Virus record (IMG/VR): IMGVR_UViG_3300043436_004382
Coordinates: 1-64,000 of that record
Reading direction: 5' to 3' (one strand)
From: a virus
Length of the DNA stretch: 64,000 bases
Part shown: positions 1 through 64,000 of the stretch, piece by piece
How the letters are laid out: each line of letters opens with the position of its first letter
Position numbering within the stretch: the stretch's first letter is position 1
Translations under genes and position numbers: made by a program
The notes under the pieces: model-generated
The model's input: only the letters and a program-made list of their open reading frames with translations
What the model was told of the DNA's origin: nothing
Databases searched by the model: none

Positions 1-83
1 GTAGGCATTCCAAGTTCTCTGAGTCGGTTCTCTTCGTCTCTACTAAGATTTTCAAGTACGAATTGTTTAAATGTCTTTACCAT
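1..83 (-). CDS. Partial CDS (N-terminal 27 aa; remainder beyond the window start), a paralog of the 102..644 gene
   Basis: nt 1-77 are ~90% identical to nt 560-644. The minus-strand ATG at 83 gives MVKTFKQFVLENLSRDEENRLRELGMPT, matching the MIKSFKQFVLETLSNDEESRLRELGMPT start of the next gene. Confidence 0.5.
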   Translation of the reverse strand, partial: MVKTFKQFVLENLSRDEENRLRELGMP

Positions 84-101
84 AGTTTTGCGTTTTATGT
101 T

Positions 102-644
102 TTATTCAGATACGTCATCATCCTCTTCTTCATCATCCCGCCGATCGTACTTTGAGGCTAACGCATTGCTAACGATTTCTCTAGCTTTTTCAAAAAATCC
201 GACAGAATCTTCGTATCCGGTGATCTCATCCATTGCTAGCTCAATCTCTTCTGCAATCTCGTCAGTCTGCATTGAACTAGGATCTCCGTTTTGGAAAAAT
301 TCGCCCCAGTCAAGATCATCAAGATCAAATGATTCCTGAAGGCCTAGTTCCTTTTGACTTATGAATCCTTCCGCTTTGACCGTTGACATGTAGAAGTCTA
401 TTGAAACTGTAATCTCTGCCCAAAAATCTCTTTCAATGTCTGGGTATAGATCAGAATCTATCCCGAAATCTTCAATGTTCATGTTCCAACTTGATTCAAG
501 TTTGAGCACGTTATCGTCAACTGTGCCGCCAAAGCCTTTAGCCAATTGGTCAAGATCAATTGTAGGCATTCCAAGTTCTCTGAGTCGGCTCTCTTCGTCA
601 TTACTTAAGGTTTCAAGTACGAATTGTTTGAATGACTTTATCAT
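102..644 (-). CDS. Hypothetical acidic protein with an MIKSFKQFV N-terminus (the recurrent N-terminal motif family)
   Basis: 180-aa ORF with a poly-D/E C-terminus; the N-terminal motif is shared with many paralogs in this window. Confidence 0.6.
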   Translation of the reverse strand: MIKSFKQFVLETLSNDEESRLRELGMPTIDLDQLAKGFGGTVDDNVLKLESSWNMNIEDFGIDSDLYPDIERDFWAEITVSIDFYMSTVKAEGFISQKELGLQESFDLDDLDWGEFFQNGDPSSMQTDEIAEEIELAMDEITGYEDSVGFFEKAREIVSNALASKYDRRDDEEEDDDVSE

Positions 645-658
645 AGTTTACCTATTTT

Positions 659-1231
659 TTATCCAGGAAAGTGTGAGTACAACGTGTCAACCTTTTCTGT
701 ATATTCTGGTGCGATTGTCGTAAGCACGTCAGCCAGCAACGAGTACAGAGAAACAAGTTCAGAGTACTCTCGATATTCGCTAGTTGAATTATCGTTTCTA
801 AACAGTGCCATTACATCAATCAAGATTTCCTCAAGCAGCTCATAAATTTTTTCAGCGTCAACCTTTGCCGCGAATTCCTCATCGGATTCAACGTACTCAG
901 ATTCGGTCTTTAGATAATTATAGTAGTCTTGAGCAGAGTTCACTAGATTCTGCAGATCAGCTTGAGTATCTCTAACTTTGTGAGACTCGATCTCTTCCTT
1001 GTCGACCTTCTCTAACGAGAATAGAGGTACAGTTGCAATGTTCTCTTTTGAGTTGTGCAATTTTACCTTTGCGTATTCTCCCGTGATCGCAACCACTTCT
1101 CCCATCCCTCTGTATGATTTTACTGAATCGCCAACCTCAATGTTATTTGGATTAGAGTCCTCTTTTCTGTCAGGTTGATAAGATATTTCAAAGTCTTCTT
1201 CGAAGTTCTCGAAAAGTTTAATGTATTTCAT
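659..1231 (-). CDS. Hypothetical protein with a capsid-targeting-like N-terminus (MKYIKLFENFEED)
   Basis: 190-aa ORF; N-terminus belongs to the recurrent motif family. Confidence 0.6.
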   Translation of the reverse strand: MKYIKLFENFEEDFEISYQPDRKEDSNPNNIEVGDSVKSYRGMGEVVAITGEYAKVKLHNSKENIATVPLFSLEKVDKEEIESHKVRDTQADLQNLVNSAQDYYNYLKTESEYVESDEEFAAKVDAEKIYELLEEILIDVMALFRNDNSTSEYREYSELVSLYSLLADVLTTIAPEYTEKVDTLYSHFPG

Positions 1232-1628
1232 TATACTTGATGATTAATTCTCCCAATACTTCAATAATACCGACTATTCTCTGAAATTCCATCTGCTTTA
1301 GCTTGATGGCTTTAGTTGAACCGTCAATCGTCTTTAAGTGTTCGGCTAATTCTTTTTTTGCATCAGCTACATCAAATTTACCAGCAGCTGCCTTTTTATA
1401 GTAAGGAAATTTTACCTTAAAGTGTTGATAAGTAAGTAGAGCATCTCCGCCCTTTTCCTTTGCGTTCTGTGCGATCTTTGAAGCACCGGCAAGACGAGTC
1501 TTTGCAAATTCTTCCAAGGATTCATTTTTCTTTGCTTCATTGATGACGAACTCTCTGAAGCTGAATTCAGTCTTTATTTCTGAGTTTCCTCTAAGTTTTT
1601 GGTGTAAATCCCAATTAATTATTGACAT
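1218..1628 (-). CDS. Hypothetical protein
   Basis: 136-aa ORF in the same minus-strand gene array. Confidence 0.45.
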   Translation of the reverse strand: MSIINWDLHQKLRGNSEIKTEFSFREFVINEAKKNESLEEFAKTRLAGASKIAQNAKEKGGDALLTYQHFKVKFPYYKKAAAGKFDVADAKKELAEHLKTIDGSTKAIKLKQMEFQRIVGIIEVLGELIIKYNEIH

Positions 1629-1707
1629 TATATTAGATTTGCGTTTTTTACAGCAGTTTTTATCATATCCACAATAAACTCTAGTCTAGAGTCAATGCTT
1701 CATAGGG

Positions 1708-3444
1708 TTATTTATACTCTATTCGAATCCTTGACTTAAATTCTTGTGGAAATTGATCGCCTGCTGACTTCATGAGATCCGCAAAACAGCCGTCCAAGAA
1801 ATAGGTGACAGCCCAGTCCTCTGGAGTACGAATAGAACGCCCGACTCCCTGTAACACAGCGATTGAGGTCTTCCAGTTGTACCATTTTTGGCTGTATTCC
1901 AATTTTGCAGCAACGTACTTGTCGCCAAGGTGAGGATATGGAACCTTTAGGAATATTTGGAATCTGCTGTGATCATCGACCATGTTCAGACCCTCTAGAA
2001 TGGAAGGTCCCATTAGGACCATGCCCTTCTTTTTAATCATTTTCTTTAGAGCAAGTTCCTTTTCGCCGGAACCTTTATATAGCAGAATGCGTTTCTTAAC
2101 ATCCTTGGGAAGGCCATTAAAAATCTTAGTATTCAATTCATAAGAACCGGAATGGATGATCCCAGAGTCCTCAGAGTGCTCACGAATGATTCTGGTTACC
2201 GTATCTATTGCCCATTGTAAGTTATCGTTCAAGAATCTGGCTGACATTTTCTTACCTGGGTAAAAAATAATCGGCGACCTCTCCCAATTGAAGTTACTTT
2301 CAATCTTGAAGTACTTTGCCTTCTTGATTCCGTGATTTCTCATGAAGTCTCCAGCACCTCCCATCGTTGCAGTCATCAGTAACTTAAACCCGAACTTTGT
2401 AAAGAAGTGCTTTTGTAGCAAGTAGTACTCATCAATGCAGTTAAATGTGATTGACTTCTCTCCAGGATTCTTTACGAGCTTTTCAAGACCTACCTTGTCA
2501 ATAATATCACAGTAATCTTCCAACTTACAGTGAACGTCCTTCACCCAATCCGCAAGGTTGAAAACCGCAAGCCATTCTAGTGGAATGTTCTCCTCTACGA
2601 ATTCTTCACCTGCATTTTCTCTAAGAGGAGCGGTTGATTGCACAAGCGTAGCTAGCAACTTAGTGACCTCTCTTAAAAGTTTAAGTAGAGTCGAGTGATC
2701 CTCGTGCTCGTAAATCAAGTTAATTGCTTTCTCCAGTCTCTTAAAATTAACAGCTGGTGCCTTTTTACCAATATCCTCAAGCCCTTCTGCAAGCTTTTGA
2801 GCCTTGCTCACGATTTCGGTTGAAACGATTGGGCTAAAATGACTCTGTACAATGTCTAGAAGCTTGTGAGCCTCATCACATACGACAAAATCTCTTTGCG
2901 GAAAAGGAGAGCCTCTGCCCGTACCTTGCTGCTGTTGTTCAACATAATTTCTTTGAATTAGAGCATAGGGATAAGTAAGTAGAGCGATCGGAGATTTAAT
3001 AGCCTTTTTGCGTGAGGTTAAGTAGCCACAGTGCTTAAAACAAGGCAAAGATTCTGCAGCTTCATAGGTTGTGCCCTTGTTCTTACACTCACCGACTGAG
3101 AATTTCTCGCCATTCACCGCACACGTGTAATTATCGACGCCCTTGATGTTGCCCCAATTCCAGAGCTGCATTTTACGAAAGTCCTTTACGTACTGCTCGT
3201 GCAAAGAAAGATCAGACGCTAAGATGTAGCCTCGATTACCCTTGAATGCCAAAAAATCCGCGAACAACATTGCAATAACTGACTTACCAGAACCAGTTGG
3301 AGCATCAAGTAGATAGATTCCGTTTGGATCCTCCTCATAGGCTTCTATAATATCAATGATTGCCTCTTGCTGTTGCGGTCTGAACTCCAATCCTGGGTGC
3401 TTGCCCTTTACGAACTGTTCAAACTCTGCTTTTAGTTTACCCAT
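1708..3444 (-). CDS. DEAH-box superfamily-2 helicase, DinG/Rad3-like
   Basis: Walker A APTGSGKS, DEAH box VCDEAH, and C-terminal motif VI QGVGRSIRTPEDWAVTYFLD (DinG-like). Confidence 0.75.
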   Translation of the reverse strand: MGKLKAEFEQFVKGKHPGLEFRPQQQEAIIDIIEAYEEDPNGIYLLDAPTGSGKSVIAMLFADFLAFKGNRGYILASDLSLHEQYVKDFRKMQLWNWGNIKGVDNYTCAVNGEKFSVGECKNKGTTYEAAESLPCFKHCGYLTSRKKAIKSPIALLTYPYALIQRNYVEQQQQGTGRGSPFPQRDFVVCDEAHKLLDIVQSHFSPIVSTEIVSKAQKLAEGLEDIGKKAPAVNFKRLEKAINLIYEHEDHSTLLKLLREVTKLLATLVQSTAPLRENAGEEFVEENIPLEWLAVFNLADWVKDVHCKLEDYCDIIDKVGLEKLVKNPGEKSITFNCIDEYYLLQKHFFTKFGFKLLMTATMGGAGDFMRNHGIKKAKYFKIESNFNWERSPIIFYPGKKMSARFLNDNLQWAIDTVTRIIREHSEDSGIIHSGSYELNTKIFNGLPKDVKKRILLYKGSGEKELALKKMIKKKGMVLMGPSILEGLNMVDDHSRFQIFLKVPYPHLGDKYVAAKLEYSQKWYNWKTSIAVLQGVGRSIRTPEDWAVTYFLDGCFADLMKSAGDQFPQEFKSRIRIEYK

Positions 3445-3808
3445 TTTTCAATTCTACCGCTTTTATTAATAAACTTGCCGTTGCGTAGTTGGTTGCAATC
3501 GGAATATTGTGCACGTTACACAAGCGCAACAGCATTTGCACATCGACCTCATGTGGATGTGATGAGAGTGGATCAATGAAGAAGATCACTCCATCTACCT
3601 TGCCTTCCACTAGCTCGGCTGCAATTTGTGCATCTCCGCCCTGAGGACCTGAGAATTTTCTCTGTACGCTAAGGCCTGCATGCTCAATGTGAGCGCCTGT
3701 TGTACCAGTAGCGACCAACTGGTGCTGTTTAAAAAAGTCAAGGCGTTTCATGATGAATGCCACCATGTCCGCCTTTTTATTATCGTGTGATATTACTGCT
3801 ATTCTCAT
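3437..3808 (-). CDS. mgsA: Methylglyoxal synthase
   Basis: 123 aa. Aligns along its full length to E. coli MgsA: VISHDNKK, ATGTTG, SGPQGGDAQIAAELVEGKVDGVIFFIDPL, HEVDVQMLLRLCNVHNIPIATN. Confidence 0.8.
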   Translation of the reverse strand: MRIAVISHDNKKADMVAFIMKRLDFFKQHQLVATGTTGAHIEHAGLSVQRKFSGPQGGDAQIAAELVEGKVDGVIFFIDPLSSHPHEVDVQMLLRLCNVHNIPIATNYATASLLIKAVELKNG

Positions 3809-4035
3809 TTTGTTTCTACCTTTCCGTATGTTTCAATCCAGACCTTGGCTCCACATGATAGCGGAGCGTCTGGTGAATATTTTATTTTTGCTGCCGGCAA
3901 ACCATCCTGCCCGTAAATGATTGCCTCATTTGCGTACTCATTCGTCTTATAGGTTTTACAAGTCAAGACCGGTCGGTTTTCGCCCTTGTTATTGGCCTTG
4001 ATATTGTGTTGATTTACGTGAATTATTGTCTTCAT
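3805..4035 (-). CDS. Hypothetical protein (TGA stop)
   Basis: 76-aa ORF. Confidence 0.35.
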   Translation of the reverse strand: MKTIIHVNQHNIKANNKGENRPVLTCKTYKTNEYANEAIIYGQDGLPAAKIKYSPDAPLSCGAKVWIETYGKVETK

Positions 4036-4037
4036 AG

Positions 4038-4358
4038 TTAAAAAGTTTCTTTATCCCAGCCGTCCTCACTGTGCATGTACTCGCAGCACGGATATTCTCG
4101 GCCAAGATCATCAATATAACACCAAACCTTTCCAGCCTCAATCCATTTCCAGTCCTTGCCTTCTTCGCCGTCCGGTAATTCAGGAGTGTCTAATGGAGGA
4201 TGATATGCATTCACATCAACTGAATAATGATTGCAACTGCATCCTCTATGTACACAGTCATCGCACGAACTTGGATTTCCACCGTCTGCGTATCCTGGCC
4301 CATAGCACCAGGTCGCAATCTTTCCGCAATCGCAGAGTTCTTTACCAGCTATCGACAT
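4038..4358 (-). CDS. Cys-rich hypothetical protein (possible zinc-binding)
   Basis: 106 aa with 11 Cys, including CDC and CSC pairs. Confidence 0.45.
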   Translation of the reverse strand: MSIAGKELCDCGKIATWCYGPGYADGGNPSSCDDCVHRGCSCNHYSVDVNAYHPPLDTPELPDGEEGKDWKWIEAGKVWCYIDDLGREYPCCEYMHSEDGWDKETF

Positions 4359-4489
4359 CAGTTAAGTCTATTTTTACCCTTGCGGTATGTGAGTATACTT
4401 CAATACCTTCTCCGATTCCATTTGGTGTAATCGACCAGGTTAGGAGTCCAATCTCTCCGTACAGGGACTTGATATGTGAGCACCACTTA

Positions 4490-5227
4490 TCAAACCGTTT
4501 CTGCTGTTTTTCGTTTAGCTCTACTGTTATTACTTTTCGATTTGACATTGTATTTCTTAAATGTTTTACTGAACCTCTTTTCCCAAGTTTTGATACCTCG
4601 TATTCCCTTCATTTCGTCCGCTGCTCCTGTTGATAAGTAGGCTTGAATCTCGTCAGCTACAACCTTTTCAGGATACCCGATCTGCAGAATAACGCTGGCT
4701 AGAGAATCGTGCAGATTTATCGGTAATGCAGAGATATTCTCAAGCATTTCCTTTTTATAATCAGAGTTCGTGAAGAACAAAGCATGTGCCATTTCGTGAT
4801 CCATTACCCATGAGTCTAATGCGTCTACTCCGAGTAGATAGAAGTTACCTCTCTTTTGGTGTTGACGAATTCGCCACAAAATATTCATCATGTGTTCGTC
4901 ATACGGAGTTATCATATCAGTCTCATAGTCTAATTGATTATAACAACCCTCAACTTCGGAGCTTGGAACATTATAACCGCACCAATCAAAAGTATACGAG
5001 AAGTAATCCTTATTCATGCGTTTTCGGTAATGGTTCATGTAGGCAAAGATATTGAAGTTGCGGCCTCTAAACTCAGAAAAGGCAGACTCGTAGTACTCTT
5101 GTGCTCGCAAGAAGAGCATTGCTCTATCGTAATCATCGGCCACTTGCACCGCGTAAATTTTTGGTGCAACCTCGTACAGTGAGTACGTTACGATTGATAA
5201 ATCTTCTGTGTGAGATATTAATTTCAT
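4490..5227 (-). CDS. Hypothetical protein with an HExxH motif (possible zinc metallopeptidase)
   Basis: VMDHEMAHALFF motif in a 245-aa ORF. Confidence 0.45.
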   Translation of the reverse strand: MKLISHTEDLSIVTYSLYEVAPKIYAVQVADDYDRAMLFLRAQEYYESAFSEFRGRNFNIFAYMNHYRKRMNKDYFSYTFDWCGYNVPSSEVEGCYNQLDYETDMITPYDEHMMNILWRIRQHQKRGNFYLLGVDALDSWVMDHEMAHALFFTNSDYKKEMLENISALPINLHDSLASVILQIGYPEKVVADEIQAYLSTGAADEMKGIRGIKTWEKRFSKTFKKYNVKSKSNNSRAKRKTAETV

Positions 5228-5280
5228 AATTATATTATACTCATTTTACAAATTAGTAGCGTTTCATTTTACATATTATC

Positions 5281-5307
5281 AAAAAAGGCAACCATTTGGC
5301 TGCCTCT
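5281..5307 (-). terminator. Rho-independent terminator (minus strand)
   Basis: GGCAACC-ATTT-GGCTGCC hairpin followed by a T-run on the minus strand. Confidence 0.4.
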
Positions 5308-5596
5308 CTATAATTTTCCAGTCAATACGTAGTAGATCGAGATCAGTGCAATAACAACTGCCGCTACGACTATTGTCCATGAAATGATCTTAGTTGTATC
5401 CTCGACCTGTTTACGAGTTCGACCTTGCCATTTATTTTTATCCCATCTATTTTCCATGAACTAGAATTTTTAACCTCCTAAAACGTCTTCTATTATGATT
5501 TCCATTTGATAAATTTAAAAAAGAAGAGGGAGGAATCCAACCCACCGTCACGGCCATTATGGCTTGCTCTCATTAGTGTCACTGAGCTACTCTTCT

Positions 5597-5681
5597 TGGT
5601 GCGGATGAAGGGACTCGAACCCCCACGTCGTGAAACACTAGATCCTAAGTCTAGCGCGGCTACCAATTACGCCACATCCGC
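5597..5681 (-). tRNA. tRNA-Leu (anticodon TAG), class II with long variable arm, CCA encoded
   Basis: Reverse complement gives GCGGATG-TG-GCGTAATTGGTAGCCGC..CTAGA-CTTAGGA-TCTAG..long variable arm..GGGGGTTCGAGTCCCTT-CATCCGC-ACCA. Confidence 0.75.
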
Positions 5682-5800
5682 ATTTTAAAGAACTTGTTTT
5701 TTTAATTTAACCTATTAGAATAATATCAACTACAATTTCTACAACACCAAGTGCTTTCATTCTATTCATTTGTTATTCTATATACGGTTATTATACCCAA

Positions 5801-6280
5801 TTAAACGGTGTGCGGTATCTGAACTCTCACACAAGTTTGAGGTTGGTGCTCATTCATCAAGAAATTATTGATGTAGCCCATAATATTGGCTGCTCCAATC
5901 GGATTCGCTGAGTGCACATAAACTTGTGGAAATCTAATCTGTAGGCCAATCTTTCTAAGTCTTGAGGTATCCAACGCTTCTGGGTACAAATCATAGAAAT
6001 AGTTAACCAACCATTTAGCACAATCGTATCCAGTTTTCTCCGTGATATTATTATAGTCAAGAGTGTAGTTAGGACTCACGTTATTGAAGTATTCTGACAT
6101 TGCTGAGTCACCCAGGTCGTGATCCAATGAGATCATGTGAATGTTATCTAATCCAAGTTCTTTCACCTTGTCAACGAACTCCTGATAGTTTCTAACCACT
6201 ATCCAATCTCCGCCGGCTGGATCAATTTTCGGTGTACGTACATCATCTAAGTAAATGCGAACTAATTTATTCTCCTCCAT
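5801..6280 (-). CDS. Hypothetical protein (IYLDDVR ... ISLDHDLGD motifs)
   Basis: 159-aa ORF immediately upstream of an RNA ligase; function not recognised. Confidence 0.45.
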   Translation of the reverse strand: MEENKLVRIYLDDVRTPKIDPAGGDWIVVRNYQEFVDKVKELGLDNIHMISLDHDLGDSAMSEYFNNVSPNYTLDYNNITEKTGYDCAKWLVNYFYDLYPEALDTSRLRKIGLQIRFPQVYVHSANPIGAANIMGYINNFLMNEHQPQTCVRVQIPHTV

Positions 6281-7343
6281 TTAGTAAAAATTTATTTGAA
6301 ATTGCTTTAAACGAAATTTTTCGATCGTGACTTCTGATAACAACTCCCTCTCTATCAAAATTTGGATTAAGTGTTGATTTTGCATCAGCGTAGTCAAGCA
6401 ATTGATCTATTGTATCAGGCAAAGTGAATTCGGTTTCAACGATTGGAACAATTGGTAAACCCAATCCCAAGATTAATTTAGTAAACTCTTCAAATCCCAA
6501 GTATTCTTGAGTATCAATATTGAATGCATTAAAGAAGTAAACCGCTTGGCCTCTTAATTTATACGGGTTCTTTTGAATTCCCTCACCCACTAATTCTCCT
6601 TGAATGCAGATATTGTAGCCAACTGACTCTAATTTAGTCTTAAGCTCCATTTCTCTAGCGACTTTCCAAAAAGTATTTTCATCGGTCTCAAGCAGTTCCA
6701 AATTACGGGAACAGGCTCCAAACTCTCCGTCCTTTAGGTAGAAAGTTGCGGACGATCCGTCCAATTTCTCAGTTACGTAAAAGGCCCGATCTTTCCAACT
6801 TTCGTAATGATCGGTTAAGTTCTGTACGCGCTCCTCATCAGTCTTGTGAATGAATGATGGGAACATGCCTTTAACCTTACCGGCTAATTCTGCTGGAATT
6901 GGCGGCTCATACTTAAGCACGCACATGTACTCTGTAACATCAGATCCTTCTTCGATAACTATTGCATTATCATAGGGTCCAAGCTGAAGTTGATCTCCCC
7001 AAGGCTGTTTACTGATTCCGATCTTCATTTCATCGCCCTTTTCCAAGACACTTAATGGTAAACACAGGCCTTGTGAAACTTGCCCCCTAAGTCTAATGGT
7101 TTTTAATCTGAATCCCTCTAAGTCTCCCATCTTTTTATATGAAGACTTTCTTAGGAATTCAAATTCTTTCTCCATTGGTAGAAACGAATCTATTTCAAAA
7201 TAAACGCAAAGGTCGCCCTCTGTGAATTCGCCTTTTTTTGCAACGACGTTCCAGCTATTGATCTGAACGATTTCAATTGCATCAGCCCCATCAATCGGTT
7301 TGATTGCACGGACTCTTTGAATGCTTGCTAATTTTCTTTCCAT
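6267..7343 (-). CDS. ATP-dependent RNA ligase with an N-terminal OB-fold-like RNA-binding domain (DRB0094/Rnl-type)
   Basis: Nucleotidyltransferase motif I VTEKLDGSS (KxDG). The N-terminus SIQRVRAIKPIDGADAIEIVQINSWNVVAKKGEF resembles a tRNA-binding OB fold. Confidence 0.7.
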   Translation of the reverse strand: MERKLASIQRVRAIKPIDGADAIEIVQINSWNVVAKKGEFTEGDLCVYFEIDSFLPMEKEFEFLRKSSYKKMGDLEGFRLKTIRLRGQVSQGLCLPLSVLEKGDEMKIGISKQPWGDQLQLGPYDNAIVIEEGSDVTEYMCVLKYEPPIPAELAGKVKGMFPSFIHKTDEERVQNLTDHYESWKDRAFYVTEKLDGSSATFYLKDGEFGACSRNLELLETDENTFWKVAREMELKTKLESVGYNICIQGELVGEGIQKNPYKLRGQAVYFFNAFNIDTQEYLGFEEFTKLILGLGLPIVPIVETEFTLPDTIDQLLDYADAKSTLNPNFDREGVVIRSHDRKISFKAISNKFLLNGGE

Positions 7344-7346
7344 TTT

Positions 7347-7649
7347 TTAATCTTTTATTTTTAAAATTAAGGTACCCCAACCGAGGCCAATCCAAAATTT
7401 GAACCAAATGACTTCTACACCAATCATTAAGTTAGGTGAGTGCGTATCCTTCCATAACCATTTAGGCAAACCTTTGGTTGAACCTACCGTTCGGTACGTT
7501 TTCCACCAAATTCCCAATCTTCTCTCAAGCGTCCACTTTCGTTTGTCCCACCAATTATGGTCAGTTTCCTCCTCCCATTGGTGTCTGAGCACTAGGTCGA
7601 TCTTAAGTTGACCCAGACTAGCGTGAAGGCCGTGATTACTCTTTCTCAT
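7347..7649 (-). CDS. Trp-rich hypothetical protein
   Basis: 100-aa ORF. Confidence 0.35.
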   Translation of the reverse strand: MRKSNHGLHASLGQLKIDLVLRHQWEEETDHNWWDKRKWTLERRLGIWWKTYRTVGSTKGLPKWLWKDTHSPNLMIGVEVIWFKFWIGLGWGTLILKIKD

Positions 7650-7869
7650 GGCTTGAGTTTTTGATTATTGTGTAGGTTCCGCATACTGTTACTACTTGTG
7701 GATCTCCACCGCAATTGCACTCGTTCTTAAATACGATACAGCCGTTCGCGTCCTTTGTATAGGAATCTGTCGCGTATTGGCCGCCTTCGCCGCTAATCGT
7801 GTACTTTGCCTGTTTTCCGCAGCTTGTGATAACTAAACTGATGAATATAAGTAAAACTAAATTTTTCAT
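7636..7869 (-). CDS. Small putative lipoprotein
   Basis: Signal peptide MKNLVLLIFISLVITSC with a lipobox-like ITSC. Confidence 0.5.
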   Translation of the reverse strand: MKNLVLLIFISLVITSCGKQAKYTISGEGGQYATDSYTKDANGCIVFKNECNCGGDPQVVTVCGTYTIIKNSSHEKE

Positions 7870-7870
7870 A

Positions 7871-8488
7871 TTATTTTAATTGTTTACGATAAAAAATTAC
7901 ATCATAGTGAGGAGCAACAAAATTAGCCCACTCAGCTGAAGATACTTCGTATGAATATCCTAACTTACTCAATTTTTCTATGATTTCTTTAGTTTTAGGT
8001 ATCAAATCTTCATTTAAGAAATCATGGAATTCTACAGTAATTTGATTTATTTTTGAGTAGGTTTCGTCTTGGATGTTGTTCAATAACTCATATTCTGAAC
8101 CTTCAATATCAATTTTTAATAAATCAATTTCAGTAATGTCGTTTTCTTTAATTATTTCGTCTAACGTTATTGTCAACACTTCATGTTTGACTCCATCGAA
8201 ATAATTAAAAATAGTTGAGCCATTATATGGCGAATTACTATCTTCGTAAAATTCAACAAGTTGATTTTGATTGTTTGAAATGACTCTATTATAGAGAACG
8301 TAATTATCTTTTTTGGGAATTTCGGAAAAATTTTTGAAGGAAGCTTCAACGAGTATAGCTTTCTTTAATTTATATACGTCTTCCATTTTCGTTGTAAACT
8401 CTCCTTTGCATGCTCCAAGATCTATAATTACAAGGTTTTCATTAAAGTACTCATCGAAAAAGGTATGTTCTTGAATATTGTTTTTCAT
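7871..8488 (-). CDS. FkbM-family SAM-dependent methyltransferase
   Basis: VIIDLGACKGEFT resembles the FkbM DIGANIGEF signature. Confidence 0.6.
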   Translation of the reverse strand: MKNNIQEHTFFDEYFNENLVIIDLGACKGEFTTKMEDVYKLKKAILVEASFKNFSEIPKKDNYVLYNRVISNNQNQLVEFYEDSNSPYNGSTIFNYFDGVKHEVLTITLDEIIKENDITEIDLLKIDIEGSEYELLNNIQDETYSKINQITVEFHDFLNEDLIPKTKEIIEKLSKLGYSYEVSSAEWANFVAPHYDVIFYRKQLK

Positions 8489-8489
8489 A

Positions 8490-9062
8490 TTAATCGTTAA
8501 ATAAGTTTACTAAGTAGCTAAACATTTCAAAATAGGGATGAGTGTTCGTATCATCGTATCCTAATTTTACCATGAAGTTATCATTCTCTTTCCGGTACAT
8601 CTCAAACATTCGACTGCCCGTCATCTTTGAGTACTGCACATTAGCGATACGATCGCATAACTTAACGAACACCGCGCCGGGAGTATTTCTGATTCCTTCA
8701 TAGTACTTGTCATTCGCGCGCTCATTACGGTTTTTACCTTTCTCATTAGTAACCGCATAGACGATATCAGCAGCCTCTTGACCAAGTATGGACTTTACGT
8801 CATTGTACGAAACTCGACAATCCTCTATTAAATCATGACCCCATGCTGCTCGCAAGCAGGCGGTTCTTAGTGTGACTGTCCTATCATTTCCACGATCGAT
8901 CTCACGAACTCCTGTGAAGTAGTCAACCTTATCGTCTAACAGGTGCCTGTACTTATCCGCAACATGAGCTACCATTCGTAAATGAAACTCGTAAGGTAGG
9001 TACGTATCGTACATGTGATTTGTTTCTGTGTGCTGATTAATGCACCATTGTGATGTGTTCAT
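8490..9062 (-). CDS. HD-domain (p)ppGpp hydrolase (small alarmone hydrolase, RelA/SpoT hydrolase family)
   Basis: HLRMVAHVA ... AAWGHDLIED (equivalent to AALLHDxxED) and KLCDRIANV (equivalent to DRLHNMRT). Confidence 0.65.
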   Translation of the reverse strand: MNTSQWCINQHTETNHMYDTYLPYEFHLRMVAHVADKYRHLLDDKVDYFTGVREIDRGNDRTVTLRTACLRAAWGHDLIEDCRVSYNDVKSILGQEAADIVYAVTNEKGKNRNERANDKYYEGIRNTPGAVFVKLCDRIANVQYSKMTGSRMFEMYRKENDNFMVKLGYDDTNTHPYFEMFSYLVNLFND

Positions 9063-9063
9063 A

Positions 9064-9801
9064 TTATTCCTCCATTGTTGGTTTCAACCAAATCTTTGTC
9101 ATAAAAATGTATTCAAATAGCGCAGGATACCTCATTAATACTCTGAGAGTTTCGGCAGTATCGTGTTTGAAACATTTAAGTAGTTCTTCCCTGATTCTCT
9201 CAGCTGATACGACTGCCATGAATACTTCATAATCGAAGTGCTTGATGTGCTGATGCATTTCAGCTGTGATTACAAAGCCCTTAGTGATCATGAACCTGAT
9301 CGCTCTTAGGATTCTCAAAGGATCGTCCTTGAAAGTAACCTCGCAAGGTAACGGTGTTCTAAGAACTCCATTTTTCAAATCCTCAATTCCGTTGAATGGA
9401 TCAATCAACGCTCCGTTCTCGTCCTTGGCTATTGCATTGAGCGTGAAGTCACGTCTTTCCAAGTCATCGAATAGAGTTCCTGGCTTGACGATTGGTGTTC
9501 TTGTAAAAGGTACGTATCCAATCTCTTTTCTGGCCATTACGAAATCCGCAACTCCCTGGTACTTGTGACCTTCTGGAAATTTAGCCCTGATCGTATAACA
9601 CTCTGCTGTTACCAAAAAGATCTGAAACTTCTCACGAGTCAAGTAGTCAACCAGAACTTCAAATAGGTCAGCCGCTTCCGGAAATTCTTCAATTAAAGAA
9701 TCCTTGGGCACGGCAACGAAATCAACGTCCTTTGACTGGACTCCAAGAATCTCGTCCCTGACCTTTCCACCAACTTCATAAAATTTAAAAAACGGTTTCA
9801 T
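9064..9801 (-). CDS. tRNA nucleotidyltransferase / poly(A) polymerase head domain (CCA-adding enzyme-like)
   Basis: GGKVRDEILG..DVDF, RRDFTLNAIA and DPLRILRAIRF class II nucleotidyltransferase motifs. Confidence 0.75.
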   Translation of the reverse strand: MKPFFKFYEVGGKVRDEILGVQSKDVDFVAVPKDSLIEEFPEAADLFEVLVDYLTREKFQIFLVTAECYTIRAKFPEGHKYQGVADFVMARKEIGYVPFTRTPIVKPGTLFDDLERRDFTLNAIAKDENGALIDPFNGIEDLKNGVLRTPLPCEVTFKDDPLRILRAIRFMITKGFVITAEMHQHIKHFDYEVFMAVVSAERIREELLKCFKHDTAETLRVLMRYPALFEYIFMTKIWLKPTMEE

Positions 9802-9818
9802 ATTTTTTAATATACTAA

Positions 9819-10487
9819 TTATCGGCCTTCATTTGTTTCATGGTGATCGTTTGGCAAAACCAAGCACCTAACTGGGCGATCCCTCATGATCTTTGCGATC
9901 TCCTGTAGAGAGTAAGGGCTTAGGTCATTACCGTCCATTCCAACGTCCATTGCTTTGCCTGCATGTATTTTATTCTCTGGGCCCAAGTGAACGTGACCGT
10001 GTAGGTGAATGACTCCACGATTCATATCGTGCCAGCTTGCAATGGGATAATGACACATGACCAAGGTCTTTTTAATGACCTCGCCTGGGTTTATTGAATT
10101 GGGTTCGTTTGGAATCGTAAGCTCAAGTCTCAAGTACTCGTGTACCGAACTGAACAACTTTTGGATTCCTCCCTTGTCCCTCTCGATGTGTTGGTCGTGA
10201 TTTCCGAGCAGGAGATGAATGTTCTTACACAGGATTCTCTGCCTAAACTCGGCTATATTCTCGTATCCTCCGAATGACCAGTCTCCCAAGTGGAATAGAA
10301 TATCGTCCTCCCTAACCAGGTGATTGATGTTGTTGATTATCGCCTCATTCATCTGCTCTAAGGTATCGAAATCCCTAGTCTTGCTTGACTCTGGCCAATT
10401 AGAGGTTCCCCTACAGATATTTGAGTGTTTATAGTGAGTGTCTGATGTAAACCAGATACGCTGATGTGGCTGTAATGTAATTTTCAT
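9819..10487 (-). CDS. Calcineurin-like metallophosphoesterase
   Basis: SDTH, LGDWSFGG, GNHD and HGHVH motifs. Confidence 0.7.
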   Translation of the reverse strand: MKITLQPHQRIWFTSDTHYKHSNICRGTSNWPESSKTRDFDTLEQMNEAIINNINHLVREDDILFHLGDWSFGGYENIAEFRQRILCKNIHLLLGNHDQHIERDKGGIQKLFSSVHEYLRLELTIPNEPNSINPGEVIKKTLVMCHYPIASWHDMNRGVIHLHGHVHLGPENKIHAGKAMDVGMDGNDLSPYSLQEIAKIMRDRPVRCLVLPNDHHETNEGR

Positions 10488-10496
10488 AGATATAAT

Positions 10497-10700
10497 TTAC
10501 TCTTCCTCTTGCCAAATTAGACCGTCTCCTTCAATTAAAATGTCGTCAGCTATATCCGCTAACATGTCGGGTGCCTCAATTAGAGCATCATCATTTTGAC
10601 ATATACACTCCCCAGGCCCATGACTTTCAAAGTACTTGGTGAGTTTGGCAATAGCAGCCTCCCTCTTTTCCGGAGTCCAGATTACTTTCCAATTTCTCAT
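10497..10700 (-). CDS. Hypothetical small protein
   Basis: 67-aa ORF. Confidence 0.3.
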   Translation of the reverse strand: MRNWKVIWTPEKREAAIAKLTKYFESHGPGECICQNDDALIEAPDMLADIADDILIEGDGLIWQEEE

Positions 10701-10709
10701 TGATAAATT

Positions 10710-10964
10710 TTAAATTTCATTTTCTTTGCAATACCTCAAGTAGAGAGCCTGCTGCCTGATTCCGAACTCACGAGTCAATAGGTTTGCTGGTGCTCCCTCA
10801 TTCACGACGAATGTGACGTAGCCTGCCATTCGTTGAGCATCAAATTCCTTTACTCGACCTTGCACTTTTCCAGTTGCCGGATCAGCAATCAGTCGAATTG
10901 CATTCGTTAAGTCTTTAGCGGTTTCGCAAAGATTGACCGCTTTAAATTTTTCTAGTTCTGTCAT
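10710..10964 (-). CDS. Hypothetical small protein
   Basis: 84-aa ORF. Confidence 0.3.
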   Translation of the reverse strand: MTELEKFKAVNLCETAKDLTNAIRLIADPATGKVQGRVKEFDAQRMAGYVTFVVNEGAPANLLTREFGIRQQALYLRYCKENEI

Positions 10965-11206
10965 TTCATTTGAATTAAATACTTATTTCTAACTTCAAGA
11001 GCGAGCCGACGTTGAGTGAATGTCGAAGGAGTTTCCATTCCACCTAGCGCTGACACAAAGTGATCAATCTCCTCTTCGGTCGCATGCTCACAGATGTAAT
11101 CATACTCCTCGTCAGTTATGTTAAATGCGGCCTTTATTGCATTATCGAATAGGTCTAGTATTCCACCCTTTGCTGCAAAGTTTATTTCATCTCTTATATT
11201 CTTCAC
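10961..11206 (-). CDS. Hypothetical small protein
   Basis: 81-aa ORF. Confidence 0.3.
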   Translation of the reverse strand: MKNIRDEINFAAKGGILDLFDNAIKAAFNITDEEYDYICEHATEEEIDHFVSALGGMETPSTFTQRRLALEVRNKYLIQMK

Positions 11207-11210
11207 TGTT

Positions 11211-11405
11211 TTATATGTCTTGTTTCAATATTTTTAAAACTTCTTGATTTATTTTTTTCCAATCCTCAAGGGTCACGGGGAACTTTTCATTTTCGGTTCC
11301 GCCGATCGTTATGTCAACGTAATCAGTATGAGCGACAACGTCCATGTACTGACCTGCCGATTCAAAAGATATTTGCTCAACTCTAACCTTGATGCTCGAT
11401 TCCAT
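11211..11405 (-). CDS. Hypothetical small protein
   Basis: 64-aa ORF. Confidence 0.3.
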   Translation of the reverse strand: MESSIKVRVEQISFESAGQYMDVVAHTDYVDITIGGTENEKFPVTLEDWKKINQEVLKILKQDI

Positions 11406-11479
11406 TCTATGCTGGATTTGTTATATTGTGGTGTTTATATATAACCGTTATATTCAATTTTGATAAAATTTTGATTTAT

Positions 11480-11737
11480 TTATAATTTTATACTTCGTTG
11501 TTGTATAATGTCAATCCAAGTTTTTAGTATAGTCGCATTATTTCGATTTGGTTTTCCATTTTCAACTGAAGATAGGTATTTTTGAAAAAAATACTTTAAA
11601 CTATCAACATCAGATAATTTGCAACCTGGTAATGATACATCAACCTCTTTATTATCGAGAATATACTCGTTTTTGTAATCTAATTCGTTCATAATATTAT
11701 TTGTTTGGTTTTTAAAACTTGTACAAAAATTTGTCAT
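11480..11737 (-). CDS. Hypothetical small protein
   Basis: 85-aa ORF. Confidence 0.3.
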   Translation of the reverse strand: MTNFCTSFKNQTNNIMNELDYKNEYILDNKEVDVSLPGCKLSDVDSLKYFFQKYLSSVENGKPNRNNATILKTWIDIIQQRSIKL

Positions 11738-11767
11738 TAATAATATACTATAAAAACAAAAAACTGA

Positions 11768-12286
11768 CTACTCAGTGTAGTCAGTGTTCATGATCTCGAT
11801 TGCATAAGAATTTACGATTGGTCTTCCTGTATTGTAACAACCAAGCGCAACGTCCCAGCCACCGTACTTCTTTTTTAAGTGAGCGAGCAACTTCATTGAG
11901 GTCTCAACGTTAAGCTCTAGATCGGTCAGTAATTTCTTTGATGTAATCTTTTTCTTGCCTCCCCAAATGAAATTTGCAGTTGGCACCTGAATCTGCATGG
12001 CACCATAGGCGTTGGCTGATGAAGTCAATTTTGGATTGTACCTCCAATGAAATGGTCCGCCGTAACGAGTCTCCTTATGAGCGACTCCCATTGCGATTCT
12101 AAACGGTACTCCATATTCGGCAGAGTACTTCTTTAGGTAGTCGTACATTTGGATACACGGTGGAGCGTGTTGAATGTCCATCGCTCCGTCCGGTAGTCCA
12201 TCTGATTCTTGACTCATTTCATAAGCCCACACTGCTCCAAATAGCATGACGCAGAAGAGGATTACTATGGTTCTTAATGAAAACAT
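11768..12286 (-). CDS. Lytic transglycosylase (SLT domain) with N-terminal TM/signal
   Basis: SLT-family signatures GVAHKETRY and AYGAMQIQ. Confidence 0.65.
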   Translation of the reverse strand: MFSLRTIVILFCVMLFGAVWAYEMSQESDGLPDGAMDIQHAPPCIQMYDYLKKYSAEYGVPFRIAMGVAHKETRYGGPFHWRYNPKLTSSANAYGAMQIQVPTANFIWGGKKKITSKKLLTDLELNVETSMKLLAHLKKKYGGWDVALGCYNTGRPIVNSYAIEIMNTDYTE

Positions 12287-12292
12287 CTGAAA

Positions 12293-12661
12293 TTACTTTT
12301 GTGCAGGAACTGCTTGTTTGTAAATACGATTCGCATAGAGATTGAAGATGACCATGCCAACTGAATCTTGATAGATTGAATAGATACCGGTCTTACGGTC
12401 AATCACCAATAGCTCATTTCGTTCGTTAATCGCAACCGATGTAGTCGTTAGCGGTTTGATATTGTCCCATTGGGTCTTATCAACCTTGTTTGTCATTACC
12501 CAGTAATAATAACCAATGAAGAATCCTGCAACTAGTGCAATCACCAGCATTAGTAGGTTACCGAGTTTTTTTGCGAACGCACTTAATTTATCAAGCGCTG
12601 CAGTCAAAATTTGTTTTTTATCCATAACGTAAGTTTTTGGGTTTGATATTAATATACCCAA
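12293..12661 (-). CDS. Membrane protein
   Basis: TM helix LLMLVIALVAGFFIGYYYWVM. Confidence 0.4.
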   Translation of the reverse strand: MGILISNPKTYVMDKKQILTAALDKLSAFAKKLGNLLMLVIALVAGFFIGYYYWVMTNKVDKTQWDNIKPLTTTSVAINERNELLVIDRKTGIYSIYQDSVGMVIFNLYANRIYKQAVPAQK

Positions 12662-12678
12662 AATCTGACCGGATTATA

Positions 12679-13539
12679 TTAATGGCCGTTGGTTGAAGTA
12701 TTATAGAATACAAGACCAGTAACGTTGGTCGTTTTTGTGATAGTTGGAGTTGAGTAGTTGAAAGTTAGAACATCACCACCTCCATTTTCGCCGAATTGAA
12801 TTCTGATTGGATAGTATACTCCAGCAGTCAAAGCAATTGACCCTGAAAGTTCTAACGTTCCATGTAATCCACCGTTATTTACAGTTGCGTTAGAGGTTGT
12901 GAATCCGCTAACTGCATTACTTCCAACCCAAACGTATGAGGCATCATCACTTGATGTAAAAAAAGTATAGGTTTCGGTTGTGGTAGGTTTAAAATAGCCT
13001 AACCATTGACAACTGAACACGGATCCATCGTCCGTTGCTGCTTCCGTAATTGAGGTAGTTTGCACCGAAGTTGCAGGATTTGAGCCAAAGGCTTGAGGCG
13101 TAGCCGTAGCAAAGAAGTTAACGTTATCTAAACTAGGTGTTCCGCTTAATGATCCAAAATAACCAGTATAAGTTGTCTTAAAGAGCCCGGCAGCATAAGG
13201 TATAAAGGTTGTATAGAAGCCGTTTGCTAGCAGCCAGGTTCTGGCTGCGGCTGCCGATGCAAATGCAGTAGTTCCAAATCTTCTAGCTTGACTGTTAGCT
13301 AGGTTCAAGAAAGCCTGATCAGTCAGACCAGCTGACCTCCAAAACTGAGGGTCTGTTCCATTCTGTCTGACTATTAAATATCCGAGATCTTCGTCAGGAC
13401 TCATCCACCAAGTGACTGAACCTGGCCGATTGGACCATATTGTGGTCGGTGTGCCTGTTCCAATCGCAAAGTTTCCGCTTTGAGTCGTTCCGGTGATTGC
13501 TGAGCCTAGATTAATTGCATAAGGTCTATAAGTTGGCAT
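12679..13539 (-). CDS. Virion fibre/adhesin-like protein with a C-terminal PA14-like domain
   Basis: N-terminal domain (..GTGTPTTIWSNRPGSVTWWMSPDEDLGYLI..) is shared with the 18176..19312 protein. C-terminus YVWVGSNA...GVYYPIRIQFGENGGGDVLTFNYS is PA14-like. Confidence 0.5.
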   Translation of the reverse strand: MPTYRPYAINLGSAITGTTQSGNFAIGTGTPTTIWSNRPGSVTWWMSPDEDLGYLIVRQNGTDPQFWRSAGLTDQAFLNLANSQARRFGTTAFASAAAARTWLLANGFYTTFIPYAAGLFKTTYTGYFGSLSGTPSLDNVNFFATATPQAFGSNPATSVQTTSITEAATDDGSVFSCQWLGYFKPTTTETYTFFTSSDDASYVWVGSNAVSGFTTSNATVNNGGLHGTLELSGSIALTAGVYYPIRIQFGENGGGDVLTFNYSTPTITKTTNVTGLVFYNTSTNGH

Positions 13540-13584
13540 AGTTCTAAATACTTTCGGTTATTTATTCACCGCGCCACCGGCAGA

Positions 13585-14580
13585 CTAGGCTTTGATGGAA
13601 TACTGATCGAGCCAGTATTGAATCATTTCATCCAACATTGTTTCAAACGTGTAATCATGAGACCACCCAGTAGCCCTAACCAATTTGCTTGGATCTCCCT
13701 TTAGATCATGAAGTTCTTCAGGCCTAAGAAACTTCTCATCAGTTTTGACCCAGTCTTGCCAATTCAATTCCAGTTTAGAAAAGACGTATTCGCATAGATC
13801 CCTAACCGAATGGGATACTCCAGTTGCGCAAACAAAATCTCCAGGCTTATCCAATTGTAGAATTTCCCACATTGCTCTAACGTAATCCTTGGCATGACCC
13901 CAATCTCGAGTCGCACCCAGATTACCGAGTCTAAGTTCATTAGAAAGACCTAACTTGATCTTCACGGCCTCCTTACACACCTTATTGGTAACGAAATTCG
14001 TTCCGCGTCTTGGAGACTCGTGATTGAACAGGATTCCGTTAGACACGTACATGTTATATGAATTTCTGTAATTTCTTGAAATATTATAAGAAAACACTTT
14101 TGCACAACCGTAAGGGGAAACCGGATTCATTTGAGTCGTTTCTCTTTGGTAACCGTCCTTGTCTATTGAATTACCGAACATTTCTGAAGAAGAGGCTTGA
14201 TATACTCTAGAGTCAGGCTTAATCATTCTTACGGCTTCAAGCAGATTTAGCGTGCTTAATCCAGTTGCATGGGCCGTGTATACGGGTTGATCAAAGGAAA
14301 TCCTAACATGTGATTGAGCAGCTAAGTTATAGATCTCGTCTGGCATAATCTCTTGAACAACTCTGATCAGCGACGACAGATCAGTAACATCAGCATAGTG
14401 AAGTTTAACCCTTGCATAAATATCATCGGCCAATCGGGCCGTTTGATTCTCAGAAATTGAATTTCTTTTTAATGTTCCGTGTACTTCGTATCCCTTGTCC
14501 AATAGGAATTCTGCTAAGTACGAACCGTCCTGTCCGTTTATTCCGGTGATTAGCGCTTTTTTATTTTCTTGCTGTTTCAT
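13585..14580 (-). CDS. gmd: GDP-mannose 4,6-dehydratase
   Basis: ALITGINGQDGSYLAEFLLDKGYEVHG N-terminus and overall similarity to Gmd. Confidence 0.85.
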   Translation of the reverse strand: MKQQENKKALITGINGQDGSYLAEFLLDKGYEVHGTLKRNSISENQTARLADDIYARVKLHYADVTDLSSLIRVVQEIMPDEIYNLAAQSHVRISFDQPVYTAHATGLSTLNLLEAVRMIKPDSRVYQASSSEMFGNSIDKDGYQRETTQMNPVSPYGCAKVFSYNISRNYRNSYNMYVSNGILFNHESPRRGTNFVTNKVCKEAVKIKLGLSNELRLGNLGATRDWGHAKDYVRAMWEILQLDKPGDFVCATGVSHSVRDLCEYVFSKLELNWQDWVKTDEKFLRPEELHDLKGDPSKLVRATGWSHDYTFETMLDEMIQYWLDQYSIKA

Positions 14581-15463
14581 AATTGTCTATAAACCATTTT
14601 ACTGTTTCCTTAAGGCCTTCCTCAATTGGAGTGAATTTAAAATCCGGTAGATAACTCTTTAACTTTGAATTATCTGAAGGTTTTCGGTGTTGACCGTTGG
14701 GTTTCGTTTTATCGAATCTTACTGCACCTTTAAAATTGAATGCATCCACTAGGAGCTCAACAACTTCTGCTATTGAAATTTCTTCTGATGTGCTAAGTAT
14801 CAGAGGTTCAGCCTCATCGTAATTGTCTACCGCCCATTCCGCTAGTCGAGCCACGTCCTTTGAGTATATGAATTCTCTAAGAGGCGATCCATCTCCCCAA
14901 ATAAAGAGCTCGCTATTGTTCTGTTGTGCCTGATAAATCTTGTACATCAACATTGGAATGACATGTCCATGAGTCATCGAAAAATTATCGTTCGGCCCAT
15001 AGATGTTACATGGAATTACTGAAGTGTATTTCACGCCGTACTGTTCGCGATACGCTCTGATCTGAATGTCTGACATTCTCTTTGCATAGGCATAGGGATA
15101 GTTAGATGAGTGAGGTTCGCCTAGATGAATTTTCTTTTCCGTTAATGGATACTCAATTGAGTCCGGAAAAACACAAGTGGAGAGAAATGCTACTAGATTA
15201 GTAACTCCTGCTTTACGAGCCTCCTCAATGACATTGGTGTTAATCATCAAGTTATCATAGAAGTATTCTCCCTTGTAGTTCATGTTTCCGCCAAGACCCC
15301 CGACCTTACCTGCGCAGTGTATGACATGAGTGGGTTTATGAATTTCAAAAGCTTTTGCAGTTTGAGTTGAGTTGACTAGGTCAAACTCTCTACCGATCTT
15401 AACGTCGGCCTCTATCGCTGACCCAACGAGACCGTTGCCGCCAGTTACGAGTAATTTACGCAT
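14561..15463 (-). CDS. fcl: GDP-L-fucose synthase (GDP-4-keto-6-deoxymannose 3,5-epimerase/4-reductase)
   Basis: LLVTGGNGLVGSAI Rossmann motif, YAYAK catalytic motif, adjacent to gmd. Confidence 0.8.
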   Translation of the reverse strand: MRKLLVTGGNGLVGSAIEADVKIGREFDLVNSTQTAKAFEIHKPTHVIHCAGKVGGLGGNMNYKGEYFYDNLMINTNVIEEARKAGVTNLVAFLSTCVFPDSIEYPLTEKKIHLGEPHSSNYPYAYAKRMSDIQIRAYREQYGVKYTSVIPCNIYGPNDNFSMTHGHVIPMLMYKIYQAQQNNSELFIWGDGSPLREFIYSKDVARLAEWAVDNYDEAEPLILSTSEEISIAEVVELLVDAFNFKGAVRFDKTKPNGQHRKPSDNSKLKSYLPDFKFTPIEEGLKETVKWFIDNYETARK

Positions 15464-15490
15464 AGTGAATTAAGTTTTTATATTATACTC

Positions 15491-16627
15491 TCAATCAGCT
15501 AACTGGTTCCAAAAAGGTTTTTGATATTCAGGGCGAATCATTCTCCAAATTGCTTGATCATAATCTTTACCCTGTAACATTGAAAAGACAAGACCTTGAT
15601 ATTCGGTTGGGCAATTCGCTTGAATCCATAGTGCATCCTCCTTTTTGGTATTGAGTGGCTGGCTTAGTAATTCAGCCAAGATCTTTTTTGCATCAATTTC
15701 CTTCATTACAAAAGCAAACTTAAGAGCCCGAATCCAATCTCTAACCCATGAATCAAACTCGTCTGGCACGCTCTCAAGGTATTGACTTAAGTCATCTCCG
15801 TTTCGTAAGCAATCCCAAATGTCAAGGTTAGAAAAATTAGTCAGTAGTCTGTGTAACCTAACGTACTCGTCGAACTTGATCTTTATTCTATAATTGGATG
15901 GGTGGAATCTTAGGACAAAACCCTCCTTTCCAAATTCATTTAGGGCCTTTAGACTGCCAAATAATCCACGATCTATTGTGTTAATTGCGGTAGTAACAAT
16001 ATCCTCTTCAAGAATGCCAGATGAGTGAAATAGAGCTCTCGCTGTTCCCCAATTTACTTCACGACCGTCCATGACGGCTGACAGAAACATGAGCTTTTCT
16101 TCTGCATAGTCAACGACTATCCGGTTCTCAGGATAAATGATTTCACACACATAACTTACAGTCGGATGGAACTTGTCAAGATTGTACTTGGCCTTGAGTA
16201 TTTCAAGACCTGCCTTGGCCTGCTCAGATTCAAAGGATCCTCGAGTTGCCATGTGCCAATCATTGCTATAGTGAAATAGGATTCCCAAAGATCCGTCCAT
16301 TTTTTCTTGCACATAAACGTACTCGTCATGTAACGGAATCTCGCCCTTATGCTCAACTTCTTCGTAATTAAAGAACTTATTGAATCCTCGAGCAACTATC
16401 TTGTCCTCATGATCCAATATCAAGCCACGACACTGCAAAGTTACTGAGTCCCAACGCTGTTCGAATTGGCATTCTCTTGAGTAATTATAAATGGTAAGTG
16501 GAAGCGTCGGATGATCCTTTGCTTCCACTAATCCGTTATCAACATAAGGTTGTATTATTGCTCTAGTTAAGATCATAATCTTTGGTTTTTTCAATTTGCT
16601 GCCACAAGACTCCGTCAAATCCTTCAA
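15491..16627 (-). CDS. RNA ligase 1 (T4 RnlA-like)
   Basis: 378 aa (T4 Rnl1 is 374 aa). Motif I VQEKMDGSLGILF (KxDGSL). TGA stop. Confidence 0.65.
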   Translation of the reverse strand: MKDLTESCGSKLKKPKIMILTRAIIQPYVDNGLVEAKDHPTLPLTIYNYSRECQFEQRWDSVTLQCRGLILDHEDKIVARGFNKFFNYEEVEHKGEIPLHDEYVYVQEKMDGSLGILFHYSNDWHMATRGSFESEQAKAGLEILKAKYNLDKFHPTVSYVCEIIYPENRIVVDYAEEKLMFLSAVMDGREVNWGTARALFHSSGILEEDIVTTAINTIDRGLFGSLKALNEFGKEGFVLRFHPSNYRIKIKFDEYVRLHRLLTNFSNLDIWDCLRNGDDLSQYLESVPDEFDSWVRDWIRALKFAFVMKEIDAKKILAELLSQPLNTKKEDALWIQANCPTEYQGLVFSMLQGKDYDQAIWRMIRPEYQKPFWNQLAD

Positions 16628-16753
16628 TCATGTAGCGACTTACAATATTATAAAATGCCATGACCTCTTTAATCCGGTCTAGGCTCGGTGAAAATGCTAT
16701 TCCGTGCGAGTGGCCTCTAACCTCTCGATACTGTGCTCGGTACTCTATGAAAA

Positions 16754-17074
16754 TCATGAGGTTAGTAATTGAATAAGTAGATAAGACAATTTGTAACCGG
16801 TGAAAGCACCCAGGGCAGAAGGAATTGGAAATACAATTAGCTTTCCTAGGTGAGTTACATATTTAGGCCGATTCACGATTGTACCCATGTAAAAGTAGTA
16901 GGCGATGTATCCAAGCAGTACAGCAATATCCGTTCGAGTCGCAATGAACACGACTAGCATTGCACCAATGAAACCGAATGTGAAGTTGTCCCGGATTCCT
17001 TCCCAAACCTCTTCAGCAGTAGCGTCATTCCAATCTTTTACTATTTGCCTGAATGTTGCTCTCTGTTTTCTCAT
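16754..17074 (-). CDS. Membrane protein
   Basis: Three predicted TM segments. Confidence 0.4.
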   Translation of the reverse strand: MRKQRATFRQIVKDWNDATAEEVWEGIRDNFTFGFIGAMLVVFIATRTDIAVLLGYIAYYFYMGTIVNRPKYVTHLGKLIVFPIPSALGAFTGYKLSYLLIQLLTS

Positions 17075-17487
17075 AACTTAATTTCAAATCGGTCTCTCAT
17101 CTCCTGTACCTTCTCATCGGGTACTCCGTGCACGTTCTTGCCACCATGACGATTCTCAACGATTAAGGAAACTACATGGTACTCGAATTGCTTTGCTAAA
17201 TCTAGATATGCCTGCATCTCCCATTCTCTAGTGAATGTGTTTGACACTATAATTTCCGGATAGTATTGACCTGCACTTAGGTGGTTCTGTTCCATTGCCT
17301 CTTGTACAGATCGACGACACCATTCATGTGCGTCCTTTAATTTTGAACCGTCGAATTTATATTGACCGTCCTCATCATAGAAGAACTTATCGGCTTCAAA
17401 CACTACTCCGCTTGACCACATGTGATTTGCGAAAGTGCTCTTGCCTGAACCTGGAACTCCACGTAGGAGAATTAATACTCTACTCAT
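17071..17487 (-). CDS. P-loop kinase, polynucleotide kinase-like (T4 Pnk kinase-domain-like)
   Basis: LLRGVPGSGKST Walker A in a 138-aa protein adjacent to RNA ligase 1. Confidence 0.6.
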   Translation of the reverse strand: MSRVLILLRGVPGSGKSTFANHMWSSGVVFEADKFFYDEDGQYKFDGSKLKDAHEWCRRSVQEAMEQNHLSAGQYYPEIIVSNTFTREWEMQAYLDLAKQFEYHVVSLIVENRHGGKNVHGVPDEKVQEMRDRFEIKL

Positions 17488-18155
17488 TACTTAGTCTTTT
17501 TTAATACTACTTGATCAATTATACCATACTTAACGGCTTCGTCTGCGGTCAACCAAAAATCTCTAGTTGCGTCTTTCTTAACCTGGTCAGGTTTTTTACC
17601 ACAGTACTTGCCTAGGAGAATGAAGAGCTCATCATTGATTTTCTTCCATTCTTCCATGTCAACTTCAGCATCCTGGATATTTCCGCTGAAACCTCCACTG
17701 GATTGATGTAACATTGTTCTTGAGTGTTTTAGCGAGAATCTCTTGCCCTTTGTTCCTGCACCCAATAACACCGATCCCATCGAAGCGGCCATACCAGTAT
17801 TTACGGTAATAATGTCCGCATTGATGTAGTCCATTACATCGACCATTGAGAGTCCTGACTTGACTGATCCGCCTGGAGAGTCAATGTGCATTGTGATATC
17901 GGCTCCACCGACTGAATCCAGAAACATCAACTGGGCTTGAACAATTGTTGACATGTAGTCATTTACTGGTCCAGCAACCCAAAGAATACGGTCGCGCATT
18001 AATCTGGAAAAAATGTCCATTTGGGTAACGCGTAGTTCGCGCTCCTCTAGGATATACGGCGTCATTGACGCTTCAACTTGTTTTTGGTAATTATGCAAAT
18101 TCAGCGATGACACACCGTGCTCGCTCATTGCGTACTTTTGGAATTCATTCATCAT
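17487..18155 (-). CDS. clpP: ClpP-family serine protease
   Basis: DSPGGSV, MAASMGSVLLGAGTKGKR and TMLHQSSGG ClpP signatures. Confidence 0.8.
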   Translation of the reverse strand: MMNEFQKYAMSEHGVSSLNLHNYQKQVEASMTPYILEERELRVTQMDIFSRLMRDRILWVAGPVNDYMSTIVQAQLMFLDSVGGADITMHIDSPGGSVKSGLSMVDVMDYINADIITVNTGMAASMGSVLLGAGTKGKRFSLKHSRTMLHQSSGGFSGNIQDAEVDMEEWKKINDELFILLGKYCGKKPDQVKKDATRDFWLTADEAVKYGIIDQVVLKKTK

Positions 18156-18175
18156 GGTATTAATATACCAAAGAA

Positions 18176-26070: not shown

Positions 26071-26559
26071 TTATTCTTTTCCAACTTTTTTTACGTTTGC
26101 CCAAGATTTACTTGGAGAAGCTGAGTTTACTCTTGCCATTGCCCATTGATGAGCCGTCATTCCAGGTCTTGAACCTGAAGAATAGAAAGCACCTAGACCC
26201 TTAACGTATTCTCTTTTAAGATCCGCGAATGAGTAACCTTTTTTGGTTGCAACTGCCCTAATCTTAGCAAGAGTTTCTTTGCTTAAGTTTTTACCAGCCT
26301 TTTTAGCTTCATCGACTTGTGAATCCTTACGTGGAGTGTTCTTCCAGTCCGGTTTAGACCTTTCAGCCTTTTCCATTTCATCACGCAACTTATAAGCCTC
26401 CTCCTTTTTACCAGCTTTCAATAAGGCTTGAGCCTTATCTAACTTAGAGTCTCGGGAACTTCCCTCAGGCGCTTTGTATTTAGCCGGATGATTTGATTTG
26501 GCCTCGTTAAGTGTGTACTCATTGAAGCTCTGAATTAATGACTTAAGCATTGGGTTCAA
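26071..26559 (-). CDS. Lys-rich basic hypothetical protein
   Basis: 162 aa, very basic; C-terminal GSRPGMTAHQWAMARVNS. Confidence 0.45.
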   Translation of the reverse strand: MNPMLKSLIQSFNEYTLNEAKSNHPAKYKAPEGSSRDSKLDKAQALLKAGKKEEAYKLRDEMEKAERSKPDWKNTPRKDSQVDEAKKAGKNLSKETLAKIRAVATKKGYSFADLKREYVKGLGAFYSSGSRPGMTAHQWAMARVNSASPSKSWANVKKVGKE

Positions 26560-27123
26560 TTATTTTTTGATAGCTGCAAGCTTTGCGTTAGCCGCGTCGA
26601 TCTTAGCGATCTTAGAATCAAAGAAGCTCTTGAATTTAGTAACGATAGCTTTGATCTTGTCTGAAATCTTAGCGATTACAGCTTTAGCCTTATCGGTTAA
26701 TTTGCCCTCGTCTAATTTGTTAATTTCAAAAGAGTGTTTAACTTGAGTAATGCTAGTATTCTGTCTAACACATTCGTTGATGATTGCTTGAGCAGCTTCG
26801 TCAACCTGAGCAAGAGCCTGTTCAACAGCTTTTCCATAAGCTACAGCAGTTCCTTCTCCACCGTATCTTGTAATTTTCATTACGTACTTCTCAGTAGTTG
26901 CCAATTTATCGTTAAGAATCTTCATTGCATCAAAGATAGGTTTAACCGATGCGTCGAATTCCTTTAGCTCTCCTTCGATGGCTTTAGTTTCAGTAGTCAA
27001 AGCTTTCAATCTTTCTTTGATTTCGTGAATTCTTTCTAACTTAGCAATGATAGCTTTGTCTTTTAGTTGTGCTTCGTTAACTTGTGACTCGTTAACAAAT
27101 TCTGTGAACTTTAACAGTTTCAT
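26560..27123 (-). CDS. Hypothetical protein with a capsid-targeting-like N-terminus (MKLLKFTEFVNESQ)
   Basis: 187-aa Ala/Lys-rich helical protein; member of the N-terminal motif family. Confidence 0.55.
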   Translation of the reverse strand: MKLLKFTEFVNESQVNEAQLKDKAIIAKLERIHEIKERLKALTTETKAIEGELKEFDASVKPIFDAMKILNDKLATTEKYVMKITRYGGEGTAVAYGKAVEQALAQVDEAAQAIINECVRQNTSITQVKHSFEINKLDEGKLTDKAKAVIAKISDKIKAIVTKFKSFFDSKIAKIDAANAKLAAIKK

Positions 27124-27168
27124 GTAGATTCGTGTAATTTTAGGTTATTTATTTGGTGATGATTACCA

Positions 27169-27711
27169 CTAATCATCATAATCATCGTAATCATCAGGCT
27201 CATCAATTCTGTCAACCGCCGCCTGTAAGTCAGTCGAAAAGTCACCGAATATCTGTTTAAGCTGATTAGTATTATATAGACTTATAAATCTAGTTGAGAA
27301 TGCCTTTAGCTCACTACCCTCTAGCTCTTTCCAGTTGTTTCGCCAATCTCCTGAGTAAACTAGCTCAGAGATACGCTCTTCACTTGCCTCTTCCTTGAGT
27401 CCCAATCTAATGAGTTGAGCTGAAGTCTCAGGGTCTGATGGATTCAACAAATCAATAATTTCATCCCTGATTTCAGAATTAACAAATTTCGCAGCGTTAG
27501 TTACGTGATAGATTTCATAATCCTCAACGAAATCAAATGAGAATGGTATGCCAACTTCTGGATCAGCCGGTTGATGATCCCATGTTAAGTCTACATCAAA
27601 GCCGTGAACATCGTAAATTTCACCATCTATCATGAAAAGTTGCTCTTCTATCTCAATTCCATGAAGAGATTCGTTTAGTGATATAAATTCATTAAATTTC
27701 TTTAGTTTCAT
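27169..27711 (-). CDS. Hypothetical acidic protein with a capsid-targeting-like N-terminus (MKLKKFNEFISLNESL)
   Basis: 180 aa with a DDYDDYDD C-terminus; motif family member. Confidence 0.55.
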   Translation of the reverse strand: MKLKKFNEFISLNESLHGIEIEEQLFMIDGEIYDVHGFDVDLTWDHQPADPEVGIPFSFDFVEDYEIYHVTNAAKFVNSEIRDEIIDLLNPSDPETSAQLIRLGLKEEASEERISELVYSGDWRNNWKELEGSELKAFSTRFISLYNTNQLKQIFGDFSTDLQAAVDRIDEPDDYDDYDD

Positions 27712-27991
27712 CCGGTATTGCGGAATTTTTATTATTTATTCCACATCGGTTTAAAACTTGAACCTGAATTGACATTCCATCAGGATTCTTACTGACCTTG
27801 ATTGTTGCCTCTGAGAATCCTCTAACAAAGAAAAGATCCTCGATTACCTCCTGTAAATCGTCAGGATAAACTTCCGGATGTACTACGCCCGGCTGGTAAG
27901 GATCATGTTCTAATTTCTCAGCGAACTCTTGAACGAGTCTTGCCAGTTCAACGTCCTTCTGTTTTCGATTTTGTTCAGAGCCTTTAATCAT
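27692..27991 (-). CDS. Hypothetical protein
   Basis: 99-aa ORF. Confidence 0.35.
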   Translation of the reverse strand: MIKGSEQNRKQKDVELARLVQEFAEKLEHDPYQPGVVHPEVYPDDLQEVIEDLFFVRGFSEATIKVSKNPDGMSIQVQVLNRCGINNKNSAIPDETKEI

Positions 27992-28006
27992 TGACCTAAT
28001 AATTGA

Positions 28007-28696
28007 TTAACCTATGTATTTAGCAAAGTTAACGGCAGCTTTGTAGGCATCCTCATAAGAATGAATCGTTTTACTTCCACGCAACTTAAAAGGAATATGA
28101 CCTACTGCCCATTTGTTTAGAGTGAATTCCTCTTCCTTATGATCAGATCCACTTTGTACCCACTCAGAGTATTCAGTTTGAAATTCTCCCAAATACTTTG
28201 CGTAATGCTTTTCAAGAGCAAGCAATTCATCGTCGGTTGGAACCCAATTTGCATCGAATAACTTGTCGCCCTTACCGAAAGCACAGGCAGCTCTATGTGA
28301 GTAACCTATCCACTGCTTTGCCTCTTTGCTCCAGGCAGTATGAGGATGAGAACCCTTTGTTGCTCTCAAGCCGTTATTGTAGTACCACCAACCCTCTTCG
28401 ATTGAGCCAACGTACTTTCCATCGGGGTTCATGCACGAATTCGGCAATGTGTACTCGTCATTTGGTCCAAACTTGTGAGTCTCAACCTTAAGACCCGTGT
28501 TCTTTTTAATCACCTCAATGCAGTCAGGATTTACGACCCAACCGTTCTCATCTCTAAACGGAGTTATGCGACTGACTAACTTGGTGAATCCAAGGTTCAG
28601 GTGAATTTTATTTAGCTTATCTTTTCCTGAATAGTGAGGAAACTTTTCAAACTTAAGTCTGATCTTTCCCAAATAGGGTGTAGTGTTTTTAATCAT
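28007..28696 (-). CDS. Hypothetical protein
   Basis: 229-aa ORF; no recognisable motif. Confidence 0.45.
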   Translation of the reverse strand: MIKNTTPYLGKIRLKFEKFPHYSGKDKLNKIHLNLGFTKLVSRITPFRDENGWVVNPDCIEVIKKNTGLKVETHKFGPNDEYTLPNSCMNPDGKYVGSIEEGWWYYNNGLRATKGSHPHTAWSKEAKQWIGYSHRAACAFGKGDKLFDANWVPTDDELLALEKHYAKYLGEFQTEYSEWVQSGSDHKEEEFTLNKWAVGHIPFKLRGSKTIHSYEDAYKAAVNFAKYIG

Positions 28697-28701
28697 CTTT
28701 A

Positions 28702-28974
28702 TTATTTTATTTGAATTAGTGTTGAATGATTAGATTCTTTATAGAGTAATAAGCTAACCGTATCGTCTAGTGTCAGAGAATAGAGTCCAGACTTTTCAAT
28801 CGCTTCTGAAATTTTTTCTACCTTTAATCTTGAAACGTGTTTTGGCATTCTAATTTCGATCTTAGCGACTTCCCTAGGTCTTGAGCTTTCCCATTTTATA
28901 CCGAGTACGATTAAGTAAGCAGCGATCGATATGGCTACCATAAATAAAGCCGGTCCGAATATTTTTCTAATCAT
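28702..28974 (-). CDS. Small membrane protein
   Basis: N-terminal TM helix FMVAISIAAYLIVLGI. Confidence 0.4.
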   Translation of the reverse strand: MIRKIFGPALFMVAISIAAYLIVLGIKWESSRPREVAKIEIRMPKHVSRLKVEKISEAIEKSGLYSLTLDDTVSLLLYKESNHSTLIQIK

Positions 28975-28990
28975 GCGTATTGTTAATTTG

Positions 28991-29075
28991 CGGAGAGGGA
29001 GGGATTCGAACCCCCGTTAGTGTTACCTAAAACGGTTTTCAAGACCGCCGCGTTCAACCGCTCTGCCACCTCTCC
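28991..29075 (-). tRNA. tRNA-Ser (TGA), class II
   Basis: GGAGAGG-TG-GCAGAGCGGTTGAACGC..GCGGT-CTTGAAA-ACCGT, variable arm TTTAGGTAACACTAAC, GGGGGTTCGAATCCCTC-CCTCTCC-G. Confidence 0.75.
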
Positions 29076-29249
29076 GTTGATTAAATTCCTCTTTCGATTT
29101 CTTGTTGAAGAATGCTAATCGTTGTTTCAATGAGATCCTGATTATGGAACTCTTTGACTTCTTTTATCTGATCGTAACTAAGGACAGCCTTTGCTGTTTG
29201 ACCGTCCTTAGTTATTGATACAGTTATTTCAATTTTTTCTGTTGAATTA

Positions 29250-30086
29250 TTACTTGACATTGTACATCATGTTTGTACCTGCTCCCAATTGAGTTGTCGG
29301 TAGTGTACCGTTCCATTTCTCAATCCACATTTGCTGTAAGAGCATTGGTGTAATTGACGATTGCTTCAATCGATAAGATTCAGCTTCTGCTTTTGCTTGA
29401 GTCAACATGGCTTGAGCATTACCTTCAGCCTTTGCTACCTGGATCTTTGCGTTCGCCTCAGCCGTTTTTACCTGATTCTCAGCGGTCAATGCGGTCTGTA
29501 CTGCATTATTCTTAGCTTCAATCGCTTTCTTAAATGTTTCAGGATAACCTAAGTTCGAGGTCAATTGGCTTATTGTGAAACCTTCTTTAAGAAGATCCTC
29601 GTCCAATTTAGCTCGTACTTTATTTTCAAAGATTTGGCGGTTTGAGATAAGCTCTTCTGCTGTGTAGGCATTAGCTGTCATACGAAATGCATCGTATAGA
29701 GTAGTCTTCAAGAACCCTTCCTCAATAGATTCCAATGTTCTACGGTACTTGCTAAATATTGCTGGTACCTTTTCGCGTTGAACCGCGTAATTTATGATTG
29801 GGCTTACGTGAAACTCTGATCCATCCTTTGAATTGATCACAAATGATTGGTCTTCCGTGTACTCCTTGTGTTGGATAAAGGTTGGGAACTCGTAAATCTT
29901 GGTGGAAATTGGATTGTAAAAAACCATTCCGGTACATTCAGTAACGTCTCCGACGCCCTTACCAGTTCCATACAGGTTTACTCTGACTCCGACGTGTCCA
30001 GCGTCGATACGTTCGCATGAGTTCATCAATAGAGTCAATGCGGTAAAAAAGCCGATTACGGCTAGGATTAATTTTCCTCTGTTCAT
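29250..30086 (-). CDS. SPFH/band-7 (prohibitin/HflC-like) domain protein with signal peptide
   Basis: Lipoprotein-like signal LLMNSC; AGHVGVRVNLYGTGKGV..VTECTGMVFYNP..AEANAKIQVAKAEGNAQA typical of the SPFH family. Confidence 0.6.
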   Translation of the reverse strand: MNRGKLILAVIGFFTALTLLMNSCERIDAGHVGVRVNLYGTGKGVGDVTECTGMVFYNPISTKIYEFPTFIQHKEYTEDQSFVINSKDGSEFHVSPIINYAVQREKVPAIFSKYRRTLESIEEGFLKTTLYDAFRMTANAYTAEELISNRQIFENKVRAKLDEDLLKEGFTISQLTSNLGYPETFKKAIEAKNNAVQTALTAENQVKTAEANAKIQVAKAEGNAQAMLTQAKAEAESYRLKQSSITPMLLQQMWIEKWNGTLPTTQLGAGTNMMYNVK

Positions 30087-30115
30087 TTTTATTTGTTTTT
30101 AAGTTGTTTAAATAA

Positions 30116-30346
30116 TTAGTGATACTTAGAGTCTTCTGTTTCTTCGAACTTCTTTTCTATCCAGTCTCCCACCCTTTTCCAAATGTAGGTTCCTGATAAG
30201 AAAGCAATTCCAGTAAGTACCATGACTCCAAGCCAAAATAGCGGAGTGCTAGGTTGATTCATTAGCCAAAAAGCCAAGTGTATTGATTCGAAACCTATCG
30301 CTAAGCATAGGACGAATATTGCGATTTGTTTGATTTTATTCTTCAT
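30116..30346 (-). CDS. Small membrane protein (two TM helices)
   Basis: 76-aa ORF with two hydrophobic helices. Confidence 0.4.
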   Translation of the reverse strand: MKNKIKQIAIFVLCLAIGFESIHLAFWLMNQPSTPLFWLGVMVLTGIAFLSGTYIWKRVGDWIEKKFEETEDSKYH

Positions 30347-30353
30347 AATGTTA

Positions 30354-31037
30354 TTATACTAAATCTTGAGAATTTGGTTCAATGTCTATTGTGTATGGCA
30401 TTTCATATCTGAGCTCGTATCTTAGAGTAACCATTGATGCATTGATAAAAATGGTTCCATCAATCTCTTCCTTGCCTCGAGCCTCATGAATGTGGCCAAA
30501 GACATGAACTTTAGGTTTTATCTGCTTGACCTTTTCCAATAGAGTTGGACAACCTACATGGTCACGATCGTACTCAGTAAAATCAAGTATTCCTTCAGGC
30601 GGACCGTGAGTTATCAAGACATCAATTCCTTCAGGAATCAGGTCCCAATGTGGTTTAATTTCATGTGGATATCGATTGAATGCCCAGTTATGAAAGTACG
30701 GCGTGATTGGACTACCCCAAAACTTTATGCCCTCAATCGTTGCTCCACTTTCGTTTAGATAGGTAATTCCAGGATACTCTGCAATCAAGGCCTCAACCTC
30801 CTCAGGCTTGGCCACTTCAAAAAAGAAGTCATGATTGCCTGAGATTAGGATCTTATGCGTGTAAGGAAGTTTACTGAACCAGTCAAGAAACTGTCGAATC
30901 TCGGATTCGGTGCCTCGACCGCTCACATCTCCTGCGTGCACCAAAATCGGGCCACCAGGTAGGAGATCATTCATTTCCATACGGTCTTGTGCGTCTCTCA
31001 CAAGCCAATGAGTATCTGATATAAATGTTATTTGCAT
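30354..31037 (-). CDS. Calcineurin-like metallophosphoesterase
   Basis: ISDTH, HAGDVSGRG, SGNHD, THGPP and GHIHE motifs. Confidence 0.7.
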   Translation of the reverse strand: MQITFISDTHWLVRDAQDRMEMNDLLPGGPILVHAGDVSGRGTESEIRQFLDWFSKLPYTHKILISGNHDFFFEVAKPEEVEALIAEYPGITYLNESGATIEGIKFWGSPITPYFHNWAFNRYPHEIKPHWDLIPEGIDVLITHGPPEGILDFTEYDRDHVGCPTLLEKVKQIKPKVHVFGHIHEARGKEEIDGTIFINASMVTLRYELRYEMPYTIDIEPNSQDLV

Positions 31038-31312
31038 TAGGCTTTTAGATTTTCAATTAGTTCTTTAATTTTAGCATGAGGTAGGATTCCGCTTTTACGG
31101 TCAACCTCAACTCCATCCTTTTCAAATACGATGGTAGGAATCGAACGAATTCCGGACTTAGCGGCAGCTTCCGGATCTTCTTCAACGTTCACTTTTTTGA
31201 TCTGAACTTCGCTATCTGGAACATTATATTCCTCTGCGAGTTTTTCAATTGTTGGCATTAGCATGTTGCAAGGGCCGCACCATGGAGCCCAATAGTCAGT
31301 TACAGTTATCAT
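31037..31312 (-). CDS. Thioredoxin
   Basis: WAPWCGPC active-site motif in a 91-aa protein. Confidence 0.8.
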   Translation of the reverse strand: MITVTDYWAPWCGPCNMLMPTIEKLAEEYNVPDSEVQIKKVNVEEDPEAAAKSGIRSIPTIVFEKDGVEVDRKSGILPHAKIKELIENLKA

Positions 31313-31537
31313 TTAATTTAATTTTTTTTGATCCTTTAATTGGAATTGTTCGTTTACGTGATTGCAGCTCGAGCATGCAAACGCAGGAATTGGCACGATC
31401 ATGTCTTCCGGAGCACCGGTCAATAATCGAGAAATACGTCTAAGGTAAGTAACCTCTTTGAATGTTTGGCTGCCGCACTCGTCACAGACAATTGCTGTTG
31501 AGTTTTCCAAGCCAACCTTAATGTTAGATTGATCCAT
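31313..31537 (-). CDS. Zinc-ribbon small protein
   Basis: CDEC...CSSC pairs. Confidence 0.45.
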   Translation of the reverse strand: MDQSNIKVGLENSTAIVCDECGSQTFKEVTYLRRISRLLTGAPEDMIVPIPAFACSSCNHVNEQFQLKDQKKLN

Positions 31538-31561
31538 GAATAGAATTTTAGACTATTCTAC

Positions 31562-32059
31562 TCAATTTCCCTCAATTGGTTTAGTTGTGGGCATCTTTTT
31601 TACGGCATCAGCAATCGCTTTCTTTAGAGCAGTAGATAAAGTTGTCTTGTCGAATGGGATTTGATCGTCATTTAATTGAATGAACACCATTTGTGCAGAA
31701 GTTTCTTCAGCTCCACGGCCTTCGTATGAAAGACCGGCCATGTGGATCTTAATCATCACCTCAGTCGTTTGAACTGCTCCACCGACTCCTCCAACCGTGA
31801 AGCTCTTTTTTGGAGTTCCAACGTAGGCAACCTCGATCCCTATGGGCTCACCTGTCTGGCAGATTTGGTACTTATTGGAAAGCTCTTCTTCGGCGATCTG
31901 GCGAATCCCGAATGTGATCCTGCGATTCTTTAATTCCTTTATCTTAGCCGTCGTGTAGACTGTATCTACCTTGACACAGGTCTGGCTTTGTAAGGTTTGA
32001 CTAGAGACTTGAAGTTGTACTCCAAGGATAAGGGTTAAAAAGAAGATAAACTGTTTCAT
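31562..32059 (-). CDS. Secreted hypothetical protein
   Basis: Signal peptide MKQFIFFLTLILGVQLQVSSQ. Confidence 0.45.
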   Translation of the reverse strand: MKQFIFFLTLILGVQLQVSSQTLQSQTCVKVDTVYTTAKIKELKNRRITFGIRQIAEEELSNKYQICQTGEPIGIEVAYVGTPKKSFTVGGVGGAVQTTEVMIKIHMAGLSYEGRGAEETSAQMVFIQLNDDQIPFDKTTLSTALKKAIADAVKKMPTTKPIEGN

Positions 32060-32069
32060 GTGATTGTTT

Positions 32070-34436
32070 TTATTTTATTAAGCCGGTTTTGACGATATAG
32101 AAATTCGTAGTTCCGCCGGAGGTTAAGGTAGGTGTCGTTATGGACTGAACTCCAGGATGAGTTGAGACTAAATTACTTGAACTTGAGTTTATGGTTGACC
32201 ATTGTGATGCTGTGAATATTCTGTAATTTGGAGTAGAGTACGGCCACGTAGAAATTAATCCGCTTCTTTTAGCATGAACTACGAATACATCAGCAATTGA
32301 TAGAATTCCATTAGAGTTAGCGTCCATTCGATAATAGTCTTTCGATACAAATGATTGGTACAGGACCTTTTGATTAAAGGACAACGCATCTGCTGAGCTT
32401 GGAGAGTCGACTATCGCTGTGTTGATATTGATCGTAAAATCGTGTTGATTAACGCTTAATGAAGTAGAGAATGAGTAGCTTCCGTTTGCAGCAGTTGTCG
32501 AAGAGCTCAATAAGTTGTACACCAAGTCAGTCTTTAATTTATAGGTCAGGTTGACCACAACATTTTGAATTCCGGTATTCTCAGCATTGTACACAAAGCC
32601 GGCATGAGTGAATGGCGCAACTGTGATTGTTCCAGCAGCAGAGAACGCATTTCCGCAAGTACCGCTACTCAGCTGAACTCTGAACAGAGTACCGTCTGTT
32701 TGGTTTGAGTATGAATTAGTTGTTCCAGTATTTGCAATATCGGTCCATGTTACTCCAGAATTTGTTGATCTTTGCCATTTGACAATTGTTCCGGTGTGAC
32801 CGCTCAAGGTCAAAGTTCCTGAATTTGTCGCGGTTGGATGAACTGCTGATGACACCGATCCGCCAGTCGGTGGAGTTCCGGAAGTCACCGTAATTATTTT
32901 TGAATCTGAAAATACTGCGCTTCCGCAGCTAGGAGTCTGCACCTCAACTCGATAATAATAAGTTCCAGCAGTATTAACTGTTTGTGTTAAGCTTGTGCTG
33001 GTGTTTGCAATATCCGTCCAATTTACGTTATTGACCGAACGTTGCCATTTATTTACATTACCTTGTTGACCGGACAGGGTCAATTCAGCCAGACCGCCTG
33101 AACATATTGAGTTGTTTGCAGCGAATACTGTGCCGGCTCTGGTCGGTTTAACTGATAAAAATACGCTTGATGTTGCGAGTCCTGCGCACGAGACTGGGCT
33201 CGTTGAATTTACGATTGCCCTATAGTAAGTTGTCCTAGTTAGGTTAGTAATTGTTAGGGTTGATGAGGTGCTTGAAATTGTTGTCCCAGCTGTAAAGAAA
33301 TTATCAAGCGAAGATTCCCAACGTACTACTGACCCCGTTAAATTAGTTAGAGTTAGAGTTGTACTGTTTGAACCTGAGCATACATTAATATTTCCACCCG
33401 TGATATAACCGCTTGAAGAATTACTAATTTCAACAGCCCTAGTCAGAATTGTAACACTGCTTGTAATATCTCCAGGCATGTCCCCATACTCGCAAAGGTA
33501 TCCGCCTAGAATCGTGTTAGGTAAATCGTTCCATTGTCCTAGATTAGCAGAATAGAACTGACCATAATGCTCACCACCTGAATTGTTGGGTTCTCCTGGC
33601 GCCCACTTAGCGTATTGGCCAGATACGGTGGTTGGACCTGAGCCAGTATTACCGTTTGAAAAGTTGATTCCTTTTTCGGGACCTGATATCCAGTGCCATC
33701 TACCCTCAACTGCGGCTTGACTGGCAAATGCTGTGGTTCCCTTTGCTGAGTTTACCAAGCCAACTTCGTCCGATGCACCGAACCAGCAATCACTGGCCAT
33801 TAGTCGCCAAACAAAATTATTTTCAGCTTCCGATGACATTGTTGCTAAATAGCCTGCTCTACCAAAATAAGATCGAGCTTGAGCAGAGGTTACTGAGTTT
33901 GTAAAGGTTATTGAGCCAGCTACGTATTCATAAAAGTGCTCAGTGAGAGGATTATAGAAAACTGCTCCAGCTACGAATGTTACTCTTCTTTGTAGTGCAT
34001 AACACGTCGTAGTGGTCGATCTAAATTCGACTCCTCTCAATACCGTTTGCCAGTCGGAAGCGGATGCTGTTCCACTAAATGCAAGTATTCCAGTAGTAGT
34101 ATTAAAGGACGAGCTAACTCCAGAAGGCAGAGTCCCAGTAGAGCGTAATTGATCTCCGCTCGTATATGTTTGTGAAATTTGAACCCTGAAGCCAGTGATG
34201 GTTCCATTCGCCGTTATTGTAATATTAGGATCAACCTTTGTCCAAGTATTGTACGTAGCTGACAAGGTTGAGGTACTGGAAGTTCCAAGATTAACTGAGG
34301 TCGCTTGAGCCATCGCTAATTTAGGGAATAGTAAAGCGAACGCAAGTATTATTAAAATAATGTTTTTCATATTTAAAGTACAAGTCTTGTTCCAATTGTT
34401 ATCGTGTAGTTCAACACATTTTGATTTATGGCCCAC
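32070..34436 (-). CDS. Large secreted surface/adhesin-like protein with a C-type lectin-like domain, Ig-like repeats and a dockerin/EF-hand-like C-terminal segment
   Basis: WAPGEPNNSGGEHYGQF...GQWNDLPN is a classic CTLD EPN/WND signature. The N-terminus has a TM/signal. Repeated ..KWQRS..W(T)DIANT.. modules. Confidence 0.55.
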   Translation of the reverse strand: MGHKSKCVELHDNNWNKTCTLNMKNIILIILAFALLFPKLAMAQATSVNLGTSSTSTLSATYNTWTKVDPNITITANGTITGFRVQISQTYTSGDQLRSTGTLPSGVSSSFNTTTGILAFSGTASASDWQTVLRGVEFRSTTTTCYALQRRVTFVAGAVFYNPLTEHFYEYVAGSITFTNSVTSAQARSYFGRAGYLATMSSEAENNFVWRLMASDCWFGASDEVGLVNSAKGTTAFASQAAVEGRWHWISGPEKGINFSNGNTGSGPTTVSGQYAKWAPGEPNNSGGEHYGQFYSANLGQWNDLPNTILGGYLCEYGDMPGDITSSVTILTRAVEISNSSSGYITGGNINVCSGSNSTTLTLTNLTGSVVRWESSLDNFFTAGTTISSTSSTLTITNLTRTTYYRAIVNSTSPVSCAGLATSSVFLSVKPTRAGTVFAANNSICSGGLAELTLSGQQGNVNKWQRSVNNVNWTDIANTSTSLTQTVNTAGTYYYRVEVQTPSCGSAVFSDSKIITVTSGTPPTGGSVSSAVHPTATNSGTLTLSGHTGTIVKWQRSTNSGVTWTDIANTGTTNSYSNQTDGTLFRVQLSSGTCGNAFSAAGTITVAPFTHAGFVYNAENTGIQNVVVNLTYKLKTDLVYNLLSSSTTAANGSYSFSTSLSVNQHDFTININTAIVDSPSSADALSFNQKVLYQSFVSKDYYRMDANSNGILSIADVFVVHAKRSGLISTWPYSTPNYRIFTASQWSTINSSSSNLVSTHPGVQSITTPTLTSGGTTNFYIVKTGLIK

Positions 34437-36202
34437 GCTCCTCCCCAGTTTATGTTGAATCTAAAGTTCTTTGTCACCTTAACGTTAGTTCCAATATTCG
34501 GTAGAATAACATAAGGAGACTGTAATAAAATATCGTTGTAGTAACTCACGTATGGAGCGTAAACTCCAAGCGCCATAAGCTTAATGTCTAGCTTTTTACT
34601 GACTCTCCAGTCGTACATTCCTCCAGCAATTAGAGCGGTTCCTAAAAAAGCTTCATCGTATACTTCTCCAACTGAAGCAGACGCCATGTACACAAGTTTT
34701 AATCTTTTAGATTTTCCAATATCTCTCATCTGGCCGAATGCAACACTATTATAGATCGAACCCTTACCTTCAAATCCAACAGTTAGAGTATTTGAAAGTA
34801 ATGTGATTCGTTTAGGCTTCATCCATGCATAGAAACCAGTAATGTTAGGCCCTTTGATTGCGGTTGTGTAGTCAAATAGAAATCCATGAGATCTACGCTG
34901 ATCGTATCTAACTGACGTGTAGTTGCCATTAATCTTTCCACCGAATGCAACATCGCCGTCTTTAAAATTAAAGCCGGCTAAATCGCTACCTGCAACAACA
35001 GTAGGTTTTAATCCATTCTTTGAATTGCCTGTTCCATTAGTAGGTGTTGATCTAACTGCGTTAGTTGAACCACTTAGTGCATCTGTTTTCTTGTCTTCAG
35101 CTGCTGCTTCTGTCTTAGTTGAACCGGCGCTCGAAGATCCTGAACCATCGCTTGAGCTGCCTGAACTCGAGCTGCTGGTCGATCCACCAGTTGAACTCGA
35201 CGATCCTGAGCCTGATCCTGAACCAGCAGTTGAGCTAGAAGATCCTGAACTAGATCCGCCAGTTGAACTCGACGATCCTGAGCCTGATCCTGAACCAGTA
35301 GTTGAACTCGACGAGCTTGGGCTAGTAGTTGAGCTAGAAGATCCTGAACTAGATCCGCCAGTTGAACTCGACGAGCTTGGGCTAGTAGTTGAGCTAGAAG
35401 ATCCTGAACTAGATCCGCCAGTTGAACTCGACGATCCTGAGCCTGATCCTGAACCAGTAGTTGAGCTAGAAGATCCTGAACTAGAGGTTGATGATCCACT
35501 AGTCGATCCTCCGCCTACAGGCTGCTGAGGCGTCGAACTTCCTCCTTGAGTTGAACCGCTCTGAGATTGTGGCGTTCCTGTAGAAGATTGAGTTGAGCTT
35601 CCAGTAGATCCAGCAGTTGAGCTTGATCCGCCTGAGCCCTGTCCGCTTGCCGAAGTAGATCCAGCAGGCTGAGAACTTCCGCTGGAAGAATTTGAGGAAT
35701 TTGTTGATTGAGGCGTTCCTTGTCCGCCTGCGTCATTTGATTTAGTCTTTTTAGAATTACTACTTCTACTTCTACTTCTACTTGATCCATCCGACCCACC
35801 GCTTCCGCTGGTAACCGAAGAAGTCAAGCCTCCCAACGAATTAACACTTCCTAACGCATCACTGATTGTAGTTAATGATCCCATTATTGAGATCATTGTC
35901 ATTGCTGTATTTTGAGTAAGTGAAACGACGGTAGATGTTCCGATGCCTGCACATGGCGAAACTTGGCTGTATGAGTTAAACACCGAATTTGCCCATGAGT
36001 CAAACGTTCCATTTGAAAAGTCAGCTTCGTTAAAAACTCGTACTTGATTGTAGTAAGTTACAGCAACAGAATTTGAGCCGGCAGGAATTACAATTCTTTC
36101 GGTTTTTCCATTACATGGATTCACATAACTGTAGGTAAAGCTTTGAGCCATTGCTGACAAAGCTGTACATAATACAATTAATGTTATGAGTATCCTTTTC
36201 AT
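34373..36202 (-). CDS. Secreted protein with a long Ser/Gly/Thr-rich low-complexity region and a C-terminal predicted beta-barrel (outer-membrane protein-like)
   Basis: Signal peptide. Tandem ~60-bp DNA repeats encode SSGSSSSTGG units. C-terminal ~250 aa has alternating hydrophobic beta-strands ending in ..ITIGTRLVL. Confidence 0.5.
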   Translation of the reverse strand: MKRILITLIVLCTALSAMAQSFTYSYVNPCNGKTERIVIPAGSNSVAVTYYNQVRVFNEADFSNGTFDSWANSVFNSYSQVSPCAGIGTSTVVSLTQNTAMTMISIMGSLTTISDALGSVNSLGGLTSSVTSGSGGSDGSSRSRSRSSNSKKTKSNDAGGQGTPQSTNSSNSSSGSSQPAGSTSASGQGSGGSSSTAGSTGSSTQSSTGTPQSQSGSTQGGSSTPQQPVGGGSTSGSSTSSSGSSSSTTGSGSGSGSSSSTGGSSSGSSSSTTSPSSSSSTGGSSSGSSSSTTSPSSSSSTTGSGSGSGSSSSTGGSSSGSSSSTAGSGSGSGSSSSTGGSTSSSSSGSSSDGSGSSSAGSTKTEAAAEDKKTDALSGSTNAVRSTPTNGTGNSKNGLKPTVVAGSDLAGFNFKDGDVAFGGKINGNYTSVRYDQRRSHGFLFDYTTAIKGPNITGFYAWMKPKRITLLSNTLTVGFEGKGSIYNSVAFGQMRDIGKSKRLKLVYMASASVGEVYDEAFLGTALIAGGMYDWRVSKKLDIKLMALGVYAPYVSYYNDILLQSPYVILPNIGTNVKVTKNFRFNINWGGAWAINQNVLNYTITIGTRLVL

Positions 36203-36918
36203 TATTGTTTAAAAACACCTTTCTTTATTAACTTTTGAACCACATGATAAGATGCGTATTCAAGAGATTTCTTAGTTGTGATTCCTATTGTCGATTGATT
36301 GAATTTAATTTCGTCAACATCATCGAGAATGGTTGACGTCTTAACCGTAGATGCTTCTCCTAAGCCTGAGCCCATGATGATTGATCCTGATTCAGCATCC
36401 ACAAATTTAATCTGTAATCCAAGCCGAGTGGTTTGAGTTGCTTTTGCTTGACCCTTCGCTTTTACAACCTCGTCTTCTGATACTGAAAAATCATAAACTT
36501 CAATATAGACAAAGTACTTTGCCAATTTAACTTTTCCGCGGCCGTCAATTTTATTCTCAGTAAAACCTTTATCGCTTGCCTTGAATTGATTAACCATTCT
36601 TTCTTTAATCTCCTTTTTGTCTTCTGTAAATTCAAATCGGTTGGTCATTTCAAGATACTCAAGCACGATATTGGTAACACCAAGCCCGACGCGTTTGTCT
36701 TTTAATTCAGGATACATTTCATAAAGTTCCTCATTAATTCCAATTTTAAGTAGTTGAATTGGGATCTTAAGAGTGTCTGTGTATTCTGGCATTGAATCAA
36801 GAGATGCCTCTTTTTCAAAGCTTGCTTTATATTTGTCAGTTTTAATACTGCCGATCGTTTGGGATTTAGCTGAGAAAGCCAAAGCCAAGCCTAGCAGTAA
36901 GCATATAATGTTTTTCAT
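36202..36918 (-). CDS. Secreted hypothetical protein
   Basis: Signal peptide MKNIICLLLGLALAFSAKSQT. Confidence 0.45.
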   Translation of the reverse strand: MKNIICLLLGLALAFSAKSQTIGSIKTDKYKASFEKEASLDSMPEYTDTLKIPIQLLKIGINEELYEMYPELKDKRVGLGVTNIVLEYLEMTNRFEFTEDKKEIKERMVNQFKASDKGFTENKIDGRGKVKLAKYFVYIEVYDFSVSEDEVVKAKGQAKATQTTRLGLQIKFVDAESGSIIMGSGLGEASTVKTSTILDDVDEIKFNQSTIGITTKKSLEYASYHVVQKLIKKGVFKQ

Positions 36919-36932
36919 AATTTGTGAATAGT

Positions 36933-36970
36933 AAAAAGGGCGGTCAAAGACCGCCCTTATTTTTTTAAAA
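36933..36970. terminator. Rho-independent terminator
   Basis: AAAGGGCGGTC-AAA-GACCGCCCTT followed by TTTTTTT. Confidence 0.55.
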
Positions 36971-36971
36971 A

Positions 36972-37376
36972 TTAAGCTAGAGGTTCTTCGTCCGATAATT
37001 CAGACTCAGCCGTGATCGGGCTTACCGGTTTAGCGTTTGGTTCTGCAATATTTGATAATGAGAAACCGTCCTCTTCGTCAACCTTTTGAATCAGCATTTT
37101 ATCTCTGTCTTCAGAGTTGAACCAGTAGTCAACCACTTTATTTAGGTTACCAACGAAAGCTCCTAATAAGATTAGCAACATCTCTTTCCAATCTTCATTG
37201 ATTGTAGCTCCTATGAATACGCCAGCATTAATACCAACAATAATCAATGTGAATAAACCTAATACGATGGCAGTAATTCTCCAACGATTAGCTTGCATTT
37301 GTTGTAACATGTAGTAGAATCGGTTCTTGTCTTCAACCTTTACATATTCATTACTACCTGAAAACCATTTTTTCAT
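36972..37376 (-). CDS. Membrane protein
   Basis: Two TM helices (ITAIVLGLFTLIIVGINAGVFIG; LLILLGAFVGNL). Confidence 0.4.
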   Translation of the reverse strand: MKKWFSGSNEYVKVEDKNRFYYMLQQMQANRWRITAIVLGLFTLIIVGINAGVFIGATINEDWKEMLLILLGAFVGNLNKVVDYWFNSEDRDKMLIQKVDEEDGFSLSNIAEPNAKPVSPITAESELSDEEPLA

Positions 37377-37527
37377 TTTTTACGATTTGTTTTTTTAGCG
37401 GTCGAAAAAGTCAGGCGGCCAAAATCGCTCAGACTCTTCTTCCTTCATTTGTCTTTTGGCTTCAAAGAAAATCCATGTTAAAAACAGGATTGCCTCGATG
37501 CCAAGCGTTAAAAGAACGTATTTCATA

Positions 37528-37866
37528 TTACCAAGGTGAATCCTCAGTTTCGCTCTTCTTTTCCGCTTTCTTTTCTTCTTTAGCAGCCGCTGGTTTTTCA
37601 ACGATTGTTTTTTCTTTGATCACGGTGGTTGTGCCTCCGCCGTTTGCCATGTTCTTAGAAGAATTATCAACGTTTAAGTTGATGACTGGAGCCGCAGCTG
37701 GTGCAACTTGCTCAGTTTTAGTTTCTTCCTTATCGTGACCTCCGAATAGAGTGGTTGTGAAGTAGGTTCCACCTGCCATAACTGCTGTTGTTGCAACACC
37801 AATTATTGTTTTCTTTAATCCTGACCAAGTTCCGTCATTGGTCTCTACGTTTTGTTCGTCTGACAT
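37528..37866 (-). CDS. Hypothetical membrane-associated protein
   Basis: 112-aa ORF with a TM segment IIGVATTAVMAGGTYFTTTLFGG. Confidence 0.35.
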   Translation of the reverse strand: MSDEQNVETNDGTWSGLKKTIIGVATTAVMAGGTYFTTTLFGGHDKEETKTEQVAPAAAPVINLNVDNSSKNMANGGGTTTVIKEKTIVEKPAAAKEEKKAEKKSETEDSPW

Positions 37867-37884
37867 ACAGATTTCCGTTTTTTT

Positions 37885-39807
37885 TTAGTTTTTGATTATT
37901 CTTTTTGCAGTGATTCGGTTATCACTAGTTGTTTGTAAAACTGCTGTGTAAGTTCCAGGAGTCAAGAAGCCTAGATCTGCTGAGTATCTGTATTTTCCTT
38001 CAGGTATTTGTTCGTTAATTATCTCTATTACGTTCTTACCGTCTAGTGTATAAACTGATACAACTGCTCTAGTGTCTTCTTTAACGCTGAAAATTACCTG
38101 AATTTGTCCTTGTGTTGGATTAGGATAAACTTCAAAATCTTCAACACCAATATTAAATCCTCCACCCATGACTCTCAATACTGAGACCATTCCGTTTGTT
38201 GGAGTGATTACCATATCTCTGGCTGAAGCGTCTCCTGCGAATTTACGAGTAGTATACAAAGGACTTTTACCCCATTCGTCTTGAGGCTTAAGTGCTGCGA
38301 ATTGAATAGTAACTACTTCTTCGCCATTGTTCATTAAGTTATCTTTACCGGTTGGATCAAATCCTCCCCATTCAACTACTCCATTCGATGGATTAACGAA
38401 TGCCATCCATTTTTGAGATTTTTCAGTGCCGTTAACACCTCTGAACTCCAATAGAGATTCATCGTACTTTAGAGCTAATTGAAGAGCTCCTACTCGATCC
38501 GAACCGTTAGTTAAAACCTTTACTGGAATATTAACTAGGTTACCTTCTTCTACTGATAATTTAGGAACGTTAACCTCCATTACTGAAAGAGTTAAATTAT
38601 CGTATTCAACGGTTTCATCAATTACGTATTTGTGAGCATTTGCTGGGTTAACAATTGGAATTGGAGTTAAACGTGCCATGTTATAACCGGTACCGTTAGC
38701 ATCACCAGGAGAAGCAACATAGAACTTAACAGAGTCTACTACTCCGCCACTAATTGTGTAATAAAGTTCGGTTGTACCTGGAATGGTTGATCTATAATTA
38801 GTAGATGATCCGTTAATTGTTGAGTATTCTGAAGCAGAGAAGAATAACACATCTTTAACAGAATTCGGCCATGTGCTGAAACGGCCAGCGATTCTTCCGA
38901 ATACACCGTAAACGTCAGCAACGGTAATTCCGTTTGATCCGTTAACGTCTCCTGTGTAGTAGTCAAAACCAGTAGGAGTAGCTACTCCTAACATCCAGTC
39001 ATTGATTTTTTGAGCATCTGCGGTTGAGACGATGTTACCTACGCTAAGAGTATCACCTTTAACATAGAGGCGAGCATCATAGTAAGTAGTATCAACATCT
39101 TCTGAGAAAGAGAATTTACCTAGAGTGTTAGTTGTGTAGGTAGCAACCTGAGTCCAAGTAGAACCAGTTTTAGGCTTTTTCTCTAAAGCCAGAGTTAAGT
39201 TCTTTGCTGGAGATCCAGTCACGTTTGCGAATTCACCACGAAAATTAAGCTTAACGTTTTTCATGACTCCACCGTAACTATAAAGAGCTAATGTGTCATC
39301 TAAACCGTTAATGTTCGCAGAGCTCGCTGGGAAAGTGGTTGTTCCGGTAATCGCGAGATTTGAAATTGAAGTGTACGTGTGGAAGTTTATTGAGTGAGTA
39401 AATTCAACGTTGAATTGTCTTCCGTCTGGAATAGTGAATGTTGAACTAGAACCGGTGTACGCGATGGTAATTGTGATATTACCCTCAGTGGAGTCAACCA
39501 CGTAATTCAGGCTTTGTGACCAGCTAGTATTGGCTGAGGTAACAACTGGATTTGCGCCGGCAAATGCAGTCTTGTCATACCATACTCTGAACTGGAGACC
39601 TGTAATTTTTGTGGAAGTTGGATTGGCATAGCAGAAGCTAGCATAGGTTTTGCCCGAAGCAACAGTTCCGACCTGGTACGAAGAATCGATCAGGACGTAA
39701 GGTGTTGCTGAGGTTGGTGCCACTGGACAAGTTTGTGCAGCAACCTGATTGGAAATGCCTACTAATAAGAGGCACACCCCAAGAAATAAAGCTTGGATTT
39801 GTTTCAT
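37885..39807 (-). CDS. Secreted protein with a C-terminal type IX secretion system (T9SS) sorting domain
   Basis: Signal peptide MKQIQALFLGVCLLLVGISNQVAAQ. C-terminus VYPNPTQGQIQVIFSVKEDTRAVVSVYTLDGKNVIEIINE..YRYSADLGFLTPGTYTAVLQT matches the Por/T9SS C-terminal domain pattern. Confidence 0.6.
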   Translation of the reverse strand: MKQIQALFLGVCLLLVGISNQVAAQTCPVAPTSATPYVLIDSSYQVGTVASGKTYASFCYANPTSTKITGLQFRVWYDKTAFAGANPVVTSANTSWSQSLNYVVDSTEGNITITIAYTGSSSTFTIPDGRQFNVEFTHSINFHTYTSISNLAITGTTTFPASSANINGLDDTLALYSYGGVMKNVKLNFRGEFANVTGSPAKNLTLALEKKPKTGSTWTQVATYTTNTLGKFSFSEDVDTTYYDARLYVKGDTLSVGNIVSTADAQKINDWMLGVATPTGFDYYTGDVNGSNGITVADVYGVFGRIAGRFSTWPNSVKDVLFFSASEYSTINGSSTNYRSTIPGTTELYYTISGGVVDSVKFYVASPGDANGTGYNMARLTPIPIVNPANAHKYVIDETVEYDNLTLSVMEVNVPKLSVEEGNLVNIPVKVLTNGSDRVGALQLALKYDESLLEFRGVNGTEKSQKWMAFVNPSNGVVEWGGFDPTGKDNLMNNGEEVVTIQFAALKPQDEWGKSPLYTTRKFAGDASARDMVITPTNGMVSVLRVMGGGFNIGVEDFEVYPNPTQGQIQVIFSVKEDTRAVVSVYTLDGKNVIEIINEQIPEGKYRYSADLGFLTPGTYTAVLQTTSDNRITAKRIIKN

Positions 39808-39837
39808 TTTTTACGACTTTTTTATTATTTATCCAAA

Positions 39838-39872
39838 ACAAATCTGCCCGAACCTAGGCTCGGGCAGAAAAA
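39838..39872 (-). terminator. Rho-independent terminator
   Basis: CTGCCCGAACCTAGGCTCGGGCAG hairpin with a T-run on the minus strand. Confidence 0.5.
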
Positions 39873-39893
39873 GTCGTAAAAAAGATTAGCTAA

Positions 39894-40067
39894 TTACTCT
39901 GAGCAGCAAGCTGTATCAGCCTTGATACTAGTTGTGTCAACTGCAGTTGCAGTCGAGTCAACTTGAGTTGTATCTTGACTAGTAGAAGTTGCCTCAGTCG
40001 CGGTATTTTGACAGCTTGTCAAAGCTCCAGCGAAGATCATTGCGATCGCGAAAAATAGATTTTTCAT
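39894..40067 (-). CDS. Small putative lipoprotein (57 aa; not in the ORF track)
   Basis: MKNLFFAIAMIFAGALTSCQNTAT... has a signal peptide with a lipobox-like LTSC; Thr/Ser-rich. Confidence 0.35.
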   Translation of the reverse strand: MKNLFFAIAMIFAGALTSCQNTATEATSTSQDTTQVDSTATAVDTTSIKADTACCSE

Positions 40068-40109
40068 GTCTGTTTGTTTTTTTATTTTAAAGATTGAGTT
40101 ATTATTATA

Positions 40110-40514
40110 CTACTTTTTAGCTCGGAGTTTCCCAAGAATAAATCGCTTGGCCTCAAGTTTGTCGCGGTTGCTTCGATTATTTGAACTTATCTCATAGGGA
40201 TGATTTTCATAACTCGTCCGATATTCGTGGTACTTATTCATGTCCTGTTGAAAATGAGTGTACTCATGAATGACCGTCGAACACCAACCCAATAAGGACC
40301 GGTGATACCTTGGGTTCAGAGTAATTGTATTGTTGTATTGCATGTACTGGCCAATGTACTCTAAATTAGAATCAAGCTTGATCTTTAGAGTTTTTAAATT
40401 AGCGTATTCGCTGGGCCCGTATTTTTCAATACACCAACTAAGAATTAACTTTGCACTTTTCAGATTGACGTGAGGGCTCATACTAGGATTATTTATTAGA
40501 CCTTTTAGGCCCAT
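40110..40514 (-). CDS. Small HExxH protein (putative zinc metallopeptidase, SprT/WLM-like)
   Basis: WCSTVIHEYTHFQQ motif. Confidence 0.45.
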   Translation of the reverse strand: MGLKGLINNPSMSPHVNLKSAKLILSWCIEKYGPSEYANLKTLKIKLDSNLEYIGQYMQYNNTITLNPRYHRSLLGWCSTVIHEYTHFQQDMNKYHEYRTSYENHPYEISSNNRSNRDKLEAKRFILGKLRAKK

Positions 40515-40547
40515 ACGGTTCTAATAAATAACAAGAAAATCATACTT

Positions 40548-41375
40548 ATGTTACTAAAGAATGGATCTTCAGGACCTGAAGTTAAACAACTTCAGGAAAA
40601 ACTTGGTCTTACCGCAGACGGTCAATTTGGACCTGGCACTGAGACTAAGGTAAAAGAATGGCAAGCAGCTAACGGCCTATCGGCTGACGGTATTGTTGGC
40701 CCGGCCTCTTGGTCAAAATTAATGGGAGCAGCCCCAGCTCAAGCAGCTGCACCAGTTGCAATCCCAGTTAGCGAATTTAAACTAGCTAATCTAAAAGGAC
40801 ACGTTCCGGATACAGTAATCGCTCAGATTCCTGATACTGCTGCAAAATTCGGCATCACAACTCCATTGAGACTTGCTCACTTCTTGGCACAATGTGGCCA
40901 TGAGTCTGGCGGATTCAAAGCAGTTCAAGAAAACTTAAATTACGGAGCAAAGGGTCTAAGAGGTATTTTTGCGAAGTACTTCCCAACCGATGCAAAAGCT
41001 CTAGAATACGAGCGTAAGCCGGAAAAAATTGCTAACCTAGTTTACGGTAACCGTATGGGTAATGGTGCTGAAACTACTGGTGAAGGTTATAAATTTCGCG
41101 GTCGTGGTTATATTCAACTGACTGGAAAGGATAACTACTCTAGATTCGACAAAACGGTTGATGAGAATATTATCGCAAATCCAGACCTAGTTGCAACCAA
41201 GTATCCATTGGCATCTGCTGCATTCTTTTTTCAGTCAAATGGTCTTTGGGCAATTTGCGATAAGGGAGCTGACGATGCTACTGTAACTTCAGTTACTAAG
41301 AGAGTTAACGGTGGAACAATCGGTCTTGCTGATCGTTTGAAACACTTTAAAGAGTACTACGCTCTACTAAAATAA
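40548..41375 (+). CDS. Endolysin: N-terminal peptidoglycan-binding domain plus GH19-type lysozyme domain
   Basis: PG_binding_1-like repeats (GSSGPEVKQLQEKLGLTADGQFGPGTE..; DGIVGPASW). Catalytic-domain motifs AHFLAQCGHESGGF and GRGYIQLTGKDNY are GH19 signatures. Confidence 0.75.
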   Translation: MLLKNGSSGPEVKQLQEKLGLTADGQFGPGTETKVKEWQAANGLSADGIVGPASWSKLMGAAPAQAAAPVAIPVSEFKLANLKGHVPDTVIAQIPDTAAKFGITTPLRLAHFLAQCGHESGGFKAVQENLNYGAKGLRGIFAKYFPTDAKALEYERKPEKIANLVYGNRMGNGAETTGEGYKFRGRGYIQLTGKDNYSRFDKTVDENIIANPDLVATKYPLASAAFFFQSNGLWAICDKGADDATVTSVTKRVNGGTIGLADRLKHFKEYYALLK

Positions 41376-41385
41376 CGATTAGACA

Positions 41386-41691
41386 ATGCCAGCACCAATA
41401 CGCATAAGGCGAATAGTCCCAGCGAAAGCAGTCGGAGAAATATTTAGGGCGTTGAGCAGAAGACAATCTAATTGGCTACTGTGCGACGGTTCGAACTACA
41501 ATCCTCAAGAGTATCCAGAGTTAGCCGAAATTCTTTCCGGTTATGGAGCTGACTATGGGGTTTTGCCAGACTGTCGGCCTAGGAATTTTAGTGGTGAGGT
41601 TATCGACGCTTCTCCTGGCCAGATGATTGAAGGTTACGGTTCGTACATTCCTACGTATATCGTCGTAGCACAAGTCGGTAAACCTGTCTAG
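41386..41691 (+). CDS. Phage tail collar domain protein
   Basis: NWLLCDGSNYNPQEYPELAEILSG matches the tail-collar domain signature GWLLCDGS...YP.L. Confidence 0.55.
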   Translation: MPAPIRIRRIVPAKAVGEIFRALSRRQSNWLLCDGSNYNPQEYPELAEILSGYGADYGVLPDCRPRNFSGEVIDASPGQMIEGYGSYIPTYIVVAQVGKPV

Positions 41692-41875
41692 AAACTACTC
41701 GAATTCAATTGAGTTTTTCTCAACAAATTCAAGGAAAGCAGCTTCGGCTGCTTTTTTTGTTTTAAAAGGCCCAGCGACCAATACTTGATCAAATTCAGTT
41801 GGATCGGTAACTTCGAATTCTCCGTTAAGAGTTTCGTAAACGAAAGAGTCTAAGATTTCTTGGGTTATCATGTGA

Positions 41876-42829
41876 TTATATTTTTTCTAAGTGTTTGTCC
41901 ATTGAGATTGAATTAACTATTGCTTCGATTGCAGCTGCAATTGATGGAGCACAGCTTACCACCTGGATCTTGGGGTTATTGATTTGCTCAATAGAATCAG
42001 TAATGATTAGCTTATCAAGATCAGTTGAGCCTGCAATTCTTTCATGACCTAGGCCTGACAGTACTCCATGTGAGATCACCGCAGTTACCTTCTTTGCACC
42101 GCCTTCTTTTAAGAGTCGAGCTGCATTGACTAAGGTTCCGCCGGTGTCTATCATATCGTCCACTAGTATCACGTGACGATCCTTGACGTCTCCAATCAAA
42201 TCCATTCTCTCAATTGAATTTGGCTTGTCTCTTAGTTTTGATAGCATCGCAAAGTGAGTGTCCGGAAATTTATACAGAAACTTCTGATAGAAACGGCTCG
42301 CTCTTTTTACGCCACCTGCATCTGGGGAACAGATACAGTACTCGTCAGAGGTTAGAGTCCTAATGAATGGAGCGAATGCTACATGACCAGGAATCATGTT
42401 GACTGGAATGTCAAAGAATCCTTGAATCTGTTCTGCATGTAGATCGATTGAAATGATTCGGTTGGCACCTGCCGTTTGTAAAAGATCGGCCATTAATTTT
42501 GCACCGATTGCTCCGCGCATGCCTTCCTTTCGATCCTGTCTTGAATAGCCAAAGTACGGCAATACTACAATTACTTCAGACGCAGATGCACGTTTTGCGG
42601 CATCTATTGAGAGTAATAGTGTCAACATTTTCTCAGGAGAGGTTGTGCTTGAGACCAAGAAAACTTTCTTGTCCCTAACCGATTCCATGAACTGCGGGCT
42701 AATCTCGCCGTCAGAAAAGGTGTCCACCTTAAATTTGCCTAGAATTTGGTCGTAGTCGTCAGAGTCCAATTGGATCGCGATGTCTTTGGCTAGCTTTGAG
42801 CCGTCGATTGAGAAAATTTTGTAGTTCAT
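41876..42829 (-). CDS. prs: Ribose-phosphate pyrophosphokinase (PRPP synthetase)
   Basis: VVLPYFGYSRQDRK, DLHAEQIQGFFDIP and VDDMIDTGGT motifs. Confidence 0.85.
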   Translation of the reverse strand: MNYKIFSIDGSKLAKDIAIQLDSDDYDQILGKFKVDTFSDGEISPQFMESVRDKKVFLVSSTTSPEKMLTLLLSIDAAKRASASEVIVVLPYFGYSRQDRKEGMRGAIGAKLMADLLQTAGANRIISIDLHAEQIQGFFDIPVNMIPGHVAFAPFIRTLTSDEYCICSPDAGGVKRASRFYQKFLYKFPDTHFAMLSKLRDKPNSIERMDLIGDVKDRHVILVDDMIDTGGTLVNAARLLKEGGAKKVTAVISHGVLSGLGHERIAGSTDLDKLIITDSIEQINNPKIQVVSCAPSIAAAIEAIVNSISMDKHLEKI

Positions 42830-43290
42830 TATTGCTTTTTGGAATTTGTTTTCTTTTTAATCATTTCCTCTGGCGTAAGCAGTGCTCTGCCGTATTCCTT
42901 CATACGCTCAGCGTATCTCTCCTTGACTCTTTCGCTAATTGCAAGCGGAGTACCCTCATCGTCAATTCTTACGAACTTGATATTCGTATGTGTTACTACT
43001 GTCTGAAGGCCGGTGAAGACGTTGTGCTTACGAACCTCAATGTAGAGAGTAATTGATGTTGTTCCAAATTCCTTGACCTCACCGTAAACTTTTAGAATAT
43101 TACCTACCTTTACTGGCTTTGCAAAGATAAGCTCATCTATTTTTAAGGTCACGACTCTCTGAGTATCGCAGGTCTGAGATGCATAACTTGCGGAGGCATC
43201 GTCTATTATTGAAAGGATTGTTCCGCCGAACATGTTATCGTGAATTCCGATATCTCCTTTCTTACAGATGTATGTGCTAATTAATTCCAT
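42829..43290 (-). CDS. Hotdog-fold acyl-CoA thioesterase (YciA/4HBT-like)
   Basis: IGIHDNMFGGTILSIIDDASA ... pattern typical of the 4HBT family. Confidence 0.6.
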   Translation of the reverse strand: MELISTYICKKGDIGIHDNMFGGTILSIIDDASASYASQTCDTQRVVTLKIDELIFAKPVKVGNILKVYGEVKEFGTTSITLYIEVRKHNVFTGLQTVVTHTNIKFVRIDDEGTPLAISERVKERYAERMKEYGRALLTPEEMIKKKTNSKKQ

Positions 43291-43832
43291 GATTCTTCTA
43301 TACGATCGCCATCCGGTTTTGAGTAAACTATCTTGTTTGGATTTACCTCATACGCTTTGTTCTTGAATTTCTCAACGTATTTCTTGCCCATTCCAGGTTT
43401 TAAGTAACCGATCGTCGCATGTGGATGATAGTCCGGAAAATTGGTGGTGTGAGGTAGTTCGCTAAGCTTGGCATTAATTTCGTATAGAGCTGAGTTCTGA
43501 ACATCGAACTTCAGTACATCGTATTTCTCATTTTCAAATAGAGAAGCATTGACTAACATCAACGGACCTATTGGTCTAGACTTACAAATGTCCATTACAG
43601 TATCGTCATTGATCTCGTTTGAGTGAAGGCCGTAGAGTAGAGTGGTGTGAGGTTCATCCTCTAATCCAAAAGATCGATCGCCTTCTTCAGTATAAACGTC
43701 GTCTGAATCTATTTCAGCATGAAATTCCTGCATCTGTGGAAAATCGAAATACACCATGGCACAGCCATAGGAATGAGAATCGCCCTTCTTTTCAAAAAGA
43801 CCTGCGATGAATTGTGTGAATGATTTAATCAT
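43281..43832 (-). CDS. 2H-phosphoesterase superfamily protein (LigT / 2'-5' RNA ligase / cyclic phosphodiesterase-like)
   Basis: Two HxT motifs (HTTLLYGL and HATIGY) at the expected spacing. N-terminus MIKSFTQFIAGLF is motif-family-like. Confidence 0.6.
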   Translation of the reverse strand: MIKSFTQFIAGLFEKKGDSHSYGCAMVYFDFPQMQEFHAEIDSDDVYTEEGDRSFGLEDEPHTTLLYGLHSNEINDDTVMDICKSRPIGPLMLVNASLFENEKYDVLKFDVQNSALYEINAKLSELPHTTNFPDYHPHATIGYLKPGMGKKYVEKFKNKAYEVNPNKIVYSKPDGDRIEESWN

Positions 43833-43835
43833 GGA

Positions 43836-44213
43836 TTAACGATTTTTATGGGTTAAACTTTCTGAGTCTAAGTAATCTTCGTAGCGTTTGCCTACTTTAT
43901 AAGAGCCGTCTTGTCTAAATACGACTAGTGCATTTTCTAATTTAGGAGAGGCTTCGTTCTCGAATCTAGCATCCATTTCATAAAGAACATAAACGTCAGT
44001 CTCCAATGATCTTGCTAGTTCAGATAGTTCTTCGTGACTTAATGTCAAGTCAATGTCACCGAACCAGATCTTTCCTTCGTTTTTGGTACACACGTTTGCA
44101 TTAAATACTGCAATGTTTTTTGGATACCTATTGCAATATCCGCTCTTTGAGCCAGAGATCATTCGGCCGTTCATGCCTAGTATTTTACTGGCTGTTTCTT
44201 TAAATATTGTCAT
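43836..44213 (-). CDS. Hypothetical protein
   Basis: 125-aa ORF. Confidence 0.4.
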   Translation of the reverse strand: MTIFKETASKILGMNGRMISGSKSGYCNRYPKNIAVFNANVCTKNEGKIWFGDIDLTLSHEELSELARSLETDVYVLYEMDARFENEASPKLENALVVFRQDGSYKVGKRYEDYLDSESLTHKNR

Positions 44214-44358
44214 TTGTAATTATTTCTTTTAGTCTTTTAATTTCTTCAATAACATCGTCTCCTAACTCAATCTTTGACATCATAGTCAAATCAGCTATTT
44301 GAGATTCGTATAATTCGATCAATTGATCTTTTGCACTTTCAATATTCATAAGCCTATT

Positions 44359-45720
44359 TTACTTCAATGTGGTTTTAAGGTTTTTCTTTAGTTCAACTAA
44401 ATCTTCTCTGTACATATCAATTGGCTCCTTCTTTTTAATCTCAGCCAATTCAGCTTTCTTTTCAGCAACCTCTTTTAAAAGCTGTTCGTAAGTCTCTTTA
44501 GTTAATGAATGAATCGGCATGTTCAGTAGGTAATTATACGATCCATTAACCTCATCAAAACCTGCGGTCTGTAAGTAACTAACGATTTCTTTACGTGGAA
44601 CGTTATTGATCTTTAGTTTACCATCAATGATTAACTTTACGAACTTCGCTCTGTTTGATAAGTAAACCAATTCTTCGCCGTACTTCTTTATTAGGAATGC
44701 CTTACGTTTTGAATAGAAGCCTAATCTGAAATTAACGAAGTATTCCACCACTTGTGAAACTTCTTCGAATATGATTAGCTTGCCCTTTTCATTCAAACAA
44801 GTCAAGTTCTCAGTTTCAGTCTCAATCATCTTTAGAGTCTGATCCAATTTACCCTTTGCGATTAAGTCAGAGAGAGTTGCTCTTGCGAATTTAATGGTGT
44901 AATTGATTCCATCCGTTGAGTTATCTTCATACGAGTAAATGATACCCCTATCTTGTAATGAGTTAAGATGAGTCTCGTATTTCTGAAAGGTCATTGATGG
45001 CGGAAGCTCTGTGATGTTGACAGTTGTCGTATTCTGGATTTCATAGACTCCACGCATTATGTACTGATTGGTTCCAGTAACGTTCTCAACCGGGCCAGAA
45101 TATTCCTTCCACCAAGGTAAAAGCTTACCGACTTTCTTTCCATCAAGAACCTTTAGGCAAGAATCAACAAGATCCAGAGGGTTTCGGTTTAAAATATTCG
45201 TGGCGAATCCTACTGCAATTCCCGAACTACCGTTTAGTAAAACAGTCGGAATGATTGGTAAAAAGAATTTAGGCTCAATCACATTACCCTCTTCTACTTG
45301 ATTCTCCAATAGTTCAAAGTCTTTGTACAAGAGTCTGAAATTACCAGTAAGCTTGGTAGAGATGTAACGAGCTGCACCAGCTTCAGGCGATCTTAGGGAT
45401 CCGAACTGACCGATCTCATCAAGTAAAGGTAGGGAATTCTTGAATGACTGAGCCATACCAATGATTGCACCATTTAATGAGCCGTCACCGTGATGATAAT
45501 GAGCATCAGCTGCAATCTTACCACCTAATTGAAATATCTTTAGGGGCTTCTCATTACCTGATCTCCAAACTTTATCAGCAATAAAGATGATCTTACGAGC
45601 AGTAGGTTTAAATCCATCAATCACCGAGGGGATCGCTCGATTTTCTAATGTGTACATACCGTACATCGCATAATCTTGATCGAGATATTCAGTTACAGTT
45701 TTATTCTTTAATTGAATCAT
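44359..45720 (-). CDS. DNA topoisomerase II medium subunit (T4 gp52-like, GyrA N-terminal homolog)
   Basis: 453 aa; RAIPSVIDGFKPTARKIIF breakage-reunion region. Confidence 0.75.
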   Translation of the reverse strand: MIQLKNKTVTEYLDQDYAMYGMYTLENRAIPSVIDGFKPTARKIIFIADKVWRSGNEKPLKIFQLGGKIAADAHYHHGDGSLNGAIIGMAQSFKNSLPLLDEIGQFGSLRSPEAGAARYISTKLTGNFRLLYKDFELLENQVEEGNVIEPKFFLPIIPTVLLNGSSGIAVGFATNILNRNPLDLVDSCLKVLDGKKVGKLLPWWKEYSGPVENVTGTNQYIMRGVYEIQNTTTVNITELPPSMTFQKYETHLNSLQDRGIIYSYEDNSTDGINYTIKFARATLSDLIAKGKLDQTLKMIETETENLTCLNEKGKLIIFEEVSQVVEYFVNFRLGFYSKRKAFLIKKYGEELVYLSNRAKFVKLIIDGKLKINNVPRKEIVSYLQTAGFDEVNGSYNYLLNMPIHSLTKETYEQLLKEVAEKKAELAEIKKKEPIDMYREDLVELKKNLKTTLK

Positions 45721-45734
45721 GTGTTATTAATATA

Positions 45735-46115
45735 CTAATTTAGGTCTAAACAGACCGTTGTTAAAAATCGATGGTCTTCAGGTAGAGTCAAAAGCTCTCT
45801 GATATGGTCTTCACGAGCCGCTTGAAATTTCTCAGGCTCGCTGTTACTCCAAAGAGTTACCTGATCGTAATGATTTAGCTTGGCCAGTCTAATCAGTTCA
45901 GCATAATCCGTATCTCTTAAATGGCCCTTGAGCGGCATGAGTCCACCGACGCAAGTATTCCACTTAAGCTTACGGCCGTCATAAGTTATCCAATAGTAAT
46001 CCATCGCATCTTCGCCGACCGCAATAAGTCTTTCGATATCCCAGCAAGCATTGATTACGAACTGGCCTTTGAGTTTCTCAAACTCTGCAAGGATTAGGGT
46101 TTTATTGTCTGTCAT
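45735..46115 (-). CDS. Hypothetical protein
   Basis: 126-aa ORF between the two topoisomerase subunits. Confidence 0.4.
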   Translation of the reverse strand: MTDNKTLILAEFEKLKGQFVINACWDIERLIAVGEDAMDYYWITYDGRKLKWNTCVGGLMPLKGHLRDTDYAELIRLAKLNHYDQVTLWSNSEPEKFQAAREDHIRELLTLPEDHRFLTTVCLDLN

Positions 46116-46198
46116 TTAGAATTTTTGAAATGTTGAGCGTTCGCGAGTCCAATCAATTGACCTCTGTATTTTTGCTATGAACTGTATAAAGCGTTTCA

Positions 46199-48034
46199 TT
46201 ATATTGAAAGTTTAAGTAGTTTCTCCTTACGAGGTTCAGAATCTGAGCCGAACCAGTCGCTTAGACTATCTTTATATTGTTTATCGTTCTGTAATTTAAC
46301 CAAGACTGGATTATGAATAATGTCTCTGTACTCAACATCTTCCAATGCCGCAAGACCTTTTTTGTATTCGACTTCCCAACCCTTTGCTCCAGTTTTCTTT
46401 TCCCAGTCAGAGTATTCTTCGTTTGAATAGAAAGGTTTTACCTCCTTGCCCTTTTTAGCAACGACCAATGGAGTCATTACCTTAAAGATTCGGTTCTGTT
46501 CGAAGAGTTCCGGCCAATACTTATTAAAGAAGTTAATTAACAGACCGGCAATTGAGTCTCCGTCCGGATCTGCGTCAGTATATATGTACACCTTGCCATA
46601 TCTCAGATCACCCGGTTCCTCTCCTAATTTGATTCCTAATGAAGCCATTAGCTGAACAACCTCATCATTCTGAATGACCCCAGAGTTTGTCATCTCACTA
46701 ACGTTTAGGAACTTACCCTTTAGCGGAAAGGCTCCAAACGTTTGAGGATCTCTGAACTTACGTACAGCAGAAAGAGCTGACATTCCTTCAAATATTCCAA
46801 GCACGCATTTATTTCGGTCCTTGCCCTTTGCATCAATTAACTTAAGTACTTTAGTGCTAGCTAGCGATTTATTAAGCTTACGTAGTTCAGCACGCTCTTC
46901 GGCATTCTTCTTTTGTTCAATCCAATCCAGTAAAGATTGGATTACCTCTGATCCAAATACAGCCTTTGCAAATTTCTCAGTCACATCATGTTTTGTACCG
47001 AAATCCTTGGCCTCAGTGATTAACTTTTCTTTTGTTTGAGATGAGAATGCTGGATTGATTACTGTACAGTTTATGAAGAGAAATACATGGTTCTTTATTT
47101 CAGATGGTTTAACCTCGACCTTGTGCTTTTTCTTAATCATGGCCCTGAGATACTCAATTACCTGATTTAAGATATAACTCTCATGAGTTCCTCCGTCCTT
47201 TGTATGGATTGAATTAACGAATGACACTGATTGGAAACCATCCTTTGAAACTCCAAAAGAAATTTCCCAGTCCTTTGATCTTTCCCAAATTGAATCATTC
47301 ACGTAAAGATCAACGTATTCCTTAAATGTCTTGAACTTATATTTCTCACCGTTAAATTCAAGCTTAAGGCCTGGATTTGCGGCTGCAATATCGATTACTC
47401 TTTTGCGCATCATCTTACAATGAGCATCATCGATCTTCTTCATTTCAAATCTTGAAAGATCTGGAACATAGGTTATTTCAGTAAAGCCTTGAGATGTTCT
47501 ACTTGTCTTTGGAGTTGTTCTCTTTGACATGTTATCTGTGAATGTCTGTAAGAATCGATTCTTTCCGTCTGCTGTGTCAATCACGAATCGCTTTGAGAAA
47601 ATATTAACTAATGAAGCTCCCACTCCATTCGTTCCGGCAACGGTTCTACCCTCATCATCATTGAAGTTTGATCCAGCTCTCAAGTTAGAGAAGATTAATT
47701 CAGGAATCCAAACTTTGTGTTCAGGATGCTGAACAACTGGAATTCCTCCGTTATCCCACACGGTGATGGTGTCCGCGCTAACCGATACTTTAATTGTATT
47801 AATTTTACCAGACCTCTTGTGTTCGTCAACTGAATTTGAAATGATTTCGTCAAACAACTTTAAGAATCCTGGATTGTATGTCAATTCCTCTTTTGAATAG
47901 AGGCCGTCTCCAAGAATCCATTCATTTGCTGTGTGAGGTTTAGTGGAACCAATGTACATTCCAGGTCTTTTGAGAACGTGTTCAATCTCATCGAGTAGCT
48001 GGTATTTCTTTCCTATTTCTTTAGTAGATGCCAT
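46199..48034 (-). CDS. DNA topoisomerase II large subunit (T4 gp39-like, GyrB homolog: ATPase plus Toprim)
   Basis: 611 aa; N-terminus ..LLDEIEHVLKRPGMYIGS.., GHKL ATPase region, then Toprim region. Confidence 0.8.
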   Translation of the reverse strand: MASTKEIGKKYQLLDEIEHVLKRPGMYIGSTKPHTANEWILGDGLYSKEELTYNPGFLKLFDEIISNSVDEHKRSGKINTIKVSVSADTITVWDNGGIPVVQHPEHKVWIPELIFSNLRAGSNFNDDEGRTVAGTNGVGASLVNIFSKRFVIDTADGKNRFLQTFTDNMSKRTTPKTSRTSQGFTEITYVPDLSRFEMKKIDDAHCKMMRKRVIDIAAANPGLKLEFNGEKYKFKTFKEYVDLYVNDSIWERSKDWEISFGVSKDGFQSVSFVNSIHTKDGGTHESYILNQVIEYLRAMIKKKHKVEVKPSEIKNHVFLFINCTVINPAFSSQTKEKLITEAKDFGTKHDVTEKFAKAVFGSEVIQSLLDWIEQKKNAEERAELRKLNKSLASTKVLKLIDAKGKDRNKCVLGIFEGMSALSAVRKFRDPQTFGAFPLKGKFLNVSEMTNSGVIQNDEVVQLMASLGIKLGEEPGDLRYGKVYIYTDADPDGDSIAGLLINFFNKYWPELFEQNRIFKVMTPLVVAKKGKEVKPFYSNEEYSDWEKKTGAKGWEVEYKKGLAALEDVEYRDIIHNPVLVKLQNDKQYKDSLSDWFGSDSEPRKEKLLKLSI

Positions 48035-48070
48035 ATAGTTTCTATTGTATTCGATTTTTTATAAAAGGTT

Positions 48071-48529
48071 TTATCTAAATTGTAGCATACGAGCCTCAGC
48101 GTATTTAATTAAAGATGGGTCTGCTCCGGGTAAATTCTTTAGGAATTGCCATTCGTACAGGTAGGCTAGGTGCTCTTCCTTTCTTGGCGGAAGAGAGTGG
48201 CCTTTCATTACTATGTTTAAGTGTAGACTTTCATGAACAAGAACCGCTGCAATATTCTGAATGCCTAGTCTAACATCGTTTGCTGAAACAAAAATGGTTC
48301 CCTTTTGATTTAAGGAACCTTTGCAGCTTGAAAAGCTTGCATTAAAAAATGCGACCGAATCGCAAACTGCGATTAACCCACCATAATAAAAACTAGGGGC
48401 TGTCCTGATTAGTGTAATTGCTGAGTCAACTTTGGCTCTCCAATTATCTCCAGCTTGATCAATCACGATCTGTGCATGGGATACACCGGTTACTGCCAAT
48501 AAAATTAGCGTTAAAAATAGTTTTCGCAT
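48071..48529 (-). CDS. Secreted protein with an HExxH motif
   Basis: Signal peptide MRKLFLTLILLAVTGVSHAQ; motif VLVHESLHLN. Confidence 0.4.
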   Translation of the reverse strand: MRKLFLTLILLAVTGVSHAQIVIDQAGDNWRAKVDSAITLIRTAPSFYYGGLIAVCDSVAFFNASFSSCKGSLNQKGTIFVSANDVRLGIQNIAAVLVHESLHLNIVMKGHSLPPRKEEHLAYLYEWQFLKNLPGADPSLIKYAEARMLQFR

Positions 48530-48547
48530 AATGCTATTATACCAAAA

Positions 48548-49705
48548 TTAAGGTATCTTAACTCCGGGAATTCCCATTAACTGGTTTCTTAATGCTCTAA
48601 GCATTGGAATATGATTTGAAAACTTAACAGTCTCGAACCAGAATGGAGTTTTGGTTTTTGAATTTAGAACGACTTGGTAATCGCTAAGACCTGCGTACTT
48701 TTGTAGAGTTTGAGAATTGAATACGACTGGCTTTGCAACTAGATTTCCATTCTCCTGACGAATCATCATCGGCGAAGAGAGTCCAACCATGTTTACCCAA
48801 CGGCCAGCTCTTTCAACTTCTCTAGCCCAATCAACATAGAATACGAAGAGCCTACGACCTCCGTCTACATCAGGACCCATTACAACGACGGTGTTACCCT
48901 TACCGAAAGAAACAGATTCGTCAACTACATCAGTTTCAGTAGAGAATTTAGAATCTACTGCATCAGATGGTTCTGAATAAATGTGTGAATATGCTTGGGA
49001 TTTTAGGTCAATCAATTTACCGATCCAACCTTCATTACGTAATCTCTTGAATACTAGATTTTCAACCGAGAACTCTCCGCCCTTATGAGCGAGCTGTTCG
49101 TCCCTTGATCTTGAGATCTTTTTCTTTAGGACAGAAGCTCTTTCCATAATATCACGAGCCTCTTCAGGTCCAGCGCCTTTAATCTCTTCCATCATTTTCT
49201 TTATTGCATAAATGTAATGGTCGGATTTTAGCTGAACGTCTTTTGGATCGACGCTAGGCTGGCTGTATTCTGGTTTTCTAATCCATTCTCCCCTTAACAG
49301 AGAATATAGGCCTGATGCTAAGTGTAGTTGATTTATGTCCTGTGCGTACAGTTCAACATCGTATCCTCCAATATTTACAGGATGGCGTTGATTCCATACG
49401 GTTTTTAAACCTTCCATTGCTATCTTTACAAGTTCAACATCGTCGTTTATCTTGGAGAGATCCATGATAACGTGTACGTCAAAGTCAGAATACTTTGTCC
49501 AGTTATAGTTAGCTAGGGAACCAGTAAGTTGAATGTCCTCAATTGGAGCACTAACTTTTAGGTCCTCATAGAAGTCATGAGCGATTTGCAGAAGCTTGGT
49601 TCTGAGCTCAGGGTTAATTTCTTCTCCATCCCAGACCATTGGATTCAATTGATCTTGATAGAATTGACCCTCATTTATGAATTCGGTAAATTTAAAAAGT
49701 TTCAT
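48548..49705 (-). CDS. Capsid-targeting-like N-terminus fused to a Pol-beta-type nucleotidyltransferase domain
   Basis: MKLFKFTEFINEGQ N-terminus; LTGSLANYNWTKYSDFDVHVIMD minimal NTase motif (GS...D.D). Confidence 0.5.
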   Translation of the reverse strand: MKLFKFTEFINEGQFYQDQLNPMVWDGEEINPELRTKLLQIAHDFYEDLKVSAPIEDIQLTGSLANYNWTKYSDFDVHVIMDLSKINDDVELVKIAMEGLKTVWNQRHPVNIGGYDVELYAQDINQLHLASGLYSLLRGEWIRKPEYSQPSVDPKDVQLKSDHYIYAIKKMMEEIKGAGPEEARDIMERASVLKKKISRSRDEQLAHKGGEFSVENLVFKRLRNEGWIGKLIDLKSQAYSHIYSEPSDAVDSKFSTETDVVDESVSFGKGNTVVVMGPDVDGGRRLFVFYVDWAREVERAGRWVNMVGLSSPMMIRQENGNLVAKPVVFNSQTLQKYAGLSDYQVVLNSKTKTPFWFETVKFSNHIPMLRALRNQLMGIPGVKIP

Positions 49706-49718
49706 CAGAATTATTTAT

Positions 49719-50543
49719 CTAAGCATCCAACCTCTCCAGGACGTAAGGGCTTACGTATTTTGCCCATAGTTCCGGATCGTAATTGTTTTTAGTGTTAGAT
49801 AAAAATTCGTAGAACCTGTTATAAAAAGGCTCGATTACGGACTGGCCGCAGCGATTCAATGGTTTTGCTGAAACGTCAGTAGATGCGATCTTGTGATTGT
49901 CAAAGTTAGATGGATTATTAATATCGCCTGACTGCTTGTGACCTGCCATGTCCGAAGGATCCGACCAGTTAAAACAGTACGATGGAACGTAATGTGTAAA
50001 GTGTTCGTCCAGATTCTTTTCATCCCTAAGCTTGGTATACCAGCTCAAACCTTCGTAACCGGTCATATCATCCCTAAATCCAATTTCTCGGATTCGATTC
50101 ATCTTTACAATCACTGATGCTTCCAGAGTATTTCGAGTAAGTTCAACCTTATGTGGAGTTGCAAAGATGCTTCTTTCAGGTTTCCAAGCATCCTTACCGT
50201 TCGCAGAGATTCCATCCACTGCTTGGCGAATATGCCATGGTAAATAGGCATCGTCATCGTCAGCAAGCATGAAGTACTCGCCAGTTGCATGAGTTACTGC
50301 ATCTCTACATATCGCACCTCTATTCGTATAAGATTTGCCAGTTACGTAGTCAGTATCATTATTGATAAGAACTATGTTTAAATCAGCAAGGTCAGGATCA
50401 AGGCTCATTGGATTATTAACATCCGTGTTGAAGATAATTAATTCTTTGTGTGGATAATCTTGTTGAATAAATTGCTCTATAATTCTTTCAACACATCTGT
50501 ATCTGCGATAAGTGGTGCAAATAAAACTTACTTTATTAGTCAT
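49719..50543 (-). CDS. Family 2 glycosyltransferase
   Basis: SFICTTYRR ... ADDDD GT-A fold motifs. Confidence 0.6.
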   Translation of the reverse strand: MTNKVSFICTTYRRYRCVERIIEQFIQQDYPHKELIIFNTDVNNPMSLDPDLADLNIVLINNDTDYVTGKSYTNRGAICRDAVTHATGEYFMLADDDDAYLPWHIRQAVDGISANGKDAWKPERSIFATPHKVELTRNTLEASVIVKMNRIREIGFRDDMTGYEGLSWYTKLRDEKNLDEHFTHYVPSYCFNWSDPSDMAGHKQSGDINNPSNFDNHKIASTDVSAKPLNRCGQSVIEPFYNRFYEFLSNTKNNYDPELWAKYVSPYVLERLDA

Positions 50544-51918
50544 GGAGTTTTCTTTTTAAAGTGAATGTTAGAATATTAGTATCGCTATCGATCGGGACGC
50601 GTATTGAATCTTCGAGATTACAAAAATTAATCACTTCATAACCAATCGAGTTTGCGAATTTAAAAATGCTTGCTTCATCAAAAAACCAAAGATGCTCGTT
50701 AGGTCGACGGTGTTTCCATTTATCGAACCATTCACTCGAATGATAGTGGCACCAAGGTAGAGAGACTACAATGTATTCTGCTTGACAATTTTTTAAAATA
50801 TATGGATCTTCCATGTGTTCAAGGACGTCAAACAGGGTCAAGACTTCAACCTTATGCGAAACCCAATCTTCAATAAAGATTGCATTTTCTGGAATAGGAT
50901 AGCCGGTTACATCATATCCATAGCACGAATTAACAATGCTTGAACAAGTCGATAAAAAGGATCCGTTTCCGTAACCTATGTCCATTATAGAGTCGGGAAT
51001 CTTTCCGATTGAACCGATCACATATCCTAATCTCAAGTTGCTCATCAAATCATTTAAAATTCCATACGTGTTGTATCGAGTATTCACGTACTCTTCATCG
51101 TACGTAATGATGTTTTTTTCAATTTGATAAATTAGGCCATCTGAATTTTTATTGTAATTAGGTAACATAAGTTCTTTGTCAAAATTATAGAATCTCATCT
51201 CACTATTATCTGAGTTAATGTAAAATGGCGCGGTGAATACGCTTGGCCAAGATCCATGCATTCCATCATTATAGTAATACACAAGCTTTCGAGTTGGATT
51301 GTCGAGTACACTTGCAAGTAAAGATAGCCCGGTTGCGCCACCGATGTAGTATTCGCAAGTTAAAATGTGTTCCAAGTTCTCAGTAAAATCAGTACTTATC
51401 GTAAACTCCTTTGGGTCTATGTTATCTGGCAGTTTCTTAATACACAGTATTCTAGAGTAGTCGGAGTATTCGCTCGTAGAGTATTCATCGATTATTCCTT
51501 GAAGAACAGACTGTGGCCAATTTCGTTGAGGATCATACTCTGCATCAACTAATGGAAATAGACACAACTTTCTTTCAGTATTTTCTGGGTTCGAAATCTT
51601 TATCCATTCGCCCTCTCGTTTTCGATAGTCCCACAAATTCCCATAAGGTACAAGACTTATCTCACCAGGCGATTCATCAAAATAATCAGTTCTAGACATT
51701 ACGAACTCTAAAAAAAGTCTAACATAATCTCTCTTTTGAATTGAAGATTCAGCTAAATGAAATTTGATTATGCAGTTAGAGTTCTTTCTTCTAATATCAC
51801 AAACAACATTCAAAACGGAAATTAAGTCTCCCATTTTAAATCCTCCTTGAAAGGTGGTCTCGTCAATATTTACGGTTAAATCAGGTCCAGAATAGGACCA
51901 TAAATCGAATACATGCAT
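50536..51918 (-). CDS. Two-domain protein with a C-terminal class I SAM-dependent methyltransferase domain
   Basis: DIGYGNGSF motif I and LTLFDVLEHMEDP. Confidence 0.55.
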   Translation of the reverse strand: MHVFDLWSYSGPDLTVNIDETTFQGGFKMGDLISVLNVVCDIRRKNSNCIIKFHLAESSIQKRDYVRLFLEFVMSRTDYFDESPGEISLVPYGNLWDYRKREGEWIKISNPENTERKLCLFPLVDAEYDPQRNWPQSVLQGIIDEYSTSEYSDYSRILCIKKLPDNIDPKEFTISTDFTENLEHILTCEYYIGGATGLSLLASVLDNPTRKLVYYYNDGMHGSWPSVFTAPFYINSDNSEMRFYNFDKELMLPNYNKNSDGLIYQIEKNIITYDEEYVNTRYNTYGILNDLMSNLRLGYVIGSIGKIPDSIMDIGYGNGSFLSTCSSIVNSCYGYDVTGYPIPENAIFIEDWVSHKVEVLTLFDVLEHMEDPYILKNCQAEYIVVSLPWCHYHSSEWFDKWKHRRPNEHLWFFDEASIFKFANSIGYEVINFCNLEDSIRVPIDSDTNILTFTLKRKLHD

Positions 51919-51927
51919 TTGAATTAT

Positions 51928-52137
51928 TTATCTTGTCCAGTAAACTTCACCATCCACTAGAGTCTTAACGATTGTCTCGTCCTTTGCAATAGAATTAATG
52001 TAGGTCTTTGGATTCTTTACGTTATTGTAAACTCTTTGAGTTCCATTTGAATAAACGACGGTCACCGAGTAACCACCAGGACGAAGACTTAGTTCATTGG
52101 TTCTAAATCTTTCGTGTACGATTATTGTTTTTGACAT
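51928..52137 (-). CDS. Hypothetical small protein
   Basis: 69-aa ORF. Confidence 0.3.
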   Translation of the reverse strand: MSKTIIVHERFRTNELSLRPGGYSVTVVYSNGTQRVYNNVKNPKTYINSIAKDETIVKTLVDGEVYWTR

Positions 52138-52142
52138 ATTTC

Positions 52143-52349
52143 TTATTTTCCAGTTAATAAATTTCGGATCATTCCCAATAGCATTACGAACACGGTTATC
52201 GGCCAGGTTAGGATGACAACTACTCGAGCTATTAGAGTTTTAGGGATCTGTCGATTTGTCTGCTTAGATTCAATGTATTCAATGATGGCTCCCCAAATGA
52301 GGCCCACTATCAAGTATGTTGCTAGGTCGTGTAATAAATTAGTTTGCAT
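52143..52349 (-). CDS. Small membrane protein
   Basis: Two TM helices. Confidence 0.35.
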   Translation of the reverse strand: MQTNLLHDLATYLIVGLIWGAIIEYIESKQTNRQIPKTLIARVVVILTWPITVFVMLLGMIRNLLTGK

Positions 52350-52941
52350 ATAGAATTGTTGGATTATCTTTGTGAACGTCTATTTTTGGGTACGAGATTT
52401 TAAATTTTTGAAGATTGAAAGGTCGACAGATCAGGTGAATTCCGTTCTTGCTGTTGATCGTCCAAACTGTATCGTCTCTATCAGTTTCAGAGATTAGATT
52501 TTGAACTGAGCTGATTATTGCATTGATCGCTTGATCATGGTCCCCTTCAAGATCCTTGTAATCAATATCGATTATCCAGGTCTTGTCAGGATCGGCGTGA
52601 TACTGTCCCGCTGCGCAGTCAAATGCTTTTCGAACTGATCTATATTGGCCAGCCTCAATGTATTCAGCAGTTAATCTCATGGCTTTTAAAGCGGCCTTTT
52701 TATAACTTCTACGATTGAGTCTAATATAAGCTCTGGCATTATTGTCTTGACACTGTTTAATTATATCAGGCACAAGCTTGTCAAAATGGCCTAATGATTT
52801 GACACAGTAGTTCGCAAGAACAATCATGTCCTTGGCCATATCAGGATTATCCTTACGTCTCTTAAAGACCTGTAAAAAGTAGAAAGTATCTTCAGAATCG
52901 AATCGTAACATCGATCTGATCTGCTCAGTATTGTTGACCAT
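52339..52941 (-). CDS. Hypothetical protein
   Basis: 200-aa ORF. Confidence 0.4.
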   Translation of the reverse strand: MVNNTEQIRSMLRFDSEDTFYFLQVFKRRKDNPDMAKDMIVLANYCVKSLGHFDKLVPDIIKQCQDNNARAYIRLNRRSYKKAALKAMRLTAEYIEAGQYRSVRKAFDCAAGQYHADPDKTWIIDIDYKDLEGDHDQAINAIISSVQNLISETDRDDTVWTINSKNGIHLICRPFNLQKFKISYPKIDVHKDNPTILYAN

Positions 52942-52980
52942 ACTGGCTTATTATACTAAATTGAGAGTAAAAGGTTAGGA

Positions 52981-54147
52981 TTAAGTAACTCTTGTGTCAG
53001 CATTTAAGTAATCGATTCCATGTCGATTGGAAATTCTCTTAATTCTCTCGTTTTCGTCAGCAAAAATTGCCCTGCCTCCACCGTAGACTGAAACGTAACT
53101 AGCCAACATTATTCCTACACTAGATAATTTATCAAGCACCACTTCCAAGCTCTCAAAACCAATCTCACGAGACTGATTTTTATCTGGTGAGATTGAAATA
53201 GATCTCACTTTTGGATCGCTCACAGGTAGAAAGTTAAAGTTATCAAGGTTTGTAATTTGACCTCCAAATTGATATTGACCTGATCTATCGTGCGAAATTG
53301 ATATTCCAGGCTTAGATAGAACAGTTATCATGTCTTGCGTGTAAGTTTGGTTACCGGTAAACACTATCTTACATGAACCATTTTCGAAATAATTTGTTAG
53401 ATTCTTAATTGAATTTTTACGAAGAGCTGCATCATTCAGGCCTCCCATCGTATGGTAAAGAGATTCAATTGTTTTTTGAGACTCGCTTGCACTAATTTTA
53501 GTCATGTCCTCTTGAACAAGTTTAGTAATCAAGTTCATCAAAATAGTTTGATCATCGATTGCCCTTTTAGCTGAAGCTGAAGCTCTCTTAGTCGGAAACG
53601 ATCGGTCTGAAAAATCTACATTATCTGATGCCCATCGCATAGCGGTCTTAAAAAATTGAGTTTCGCTAAGTCTTTCAAATCTCTTCATGACCATGTCCAA
53701 ATCTCTGTATCCAGTTTTAGGAACGATTCGCCTTACTACATTGGTTGATGCGAAGAAGCCTAATGCAAAGTCAGCTTTTGGATTTCGATCAAAACTCTTT
53801 GAAAAGACTAGAGTACGATTGAGCAGTTGAGTGAATGATGATGATAGAACAACACCTTTCTCAACTAGGGCTGCATATTCCGGAGAATCAAACACATCGA
53901 TCAGCCATCTGAATTCAGGTTTCGTTCTAAGATCTTCAAACCATTCGTTTGAATAAACTTTATGTTGTGATTTGGTATTTAATATGCTTTTGGCCTGTAT
54001 GTTAAGCTGACGGCGAATACTCGACGTCTGCTCAGCATATTCTTGATCATCGACTAGCCCTATTTCCCTTAATCTCTCAAGATCTTCTAACTCGGCCATT
54101 AATATGTCAGTCGTTTTTTCTTCAAATAATTTTATGTACTTTGGCAT
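52981..54147 (-). CDS. Hypothetical protein with a capsid-targeting-like N-terminus (MPKYIKLFEEK)
   Basis: 388 aa; motif family member. Confidence 0.5.
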   Translation of the reverse strand: MPKYIKLFEEKTTDILMAELEDLERLREIGLVDDQEYAEQTSSIRRQLNIQAKSILNTKSQHKVYSNEWFEDLRTKPEFRWLIDVFDSPEYAALVEKGVVLSSSFTQLLNRTLVFSKSFDRNPKADFALGFFASTNVVRRIVPKTGYRDLDMVMKRFERLSETQFFKTAMRWASDNVDFSDRSFPTKRASASAKRAIDDQTILMNLITKLVQEDMTKISASESQKTIESLYHTMGGLNDAALRKNSIKNLTNYFENGSCKIVFTGNQTYTQDMITVLSKPGISISHDRSGQYQFGGQITNLDNFNFLPVSDPKVRSISISPDKNQSREIGFESLEVVLDKLSSVGIMLASYVSVYGGGRAIFADENERIKRISNRHGIDYLNADTRVT

Positions 54148-54199
54148 CTATTACGTAATTTATTTCAGGTTTATTTATTCTAGTAGAATTCTTCAAGAA

Positions 54200-54745
54200 T
54201 TATCGAAGTCCAGTCCTGGATAACTGTTTTCTTAATTTGGTCTTGGCATCATGCACGTTTGATTTAACTGCACCTGCCGTTGTACCCATGTGAACTGCTG
54301 CCTGCTCGTACGATAGGTCCTCATAGACAACAAGTTTAAATGCCAATTGCTGTCGAGTTGGAAGTTGATTTACGATTTCCCTAATCAGGTTCAAAGCCGG
54401 TCGATCCGCATGAACGTCTTGGGTTTCAATGTCAATGCCTTCAATATCCGAGAATGCTTTAGTTTTCGTTTTGAACTGTCTGATCCAATTAACCGTTTCA
54501 TTACGCACGATCCTTGCCAACCATGCAGCAAAAGGGCCGGTGCCGCTCCACTTATCAAGATTCATGAAAGCTTTAGTCAGCCCTTGAGCTACTGCTTGAT
54601 CAAGGTCGTCTTGATCCTTTAAGTATCGAGCAGCGTTTTGGTAAGCAAGAGGTTTCCACTGATCCCACAGATCTGTGAGAGCTCGACGATTTCCAGTTCG
54701 GGCCGCATCGACCAATGAGTCGGTGTGGCGTAAGTTTAAGTCCAT
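54200..54745 (-). CDS. Sigma-70/ECF-family RNA polymerase sigma factor
   Basis: Region 2 (..FAAWLARIVRNETVNWIR..) and region 4 HTH (QQLAFKLVVYEDLSYEQAAVHMGTTAGAVKSNVHDAKTKLRKQL). Confidence 0.65.
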   Translation of the reverse strand: MDLNLRHTDSLVDAARTGNRRALTDLWDQWKPLAYQNAARYLKDQDDLDQAVAQGLTKAFMNLDKWSGTGPFAAWLARIVRNETVNWIRQFKTKTKAFSDIEGIDIETQDVHADRPALNLIREIVNQLPTRQQLAFKLVVYEDLSYEQAAVHMGTTAGAVKSNVHDAKTKLRKQLSRTGLR

Positions 54746-54771
54746 AGGTAGACTTATTATACTAAAAAAGG

Positions 54772-55596
54772 TTAGGACGTTTTAATGATATCGGCTAGAG
54801 TCTTGGCACGATCTCCTACCTGCTTTGCCCAAGTTGACCTCAGCATTTCTTCAGAGGCAGCATCAAAGTTTTTCTGTTTGATATGGGTTAGGAAATTAGT
54901 AAACTCCGAGAGACCTCTTTTACCTAAATTGAAAACCATTTCAGTTAAGACTCCCTGGACTTGAGTTGGTAGGTTTGGCATGTTCGGGACTAATTCCTGT
55001 GCATTAACTTTAGCCTGCTTAAGATCAGTAAAGAGCAGAGCAGTTATCTGTTCTTGAGTCAATGGGGATTTACCAGCCTTAACCTTTTCCGGATTAGCTC
55101 CTACCTTTTTTAACTGAGCAGTCGCATCTTCACGATTAAGATTAAAACCTACTCCTACCGTTGGGATCTTTCTGGAATCCAGATACTTAAAAGGTTTTGA
55201 GCCTTCATGTTTTATAACTCGATTCTTGATCGAAGCAATAACCGGATCGGTTGGGGGAGGTGGTGCTTTAAATGAGTTGAGGTATTGTTCTGCTCTAATG
55301 TTCTTGATGTGGGTCATTATTTGATTCTTGTAGTCAGAATCCATAATTCCAAGCTCGCCGTTGATTGCATCTCCAACGCTTGGATACTCCCATGATTTCT
55401 GTGGATCCTCGTGACCTGCCTTCAAGGCCTTATTGATCTTGACTAATGAATATGCATCTGGAATTGATTTGATGGCGGCAGCCAAAGCCTCCTCGTCTGT
55501 ACCCATTCCAGCGGTTGATGTCTGAATTTGTGCAGCGATTTGGTCTGCAGTTAAGGCCTCGTTTATCCAGCTCTCAAATAGTTTTACATGCTTCAT
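54772..55596 (-). CDS. Capsid-targeting-like N-terminus fused to a T4-lysozyme-like (GH24) muramidase
   Basis: N-terminus MKHVKLFESWINEAL. C-terminal half aligns to T4 e lysozyme (IKHEG..; MVFNLGKRGLSEFTNFLTHIKQKNFDAASEEM..WAKQVGDRAKTLADII). Confidence 0.7.
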   Translation of the reverse strand: MKHVKLFESWINEALTADQIAAQIQTSTAGMGTDEEALAAAIKSIPDAYSLVKINKALKAGHEDPQKSWEYPSVGDAINGELGIMDSDYKNQIMTHIKNIRAEQYLNSFKAPPPPTDPVIASIKNRVIKHEGSKPFKYLDSRKIPTVGVGFNLNREDATAQLKKVGANPEKVKAGKSPLTQEQITALLFTDLKQAKVNAQELVPNMPNLPTQVQGVLTEMVFNLGKRGLSEFTNFLTHIKQKNFDAASEEMLRSTWAKQVGDRAKTLADIIKTS

Positions 55597-55642
55597 TTAG
55601 AGTTACTAATTATTTACCTAGTTATTTATTTGCCGGATCCCA

Positions 55643-55676
55643 TAAAATAAAAAACGGGCCCAAGAGGAGCCCGTTT
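55643..55676 (-). terminator. Rho-independent terminator
   Basis: AAACGGGCTCCTCTTGGGCCCGTTTTTT on the minus strand. Confidence 0.55.
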
Positions 55677-55698
55677 AGAATAAGTAAGCCCAAACTAC

Positions 55699-56304
55699 TT
55701 AGAAATTTTGAAGTTGGTTTTGGCCTATTTTGTAATCTCTATTTGCAAAACTTTTGAATCGACGATGAAGTAGTCTTCTAATCGTTGATAATCTGGTCGT
55801 AATTGTCGAAACTGATAATCCAATCTCTTTAGAGATTTCCTTGAGAGCTAGTTCATTAACATGATGCAATTCAAAGATTCGAGCATAGGTCGGTCCTAAT
55901 TTGTGGAGGACTAATCTCTTTGCGACCTCGTGCAGCCGGTGCGGGTTCAACACAATTTCTTTAGGCTCAACACTTTCTTCGAGTCTACCGGACGGCACAT
56001 AGTCGTCATCTGCCCAATCCGGAATTAATTGACTTTCCAAAACGACCGGTGTTTCCAACCTCTTTTTTACGGCCTCACACCATCCCCAATAGCAAGTCTT
56101 CATCAAGTAATTTACCATGTGAACCTCATTCTCAAATTCAAGTTCTCGATTCTTGGCTGAAACTGCGCTACGAATTGCGCAGAACTGGGCATGCTCAAGA
56201 TCGTCTTCATGGCTAACGAATCCACCCCATCTCTTTATCGAGACCATTACAAATCCTCGACCCTGCCCAAAGAATTTGACTATTATCTCATCGGTTATTT
56301 TCAT
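55699..56304 (-). CDS. Second sigma-factor-like protein (sigma-70 region-4 HTH at the C-terminus)
   Basis: ..LALKEISKEIGLSVSTITTRLSTIRRLL.. region-4-like HTH; 201 aa. Confidence 0.5.
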   Translation of the reverse strand: MKITDEIIVKFFGQGRGFVMVSIKRWGGFVSHEDDLEHAQFCAIRSAVSAKNRELEFENEVHMVNYLMKTCYWGWCEAVKKRLETPVVLESQLIPDWADDDYVPSGRLEESVEPKEIVLNPHRLHEVAKRLVLHKLGPTYARIFELHHVNELALKEISKEIGLSVSTITTRLSTIRRLLHRRFKSFANRDYKIGQNQLQNF

Positions 56305-56428
56305 TGTGTTAGTTTAGCGGAGTATTGACTAGGATGCAGGTCATGCCAACTATCCATGCAGTAAAGATGAATACGATAGCCCAATCCCAGAGAGTCCATT
56401 TATTAAGATTCTTCATGAGATTAATGTA

Positions 56429-56458
56429 CAAAAAAACCGGCCACATGGGCCGGTCGGT
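56429..56458 (-). terminator. Rho-independent terminator
   Basis: GGCCCATGTGGCC hairpin plus TTTTTTT on the minus strand. Confidence 0.5.
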
Positions 56459-56478
56459 TATAAAAGATCTATTGATTA

Positions 56479-56868
56479 TTAGTAAAGGTCATTGAGCAAA
56501 ATGTACTCGAACCAACCAATATCGTCAATTCCGCTAGAATCATACATCCAGGTTTTAACCTGTTCAAGTTCTTGAGAATCGTCATCAGACTCAGAGTCTA
56601 TGTGCTTTTCGAACAGTTCTTGGAACTTAGATTTTAGAGTATCGATTGCAGCATTTACTTCCGGATCAGAACTCCATTCGTCAACTAAAGTTGTGTAACG
56701 TTCTTTAAACGGGGCAGAGTAATTAGTTAAACCCAGATCTCTAAGACGGTCCTTTTCGCCTTTATCGAGGTCTTGATCTTCGTTTATGAATTGATCAAAT
56801 GCTTTTAAATTTTTCATGAATGATCTTTTATTTTTTGCCTGTTTTTTGGGTGCCGAATTGGGCTGCAA
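56479..56868 (-). CDS. Acidic hypothetical protein
   Basis: 129-aa ORF. Confidence 0.4.
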   Translation of the reverse strand: MQPNSAPKKQAKNKRSFMKNLKAFDQFINEDQDLDKGEKDRLRDLGLTNYSAPFKERYTTLVDEWSSDPEVNAAIDTLKSKFQELFEKHIDSESDDDSQELEQVKTWMYDSSGIDDIGWFEYILLNDLY

Positions 56869-57454
56869 CTATCTTTGAGAGTTCAATGTCTTGATCTGTT
56901 GCTCGATTGATTGCATCCTTCTCCATTCTTCTCATGAAGTCCGGAAACTGGGCTCCAACCTTGAGCACGCATTCGGTCCAAGGTTTTGGATCGTACTCTC
57001 GCTTTTTGGTGTAGTACTCACGAGCAATCTCGCCAGAGGTATCATCGTCCAGGTAGACGGTGTCTGCTCCAAGCTTGAAACTTGCTTCAACTGTTGGGTA
57101 ATCCTCCATTGAAATGGACCATTGGCATGAGGTTTCATTCTCAAGCTCGGCCCAACACTTCACGCTCTCATTGGTCTCTTCGAACTCAACCAGCTTTTTT
57201 ACTTTACCTGTGAGCCAGTCCTTAAATGTTTTGGGTTCCTCAGGCGCTGGTGCTTCAGGTGTCGTTTCAGTAGTGTCCTCTTCGGGCTCGGTTTCAGCGG
57301 GTTCTTGCACCTTAACTGGCTCCTCTTCAGGCTCGGCTGCAGGTTCAGGCTTGGGCTTCTTCTCCTGCTTTTTGAAAGGCACGGGCTTGTGAGCTTGGTC
57401 CGCTGCGCGTTCCATGTCCTCAAAGAAGTTTTCGTATAGTTTAATGTATTTCAA
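56828..57454 (-). CDS. Hypothetical protein with a capsid-targeting-like N-terminus (MKYIKLYENFFED) and a Pro/Glu-rich linker
   Basis: PEPAAEPEEEPVKVQEPAETEPEED low-complexity linker; motif family member. Confidence 0.5.
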   Translation of the reverse strand: MKYIKLYENFFEDMERAADQAHKPVPFKKQEKKPKPEPAAEPEEEPVKVQEPAETEPEEDTTETTPEAPAPEEPKTFKDWLTGKVKKLVEFEETNESVKCWAELENETSCQWSISMEDYPTVEASFKLGADTVYLDDDTSGEIAREYYTKKREYDPKPWTECVLKVGAQFPDFMRRMEKDAINRATDQDIELSKIVAAQFGTQKTGKK

Positions 57455-57493
57455 AGTAGAATTATTTATTTAACCGGTTATTACGCTTGGCAT

Positions 57494-57997
57494 TTACTTG
57501 GACCTCATGGTTTTTTGGATTTGAGCCTTGAGCTGCTTAAGCTTGGGTAGGGTCTCATCGATCACCTGTACAGGTTCGGGCTCTGGGGCTCTGGAATAGG
57601 CCAGTTCACCTTCACCGGCACCAGATCCCTGATCGGGTCTAGACTTCATCATTTGTTCTTGACGACGAACTGCAGGCTTGACACTGCACTGGGCCTCCTC
57701 GATCATGCCATTGACAATGTTCATGATCTCTTGCTGTTTTTGAATTAGGTTTGCCGTGCACTCGCTCTGGCCGCTAATGAGATCACGATTGAGTTTCTCG
57801 ACCTGGGCCGAGAGCTCCATGATCTGAGTCTGTTGGCTCTTGACCCTGATCTCAAGCTCGGAACAGTCGGTCGTGTGGCGATCGATTAGGCTTGGACCCA
57901 GACTAATAAGCACTATCGTGAATACAAGTATGAGCAGGGCCGTGATTCGCTGGGCTGGCGTGAAGCTCTTAAGAATGTCTGAAATGTTGTTGAACAT
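57494..57997 (-). CDS. Membrane-anchored coiled-coil protein
   Basis: N-terminal TM helix ITALLILVFTIVLISL followed by coiled coil. Confidence 0.4.
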   Translation of the reverse strand: MFNNISDILKSFTPAQRITALLILVFTIVLISLGPSLIDRHTTDCSELEIRVKSQQTQIMELSAQVEKLNRDLISGQSECTANLIQKQQEIMNIVNGMIEEAQCSVKPAVRRQEQMMKSRPDQGSGAGEGELAYSRAPEPEPVQVIDETLPKLKQLKAQIQKTMRSK

Positions 57998-58090
57998 AGG
58001 GATTCCAGTTTATTGTTATTTATCGCCCGATCTACTGGCACAAAAAAAGCCCCAAATATTGGAGCTTTGATTGCTTGCGTTTTTTATTAT

Positions 58091-58666
58091 TTAACCGACT
58101 CTTTCAAGTTCCTCAATACCACTAAATACTCTACCGTTGCCAACAATATTGGTTTCTATCCAATTGTGAACCTCATCCTGGTTATCAGTTGTGGTTACGA
58201 TCGTGAACCTAATAAAGTTTCTCTGATCATAATTCATTGAGTCAAAACCTTGATCCTCTATCGCCTGCTTCACAAGGTCTATAAGCTCACCGAGCCTTTC
58301 CTTAGTATCAACATCAAGCCCAAGTTCATCAATTAAGTCTAGTAACTCAGGTTTTCTCATTTGGTCAATCTCATCTTCGGTTGGAATCTCATCATCTCGT
58401 GATACGTAATCCTCCTCGGTCCATTCATCGATATCAACTGAGTCCTCCTTTACCTGAAAATCGGAGCTAACTGAATTAATTTCAGGTAACCACTCAATCA
58501 ATTTGCTCTTGATGTATTCCGGTTCACTCTGACAAGCTTGATCGAACTCAATCTCGAGCTCAACATCCCAATCAATAAGTAATCCAAGTTCCCTTAGTCG
58601 GCCTTCTTCGTCTCCAGTAAGACTCTCGTTCACGAATTGATTAAAGTTTTTAACTAATTTTTGCAT
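58091..58666 (-). CDS. Acidic hypothetical protein with a capsid-targeting-like N-terminus (MQKLVKNFNQFVNESL)
   Basis: 191 aa; motif family member. Confidence 0.55.
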   Translation of the reverse strand: MQKLVKNFNQFVNESLTGDEEGRLRELGLLIDWDVELEIEFDQACQSEPEYIKSKLIEWLPEINSVSSDFQVKEDSVDIDEWTEEDYVSRDDEIPTEDEIDQMRKPELLDLIDELGLDVDTKERLGELIDLVKQAIEDQGFDSMNYDQRNFIRFTIVTTTDNQDEVHNWIETNIVGNGRVFSGIEELERVG

Positions 58667-58690
58667 TGTTTTATTGTTGTTTTTGTAAGA

Positions 58691-59215
58691 TTATTTATTA
58701 GACTCAAGGTCCCGTCTAAGCATGAAGTAGCCTAGATAGTCTTGGTCCTCCCATTCAACCGCTCTAGTCCCGTTCCCGTCCTCAAAGAGCACCACCCTAA
58801 CCTCGTCCCCGTATTCCGGCGACTCAAGAAAGATCTCTTTAAGCTGTCGTGAACTCTCAGGTCGACGATACTCGTCGGTGTCCGGATCATAGGTTATTAT
58901 ACCAGGAAAGCGACGGCAGAATTCACGAACGCTCGGCTCGGTCAGGTGGGTGAGAGCCAGCAGGTTAAAGACCTCAACCACAGAGTCCAGCGGTAAGCTG
59001 TCAAGCAGTTGTTGCTGATTAGCAAGGCCAAGTTCATGGAGTCTGGCAACATCCGGCGGTGGCTCAATGCCAAGCATTTTACAGGTCTCAATCGCGGCCT
59101 CTGAGTACATCTCAAGGCGGTCTTCCGCCTCGGCAAAATGGTCCGGATTGAGCACGTCCTGTAGAGTTGCAAGTTCTGAATTATTGAATTCTTCGAATAT
59201 CTTAAGGTATTTCAT
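58691..59215 (-). CDS. Hypothetical protein with a capsid-targeting-like N-terminus (start moved to the internal MKYLKIFEEF)
   Basis: The ORF-track start at 59254 would overlap the upstream gene. The internal Met restores the family motif. Paralog of 59227..59703 (shared ..LHELGL..). Confidence 0.5.
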   Translation of the reverse strand: MKYLKIFEEFNNSELATLQDVLNPDHFAEAEDRLEMYSEAAIETCKMLGIEPPPDVARLHELGLANQQQLLDSLPLDSVVEVFNLLALTHLTEPSVREFCRRFPGIITYDPDTDEYRRPESSRQLKEIFLESPEYGDEVRVVLFEDGNGTRAVEWEDQDYLGYFMLRRDLESNK

Positions 59216-59226
59216 TTGAGTTTTTT

Positions 59227-59703
59227 TTATAATGCTGAGCCCAACATGAACCACATCTTAACATAGAAGCTCTCCCATTGGACCGCAGTATTACCAGCTG
59301 AGTCCTTCCACACGATCACATCTACTGGATCTCCAGGATCGATGTCAGCTTCCGGATCAATCTCCTTGTCGGGAATCGCTTTGCGGCTGGCGATAAGCTC
59401 ATCGTAATCAAGCGTGAAGAGTCCCGGAAACTTCTGAACCAGGGCTCTGAGCCTTGGGCCATCAGCGTGTGTGAGCTCATTAATATTGAACACCAGCGTG
59501 ACTCTATCGAACAGTTCGTACTCGTCAATGAGGCCAATCTCCCGAAGTCGTTGTTCATCTGGATCAAGTTTAAGATCAAGAGCATTGACCGTTTCAAGTG
59601 CGGCCCTTTCAAAATCTTCGAACTCGTCAGGGTTATTCTCGACCACGTCCCTTAGGGTCGGTAGATCAGAGGCAAGTTCCTCGAATAGTTTAATATACTT
59701 CAT
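59227..59703 (-). CDS. Hypothetical protein with a capsid-targeting-like N-terminus (MKYIKLFEEL)
   Basis: 158 aa; motif family member. Confidence 0.55.
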   Translation of the reverse strand: MKYIKLFEELASDLPTLRDVVENNPDEFEDFERAALETVNALDLKLDPDEQRLREIGLIDEYELFDRVTLVFNINELTHADGPRLRALVQKFPGLFTLDYDELIASRKAIPDKEIDPEADIDPGDPVDVIVWKDSAGNTAVQWESFYVKMWFMLGSAL

Positions 59704-59716
59704 GGGATTATTTATA

Positions 59717-60544
59717 TTACAGGTAGTTACTTGAGCCGGCTAGTCGATCTTCCCAATAGCGCAGGATCTCCTCGTTCGATGTGCCTTCAGGAAAATCAGA
59801 GCGCATTGGAAGATTCATGGGTTCCTTACTATCCTGACCGAATCTTGGGTTTTTCACGGTCACATTGGTTACAACAATAGGGTCTGGACCCAGTCTGTCT
59901 TTTGCACCGAATTCGGGACTAGGGCCAATGCGGGTGATAATAATCTTGGTGCCGTCCTTGGTATGAAGAGTCTCCATGGACTGGGAGCGGTGAATGTTGG
60001 TGCTCTTGGTCTCAGCAGGCAGAGGCAACTTAACCAGATACTCCTTTTGGCTCCAGGCCATGTATCTAAAGCTTACGTCTGGATCATCGCTCCACTCGCC
60101 TTCTTCTTCAGCCTTTGCCTGCTCCGGAGAGACCTTGGCAAGACCCAACCAGCTGGCTGCCCATTCAATGGAGAGTAGAATATTCGGACGAACCTTTTCT
60201 ATTGGTATCGACAATAGGGTGTGTTCACCGAACCTGGCTGCAACATCCCGATCAGAAGAAAAGGAGGTTATTCGATCATGTATGGTGTAGTTATCTGAAT
60301 CCGGTTCCCAGTCCTGGTGCAGCCCACGCCAAAGAGTCTTCACTCTCTTGGAGTCTAGTTGCCTAAGGCTCTCTTCGCGGATGAAAGGATTGTTCTCGAT
60401 CAGTCTAATCAGTTCATCGGCATCCGATTCGGTAAACCTAAGACTCTCTTCATTGCCCATGACCCAACTCTCAATAAGCCTCATTAGCTTGGGCTTTAGT
60501 AGGTCCCTACTTTCAAAAAGTTGCTTAGATATGATGTACTTCAT
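59717..60544 (-). CDS. Hypothetical protein, motif-family-like N-terminus (MKYIISKQLFES)
   Basis: 275-aa ORF. Confidence 0.5.
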   Translation of the reverse strand: MKYIISKQLFESRDLLKPKLMRLIESWVMGNEESLRFTESDADELIRLIENNPFIREESLRQLDSKRVKTLWRGLHQDWEPDSDNYTIHDRITSFSSDRDVAARFGEHTLLSIPIEKVRPNILLSIEWAASWLGLAKVSPEQAKAEEEGEWSDDPDVSFRYMAWSQKEYLVKLPLPAETKSTNIHRSQSMETLHTKDGTKIIITRIGPSPEFGAKDRLGPDPIVVTNVTVKNPRFGQDSKEPMNLPMRSDFPEGTSNEEILRYWEDRLAGSSNYL

Positions 60545-60556
60545 AAAGTTATTTAT

Positions 60557-60590
60557 TAAAAAAGGACCGATATTGCTATGGGTCCTTTTA
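60557..60590 (-). terminator. Rho-independent terminator followed directly by the AATAAATAAC motif and a start codon
   Basis: AAAAGGACCCATAGCAATATCGGTCCTTTTTT on the minus strand. Confidence 0.5.
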
Positions 60591-60607
60591 GAATCATGTG
60601 TACTTGT

Positions 60608-61087
60608 TTATTCTTGAATTGGGTTATCGCCAACATAGTCTTTGATTAGCTTGGCAGTCTCGGTCTCGCAATAGCTTTTCCATTGGGCATTCAGCCGAAT
60701 CGGCAGTCTAAAACTCGATCCACGTGGGCCAATCAATTCCAGACCGTTGGCCTTTACGAAATCCATTGCCCGGTCCATCGCATCAAGGCTAAAGTTCTCA
60801 AATTCAGCCGGGCTCAATTTCAATAGAGGTTCAAACTTAAGCAGACCGTCGGTGTCTCGGTCTATTATCATCTTGTGTAGAGTCTTGGTTCCGGATTGAG
60901 TGTATGAGTCGGGCTCATTTTCGTATCGTGTCCTGATCCTGTCCAGATTGGCCAGCCCAATTCGAAGGGCTCGTTGGGTTAGGCTGGTTCCAACCGATCG
61001 AACGGTTGGCAGTATCGTGCAGCGGACTGGTCTGGTCTCATCATCAGAGTCATGCATGAGATTCTCAAATAGTTTAAGGTATTTCAT
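60608..61087 (-). CDS. Hypothetical protein with a capsid-targeting-like N-terminus (MKYLKLFENL)
   Basis: 159 aa; motif family member. Confidence 0.55.
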   Translation of the reverse strand: MKYLKLFENLMHDSDDETRPVRCTILPTVRSVGTSLTQRALRIGLANLDRIRTRYENEPDSYTQSGTKTLHKMIIDRDTDGLLKFEPLLKLSPAEFENFSLDAMDRAMDFVKANGLELIGPRGSSFRLPIRLNAQWKSYCETETAKLIKDYVGDNPIQE

Positions 61088-61114
61088 GAGTTAGTCTTTT
61101 TTAGTTAGAGTTAT

Positions 61115-61300
61115 TTATTCTCCAACCGCCCGTTCAAAGACGATGAAGTAACCGCCCCTAAAGAACTGGCTTGAACCTGTGGAAACGTGCTGTGCGGTAA
61201 CTGACACAATCTGCCAACCCTCGGTAAGTAGGGCATCCACCTTGGCCTGCACCTCATGCGAGCCCTGATCACCGGTCACGAGTACTTTTTGTTCTTTCAT
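61115..61300 (-). CDS. Hypothetical small protein
   Basis: 61-aa ORF. Confidence 0.3.
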   Translation of the reverse strand: MKEQKVLVTGDQGSHEVQAKVDALLTEGWQIVSVTAQHVSTGSSQFFRGGYFIVFERAVGE

Positions 61301-61319
61301 GTTGTTCTATTTGTATTAG

Positions 61320-61396
61320 AGGTCAGGACAGGATTCGAACCTGTAATATAGTGCATCCAGTAGATGCTTGCGTCTGACCAATTCCGCCACCTGACT
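61320..61396 (-). ncRNA. tRNA-like element 1 (class II Leu-like D-arm, canonical T-arm, aberrant anticodon/variable region)
   Basis: AGTCAGG-TG-GCGGAATTGGTCAGACGC..AGCAT-CTACTGG-ATGCA..ACAGGTTCGAATCCTGT-CCTGACC. The 1-72 pair is mismatched and position 34 would be A. Confidence 0.4.
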
Positions 61397-61477
61397 ATGT
61401 AGTGGAGCGTCATCCATTTCTGGATTATCCACTTCTGTTACGTTATCTCACGATAAGAGGCTTTACAGAGCACCATG

Positions 61478-61558
61478 TAGTCAGGACAGGATTCGAACCT
61501 GTATAATTTCATCTCTACTCTATGAGTCGGAATTACTGTAACCGCCCAGCGCCTGACT
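61478..61558 (-). ncRNA. tRNA-like element 2 (same acceptor and T-arm as element 1, different non-canonical body)
   Basis: AGTCAGG-CG-CTGGGCGGTTACAG...CTCATAGAG...ACAGGTTCGAATCCTGT-CCTGACT-A; no canonical D or anticodon arm. Confidence 0.35.
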
Positions 61559-61573
61559 ATAGAGTCTATTATA

Positions 61574-61603
61574 CAAAAAAAAGGGGCTCAATGGCCCCTT
61601 ATT
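61574..61603 (-). terminator. Rho-independent terminator
   Basis: AAGGGGCCATTGAGCCCCTT plus TTTTTTTT on the minus strand. Confidence 0.55.
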
Positions 61604-61621
61604 AAACTTGAATAGTAATGT

Positions 61622-62071
61622 TTAGTTTTCGTCGCTGATCCAGGTCGCAAGCTTTAGTGCAACTCGTCTGGCAAGCTTCTCCATTGAGTAGTCGCCAGGA
61701 TTAGCGGTCACGGTTATTGAGTCTTGGTTCGTTGACCCATCGCCCTTGGTAATGAATACGTCAGCAACATCGCCAGCCGGTGAAAAGTCATCCTCTTCTT
61801 CCTGGCCCTTGTAGTAGTTATCAGTTGCGGGCTCAATGAAGTAGTAGTTCTCAGGATCTTCTGGACTCTCAACATAGATGATGTAGCCGCCTTCGACGTC
61901 GCTAGATTTTTGAAGAGATGTATTCCATTCAGGTAGTAGCTTATCAACTTCCATTTTAATGGCGGTCATTAGGTTGGACTCAGTCGTTGTTCTAAACGAA
62001 GCCATGCGATCGCCCTCTTGAATTTCGTTCTCATTAACGAATTGAGTAAATCCTTTAATTAATTTTTTCAT
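61622..62071 (-). CDS. Hypothetical protein with a capsid-targeting-like N-terminus (MKKLIKGFTQFVNENE)
   Basis: 149 aa; motif family member. Confidence 0.55.
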   Translation of the reverse strand: MKKLIKGFTQFVNENEIQEGDRMASFRTTTESNLMTAIKMEVDKLLPEWNTSLQKSSDVEGGYIIYVESPEDPENYYFIEPATDNYYKGQEEEDDFSPAGDVADVFITKGDGSTNQDSITVTANPGDYSMEKLARRVALKLATWISDEN

Positions 62072-62104
62072 TATCTGTATTTTTTTTTTTGTAAGATTAT
62101 TTAT

Positions 62105-62470
62105 CTAGGTCAAGTCAATCTCTTCTCCCGATTCATTGTCTATTAATACAGAACAACCTGCACGCCTTGCAATCTCTTGTGCTCTATCCCATAGTGCTTG
62201 ATTGACCGCCTCATGATCTTCATCCGAATCAGAGTCGAGTACCGATGGATCCAGTACATTGGCTAATGAGTCAAGGCTAATTAGCACGTTTTTACCCGGC
62301 AGGTTGCTGAACTCAAGCCTAAGCATGTCGTCGTTACTGTTACCCGAATAGGCAGTTGCAACCGTCTGAAATCCCATTGTTCCAAGTTCTCTAGCAATGG
62401 AATTAGAGTCTTCATGGTCCATGTGGTTTTCATTTACGAACTGTTGAAATCCTTTAATTAATTTTTGCAT
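62105..62470 (-). CDS. Hypothetical protein with a capsid-targeting-like N-terminus (MQKLIKGFQQFVNENH)
   Basis: 121 aa. The upstream region (TTTTTTGTAAGATTATTTATCTAG) is identical to that of 61622..62071, so the two are tandem paralogs. Confidence 0.55.
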   Translation of the reverse strand: MQKLIKGFQQFVNENHMDHEDSNSIARELGTMGFQTVATAYSGNSNDDMLRLEFSNLPGKNVLISLDSLANVLDPSVLDSDSDEDHEAVNQALWDRAQEIARRAGCSVLIDNESGEEIDLT

Positions 62471-63019
62471 TATCTGTATTTCTTTTTTGTAAGATTATTT
62501 ATCTAGGGGACCGTGGACCTCTTCTCATCCCAAAACACCGAGGCGCGCCCTACACAGTAAAGTAAAGAGATTACTCTAGCTACTAAACCTACCCAGTCTA
62601 GTAAACCGACCAAGTCTACCTATACTATAAAAAAGATTATTATAGAAGCCAACACTACAGCCAGCCCTATAGGCCAAACCCAATCAAAGCTTATCTCTCT
62701 TCTTTTCATATAGGCTAGTATACCCAATCTCGCTCAAGCCAGGACCCGGACCGGGACCCCAGGAGACCACCTGACCGGGGCCGACCCTGGCCAACCGCGG
62801 CCCTACCCGGGACTAGGGAGTAGACCCCTCAGCCACGCCCAAGAGGTACCTACTGTGCGGACCTGGGGACTACGGAGTACGGCGAGCCCCCGCCCCGGCC
62901 CCGGAACGGGCCACCCTGGGTCGCGAGGGGCCCACGACTCGGGACATATACGGACACCGCGGGACACCGAGGCCGGGGTTGTCCCAAGAGTCCACGGACC
63001 CGGCCGGATAAATAACCTC

Positions 63020-63667
63020 ATGGAGAATACAGACAATACCGCAGACCCTCGCGAGACCCGGACCTTTCCGACCGGCGAGCTCGTGTACAAGAAGGAGGCC
63101 GCGAAGTTCTTGGGAGTTTCCCTAAAGACTGTGGACCGCTATGTAGCCGACGGCAGGCTGCAGAACTGGAAGAATCAGGTCAATGGCCGGACCTACTATG
63201 ACAAGCAGGACCTACTTAAGTTACTAGGGAGTAGGCTGCCCCAGTCCCGAGAGGTATGGGTTTATACCCGATCCGCTCCAATCGAGGGAAACCACACGTT
63301 GGGTAAAGGGGCCAAGGCTAGACTCGCAGCCCAGACCGAGCGGGTCCTGAAGTACTGTGCGGCGGCCGGGGTCCGGGTGGACCGAGTAATTGAAGACGTG
63401 GGCAAGGCTGGCTCTCTCGCCGGCAGGTCTGGCCTGGACAAGATCATGGACGGGGTACTGCGCAAGCAGGTCTCAATGATTGTCGTCGAGACCCCTGACC
63501 GGATCGCGCGCTTTGCTGGCCAAGAGATCATAGAGAGATTCCTGACCTGGCACGGTGTCGAACTGCATGTAGTTAGTAAGCACTTAACAACTGAAGAGAT
63601 GCGGGAAGAGTTAAAGTCGGATCTAGCTGATCTCATCCTGGAGTCCCGTCGCTTGATTGGGGATTAG
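63020..63667 (+). CDS. Serine recombinase with an N-terminal MerR-type HTH (IS607-family TnpA-like resolvase/invertase)
   Basis: HTH LVYKKEAAKFLGVSLKTVDRYVADGRL. Catalytic domain VWVYTRSAPIEG..LAGRSGLDKIMDGVLRKQVSMIVVETPDRIARF matches the GxSGxxRPGLxxxLxxxxxGDxLVVxxLDRLxR pattern. The ATG at 63020 is preferred over the ORF-track 62855 because GGATAAATAACCTC precedes it. Confidence 0.65.
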   Translation: MENTDNTADPRETRTFPTGELVYKKEAAKFLGVSLKTVDRYVADGRLQNWKNQVNGRTYYDKQDLLKLLGSRLPQSREVWVYTRSAPIEGNHTLGKGAKARLAAQTERVLKYCAAAGVRVDRVIEDVGKAGSLAGRSGLDKIMDGVLRKQVSMIVVETPDRIARFAGQEIIERFLTWHGVELHVVSKHLTTEEMREELKSDLADLILESRRLIGD

Positions 63668-63987
63668 AGAGAATATGGAACCATTGGCTCGCCGGTCAGG
63701 CTACCACCGCCATCGAACGGCAGGTCTGTTCCCATTGGAATCTCGGGCGCGTCCTCGTCCAGCACGTAAATATGGTCATAGCGGCGGCCCCATTCGCGTA
63801 GGAGTACCGCTGCTTTGGAGTTAGCTTCATTCTCGATCTCGCTACCGTCGCCGCCGTCCAAGGCTTTACCCTCTTCGCGTTGGCGCCAATGCACAAGCTC
63901 GTGAGCAAGGGTCCGGTACCAGTCAGCTGGAATCCGCTGACCTCTTAGTACCCAGATTAGATCTTCCTTTGGACTATAGTAACCCAT
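63664..63987 (-). CDS. Small HExxH protein in the GC-rich island (ImmA/IrrE-like or other minimal zincin)
   Basis: LAHELVHWRQ motif; 107 aa; ~60% GC. Confidence 0.4.
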   Translation of the reverse strand: MGYYSPKEDLIWVLRGQRIPADWYRTLAHELVHWRQREEGKALDGGDGSEIENEANSKAAVLLREWGRRYDHIYVLDEDAPEIPMGTDLPFDGGGSLTGEPMVPYSL

Positions 63988-64000
63988 TGCCCTGTGGTCT

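Follow-up and report, generated by a model that had tools for sequence, protein, structure and literature searches.

A short N-terminal peptide resembling the T4 capsid-targeting sequence is shared by 19 genes of a 64-kb viral sequence

Tagged genes in the 64-kb window

The window, i.e. the whole 64,000-nt stretch of a giant phage genome that was analysed (positions 1 to 64,000 of IMG/VR record IMGVR_UViG_3300043436_004382), contained 19 minus-strand genes with a common N-terminus, a full or degenerate version of M-K-x-[IL]-K-x-F-x-[EQ]-F-[VI]-N-E. This tag spanned 10-14 residues, began at the initiator codon in all copies and was carried by about 20% of the window's genes. All 17 starts listed in the first-pass annotation corresponded to minus-strand ORF starts with the peptides given there, three of them with a qualification: start 57454 is a TTG codon, start 54147 opens with MPKYIKLFEE, and 60544 (MKYIISKQLFES) is weakly motif-like, as had already been remarked. 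Two copies absent from that list (56817 and 26550) brought the total to 19.

The canonical core F-x-[EQ]-F-[VI]-x-E was present at starts 83, 644, 27123, 27711, 49705, 56817, 58666, 62071 and 62470, near-canonical tags at 55596, 43832 and 26550, and degenerate MKY[IL]KLFE... tags at 1231, 54147, 57454, 59215, 59703, 61087 and 60544. About one third of the copies did not have the canonical [VI]-N-E at the end. With an independent profile, starts 56817, 27123, 58666, 49705, 62071, 62470, 644 and 27711 ranked as the top eight of 1,177 candidate starts (E ≤ 1.2e-3); the degenerate copies (six or seven, MKYIKLFE...), without the [VI]-N-E end, were indistinguishable from background. The DNA pattern encoding K-x-F-x-[EQ]-F-[VI]-N-E occurred four times in the window and in none of 100 shuffles, and the loose peptide pattern clustered at N-termini on the minus strand. 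The shared N-terminal motif was confirmed as real.

At the left edge, only the 5' part of a tagged gene was covered (1..83; MVKTFKQFVLENLSRDEENRLRELGMP...), the gene extending beyond the window. It was followed by a gene for an acidic 180-aa protein with a second motif, RLRELG (102..644; MIKSFKQFVLET; profile E 9e-4), and by a 190-aa gene with the degenerate tag MKYIKLFENFEED, not significant with the independent profile (659..1231). The two tandem arrays proposed earlier were found at 26.1-27.7 kb and 56.5-62.5 kb. The first comprised a weakly tagged gene with a DUF5824 body (26071..26550; MLKSLIQSFNEYTLNE; profile E 0.07) and genes of 187 aa (26560..27123; MKLLKFTEFVNES; profile E 1.4e-5) and 180 aa (27169..27711; MKLKKFNEFISLNE; profile E 1.2e-3). 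Between the arrays lay genes for a predicted 2H phosphoesterase (43281..43832; MIKSFTQFIAGLFE, followed by KK), a 385-aa protein with a weak nucleotidyltransferase match (48548..49705; MKLFKFTEFINEG), a 388-aa protein with the degenerate tag MPKYIKLFEEKTTD (52981..54147), and a 274-aa lysozyme (54772..55596; MKHVKLFESWINE). In the close relative L086, the 388-aa protein corresponds to one of 42% identity with a full tag (MPKYIKLFESFISE). A sigma-factor-like gene was located among the arrayed tagged genes on the same strand (54200..54745), with a second at 55699-56304 (PHROG 1740, E 5e-17 and 4e-4, respectively).

The second array opened with a 112-aa gene bearing the highest-scoring copy of the window (56479..56817; MKNLKAFDQFINED; profile E 1.8e-6) and the 208-aa gene with the TTG start (56828..57454; (M)KYIKLYENFFED), whose start codon and peptide are both kept in L086. 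These were followed by a 191-aa acidic protein (58091..58666; MQKLVKNFNQFVNES, then RLRELG; independent profile match), by genes of 174 aa (58691..59215; MKYLKIFEEFNNSE) and 158 aa (59227..59703; degenerate tag MKYIKLFEELASD) with paralogous bodies, by the weakly tagged 275-aa gene (59717..60544), and by genes of 159 aa (60608..61087; degenerate tag MKYLKLFENLMHD), 149 aa (61622..62071; MKKLIKGFTQFVNEN; independent profile match) and 121 aa (62105..62470; MQKLIKGFQQFVNEN), the last with a 71% identical homologue in locus L007.

Proteins behind the tag

Once the first 16 residues were removed, an all-against-all BLASTP found significant similarity only between the proteins starting at 59215 and 59703 (E 3e-21), largely in line with the proposal that the bodies are unrelated. 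The word paralogs, used for the set in the first-pass annotation, is a misnomer, as the proteins have only a tag in common. In the N-terminal stretch compared, the proteins starting at 83 and 644 were alike, as were those starting at 62071 and 62470. Most window cargo was acidic (D+E 0.19-0.27, K+R 0.07-0.11).

Among the enzymes named earlier, the lysozyme was confirmed (Phage_lysozyme domain, residues 129-267; Pfam E 3e-11), as was the 2H phosphoesterase, by both invariant H-x-T motifs and its fold. The Pol-beta nucleotidyltransferase match was present at a sub-threshold score (19.6 bits vs a cut-off of 21). In terms of alignment extent, homologues of the 48548..49705 product in LR745206.1 and in capsid-gene-centred loci match it from residue 1.

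In the 2H phosphoesterase, H62/T64 and H138/T140 were invariant in 56 sequences. Its structure model (pLDDT 89) had residues 1-20 below 50, forming a flexible extension with a short helix at residues 6-12 ahead of a fold that began at about residue 22, and its best PDB matches were Acb1 (7T27/7T26), poxvirus cGAMP PDE and LigT (E ~1e-5, TM 0.45-0.6). The product qualifies by sequence and model as an Acb1/LigT-like member of the 2H phosphoesterase superfamily and is a predicted enzyme that may act on a cyclic oligonucleotide or an RNA end. The 2H homologue of Maribacter phage Molly had no tag, and an in-frame stop lay 17 codons upstream of its start. Given the flexible residues 1-20 in the model and this untagged homologue, the tag is a detachable add-on. 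Across viral contigs, the tagged set also included ATP-grasp, ferritin and cytidylyltransferase-like proteins, with no obvious capsid role. A helicase-like protein carried a near-tag.

Promoter-like octamer and gene turnover

The octamer ATAAATAA was found upstream of 12 of 18 tagged genes vs 5 of 69 untagged genes (Fisher p 4e-7). It resembles the T4 late promoter and is a promoter-like element common to many tagged genes. The 12 minus-strand copies lay 12-33 nt upstream of the starts, one at 62495..62502 and the others with 5' ends at 62104, 61118, 60556, 59715, 58698, 57469, 55629, 54178, 49718, 27739 and 27152; the distance was, for example, 12 nt at start 60544, 13 nt at 49705, 28 nt at 27711 and 29 nt at 27123. 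The octamer also preceded a virion-structural-PHROG gene (18176-19312) and a tail-tube-like gene in the relative L026. In LR745206.1, a TATATA upstream element was not enriched at tagged genes.

The hypervariability suggested earlier was borne out by comparison with the near-identical relative L086, whose flanking genes are 77-99% identical to those of the window: tagged genes were gained, lost and replaced, and L086 had three extra ones. The cultured relatives PTm1, P-SSM7 and Molly had no tags in the stretches examined.

This turnover, the joint travel of octamer and tag and the nearly identical DNA upstream of starts 62071 and 62470 would all suit a mobile promoter-plus-start cassette spread by recombination in hyperplastic regions, with the peptide as a passenger kept by descent or gene conversion. 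PeSLs are short promoter-containing repeats found on either side of small genes that T4-type genomes exchange rapidly; Arbiol et al. reportedly described them in 2010 as mobile promoter cassettes of T4-type hyperplastic regions. The arrangement in the window is PeSL-like in that octamer and tag precede cassette-like genes, but PeSLs are stem-loop DNA elements with early promoters and conserve no coding part, whereas here it is a peptide that is conserved. The octamer-to-start spacing, moreover, is variable, and the tag's codon use is as free as that of the gene bodies (see next section). The peptide was also kept across phages of 28% to 45% GC with differing upstream elements (ATAAATAA, TAATATATA or GATATATAA), and homologues at 39-60% identity retained the tag and its Glu. 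A passenger peptide is on these grounds quite improbable; cassette recombination may explain how the tags spread, but not why the peptide is kept.

Conservation at the peptide level

Tagged genes had A-rich leaders without Shine-Dalgarno sequences, and the consensus codons of the tag are A/T-rich. Such features would be expected of a translation-initiation feature acting at the nucleotide level, namely an unstructured A/T-rich coding start in AT-rich genomes without Shine-Dalgarno sequences, and the first-pass annotation had itself named a nucleotide-level element as a finding that would speak against its peptide-level reading. However, synonymous codon use at conserved tag positions equalled that of the gene bodies (F as TTT, 0.68 and 0.53 in the tag vs 0.63 in bodies; E as GAA, 0.89 vs 0.87), and conservation therefore acts on the peptide. 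The window's own copies also differed visibly at synonymous sites. Specific residues recurred in a fixed order (F, F, [VI], N, E), and most genes of the same window lacked the motif.

In IMG/VR viral contigs, 137 of 146 pattern matches (94%) were in frame, and 128 of these 137 (~93%) began at most 30 codons from an upstream stop, i.e. at ORF N-termini. In cellular genomes (596 Gb, many Bacteroidota included), only 39 of 120 matches were in frame, vs 3/7 expected by chance, and most were internal. The motif is virus-specific, and its cellular matches look like chance. The translation-initiation reading, already contradicted by codon use, fixed residue order and the cellular-genome scan, is the least probable of those considered here, and the peptide-level reading was upheld.

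Because starts in the window lack Shine-Dalgarno sequences and the nearest matches are uncultured phage genomes of 634-642 kb, the hosts are probably Bacteroidota.

Similarity to the T4 capsid-targeting sequence

The three internal proteins of T4, IPI-III, are small, basic and DNA-associated. Their capsid-targeting sequence (CTS), MKTYQEFIAE, is removed by a single cut beside the tag (PMC8442874). Like the window tags, it consists of 10-20 residues, sits at the very N-terminus of otherwise unrelated proteins and has a Y/F-x-E/Q-F-I/V-x-E core ending in a protease site, and in both cases the cargo genes are hypervariable between relatives. The resemblance to it, noted from the start, could be made formal, as one profile recovered both. 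Trained only on 107 tags adjoining protease-scaffold genes of uncultured phages, it placed IPIII 1st, IPII 2nd and IPI 6th of the 2,373 candidate starts in 135 kb of T4. The regular expression for the training set was written with the T4 comparison known, and this positive control is therefore strong, though not fully blind. The tag belongs to the motif family of the T4 CTS.

Several differences were also apparent. The window tag is 2-4 residues longer in front (MK-x-[IL]-K-x-F vs MKTY), with Val in place of Ile/Leu at P3 in many copies. T4 has three IPs, whereas about 19 tagged genes lie within 64 kb here and a 635-kb relative has 42; the cargo, mostly acidic and partly enzymatic, differs from the basic IPs. 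Homology to the IPs in the narrow IPI-III sense was rejected on the basis of this mostly acidic cargo and its several enzymes, which should be filed as CTS-bearing cargo only. T4 IPI itself (MKTFKEFTSTTTPVSTITE) shows that a tag can work with its first half conserved, followed by a variable spacer and an x-E site further on, which is the pattern of the window's MKYIKLFE... tags. T4 Alt, like the proposed cargo, is an enzyme carried in the head, and is delivered with the DNA once its N-terminal propeptide is removed (PMC5694885). The Alt propeptide (MELITELFDE...) did not match the tag profile, and no ADP-ribosyltransferase was found among the window's cargo.

Prohead protease and head genes in tag-bearing phages

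T4 gp21 cuts after Glu in I/L-x-E (PMC12991175), and all gp21-family proteases cut after Glu (PMC12991175; PMC5694885). Canonical window copies end in [VI]-N-E or L-x-E, and at the sequence level the tag end carries the gp21 cleavage signature proposed for it, hydrophobic-x-Glu. In the tagged 2H phosphoesterase family, this signature was present in 115 of 115 N-terminal extensions, vs 43 ± 5 in shuffles, and the Glu was at least 90% conserved within an otherwise variable stretch.

Neither a portal nor a protease nor a capsid gene lay in the 64-kb window, and the protease of this genome is accordingly deduced from relatives. Tag-bearing phages encode a T4-type portal, a gp21-family protease and a gp23-like capsid gene; the protease is fused to the scaffold, unlike in T4, and packaging in these phages is a prediction from sequence. 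LR745206.1, the nearest named relative of the window (topoisomerase II 56% identical), combined 42 profile-positive N-termini with a portal, a gp23-like capsid gene and a protease-scaffold fusion of gp21 type. The gp21 catalytic residues His85 and Ser140 (PMC12991175) aligned in the proteases of L065, L069, LR745206.1 and PTm1, in the contexts GEL(N/D)HP and SSR(G/A). The tag thus occurs in the type of phage that the earlier interpretation called for, one encoding a gp21-family prohead protease with catalytic His and Ser.

Among 118 tag-selected loci, a gp20 portal was found in 14 and a gp21 protease in 12. Conversely, 64 IMG/VR loci centred on protease-scaffold genes contained 181 tags (21.7 per 100 kb; 12% of candidate starts), some of them in the portal-protease or protease-capsid gene interval, and in one clade tag density was highest around these three genes. 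Around capsid genes with 69-80% identity to the LR745206.1 one (80 loci), tags showed no enrichment near head genes (1.4 per 100 kb).

The lack of enrichment beside head genes in the LR745206.1 clade, together with the many tagged genes, the acidic cargo and the metabolic-type enzymes without an obvious virion role (the near-tagged helicase-like protein included), would fit a signal removed by the prohead protease, or another phage-specific localisation signal, that acts without packaging, the proteins working in the producing cell and not in the next host. Such a tag could be a removable pro-peptide that silences late enzymes or brings them to the membrane or the site of assembly. However, in T4, the sole system where the motif has been tested, it suffices to package foreign proteins (PMC3012670; PMC5694885), and since gp21 works within the prohead, a cleaved protein must already have been enclosed. 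The peak of tag density around head genes in one clade also argues against it, and a role without packaging is considered unlikely, albeit less so than a passenger peptide.

Proposed role of the tag

The best explanation of the shared N-terminus is a T4-type CTS built around [FY]-x-[EQ]-F-[VI]-x-E, a short peptide that is flexible and in part helical. Since the tag matches the T4 capsid-loading tag, the proteins behind it probably form a large and rapidly changing set that is carried into the host. We assign a probability of roughly 0.65 to this reading, in which T4-type capsid-targeting tags label proteins that are hypervariable as a set, packaged and probably injected. The tag would bind the prohead scaffolding core during head assembly, so that the fused protein, presumably made late, is enclosed; a gp21-family prohead protease would then cut after the Glu of the hydrophobic-x-Glu at the tag end, and the mature cargo would remain in the head with the DNA and probably be delivered into the next host cell. 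At least 19 cargo genes in the window, many putatively driven by ATAAATAA, form cassettes gained, lost and replaced between close relatives, and would encode fast-evolving, pre-made effectors such as the lysozyme, the Acb1/LigT-like 2H phosphoesterase, a possible nucleotidyltransferase and many acidic proteins. The first-pass interpretation is supported in that every part testable on sequence came out in its favour.

Features that count against the CTS reading were the large number of tagged genes, the acidic cargo, the metabolic-type enzymes, the window's lack of head genes and the degenerate copies, as well as the distribution of tags around LR745206.1-type capsid genes, the TATATA result in LR745206.1 and the tag-free stretches examined in PTm1, P-SSM7 and Molly.

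Proteins brought in with phage DNA are known for only a handful of cultured phages, and co-injected proteins, such as T4 IPI and Alt, act first against host defences. The tag peptide strings had no match in the literature library searched, and judging from titles and abstracts, none of its 21 CTS-mentioning papers deals with huge or uncultured phages. More tentatively, at slightly less than even odds, the 13-residue tag may act, in a large, mostly uncultured T4-related radiation that includes 600-kb Bacteroidota phages, as a portable label that addresses proteins to the capsid interior and can be read from sequence. If so, the whole packaged and injected protein set, dozens per genome and hundreds of families overall, could be read from metagenomes, and would include ready-made counter-defence enzymes, e.g. 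an Acb1-like 2H phosphoesterase present in the cell before phage gene expression. If the tag works as in T4, injected-protein candidates could be listed by sequence for thousands of uncultured phages, the largest known included, such phages could be engineered with the tag as a ready-made packaging signal, and the CTS would be an old, widespread device and not a T-even peculiarity. Most cargo is functionally uncharacterised and turns over quickly, as would be expected of counter-defence genes.

In the giant phages phiKZ, 201phi2-1 and SPN3US, a gp21-related prohead protease cuts after Glu in small-residue-x-Glu, many head-internal proteins are processed, and paralogs can have identical N-termini (PMC5694885). 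The propeptides of their ejection and inner-body proteins are mostly 80-160 residues long and family-specific, in contrast to the universal 13-residue tag described here, and their cleavage motif is A/S/G-x-E, compared to hydrophobic-x-E in the tagged proteins.

Tagged genes of the window and their cargo

Nineteen minus-strand genes of the window shared a common N-terminal peptide of 10-14 residues (the tag). The tag peptides reported in the first-pass annotation were present at all 17 of its starts, and further tagged starts were found at 56817 (MKNLKAFDQFINED) and, with a weak match, at 26550. The tag occurred in the forms MKNLKAFDQFINE, together with a degenerate form, MKYIKLFENFEED, and a nucleotide search for K-x-F-x-[EQ]-F-[VI]-N-E gave four matches in the window and none in 100 shuffles. 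Without the first 16 residues, significant similarity was detected only between the genes starting at 59215 and 59703, in line with the unrelated bodies described in the annotation; as the tagged genes have the tag and not the body in common, its term 'paralogs' was a misnomer.

Among the cargo it had proposed, the lysozyme (54772-55596) was borne out (Pfam E 3e-11), while the nucleotidyltransferase (48548-49705) gave a match, though a sub-threshold one. The 2H phosphoesterase (43281-43832) was sub-threshold in Pfam and was established by two invariant H-x-T motifs, a predicted model (pLDDT 89), and fold matches to Acb1, the poxvirus cGAMP phosphodiesterase and LigT. The remaining window cargo, mostly acidic, could be assigned to no family, and most window cargo had no match in Pfam or PHROGs.

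Two additional features were seen in tagged proteins. The lysozyme bears an annexin-like signature (AGMGTDEEALAAAIKSI) in its N-terminal half, at residues ~27-45, where Pfam was blank. Six proteins (starts 83, 644, 54147, 56817, 58666 and 59703, minus strand) possess, 10-45 residues past the tag, a further motif made up of a stretch of acidic residues and then RLRE[LI]G[LMV]; as it includes L-x-E, this motif might serve as another protease site or contact the scaffold.

Selection on the peptide and distribution of the tag

The window copies of the tag showed many synonymous codon differences. Across 123 non-identical tags located near uncultured-phage protease genes and gathered without a DNA pattern, the conserved F, E, Q, N and K residues were encoded with the same codon frequencies as in the gene bodies, and the spacing between an upstream octamer and the start codon was variable (12 to 33 nt). 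Taken together, these observations argue that selection acts on the peptide, which rules out the nucleotide-level element that the first-pass annotation had considered as the alternative.

IMG/VR and cellular genomes were screened with a degenerate nucleotide pattern (ATGAARN{9,15}TTYNNNSARTTYRTNAAYGAR) encoding MK-x(3-5)-F-x-[EQ]-F-[VIM]-N-E. In IMG/VR, at least 118 loci possessed it; among the matches listed, 137 of 146 were in frame and 128 of these 137 had a stop codon no more than 30 codons upstream, with very diverse bodies and 2-4 copies at several loci. The cellular genomes (596 Gb) yielded 120 loci, with only 39 matches in frame against 3/7 expected by chance. Most cellular matches were internal (e.g. 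a conserved internal MKTDRLFFEFMNEV in Bacilli), and the few N-terminal ones clustered on MAG contigs with several tags and phage-like DNA. L175, L207 and L141, three contigs assigned to MAGs of Bacteroidetes, Trichloromonas and Muribaculaceae, harbored 1-4 N-terminal tags within a few kb and probably represent binning errors in which phage DNA was included in a bacterial genome. As viral matches were mostly in frame and N-terminal whereas cellular ones were mostly internal and chance-like, this distribution identifies the tag as a phage feature, and not as a general trait of AT-rich or Bacteroidota genes. Codon usage and the contrast between the viral and cellular collections rule out both a nucleotide-level explanation and a chance origin of the motif.

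Viral contigs gave 134 non-redundant tagged proteins, most of them with no Pfam match; domains in the rest included ATP-grasp, cytidylyltransferase-like, ferritin and methyltransferase. A full-text search found these peptide strings in no paper, and none of the literature on the capsid-targeting sequence, judged by title or abstract, concerned uncultured or huge phages. Three aspects appear to be new: how widely the tag is distributed across a large uncultured radiation, 600-kb phages included; how many genes per genome are tagged; and the use of enzymes as cargo.

Likeness to the T4 capsid-targeting sequence

In T4, internal proteins are cut once beside their tag, MKTYQEFIAE (PMC8442874), which is sufficient for the packaging of foreign proteins (PMC3012670; PMC5694885). 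A profile trained solely on 107 tags from protease-centred loci of uncultured phages, applied to 135 kb of T4 (2,373 candidate starts), placed the internal proteins IPIII, IPII and IPI at ranks 1, 2 and 6, a control that is strong but not blind, because the T4 comparison was already in view when the regular expression for gathering the training tags was drawn up. This profile check upheld the likeness to the T4 sequence proposed in the annotation. Rank 3, ahead of IPI, was occupied by gp61.1 (NC_000866 18966-19130; MKTFKEFIKED), a hypothetical, unstudied 54-residue protein that may be an unrecognised T4 carrier of the targeting sequence.

In the window (1,177 candidates), the eight best-scoring starts were all tagged genes, followed by 43832 and 26550; the degenerate MKYIKLFE... 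copies were not resolved from background by the profile. Forms between the degenerate and the complete tag (MKHIKLFEQFVNE) were plentiful in IMG/VR, and the gene starting at 54147, which has a degenerate tag, has a counterpart with the complete form in L086, a near-identical relative of the window. The degenerate copies may be compared with T4 IPI, in which the first half is conserved and a spacer separates it from an I-T-E site further on.

The T4 prohead protease gp21 cuts after Glu in I/L-x-E (PMC12991175), and all gp21 relatives studied cut after Glu (PMC12991175; PMC5694885). Among the best 120 homologues of the 2H phosphoesterase, 115 had an N-terminal extension of 15-50 residues, and hydrophobic-x-Glu was present in all 115 extensions compared to 43 ± 5 after shuffling. 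In the alignment this Glu, E14 of MIKSFTQFIAGLFE/KK, was at least 90% conserved while neighbouring positions varied, and one family member begins with MKTYNDFITE. In the predicted model the folded core is preceded by residues 1-20, which are of low confidence and include a short helix at 6-12, so a protease would be able to reach the site. In Maribacter phage Molly, the homologue is untagged and has an in-frame stop 17 codons upstream of its start. A 2H subfamily (P0054, P0056, P0064, P0067 and others) also possesses a Cys-rich insert (PCWxGYKQxGTKKKxGKxVPNCVP) between tag and core. Cleavage sites in the major capsid proteins of LR745206.1, the nearest named relative of the window (SINE/N), and of the IMG/VR locus L065 (ELYE/N) were suggestive only, did not align with T4 LTE/A and were not counted as evidence.

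The window's tag belongs to the T4 kind of capsid-targeting sequence, as judged from where it sits in the sequence, its consensus, its cleavage-type ending, the behaviour of its cargo and the head genes found in its carriers. No homology to IPI-III is seen in the cargo proteins themselves.

Head genes of tag-bearing phages

Nearly all window genes lie on the minus strand (GC ~0.40), without Shine-Dalgarno sequences and with A-rich leaders. The large subunit of topoisomerase II (46199-48034) best matched LR745206.1, LR756502.1 and LR756504.1 (47-56% identity), 'uncultured phage' genomes of 634-642 kb, and a megablast query with 12 kb from the window gave no close relative in phage records; the window is thus part of a very large, uncultured phage with T4 kinship in some replication genes. 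A tblastn search with the tagged protein 58091-58666 gave no match.

T4 head-protein queries against the tag-selected loci recovered the gp20 portal in 14 and the gp21 protease in 12, with UvsW also in 12. In typical loci (L003, L023, L065, L069), a portal gene is followed by a protease-scaffold fusion (605-637 aa) and a gp23-like capsid gene, with 3-9 tagged genes around them, including one between portal and protease in L069 and one between protease and capsid gene in others. The gp21 catalytic residues His85 and Ser140 (PMC12991175) align in the proteases compared, those of L065, L069, LR745206.1 and Tenacibaculum phage PTm1. In 64 loci fetched around homologues of the protease-scaffold gene, and hence chosen independently of the tag, 181 tags were found in 836 kb (21.7 per 100 kb, or 12% of candidate starts). 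The same scan found none in T4 (40 kb without internal-protein genes), in 30 kb around the head genes of PTm1, which has a gp21-scaffold homologue, or in Maribacter phage Molly (10 kb), and cyanophage P-SSM7 (40 kb) had none either.

LR745206.1 (635 kb), scanned whole, encodes a T4-like portal (193127-194860) alongside a T4-like terminase and sheath, a 707-aa protease-scaffold protein (198546-200669) and a gp23-like capsid protein (200752-202434). Among its 879 genes, 42 had profile-positive N-termini, in two dialects (MIKKYxQFIxE and MKHLKxFNE). Its homologue of the tagged 2H gene kept the tag (MKLKKYKQFIKE), and the alignment of its nucleotidyltransferase-like homologue begins at residue 1.

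Overall, we consider true capsid targeting the best reading of the tag, with a probability of about 0.65. It seems unlikely that the tag is removed by a protease or acts in localisation but does not lead to packaging. Room for such a reading is left by the lack of head genes within the 64-kb window, by the LR745206.1 clade, where tags were not enriched near head genes (80 loci; 1.4 per 100 kb) and the upstream element was not specific to tagged genes (TATATA upstream of 19% vs 23% in LR745206.1), and by the acidic, numerous and partly enzymatic cargo; a search for cultured tag-bearing phages with published virion proteomics also found none besides T4. If capsid targeting holds, the proteins that uncultured phages package could be read from sequence.

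Upstream octamer and turnover of tagged genes

The octamer ATAAATAA occurred 22 times on the coding strand of the window and three times on the other. It was located 12-33 nt upstream of 12 of 18 tagged genes but only 5 of 69 untagged ones (p = 4e-7), and it overlaps the T4 late promoter, TATAAATA. It also precedes 18176-19312, a gene matching a virion-structural PHROG, and, in relatives, a homologue of this structural-like gene (L019) and a tail-tube-like gene (L026). Two sigma-factor-like genes within the tagged array (54200-54745 and 55699-56304, minus strand; PHROG 1740, E 5e-17 and 4e-4) are candidates for reading ATAAATAA, and we infer late timing for the tagged genes.

The IMG/VR contig L086 (1-10542), the counterpart of window 50.5-57.5 kb, was 77-99% identical to it and had three extra tagged genes, encoding 74 aa (MKHIKLFEQFITE), 466 aa (MKMKSFKQFMNE) and 491 aa (MKYLRIFESWISNED), while its counterpart of the 54147 gene was only 42% identical. 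These differences offer a direct view of cassette turnover, in support of the hypervariable set suspected in the first-pass annotation, and the same behaviour has been described for T-even internal-protein loci (PMC3012670). A mobile promoter-plus-start cassette may be the route by which the tag spread, but gives no reason for the conservation of the peptide.

Other features of the window

Of the window's 23 tRNA genes, 19 are clustered within 3.6 kb (22232-25811), where several mechanically called ORFs are spurious; others lie at 5597-5681, 28990-29075 and 61319-61396. Rfam detected only tRNAs in the window. The tRNA at 19730-19802 (minus strand; Rfam tRNA, 48.7 bits), labelled SeC by ARAGORN, has the anticodon TCA and would read UGA; as 7 of the 78 long ORFs nevertheless terminate at TGA, the window shows no sign of stop-codon recoding.

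GC content reached 0.52 at 62500-64000, compared to ~0.40 elsewhere, and Rfam was blank there. The long plus-strand ORF 62855-63667 looks spurious, its predicted product being unusually rich in Gly, Pro and Arg, yet part of the 62500-64000 stretch is conserved in the contig L110. The untagged gene 40548-41375, one of the few on the plus strand, has counterparts of 60-71% identity in LR745206.1 and in several relatives from IMG/VR; it may encode an endolysin, as its N-terminus resembles a peptidoglycan-binding repeat.

What the first reader, a model, noticed from the sequence alone, without database searches (positions are those of the whole stretch)
3437..3808. Methylglyoxal synthase encoded by a phage
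This is a near full-length MgsA homolog sharing the catalytic-site region with E. coli MgsA. MgsA diverts DHAP to toxic methylglyoxal and phosphate. A phage copy could relieve phosphate starvation of sugar-phosphate pools during nucleotide synthesis or manipulate host redox state. It is an unusual phage metabolic gene.
Basis: partly seen in the sequence, partly recalled or inferred. Interest (0 to 1): 0.55.

Follow-up and report, generated by a model that had tools for sequence, protein, structure and literature searches.

The report
Phage-encoded methylglyoxal synthase gene
A huge bacteriophage, probably infecting Bacteroidota, carries an intact and strongly conserved copy of the bacterial enzyme methylglyoxal synthase, and more than a hundred related uncultured phages share it, so it is a real but biochemically ordinary phage metabolic gene whose role in infection is untested.

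Summary
Window 3437-3808 on the minus strand encodes a 123-aa protein that passes both curated NCBIfam methylglyoxal synthase (MGS) equivalog models. It keeps every catalytic and phosphate-binding residue of E. coli MgsA, and its predicted structure matches solved MGS structures (TM about 0.9).

It is a short-form enzyme like those of Thermus and Flavobacterium. It lacks the E. coli C-terminal helix with Arg150, which strengthens the cooperative response to phosphate.

The setting is clearly a huge phage. There are 23 tRNAs, almost all genes lie on one strand, T4-type topoisomerase II is present, and the closest relatives are the 634-642 kb uncultured phages predicted to infect Bacteroidetes.

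The gene is not a contaminant. It overlaps both neighbouring ORFs, its GC3 matches the phage, and the identical protein occurs in 47 blocks of the metagenome collection, in the same gene order in all six places shown. Relatives at 61-99% identity occur in 132 IMG/VR loci, many on contigs of 200-373 kb. dN/dS is 0.01-0.06.

In an NJ tree the phage copies form a clade next to Flavobacterium MgsA, with moderate bootstrap support.

mgsA has already been listed as a viral auxiliary gene in virome surveys, without analysis. My verdict is a new member of a known kind, of moderate interest. One unexplained point is that in related phages mgsA often directly precedes RNA-repair-type phosphoesterase genes.

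The parts
3437..3808 (-). mgsA: 123-aa short-form methylglyoxal synthase. Residues (E. coli numbering in brackets): H8(H19), D9(D20), K12(K23), T34/T36/T37(T45/T47/T48), S53-G54(S65-G66), D59(D71), D79(D91), H86(H98), D89(D101), R95(R107).
3805..4035 (-). Upstream 76-aa ORF (phrog_8676, unknown function). Its stop overlaps the mgsA start codon by 4 nt (ATGA), which implies co-transcription and translational coupling.
1708..3444 (-). Downstream 578-aa DNA helicase (phrog_2488; ResIII/Helicase_C_2). Its ATG lies 8 nt before the end of mgsA (ATGGGTAA). This adjacency is kept in L001-L009, L012 and L016 and in six metagenome contigs.
4038..5227 (-). A run of three overlapping small or unknown ORFs (4038-4358, 4342-4548, 4490-5227) upstream in the same orientation. 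They are conserved in the closest phage relatives and have no family assignment.
5801..10487 (-). RNA end-healing and sealing module about 2 kb upstream of mgsA: cREC_REC (5801-6280), RNA ligase (6267-7343), FkbM methyltransferase (7871-8488), tRNA nucleotidyltransferase (9064-9801), and metallophosphoesterase phrog_547 (9819-10487). In other phage subclades the orthologues of the metallophosphoesterase or of cREC lie directly next to mgsA.
30354..31037 (-). MPPED2-like metallophosphoesterase. Its orthologue is the gene immediately downstream of mgsA (gap 8 nt or less) in L010, L013, L018, L022 and L023.
41876..42829 (-). Ribose-phosphate pyrophosphokinase (PRPP synthetase)-like gene. It is the only other central-metabolism, phosphate-consuming enzyme recognised in the window. 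It is context for the phosphate/nucleotide hypothesis, not shown to be linked to mgsA.

Best explanation
The ORF is a functional, canonical methylglyoxal synthase (EC 4.2.3.3: dihydroxyacetone phosphate -> methylglyoxal + inorganic phosphate). It is carried as an auxiliary metabolic gene by a lineage of huge phages (contigs of up to 373 kb) related to the 'Mahaphage' group, which is predicted to infect Bacteroidota. The phage copies group together beside the Flavobacterium short-form MgsA, as expected if the gene was acquired once, long ago, from a Bacteroidota-type genome; the direction of that transfer was not resolved. The gene has since been inherited vertically, adjusted to phage base composition, and kept under strong purifying selection. 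It is expressed as part of a polycistronic block (phrog_8676 ORF - mgsA - helicase).

Most likely role (inferred, not shown): in the infected cell it opens the methylglyoxal bypass. Phosphate locked in triose phosphates is released, and upper glycolysis and pentose-phosphate flux can continue when free phosphate is scarce. This would help the very large nucleotide demand of a huge genome. Because it lacks the C-terminal Arg150 helix, its response to phosphate should be less cooperative than that of the E. coli enzyme, as measured for the tail-less Thermus enzyme.

Shown here: identity, an intact active site, the fold, phage residence, conservation and selection. Inferred: catalytic activity, hexamer formation and the physiological benefit. 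I put about 0.85 on 'active MGS maintained by the phage' and about 0.45 on the phosphate / sugar-phosphate-relief role specifically.
For: - **Identity.** It passes both NCBIfam MGS equivalog cutoffs. It is 47-52% identical to seven solved MGS. The AlphaFold model (pLDDT 91.7) superposes on Thermus, Bacillus and E. coli MGS at TM 0.88-0.93, rmsd 1.2-1.8 A.
- **Active site.** All 13 catalytic, phosphate-binding and allosteric-path residues checked are invariant in the window protein and in 80/80 IMG/VR homologues. The E. coli reference sequence was verified against 1b93.
- **Phage residence.** The window has 23 tRNAs and nearly all ORFs on one strand. It encodes T4-type topoisomerase II subunits, RNA ligases and Tad6, plus lysozyme and tail-collar domains. 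The best relatives of its topoisomerase and helicase are 462-642 kb uncultured phages and Lak phages. Those genomes are predicted to infect Bacteroidetes.
- **Host clue.** A T9SS Por_Secre_tail protein lies at 37885-39807.
- **Integration.** mgsA overlaps both neighbours. Its GC3 is 0.44, like its neighbours (0.42-0.45), against 0.24-0.29 for Flavobacterium mgsA.
- **Conservation.** The identical protein is indexed in 47 blocks of the metagenome collection, with the same gene order in all six places shown. There are 132 IMG/VR loci at 61-99% identity, and about 60 of the 80 fetched share other window genes. dN/dS is 0.012-0.064 against L001, L003, L004 and L005.
- **Vertical descent.** MgsA divergence tracks or is lower than that of neighbouring genes.
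- **Phylogeny.** The phage sequences form a clade sister to Flavobacterium (57% identity). Bootstrap is 73/100 for the phage clade and 67/100 for phage plus Flavobacterium.
- **Tail-less enzymes work.** Thermus MGS without the tail is an active hexamer with a Hill coefficient of 1.5, against 3.4 for E. coli (PMC4133812).
Against: - No activity, oligomer or expression data exist.
- The phosphate-relief role is an argument from bacterial physiology only.
- No phoH, pstS or glyoxalase genes were recognised in the 64 kb window. The phage therefore shows no obvious partner for either phosphate scavenging or methylglyoxal detoxification here, although most of the genome is outside the window.
- Methylglyoxal would also damage phage DNA and proteins.
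- In related phages mgsA sits next to RNA-repair-type phosphoesterases rather than metabolic genes. The metabolic explanation does not predict this.
- The closest GenBank huge phages (LR745206, LR756502, LR756500) have no MgsA hit, so the gene is accessory, not core.
- Bootstrap support for a single acquisition is only moderate, and the cellular sampling was limited by the search patterns used.
Confidence: 0.7

Rival explanations
1. The enzyme is a canonical MGS, but its benefit is the product rather than the phosphate. Methylglyoxal would be made as an electrophilic toxin that arrests host growth and macromolecular synthesis, drains low-molecular-weight thiols, or excludes competing phages or defences.
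For: The same evidence shows an intact MGS. Loss of the Arg150 tail predicts weaker phosphate cooperativity, so output would be harder to shut off. The gene lies in a region rich in host-conflict genes: Tad6 anti-Thoeris, RNA-repair genes and an MPPED2-like phosphodiesterase. No glyoxalase was detected in the window. Methylglyoxal toxicity is established bacterial physiology (my own knowledge; see also PMC3412212, listed).
Against: The short form is inherited from the cellular lineage (Flavobacterium enzymes are 124 aa), so it is not a phage-specific de-regulation. Methylglyoxal would damage replicating phage DNA and phage proteins equally. No data address this.
Confidence: 0.15
2. The protein has an MGS fold but has been recruited to the phage RNA-repair / anti-defence module. 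It would act on, or bind, a phosphorylated substrate other than DHAP, together with the adjacent metallophosphoesterase or cREC enzymes.
For: In 34 distinct phage loci the gene immediately downstream (gap 18 nt or less) is a metallophosphoesterase in 12. These belong to two families that are barely related to each other. cREC_REC lies within two genes in 7 loci. No such neighbours occur at cellular mgsA loci.
Against: Every DHAP- and phosphate-contacting residue is invariant, and the protein scores above the equivalog cutoff built for true MGS. Nothing in the sequence indicates altered specificity. Each adjacency type is confined to one subclade, so there are only two or three independent events. 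The region may simply be an island of accessory early genes. In the window itself mgsA adjoins a helicase instead.
Confidence: 0.1
3. The gene is not a phage gene at all. It would be host DNA brought in by mis-assembly or mis-binning, or a recently captured and decaying passenger.
For: The GenBank 'phage' hits are all unannotated records at 53% identity or less, and their phage origin was not checked. One close relative (L105) sits on a 1.9 kb contig binned as a Flavobacteriaceae MAG.
Against: The ORF overlaps phage ORFs on both sides. The same gene order appears in independent assemblies from ENA, JGI and Logan and in IMG/VR contigs. Its GC3 matches the phage. dN/dS is 0.01-0.06. Even the most divergent group (L067) carries a T4-like DNA polymerase closest to the same huge phages.
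Confidence: 0.02

Closest known systems
Short-form methylglyoxal synthase of Thermus (PDB 1wo8, 2x8w, 2xw6) and Bacillus subtilis MgsA (6f2c)
   Same: 52% identity, the same length class, the same fold (TM 0.90-0.93, rmsd 1.3-1.6 A) and all active-site residues. Like the Thermus GH5 enzyme, it lacks the C-terminal Arg that forms the inter-subunit salt bridge.
   Different: It is encoded by a phage and is even shorter (123 aa). Its kinetics and oligomeric state are unknown.
E. coli MgsA (PDB 1b93, 1egh, 1ik4)
   Same: 47% identity over the core. H19, D20, K23, T45, T47, T48, S65, G66, D71, D91, H98, D101 and R107 are all conserved.
   Different: It lacks the 11 N-terminal residues and the C-terminal helix with Arg150, so the strongly cooperative phosphate response of the E. 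coli enzyme (Hill coefficient 3.4) is not expected.
Flavobacterium chromosomal MgsA (e.g. L081-L104)
   Same: This is the nearest cellular relative found (55-57% identity). It is the same 124-aa short form and is the sister group in the NJ tree.
   Different: GC3 is 0.24-0.29 against 0.44 in the phage. No neighbouring genes are shared with the phage. The direction of transfer is not resolved.
mgsA listed as a viral auxiliary metabolic gene in virome surveys (Lake Baikal, PMC8066274; plastisphere viromes, PMC12397222)
   Same: The same KEGG-level annotation on viral scaffolds. The Baikal case is a 120 kb scaffold with a T4-like virotype that took up to 8.8% of reads in one sample.
   Different: Those reports only list the gene. 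They do not examine residues, phylogeny, selection, gene order or lineage, and I could not check whether their scaffolds belong to this clade.
Cyanophage phosphate- and carbon-rerouting auxiliary genes (pstS, phoA, talC, CP12)
   Same: It would work like them in concept: a host-derived metabolic gene kept by a phage to sustain nucleotide synthesis under nutrient limitation (my own knowledge, not tested here).
   Different: There is no homology, the pathway step is different, and the host phylum is different.

Membership tests
Methylglyoxal synthase (EC 4.2.3.3; TIGR00160 / NF003559) | Scores above the curated equivalog HMM cutoffs over the full length | tested here: met
   NF003559 167.1 bits (cutoff 84); TIGR00160 160.1 bits (cutoff 146.9); residues 1-120 aligned
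Methylglyoxal synthase (EC 4.2.3.3; TIGR00160 / NF003559) | Catalytic base Asp71 and His98 (E. coli numbering) | tested here: met
   D59 and H86. Both are invariant in 80/80 phage and 66/66 cellular homologues; reference sequence verified against 1b93
Methylglyoxal synthase (EC 4.2.3.3; TIGR00160 / NF003559) | Other essential acidic residues (Asp20, Asp91, Asp101) and the phosphate-binding set (His19, Lys23, Thr45, Thr47, Thr48, Ser65, Gly66) | tested here: met
   D9, D79, D89, H8, K12, T34, T36, T37, S53 and G54 are all present and invariant among the phage copies
Methylglyoxal synthase (EC 4.2.3.3; TIGR00160 / NF003559) | MGS alpha/beta fold | tested here: met
   AlphaFold model pLDDT 91.7, pTM 0.85. 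The top 26 Foldseek PDB hits are all MGS, with TM 0.86-0.93
Methylglyoxal synthase (EC 4.2.3.3; TIGR00160 / NF003559) | Homohexameric assembly | not tested
   Only a monomer was modelled. The conserved D9 and R95 fit the known interfaces but do not prove them
Methylglyoxal synthase (EC 4.2.3.3; TIGR00160 / NF003559) | Converts DHAP to methylglyoxal plus phosphate | not testable with these tools
   Requires an enzyme assay or complementation
E. coli-type (long-form, strongly phosphate-cooperative) MgsA | C-terminal helix carrying Arg150, which salt-bridges to Asp20 of the neighbouring subunit | tested here: not met
   The protein ends about 20 residues earlier. The Arg150 column is a gap in the window protein and in 80/80 phage copies. 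It therefore belongs with the short-form subclass (Thermus, Flavobacterium), not the E. coli-type subclass
Phage auxiliary metabolic gene | Lies within a phage genome with phage genes on both sides, is conserved among related phages, and is under purifying selection | tested here: met
   Flanked by a phage helicase and a PHROG ORF, with overlaps. Same gene order in related contigs. 132 IMG/VR loci. dN/dS 0.012-0.064

The most novel reading that the evidence does not exclude
The phage MgsA is not simply a glycolytic bypass enzyme. It would be a working part of the phage's RNA end-healing / anti-defence island. It would be coupled to the metallophosphoesterase or cREC enzymes that directly follow it in many related phages, either by acting on a non-DHAP phosphorylated substrate or by using methylglyoxal or phosphate release as part of a counter-defence mechanism.
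Probability: 0.1. Interest if true: 0.75.

Novelty: new member of a known kind. Interest (0 to 1): 0.45.

Why it matters
If the enzyme is active, a widespread lineage of huge phages of Bacteroidota reprogrammes the triose-phosphate node of host glycolysis. That step is not among the classic phage auxiliary functions, and its product is a potent electrophile.

This would extend the idea of phage-driven phosphate and carbon rerouting, known mainly from marine cyanophages, to jumbo phages of heterotrophs. It would also raise the question of how the phage tolerates or exploits methylglyoxal.

Practically, the protein is small, is predicted with high confidence and has many natural variants, so the hypothesis is easy to test in vitro. 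The finding is not a new kind of system. The enzyme family is well known, and mgsA already appears in virome gene lists.

Tried and rejected
- **DNA similarity.** Megablast of window 1-12000 and of L067 against GenBank phages gave no match.
- **PHROGs.** No family matches the protein.
- **GenBank phage tblastn.** It returned only 22 unannotated records at 53% identity or less. I did not verify whether these are truly phage and do not count them as evidence.
- **Promoter and terminator scan of 1-7500.** Counts were at the shuffled expectation, so the transcription unit is inferred only from the ORF overlaps.
- **Pfam on unknown ORFs.** A search of the conserved unknown ORFs next to mgsA in other subclades, and of small window ORFs, found nothing meaningful.
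- **Rfam.** Only tRNAs were found.
- **Literature.** Searches for 'methylglyoxal synthase' with Arg150, with RNA repair / cREC, or with jumbo phages found no paper linking them. The huge-phage paper does not mention methylglyoxal, glycolysis or phosphate.
- **L063-L067 subclade.** I considered that it might be cellular, because of bacterial-looking sugar-nucleotide genes and because L105 is binned as Flavobacteriaceae. I rejected this because its T4-like DNA polymerase is closest to the same huge phages.
- **Contamination or mis-assembly.** Considered and rejected (see rival 4).
- **Searches not used.** I did not run the exhaustive representative-protein search, because that library carries no names or genomic context and could not separate phage from cellular relatives.
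Full report
**1. The observation**

An ORF occupies exactly window 3437..3808, on the minus strand, with an ATG start and 123 codons.

- It matches both NCBIfam 'equivalog' models of methylglyoxal synthase (MGS) above their curated cutoffs: NF003559 at 167.1 bits against 84, and TIGR00160 at 160.1 against 146.9, aligned over residues 1-120.
- It also matches the Pfam MGS-like domain.
- Every hit among solved structures is an MGS: Thermus 1wo8 at E 4.8e-36, Borrelia, Bacillus and Thermotoga enzymes, and E. coli 1b93 at E 1.3e-29.

**2. Active site and fold**

I checked my copy of the E. coli MgsA sequence against PDB 1b93 and it was identical over 152/152 residues. I then aligned it with the window protein, 80 viral homologues and 66 cellular homologues.

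All residues known to matter in the E. coli enzyme are present in the window protein. Their importance is established enzymology, from my own knowledge.

| E. coli | Window protein |
|---|---|
| His19 | H8 |
| Asp20 | D9 |
| Lys23 | K12 |
| Thr45, Thr47, Thr48 | T34, T36, T37 |
| Ser65, Gly66 | S53, G54 |
| Asp71 | D59 |
| Asp91 | D79 |
| His98 | H86 |
| Asp101 | D89 |
| Arg107 | R95 |

All of these are invariant in 80/80 viral copies.

An AlphaFold model built on 43 sequences has pLDDT 91.7. It superposes on solved MGS structures at TM 0.86-0.93 and rmsd 1.2-1.8 A. The next-best folds, the MGS domains of carbamoyl-phosphate synthetase, are far behind.

The one structural difference from E. 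coli is length. The phage protein lacks the 11 N-terminal residues and the C-terminal helix that carries Arg150. That is the normal short form, as in Thermus (126-132 aa) and Flavobacterium (124 aa). For Thermus sp. GH5 MGS, the tail-less enzyme is an active hexamer with a lower Hill coefficient towards phosphate (1.5 against 3.4 in E. coli). Adding the tail raises it to 1.99 (PMC4133812).

**3. Is it really in a phage?**

Yes.

- The window has 23 tRNA genes, and almost all ORFs are on one strand.
- Recognised genes and domains include T4-type topoisomerase II large and medium subunits, a phage DNA helicase, two RNA ligases and a CCA-adding enzyme.
- Also present are cREC_REC, Ro60/TROVE, ClpP, the anti-Thoeris protein Tad6, a lysozyme, a tail-collar domain and sigma factors.
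- There is no nucleotide-level relative in GenBank phages.
- The topoisomerase is closest (56%) to the 634 kb and 642 kb uncultured phages LR745206 and LR756502. The helicase is closest to LR756500 (462 kb) and the Lak phages.
- The source paper places those genomes in the 'Mahaphage' clade and predicts Bacteroidetes hosts (PMC7162821).
- A protein with a cohesin domain and a T9SS C-terminal sorting domain (37885-39807) independently points to a Bacteroidota host.

**4. Is the gene a stable resident?**

- **Overlaps.** The mgsA start overlaps the stop of the upstream phrog_8676 ORF (ATGA). Its stop lies 8 nt inside the helicase ORF (ATGGGTAA).
- **Composition.** Its GC3 (0.44) matches its neighbours (0.42-0.45), unlike Flavobacterium mgsA (0.24-0.29).
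- **Recurrence.** The identical protein is indexed in 47 blocks of the metagenome collection. All six places shown (ENA, JGI, Logan) have the same order: RNA ligase - cREC - small ORFs - MGS - helicase.
- **Relatives.** A scan of IMG/VR found 132 loci encoding relatives. The 80 fetched are 61-99% identical, and many sit on contigs of 200-373 kb. The four contigs behind L006-L009 are 270.1-271.3 kb, which suggests complete genomes.
- **Shared genes.** About 60 of the 80 share other window genes within 10 kb. The most divergent group (L067 and relatives) carries a T4-like DNA polymerase closest to the same huge phages.
- **Selection.** Nei-Gojobori dN/dS against the four closest orthologues is 0.012-0.064.
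- **Divergence.** MgsA is as conserved as, or more conserved than, its neighbours. Against L001, for example, it is 99% identical, compared with 91% for the helicase and 66% for another ORF.

These points rule out contamination, mis-assembly or a decaying passenger.

**5. Origin**

The nearest cellular proteins found are Flavobacterium MgsA at 55-57% identity. This scan of one genome per species was limited by the search patterns used. None of the top 120 hits in the large protein database (68% identity or more) comes from a contig longer than 373 kb or carries an organism name.

In an NJ tree the viral sequences form one clade. It also contains L105, a 1.9 kb contig in a 'permissive' Flavobacteriaceae bin, which I suspect is phage DNA. 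This clade is sister to Flavobacterium. Bootstrap support is 73/100 for the viral clade and 67/100 for the viral-plus-Flavobacterium clade.

A single old exchange with a Bacteroidota lineage, followed by vertical descent, is the simplest reading. Support is moderate, and the direction of transfer is unresolved.

**6. Prior knowledge**

- PHROGs has no family for the protein.
- GenBank phages gave only 22 unannotated records at 53% identity or less, and I did not assess whether they are truly phage.
- The huge-phage paper does not mention methylglyoxal.
- mgsA has been listed as a viral auxiliary gene in a Lake Baikal virome, on a 120 kb T4-like scaffold that took up to 8.8% of reads in one sample (PMC8066274).
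- It is also listed in plastisphere viromes (PMC12397222).

In both cases the gene appears only as a list entry. The category is therefore known, while the lineage-level picture given here is new detail.

**7. Mechanism**

Shown here: an intact, conserved MGS that the phage maintains under selection.

Inferred: it converts DHAP to methylglyoxal and phosphate in the infected cell.

The most likely benefit follows the bacterial role of the methylglyoxal bypass (my own knowledge). It would release phosphate from triose phosphates and relieve sugar-phosphate build-up when free phosphate limits GAPDH and ATP synthesis. That would sustain pentose-phosphate and nucleotide supply for a very large genome. 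The window also encodes a PRPP-synthetase-like enzyme (41876-42829). The missing Arg150 tail predicts a less cooperative response to phosphate, but that feature is shared with Flavobacterium and is not a phage innovation.

Rival readings:
- (a) Methylglyoxal itself is the point, for host arrest or conflict.
- (b) The protein works with the RNA-repair or anti-defence genes around it.
- (c) It is an artefact. This one is rejected.

No glyoxalase, phoH or pstS genes were recognised in the window. Most of the genome lies outside the window, so this says little.

**8. An unexplained pattern**

I examined the gene immediately downstream of mgsA (gap 18 nt or less) in 34 distinct phage loci.

| Gene immediately downstream of mgsA | Loci (of 34) |
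|---|---|
| Calcineurin-type metallophosphoesterase, family like window 9819-10487 | 7 |
| Calcineurin-type metallophosphoesterase, family like window 30354-31037 | 5 |
| Helicase (also the arrangement in the window) | 6 |

- The two phosphoesterase families are barely related to each other.
- The first matches phrog_547 and Aquifex aq_1665. The second resembles the phosphodiesterase MPPED2 at E 1e-43.
- cREC_REC lies within two genes of mgsA in 7 loci.
- Cellular mgsA loci share none of these neighbours.

Each arrangement is confined to one subclade, so there are only two or three independent events. The region may simply be an island of accessory genes. Still, the repeated adjacency to phosphate-processing enzymes is not predicted by the purely metabolic explanation. 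It is the basis of the low-probability novel reading.

**9. Verdict**

The gene is a canonical short-form methylglyoxal synthase carried by a lineage of huge phages that probably infect Bacteroidota. It is a new, well-supported member of a known kind (host-derived auxiliary metabolic genes). Its physiological role is untested, and one contextual oddity deserves follow-up. Interest is moderate.

Noticed in passing
IMG/VR loci L010, L013, L018, L022, L023 (family like window 30354-31037); L027-L029, L036, L038, L042, L056, L057 (family like window 9819-10487); L040, L041, L046, L053 (cREC like window 5801-6280): In related phages mgsA is directly followed (gap 18 nt or less) by one of two barely related metallophosphoesterases, or lies within two genes of a cREC_REC gene. 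It travels with the RNA end-healing and sealing module. Cellular mgsA loci show no such neighbours.
   Followed up: partly
window 19730-19802 (-), next to 20126-21751 (-): A tRNA-like gene that ARAGORN calls 'SeC(tca)' (Rfam tRNA, 48.7 bits) lies about 330 nt downstream of a Ro60/TROVE-vWA gene. It could be a UGA suppressor, hinting at stop-codon recoding. It could instead be the tRNA-like module of a YrlA-type Y RNA partner of Ro60. No Y RNA family reached the Rfam threshold.
   Followed up: partly
window 22232-25811 (-), plus 5597-5681, 28990-29075 and 61319-61396: The window holds 23 tRNA genes, 19 of them clustered within 3.6 kb. They include three tRNA-Met(cat) and an odd, weakly scoring tRNA-Ser with anticodon ACT (37 bits).
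   Followed up: no
window 28007-28696 (-): A homologue of the type I Thoeris inhibitor Tad6 (Pfam PF25188, E 8e-22). Its orthologues lie within a few kb of mgsA in several related phages (L028, L036, L042, L046).
   Followed up: no
window 37885-39807 (-): A 640-aa protein with a cohesin domain and a T9SS C-terminal sorting domain (Por_Secre_tail). This is a Bacteroidota-specific secretion signal encoded by a phage. It is useful as a host indicator, and it suggests the phage places a protein on the host surface.
   Followed up: no
window 41876-42829 (-): A ribose-phosphate pyrophosphokinase (PRPP synthetase)-like gene. It could be a genuine Prs or an Adps-like enzyme of a phage NAD-reconstitution pathway. 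No Nampt- or Namat-like partner was recognised nearby.
   Followed up: no
window 13585-15463 (-): A GDP-mannose 4,6-dehydratase and an adjacent epimerase/reductase, which make up a GDP-fucose-type sugar-nucleotide pathway in the phage. Nearby are PA14/GLEYA (12679-13539) and Laminin_G_3 (18176-19312) carbohydrate-binding proteins.
   Followed up: no
window 17487-18155 (-) and 29250-30086 (-): Phage-encoded ClpP protease and an SPFH/Band-7 protein.
   Followed up: no
window 102-1628 (-), compared with L147, L150, L151, L152 and L003: There is a variable cassette just downstream of the helicase. Some otherwise near-identical genomes carry a single 409-413 aa ORF where the window has ORFs of 136 aa and 190 aa. 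The 180-aa ORF at 102-644 is only 66% identical between genomes whose MgsA is 99% identical.
   Followed up: no
L105 (CBFHOD010000112.1, 1.9 kb contig of a 'permissive' Flavobacteriaceae MAG bin): Its MgsA groups tightly inside the phage subclade with L067, and L067's DNA polymerase is huge-phage-like. The contig is probably phage DNA mis-binned into a bacterial MAG.
   Followed up: partly

What the first reader, a model, noticed from the sequence alone, without database searches (positions are those of the whole stretch)
5801..17487. Dense RNA end-healing and sealing toolkit near the tRNA genes
Within 12 kb there are two different RNA ligases (OB-fold KxDG ligase at 6267-7343 and T4 Rnl1-like at 15491-16627), a Pnk-like P-loop kinase (17071-17487), a calcineurin-like phosphoesterase (9819-10487) and a CCA-adding enzyme head domain (9064-9801). 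A 2H phosphoesterase (43281-43832) lies farther away. In T4, Pnk and Rnl1 repair tRNAs cut by host anticodon nucleases. The redundancy here suggests defence against several host tRNA-targeting nucleases (PrrC, RloC or VapC-like), possibly rebuilding 3' CCA ends too.
Basis: partly seen in the sequence, partly recalled or inferred. Interest (0 to 1): 0.65.

Follow-up and report, generated by a model that had tools for sequence, protein, structure and literature searches.

The report
Phage tRNA repair gene set

Summary
Ligase 1 is an Rnl5 (DraRnl/NgrRnl) nick-sealing ligase and ligase 2 is Rnl1-family. The 138-aa kinase models as a polynucleotide-kinase fold. The phosphoesterase keeps all metallophosphoesterase motifs. 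The CCA enzyme is a short head-plus-neck form.

- a cREC "cyclic-phosphate processing" gene overlapping the Rnl5 stop;
- a Mesh1/small-alarmone-hydrolase (SAH) gene abutting the CCA gene;
- a Ro60 gene followed by tandem Y-RNA-like tRNA mimics at 19.4-21.8 kb.

The "12 kb toolkit" is two blocks split by about 4 kb of sugar, lectin and lysis genes, which are shared only with near-identical relatives.

Across 48 Rnl5 lineages, Mpe, Rnl1, Kin and cREC recur nearby (14-21 lineages each, against 1-4 for control genes). They often form a tight Rnl1-Mpe-Kin cassette.

The best reading is an RNA (mainly tRNA) end-healing, sealing and 3'-end maintenance set. The two ligases are complementary rather than redundant. 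The CCA enzyme also has an obvious maturation role, because 14 of 22 phage tRNA genes lack an encoded CCA.

This kind of toolkit was described by Iyer et al. 2021, so this is a new member of a known kind.

The parts
5597..5681 (-). tRNA-Leu(UAG), 119 nt downstream of cREC; the last element of the lower block
   Evidence: ARAGORN; Rfam tRNA 56 bits; the gene encodes CCA.
5801..6280 (-). cREC (cyclic-phosphate-processing receiver) protein; its start overlaps the Rnl5 stop by 14 nt. It is a predicted, never assayed, 2',3'-cyclic phosphate or cADPR phosphoesterase.
   Evidence: Pfam PF20274, 73 bits against GA 27. D12, D13, D53-H-D, E81-K-T-G and H123-S-x-N are invariant in 13 homologues. It lies near Rnl5 in 14 of 48 lineages, always on the same strand. 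cREC-ligase operons are described in PMC7824862.
6267..7343 (-). Rnl5-type (DraRnl/NgrRnl) ATP-dependent nick-sealing RNA ligase: N-terminal OB domain plus nucleotidyltransferase domain
   Evidence: KLDG (motif I) and the SFKAIS lysine of motif V align to NgrRnl.
7347..7649 (-). 100-aa Trp-rich protein of unknown function. It is adjacent to Rnl5 here, in L003-L005 and in the more distant L181.
   Evidence: No Pfam hit. Synteny. Whether it belongs to the toolkit is uncertain.
8490..9062 (-). Mesh1/small-alarmone-hydrolase (SAH)-type HD phosphohydrolase, 1 nt downstream of the CCA gene. It is a candidate 3'-(pyro)phosphatase for tRNA ends or an alarmone hydrolase.
   Evidence: Profile search against the PDB: Mesh1 3nqw 1.5e-11, SAH 6yvc and 6z3n about 3e-10. 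H27, H76-D77 and E80-D81 (HDxxED), D137 and N141 are invariant. It is adjacent to the CCA gene (5-158 bp) in 6 lineages and close to cREC, Rnl5 or Mpe in others. It is absent from the 94 % relatives L004 and L005.
9064..9801 (-). Short (245 aa) class II tRNA nucleotidyltransferase (CCA-adding type): head plus neck, with no body or tail domains
   Evidence: Pfam PolyA_pol and PolyA_pol_RNAbd. PHROG 24229, a 245-position head-only family, 1.6e-57. PDB CCA enzymes at about 1e-21. NCBIfam scores are all far below the equivalog cut-offs.
9819..10487 (-). Binuclear metallophosphoesterase of the aq_1665 family (Mpe); the inferred 3'-phosphate / 2',3'-cyclic phosphate end-healing enzyme
   Evidence: 1xm7, 1.8e-20. 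Motifs are invariant. It lies near Rnl5 in 21 of 48 lineages. Where both genes are present, it lies within 480 bp of Kin in 9 of 11 lineages.
15491..16627 (-). Rnl1-family RNA ligase (true start probably Met18, near 16576)
   Evidence: It is adjacent to Kin or Mpe in most other lineages and in cultured Aeromonas phage phiA009.
17071..17487 (-). Stand-alone polynucleotide-kinase-like P-loop kinase (5'-OH end healing) with no phosphatase domain
   Evidence: Walker A, D33 and R133 are invariant. Profile search against the PDB: PSTK, T4 Pnk, Cth Pnkp, Pnkp1. The AF2 model has pLDDT 84. The top 20 Foldseek hits are all Cth Pnkp kinase (TM 0.70) or T4 Pnk. Kin and Rnl1 hit different parts of one 737-position PHROG, 8238.
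43281..43832 (-). 2H phosphoesterase, distant from the cluster; either a 2',3'-cyclic phosphodiesterase for RNA ends or an Acb1-like signal degrader
   Evidence: Two HxT motifs. Pfam and NCBIfam hits are below cut-off. No PDB sequence hit. A 54 % homologue lies between Rnl5 and Mpe/Kin in L064.
20126..21751 (-).
   Evidence: Pfam TROVE 28.1 (GA 23) and vWA_Ro60 28.3 (GA 27.7). There are 14 viral homologues, all embedded among tRNAs.
19393..20044 (-). Tandem Y-RNA-like units downstream of Ro60. U1 (19697-19823) and U2 (19551-19689) passed the automated screen. U0 (about 19966-20044) and U3 (about 19393-19529) were identified by eye only. Each unit is a two-part stem around conserved UAGYAA / GUUACUUC / ACUUUCU boxes, enclosing a variable tRNA-like insert.
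   Evidence: Rfam YrlA below threshold (32 bits, GA 69); tRNA model positions 3-68. Units listed. Covariation: helix 1 is 94 % paired, all 6 pairs carry double changes, 0 of 500 shuffles reach the score. Exact U1-box matches in IMG/VR all follow Ro60. Terminator-like hairpin at 19361-19381.
25024..25162 (-). A further Y-RNA-like unit (U4: T-arm, hairpin, D-arm insert) inside the tRNA array
   Evidence: 13 of 14 stem positions complementary.
22232..25811 (-). Array of 19 tRNA genes. The window has 22 genuine tRNA calls in all, and only 8 of them encode their CCA.

Best explanation
This is the RNA (chiefly tRNA) repair and maintenance complement of a large uncultured phage. The phage probably infects Bacteroidota and is related to the 630-735 kb 'huge phages'. 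The complement is organised as two co-directional gene blocks next to the phage's tRNA array.

Inferred pathway:

1. A host ribonuclease cuts a tRNA and leaves a 2',3'-cyclic phosphate and a 5'-OH.
2. The cyclic or 3' phosphate is removed. Candidates are the metallophosphoesterase, helped or replaced by cREC, the 2H enzyme or the SAH-type HD enzyme.
3. The stand-alone Pnk-like kinase phosphorylates the 5'-OH.
4. The break is sealed. The Rnl1-family ligase acts on breaks in loops and the Rnl5 ligase acts on nicks inside base-paired stems.
5. At the 3' end, the short CCA-adding enzyme completes or rebuilds CCA. The adjacent SAH can strip a blocking (pyro)phosphate of the kind that toxSAS/CapRel defence enzymes add.
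6. Ro60 and its tRNA-mimicking Y-like RNAs provide RNA quality control or scaffolding.

Shown here: gene identities, intact catalytic residues, the kinase fold, conserved gene linkage, and RNA covariation. Inferred only: every substrate and every step of the pathway, and that the purpose is counter-defence.
For: - Domain and clade assignments, with catalytic motifs intact.
- Kinase fold matches polynucleotide kinases.
- HD enzyme is Mesh1/SAH-type with HDxxED.
- Conserved same-strand linkage of Rnl5 with Mpe (21), Rnl1 (18), Kin (18), cREC (14), CCA (7) and HD (6) out of 48 lineages, against 1-4 for control genes.
- Kin, Mpe and Rnl1 are directly adjacent in most lineages.
- The L041 operon adds an exoribonuclease and two HAD_SAK_2 'RNA repair' phosphatases.
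- L181 keeps the order Mpe-CCA-HD-s100-Rnl5-cREC at 51-82 % identity.
- SAH-CCA adjacency recurs in 6 lineages.
- Rnl1 and Kin overlap in cultured phage phiA009, and Mpe follows a tRNA cluster in Flavobacterium phage immuto.
- Tight spacing (17 nt or less, or overlaps) from Mpe to cREC.
- Literature: phage RNA-repair complements and cREC (PMC7824862); SAHs restore pyrophosphorylated tRNA CCA ends (10.1101/2021.04.30.441581); the phage SAH PaSpo neutralises toxSAS (PMC9712102); Rnl5 biochemistry (PMC4408790, PMC5397189).
- The T4 Pnk/Rnl1-versus-PrrC paradigm is established knowledge.
Against: - No activity of any of these proteins has been measured.
- The aq_1665-type phosphoesterase family and cREC have never been assayed on RNA ends.
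- The physiological role of Rnl5 is 'uncharted', and its loss in Deinococcus affects radiation resistance (PMC5397189), so a nucleic-acid repair role outside tRNA is possible.
- HD and FkbM are missing from 94-97 % identical relatives, so they are dispensable accessories.
- The 2H gene is 26 kb away and is equally close to Acb1 in Pfam.
- 14 of 22 phage tRNA genes lack CCA, which explains the CCA enzyme without invoking repair.
- The two blocks are separated by unrelated genes and a terminator-like hairpin.
- The host and its nucleases are unknown.
Confidence: 0.75

Rival explanations
1. Housekeeping for the phage's own tRNAs rather than counter-defence. The CCA enzyme completes the many phage tRNAs whose genes lack CCA. 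The kinase, phosphoesterases and ligases process or recycle phage tRNA and Y-like RNA precursors.
For: 14 of 22 tRNA genes lack an encoded CCA. The genes flank a 19-tRNA array and tRNA-Leu. Mpe follows a tRNA cluster in Flavobacterium phage immuto. The Y-like RNAs contain permuted tRNA modules.
Against: No intron-containing or split tRNA was called, so nothing obviously needs kinase-plus-ligase processing. Hosts already have a CCA enzyme. In the best-studied case (T4) the same enzyme trio works in repair of nuclease damage (established knowledge). In most lineages the linkage is to each other rather than to tRNAs: only 12 of 48 SAH lineages have a tRNA within 6 kb.
Confidence: 0.15
2. The phosphoesterases (cREC, 2H, Mpe, SAH) mainly destroy small-molecule immune or stress signals rather than heal RNA ends. 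Targets would be cyclic nucleotides, cADPR-type signals and (p)ppGpp or (p)ppApp. Only the ligases and the kinase would then be RNA-directed.
For: Pfam and Iyer et al. define cREC as acting on cADPR or 2',3'-cyclic nucleotides. The 2H protein scores as well against Acb1 as against LigT. SAHs are alarmone hydrolases by family. The window also encodes a Tad6-like Thoeris inhibitor.
Against: These genes are physically linked to RNA ligases, the Pnk-like kinase and the CCA enzyme across many lineages. SAHs have been shown to act on tRNA 3' ends.
Confidence: 0.12
3. The genes have unrelated jobs and are merely neighbours in an accessory-gene region. Rnl1 would act as a tail-fibre attachment factor (as T4 gp63 also does). 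Rnl5 would seal RNA-primed nicks in replication or DNA repair. The kinase would act on nucleotides or DNA.
For: PHROG 562 is annotated 'RNA ligase and tail fiber protein attachment catalyst'. The DraRnl knockout is radiation-sensitive (PMC5397189). Pnk-type kinases also phosphorylate DNA. The two blocks are interrupted by unrelated genes.
Against: Linkage is recurrent, same-strand and often overlapping across 48 lineages, well above control genes. The families co-occur with dedicated RNA-repair HAD phosphatases and an exoribonuclease. Catalytic ligase motifs are retained.
Confidence: 0.06

Closest known systems
T4 Pnk (PseT) + Rnl1 repair of PrrC-cleaved tRNA-Lys
   Same: An Rnl1-family ligase with all nucleotidyl-transfer motifs. 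A P-loop kinase whose nearest folds are T4 Pnk and Cth Pnkp. The inferred logic is the same: heal both ends, then seal.
   Different: The kinase is a 138-aa stand-alone protein without the HAD 3'-phosphatase domain. 3' healing is delegated to an unrelated metallophosphoesterase and other phosphoesterases. The Rnl1 homologue is distant (1e-7 to T4 Rnl1, NCBIfam equivalog score 57 against 242). A second ligase, of Rnl5 type, is present.
Bacterial Pnkp-Hen1 RNA repair system (Clostridium thermocellum; Pnkp1/Rnl/Hen1 of Capnocytophaga)
   Same: The same three chemistries: polynucleotide kinase, binuclear metallophosphoesterase and ATP-dependent ligase. The kinase model's best structural match is the Cth Pnkp kinase domain (TM 0.70). 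In many related phages the three genes are contiguous.
   Different: The three activities are separate genes, not one polypeptide. The phosphoesterase is aq_1665-type, with no detectable specific relation to the Pnkp phosphatase. There is no Hen1. The neighbouring FkbM methyltransferase is unrelated to Hen1 and is absent from a 97 % identical relative.
Rnl5 nick-sealing RNA ligases (DraRnl, NgrRnl)
   Same: Full-length homology (2.6e-73 to NgrRnl), the same OB-plus-NTase architecture, and a score above the NCBIfam equivalog cut-off.
   Different: It is phage-encoded, translationally coupled to a cREC gene and embedded in an end-healing gene set. The cellular enzymes have no assigned pathway.
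Jumbo-phage RNA-repair complements and cREC-ligase operons (Iyer, Anantharaman, Krishnan, Burroughs, Aravind 2021, PMC7824862)
   Same: Large tRNA sets with multiple non-redundant ligases, kinases, calcineurin-like or HD phosphatases, 2H, a CCA-adding enzyme, TROVE/Ro protein and cREC next to ligases. Essentially every component class found here is listed there.
   Different: This is an uncultured, unannotated genome with no nucleotide match among 50,697 phage records. It has a particular combination: Rnl5 + Rnl1 + aq_1665-type Mpe + an SAH-type HD abutting a head-only CCA enzyme + a multi-unit Y-like RNA array.
Ro60-Y RNA modules (Salmonella rsr-yrlBA-rtcBA operon; mycobacteriophage YrlA; Thermus phage phiLo Ro60-Yrl1/2)
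   Same: A Ro60 gene followed on the same strand by small RNAs containing tRNA-like T and D arms. One unit weakly matches Rfam YrlA. The module is associated with RNA-repair genes.
   Different: By inspection, the 5' box is UAGYAA rather than the published GNCGAAN0-1G. Rfam YrlA scores 32 against GA 69. There are at least two scored tandem units plus two seen by eye, and one more in the tRNA array. The inserts are interchangeable: a near-complete tRNA, a permuted T/D module, or (in relatives only) none. The partner ligases are Rnl1 and Rnl5, not RtcB.
Small alarmone hydrolases that reverse toxSAS action (MESH1, ATfaRel; phage SSU5 PaSpo)
   Same: A Mesh1/SAH-type HD fold family with an intact HDxxED motif; phage-encoded like PaSpo.
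   Different: Here and in at least 6 viral lineages the gene abuts a CCA-adding enzyme, and it often lies near cREC, Mpe or ligases. That suggests an RNA-end role. No activity is known for this subfamily.

Membership tests
Rnl5 (DraRnl/NgrRnl) RNA ligases | N-terminal OB-fold module fused to a C-terminal nucleotidyltransferase domain, with no C-terminal OB | tested here: met
   PF21189 at residues 5-97 plus PF09414 at 188-347. TIGR02306 covers 5-354 above its cut-off. Two-segment alignment to 5cot.
Rnl5 (DraRnl/NgrRnl) RNA ligases | Motif I lysine (KxDG) and the motif Ia, IV and V residues | tested here: met
   KLDGSS, CSRNLEL, QGELVGEGIQ and SFKAIS align to the NgrRnl counterparts.
Rnl5 (DraRnl/NgrRnl) RNA ligases | Seals 3'-OH/5'-PO4 nicks in duplexes whose 3'-OH strand is RNA | not testable with these tools
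   Biochemical property (PMC4408790, PMC5397189).
Rnl1 (T4 RnlA) RNA ligases | Nucleotidyltransferase motifs I, III, IV and V | tested here: met
   KMDGS, cEiiYP, EGFV and IKIK align to T4 K99, E159, E227-G228 and K240/K242. PF09511 scores 65 bits against GA 28.
Rnl1 (T4 RnlA) RNA ligases | Orthology-level similarity, including the C-terminal tRNA-specificity domain | tested here: inconclusive
   TIGR02308 scores 57.5 against a cut-off of 242. The PDB alignment stops at residue 269. PHROG 562 aligns positions 20-366 of 377.
T4-type bifunctional polynucleotide kinase-phosphatase (Pnk/PseT) | P-loop kinase domain with a catalytic Asp | tested here: met
   GVPGSGKST and invariant D33. Foldseek: T4 Pnk 5e-5, TM about 0.6.
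T4-type bifunctional polynucleotide kinase-phosphatase (Pnk/PseT) | C-terminal HAD-type 3'-phosphatase domain on the same polypeptide | tested here: not met
   The protein is 138 aa. The 120 best of 5,722 homologues are all stand-alone proteins of 136-148 aa.
Bacterial Pnkp-Hen1 | A single kinase-metallophosphoesterase-ligase polypeptide partnered with a Hen1 2'-O-methyltransferase | tested here: not met
   The genes are separate. TIGR04075 scores only 17 bits on the kinase. The Mpe profile hits only aq_1665. The methyltransferase is FkbM-type and is absent from L003.
Class II CCA-adding enzymes | Head-domain motifs (GGxVRD, DxD, RRD, (E/D)DxxR) | tested here: met
   GGKVRD, DVDF, RRDFT and DDPLR. 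PF01743 scores 67 bits.
Class II CCA-adding enzymes | Body and tail domains that hold the tRNA; full-length equivalog score | tested here: not met
   245 aa only. Every NCBIfam CCA, A-adding and PcnB model scores far below its cut-off. The short form is conserved (PHROG 24229; homologues of 240-272 aa). Whether it adds CCA, CC or A cannot be told.
Small alarmone hydrolase / Mesh1 (RSH hydrolase HD) | HD domain with the His...HDxxED...D/N metal and catalytic residues | tested here: met
   H27, H76-D77, E80-D81, D137 and N141 are invariant. The profile hits Mesh1 and SAH structures at 1e-11 to 1e-9. A single-sequence Pfam HD_4 hit scores below GA.
cREC | Match to PF20274 with the conserved receiver-like acidic residues | tested here: met
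   73 bits against GA 27. D12, D13 and D53 are invariant. The enzymatic activity is a published prediction only.
2H phosphoesterases (LigT / Acb1) | Two HxT/S motifs | tested here: met
   HTTLLYG and HATIGYL.
2H phosphoesterases (LigT / Acb1) | Assignment to a subfamily (RNA-end CPDase or Acb1) | tested here: inconclusive
   2_5_RNA_ligase2 scores 21.4 and Acb1 20.8, both under GA 27. No PDB hit. The homologue's position beside Rnl5 in L064 favours an RNA role.
Ro60 / YrlA Y RNAs | Ro60: TROVE plus vWA domains | tested here: met
   Both are just above their Pfam cut-offs.
Ro60 / YrlA Y RNAs | RNA reaches the Rfam YrlA gathering score | tested here: not met
   32 bits against GA 69. The RNA therefore works like a Y RNA (Ro60-linked, tRNA mimic, closing stem with covariation) but is not a YrlA member.
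Ro60 / YrlA Y RNAs | RNA carries the published 5' GNCGAAN0-1G motif | tested here: inconclusive
   By inspection of the listed units the conserved 5' box is UAGYAA. The published motif (PMC4201824) was not searched for with a pattern tool.

The most novel reading that the evidence does not exclude
Beyond the textbook heal-and-seal enzymes, this phage lineage may run a dedicated tRNA protection system with two undescribed elements.

(a) A recurrent SAH-plus-minimal-CCA-enzyme gene pair. It would unblock and rebuild tRNA 3' ends attacked by toxSAS/CapRel-type pyrophosphorylation or by CCA-trimming nucleases. This would be a split, non-homologous analogue of the NTase-HD architecture of E. coli Cca.

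(b) A new Ro60-linked class of modular Y RNAs. A covarying closing stem with UAGYAA / GUUACUUC / ACUUUCU boxes holds interchangeable tRNA-like inserts. These could act as decoys for tRNA-targeting nucleases or as scaffolds that bring the repair enzymes to damaged tRNAs.
Probability: 0.25. Interest if true: 0.7.

Novelty: new member of a known kind. Interest (0 to 1): 0.4.

Why it matters
tRNA-targeting defences are a fast-growing area; known examples include PrrC, RloC, PARIS, retron-associated nucleases, Cas13 and CapRel/toxSAS. Phage counter-measures have been shown experimentally only for T4 Pnk/Rnl1 and for substitute tRNAs.

This locus and its relatives offer a compact, conserved candidate set: Rnl1-Mpe-Kin, Rnl5-cREC and SAH-CCA. 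Two of its members, cREC and the aq_1665-type phosphoesterase, have never been assayed. One member, Rnl5, has well-known biochemistry but no known physiological pathway.

If Rnl5 is shown to work with cREC, Mpe and Kin on nicked tRNA stems, that would finally give the widespread Rnl5 family a pathway. The finding itself, however, repeats a pattern already catalogued by comparative genomics.

Tried and rejected
- **Nucleotide search.** Megablast of the region against 50,697 phage records found nothing. All comparisons therefore had to be made at protein level.
- **Promoter scan.** The sigma-70 scan was at chance (41 sites found, 41.6 expected). It is probably the wrong model for a Bacteroidota-type host, so it was not used.
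- **Single-sequence PDB searches.** These gave nothing for the kinase and the 2H protein. A profile search rescued the kinase.
- **HD as the split-off HD domain of an E. coli-type Cca.** Rejected. It has no hit to the multifunctional-Cca NCBIfam model or to Pfam HD. Its profile matches Mesh1/SAH.
- **FkbM methyltransferase (7871-8488) as a Hen1-like repair-junction methylase.** Rejected as unsupported. It is a precise one-gene indel missing from the 97 % identical L003. Among all loci it appears otherwise only as one weak 26 % hit on a single contig (L041 and L154). A link to the GDP-sugar genes at 13585-15463 is as plausible, but was not tested.
- **'tRNA-SeC(tca)' at 19730-19802 as a suppressor tRNA.** Rejected. 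It matches only positions 3-68 of the tRNA model. It sits inside a Y-like stem, and by my reading of the sequences its 'anticodon' varies among orthologous units.
- **Covariance model of the Y-like stem.** Model R1 could not span the 30-110 nt inserts and gave only fragments at E > 1.
- **Structure prediction with locus-derived alignments.** cREC was therefore not modelled.
- **MFE folding of one Y-like unit.** No more stable than shuffles (z = -0.23). The support for the structure is covariation, not energy.

Full report
**What the window is.**
Almost every gene is on the minus strand and GC is about 40 %. There are 23 tRNA-type calls, 19 of them in an array at 22.2-25.8 kb. The region has no nucleotide match among 50,697 phage records. 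The Rnl5 ligase and the topoisomerase II subunit are closest to 630-735 kb 'uncultured phage' records, at 46-57 % identity. An identical 4.3 kb contig exists in a public run. Near-identical and diverged relatives occur on IMG/VR contigs of up to 373 kb. A protein with a type-9-secretion sorting domain hints at a Bacteroidota host. So does the phosphoesterase's closest cultured relative, at 60 % identity, in Flavobacterium phage immuto.

**Check of the observation.**
- Ligase 1 (6267-7343) has the PHA02142 OB domain plus the RNA_ligase domain. It scores above the curated cut-off of the DraRnl equivalog TIGR02306. It aligns end to end with Naegleria NgrRnl at 2.6e-73, with KLDG, motif Ia, motif IV and motif V conserved. 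It is an Rnl5-family ligase.
- Ligase 2 (15491-16627) belongs to Pfam RNA_lig_T4_1 and PHROG 562. It aligns to T4 Rnl1 with the motif I lysine, motif III glutamate, motif IV EG and motif V KxK in place. It is distant, however: its NCBIfam equivalog score is far below cut-off.
- The kinase (17071-17487) has Walker A GVPGSGKST and an invariant Asp33.
  - A family profile finds PSTK, T4 Pnk, Cth Pnkp and Pnkp1.
  - An AlphaFold model (pLDDT 84, pTM 0.80) has only polynucleotide kinases among its top 20 Foldseek matches. The Cth Pnkp kinase domain reaches TM 0.70 and T4 Pnk about 0.6.
  - It has no phosphatase domain. The 120 best of 5,722 homologues are stand-alone proteins of 136-148 aa.
- The phosphoesterase (9819-10487) keeps all six metallophosphoesterase motifs across 19 homologues. 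Its only solved relative is the uncharacterised Aquifex protein aq_1665.
- The nucleotidyltransferase (9064-9801) has the class II head motifs and the neck. It is a conserved short form without body or tail domains.
- The 2H protein (43281-43832) has two HxT motifs, but its subfamily cannot be assigned.

Its start overlaps the Rnl5 stop and its receiver-like acidic residues are invariant.
- The ORF abutting the CCA gene (8490-9062) is not a Cca-type HD. It is a Mesh1/small-alarmone-hydrolase homologue with an intact HDxxED signature.
- An FkbM methyltransferase follows (7871-8488).

**Architecture.**
The lower block runs Mpe, CCA, SAH, FkbM, two small ORFs, Rnl5, cREC, tRNA-Leu. Its gaps are 17 nt or less, or overlaps, except for 119 nt before tRNA-Leu. 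The upper block runs ClpP, Kin, a small membrane-like ORF, Rnl1. It continues into a GDP-sugar epimerase, GDP-mannose dehydratase, a PA14/GLEYA protein and an SLT lysozyme. It ends at a strong terminator-like hairpin at 11763-11785. So the '12 kb toolkit' is two sub-clusters separated by about 4 kb of RNA-unrelated genes.

**Is the association real?**
I fetched 80 viral loci around Rnl5 homologues and searched them with every window protein. After dereplication to 48 lineages:

| Gene | Lineages with a homologue within 10 kb of Rnl5 (of 48) |
|---|---|
| Mpe | 21 |
| Rnl1 | 18 |
| Kin | 18 |
| cREC | 14 |
| CCA | 7 |
| SAH | 6 |
| Controls (ClpP, PA14, GMD, epimerase, SLT) | 1-4 each |

The linked genes are almost always on the same strand. 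The sugar, lectin and lysis genes co-occur only in the 94-97 % identical relatives.
- Where Kin and Mpe both occur, they are within 480 bp in 9 of 11 lineages. Rnl1 touches one of them in 7 of 10. The canonical form is therefore a tight Rnl1-Mpe-Kin cassette, which this lineage has had split by an insertion.
- L041 shows the fullest version. It runs Rnl1, Mpe, Kin, Rnl5, a 3'-5' exoribonuclease, two HAD_SAK_2 'Swiss-army-knife RNA repair' phosphatases and cREC.
- L064 places the 2H homologue between Rnl5 and Mpe/Kin.
- L181 keeps the window's order Mpe-CCA-SAH-s100-Rnl5-cREC at 51-82 % identity.
- In cultured phages, Rnl1 and Kin overlap in Aeromonas phage phiA009. The Mpe homologue follows a tRNA cluster in Flavobacterium phage immuto.
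- Kin and Rnl1 also match different parts of one 737-position PHROG (8238), which hints at fused forms.

**The SAH.**
A second set of 80 loci around SAH homologues (48 lineages) shows a CCA gene within 6 kb in 10 lineages. In six of these the two genes are 5-158 bp apart. They occur in either order and always on the same strand. cREC (10), Rnl5 (11) and Mpe (6) are the other frequent neighbours.

Published work shows that SAHs (MESH1, ATfaRel) restore aminoacylation of tRNA whose CCA end was pyrophosphorylated by the toxSAS FaRel2. A phage SAH, PaSpo, neutralises toxSAS toxicity. A role at tRNA 3' ends is therefore plausible, though hydrolysis of (p)ppGpp or (p)ppApp is equally in character for the family. 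The gene is absent from the 94 % identical relatives L004 and L005, so it is an accessory.

**CCA enzyme: repair or maturation?**
Only 8 of the 22 genuine tRNA genes encode their CCA. The enzyme therefore has an obvious maturation job. Repair of trimmed ends is possible, but nothing here demands it.

**Ro60 and the Y-like RNAs.**
Downstream of Ro60, Rfam finds a truncated tRNA match (model positions 3-68). This is the element ARAGORN called 'tRNA-SeC'. Rfam also finds a sub-threshold YrlA match with the permuted T-arm-then-D-arm order typical of bacterial Y RNAs.

Inspection showed a repeated architecture: stem 1, UAGYAA, stem 2, GUUACUUC, a variable insert, stem 2', ACUUUCU, stem 1'. Two units after Ro60 (U1, U2) and one inside the tRNA array (U4) passed the automated screen. 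Two more after Ro60 (U0, U3) are by-eye identifications only. After filtering there are 27 units (26 distinct mini-sequences) in the window and the Ro60 loci. Regex hits in unrelated loci lack the complementary stems.

On a fixed-register alignment:
- Stem 1 is paired in 94 % of cells, and all six pairs show double changes.
- The covariation score is 0.80 against 0.25 in shuffles (0 of 500 reach it).
- Pairing falls to 36-52 % when the register is slid.

One caveat: units were selected, and their 3' boxes placed, partly by complementarity. That inflates these numbers somewhat.

The exact U1-type box occurs six times in all of IMG/VR. Five of these lie 80-250 nt after a Ro60 gene, and the sixth is cut off by the locus edge.

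Y RNAs next to phage Ro60 are known (PMC4201824; Thermus phage phiLo). Iyer et al. note TROVE proteins in jumbo phages. These units fail the Rfam YrlA threshold and, by inspection, carry a different 5' box from the published GNCGAAN0-1G. I regard them as a sequence-distinct variant.

**Mechanism.**
Steps 1-4 below follow the T4 Pnk/Rnl1 and bacterial Pnkp paradigms (established knowledge).
1. Metal-independent host nucleases leave 2',3'-cyclic phosphate and 5'-OH ends.
2. The 3' end is healed. Candidates are Mpe, cREC, 2H and SAH.
3. Kin phosphorylates the 5'-OH.
4. The break is sealed by Rnl1 (loops) or Rnl5 (nicks within duplex, per PMC4408790 and PMC5397189).
5. SAH and the CCA enzyme maintain the 3' end.
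6. Ro60 and its Y-like RNAs act in quality control.

Only identities, motifs, fold and linkage are shown here. Every substrate is inferred.

**Comparison with what is known, and verdict.**
Each component class, and the idea that multiple ligases are specialised rather than redundant, is already laid out for jumbo phages in PMC7824862. The locus is therefore a new member of a known kind.

Two points go beyond the catalogue: the recurrent SAH-CCA gene pair and the modular Ro60-linked RNA array. Both need experiments. Interest is moderate (0.4).

Noticed in passing
window 19393-20044 and 25024-25162 (minus strand); L083-L094, L097, L100: A Ro60-linked family of Y-RNA-like units. A covarying two-part closing stem surrounds conserved UAGYAA / GUUACUUC / ACUUUCU boxes and holds interchangeable inserts: a near-complete tRNA, a permuted T-arm/D-arm module, or (in relatives only) nothing. 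It is not matched at threshold by any Rfam family. Window units U0 and U3 were identified by eye only.
   Followed up: yes
window 19730-19802: ARAGORN's 'tRNA-SeC (anticodon tca)' is most likely not a decoding or suppressor tRNA. It appears to be the tRNA-like insert of Y-like unit U1: it matches tRNA model positions 3-68 only. By my reading of the sequences, the 'anticodon' differs among orthologous units in relatives.
   Followed up: partly
window 20126-21751: Ro60 (TROVE + vWA) gene between the kinase block and the tRNA array. Its homologues in 14 viral contigs are all embedded among tRNA genes.
   Followed up: yes
window 7871-8488: The FkbM-family methyltransferase is a precise one-gene insertion between the SAH gene and a small ORF. 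It is absent from a 97 % identical relative (L003). Its role is unknown. It may relate to the GDP-sugar genes 5 kb away rather than to RNA.
   Followed up: partly
window 22232-25811 and other tRNA genes: Only 8 of 22 phage tRNA genes encode their 3' CCA; 14 need it added after transcription.
   Followed up: yes
window 28007-28696: A protein matching Pfam Tad6 (Type I Thoeris inhibitor) at 8e-22, a separate anti-defence gene.
   Followed up: no
window 23323-23781: An RNaseH_like (PF04308) protein is encoded inside the tRNA array.
   Followed up: no
window 30354-31037: A second, unrelated calcineurin-like metallophosphoesterase (Metallophos 1e-14), next to an SPFH/Band 7 protein (29250-30086).
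   Followed up: no
window 12679-15463 and 18176-19312: A sugar and lectin gene set: GDP-mannose 4,6-dehydratase, an NAD-dependent epimerase, a PA14/GLEYA protein and a LamG protein with a Thr/Pro/Ala-rich repeat linker. The two lectin-like proteins share an N-terminal segment at about 40 % identity. They probably act in glycan recognition or modification.
   Followed up: no
window 41876-43290: PRPP synthetase and a 4HBT thioesterase lie immediately upstream of the 2H gene; a possible nucleotide or NAD-salvage context.
   Followed up: no
window 37885-39807; 54200-54745; 55699-56304: A Cohesin protein with a type-9-secretion C-terminal sorting domain, plus two ECF-like sigma factors. Together with the Flavobacterium and Cellulophaga phage similarity of Mpe, this points to a Bacteroidota host.
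   Followed up: partly
window 62000-64000: GC rises to 52 %, and a plus-strand HTH + serine-recombinase (Resolvase) ORF appears at 62855-63667. This may be a mobile element or a module boundary.
   Followed up: no
window 61319-61396: A weak tRNA call (Rfam 37 bits) with the unusual anticodon ACT (Ser), far from the main array.
   Followed up: no
window 7347-7649: A 100-aa Trp-rich ORF with no family match stays next to Rnl5 even in the diverged relative L181 (54 % identity). It could be an unrecognised partner of the ligase.
   Followed up: partly
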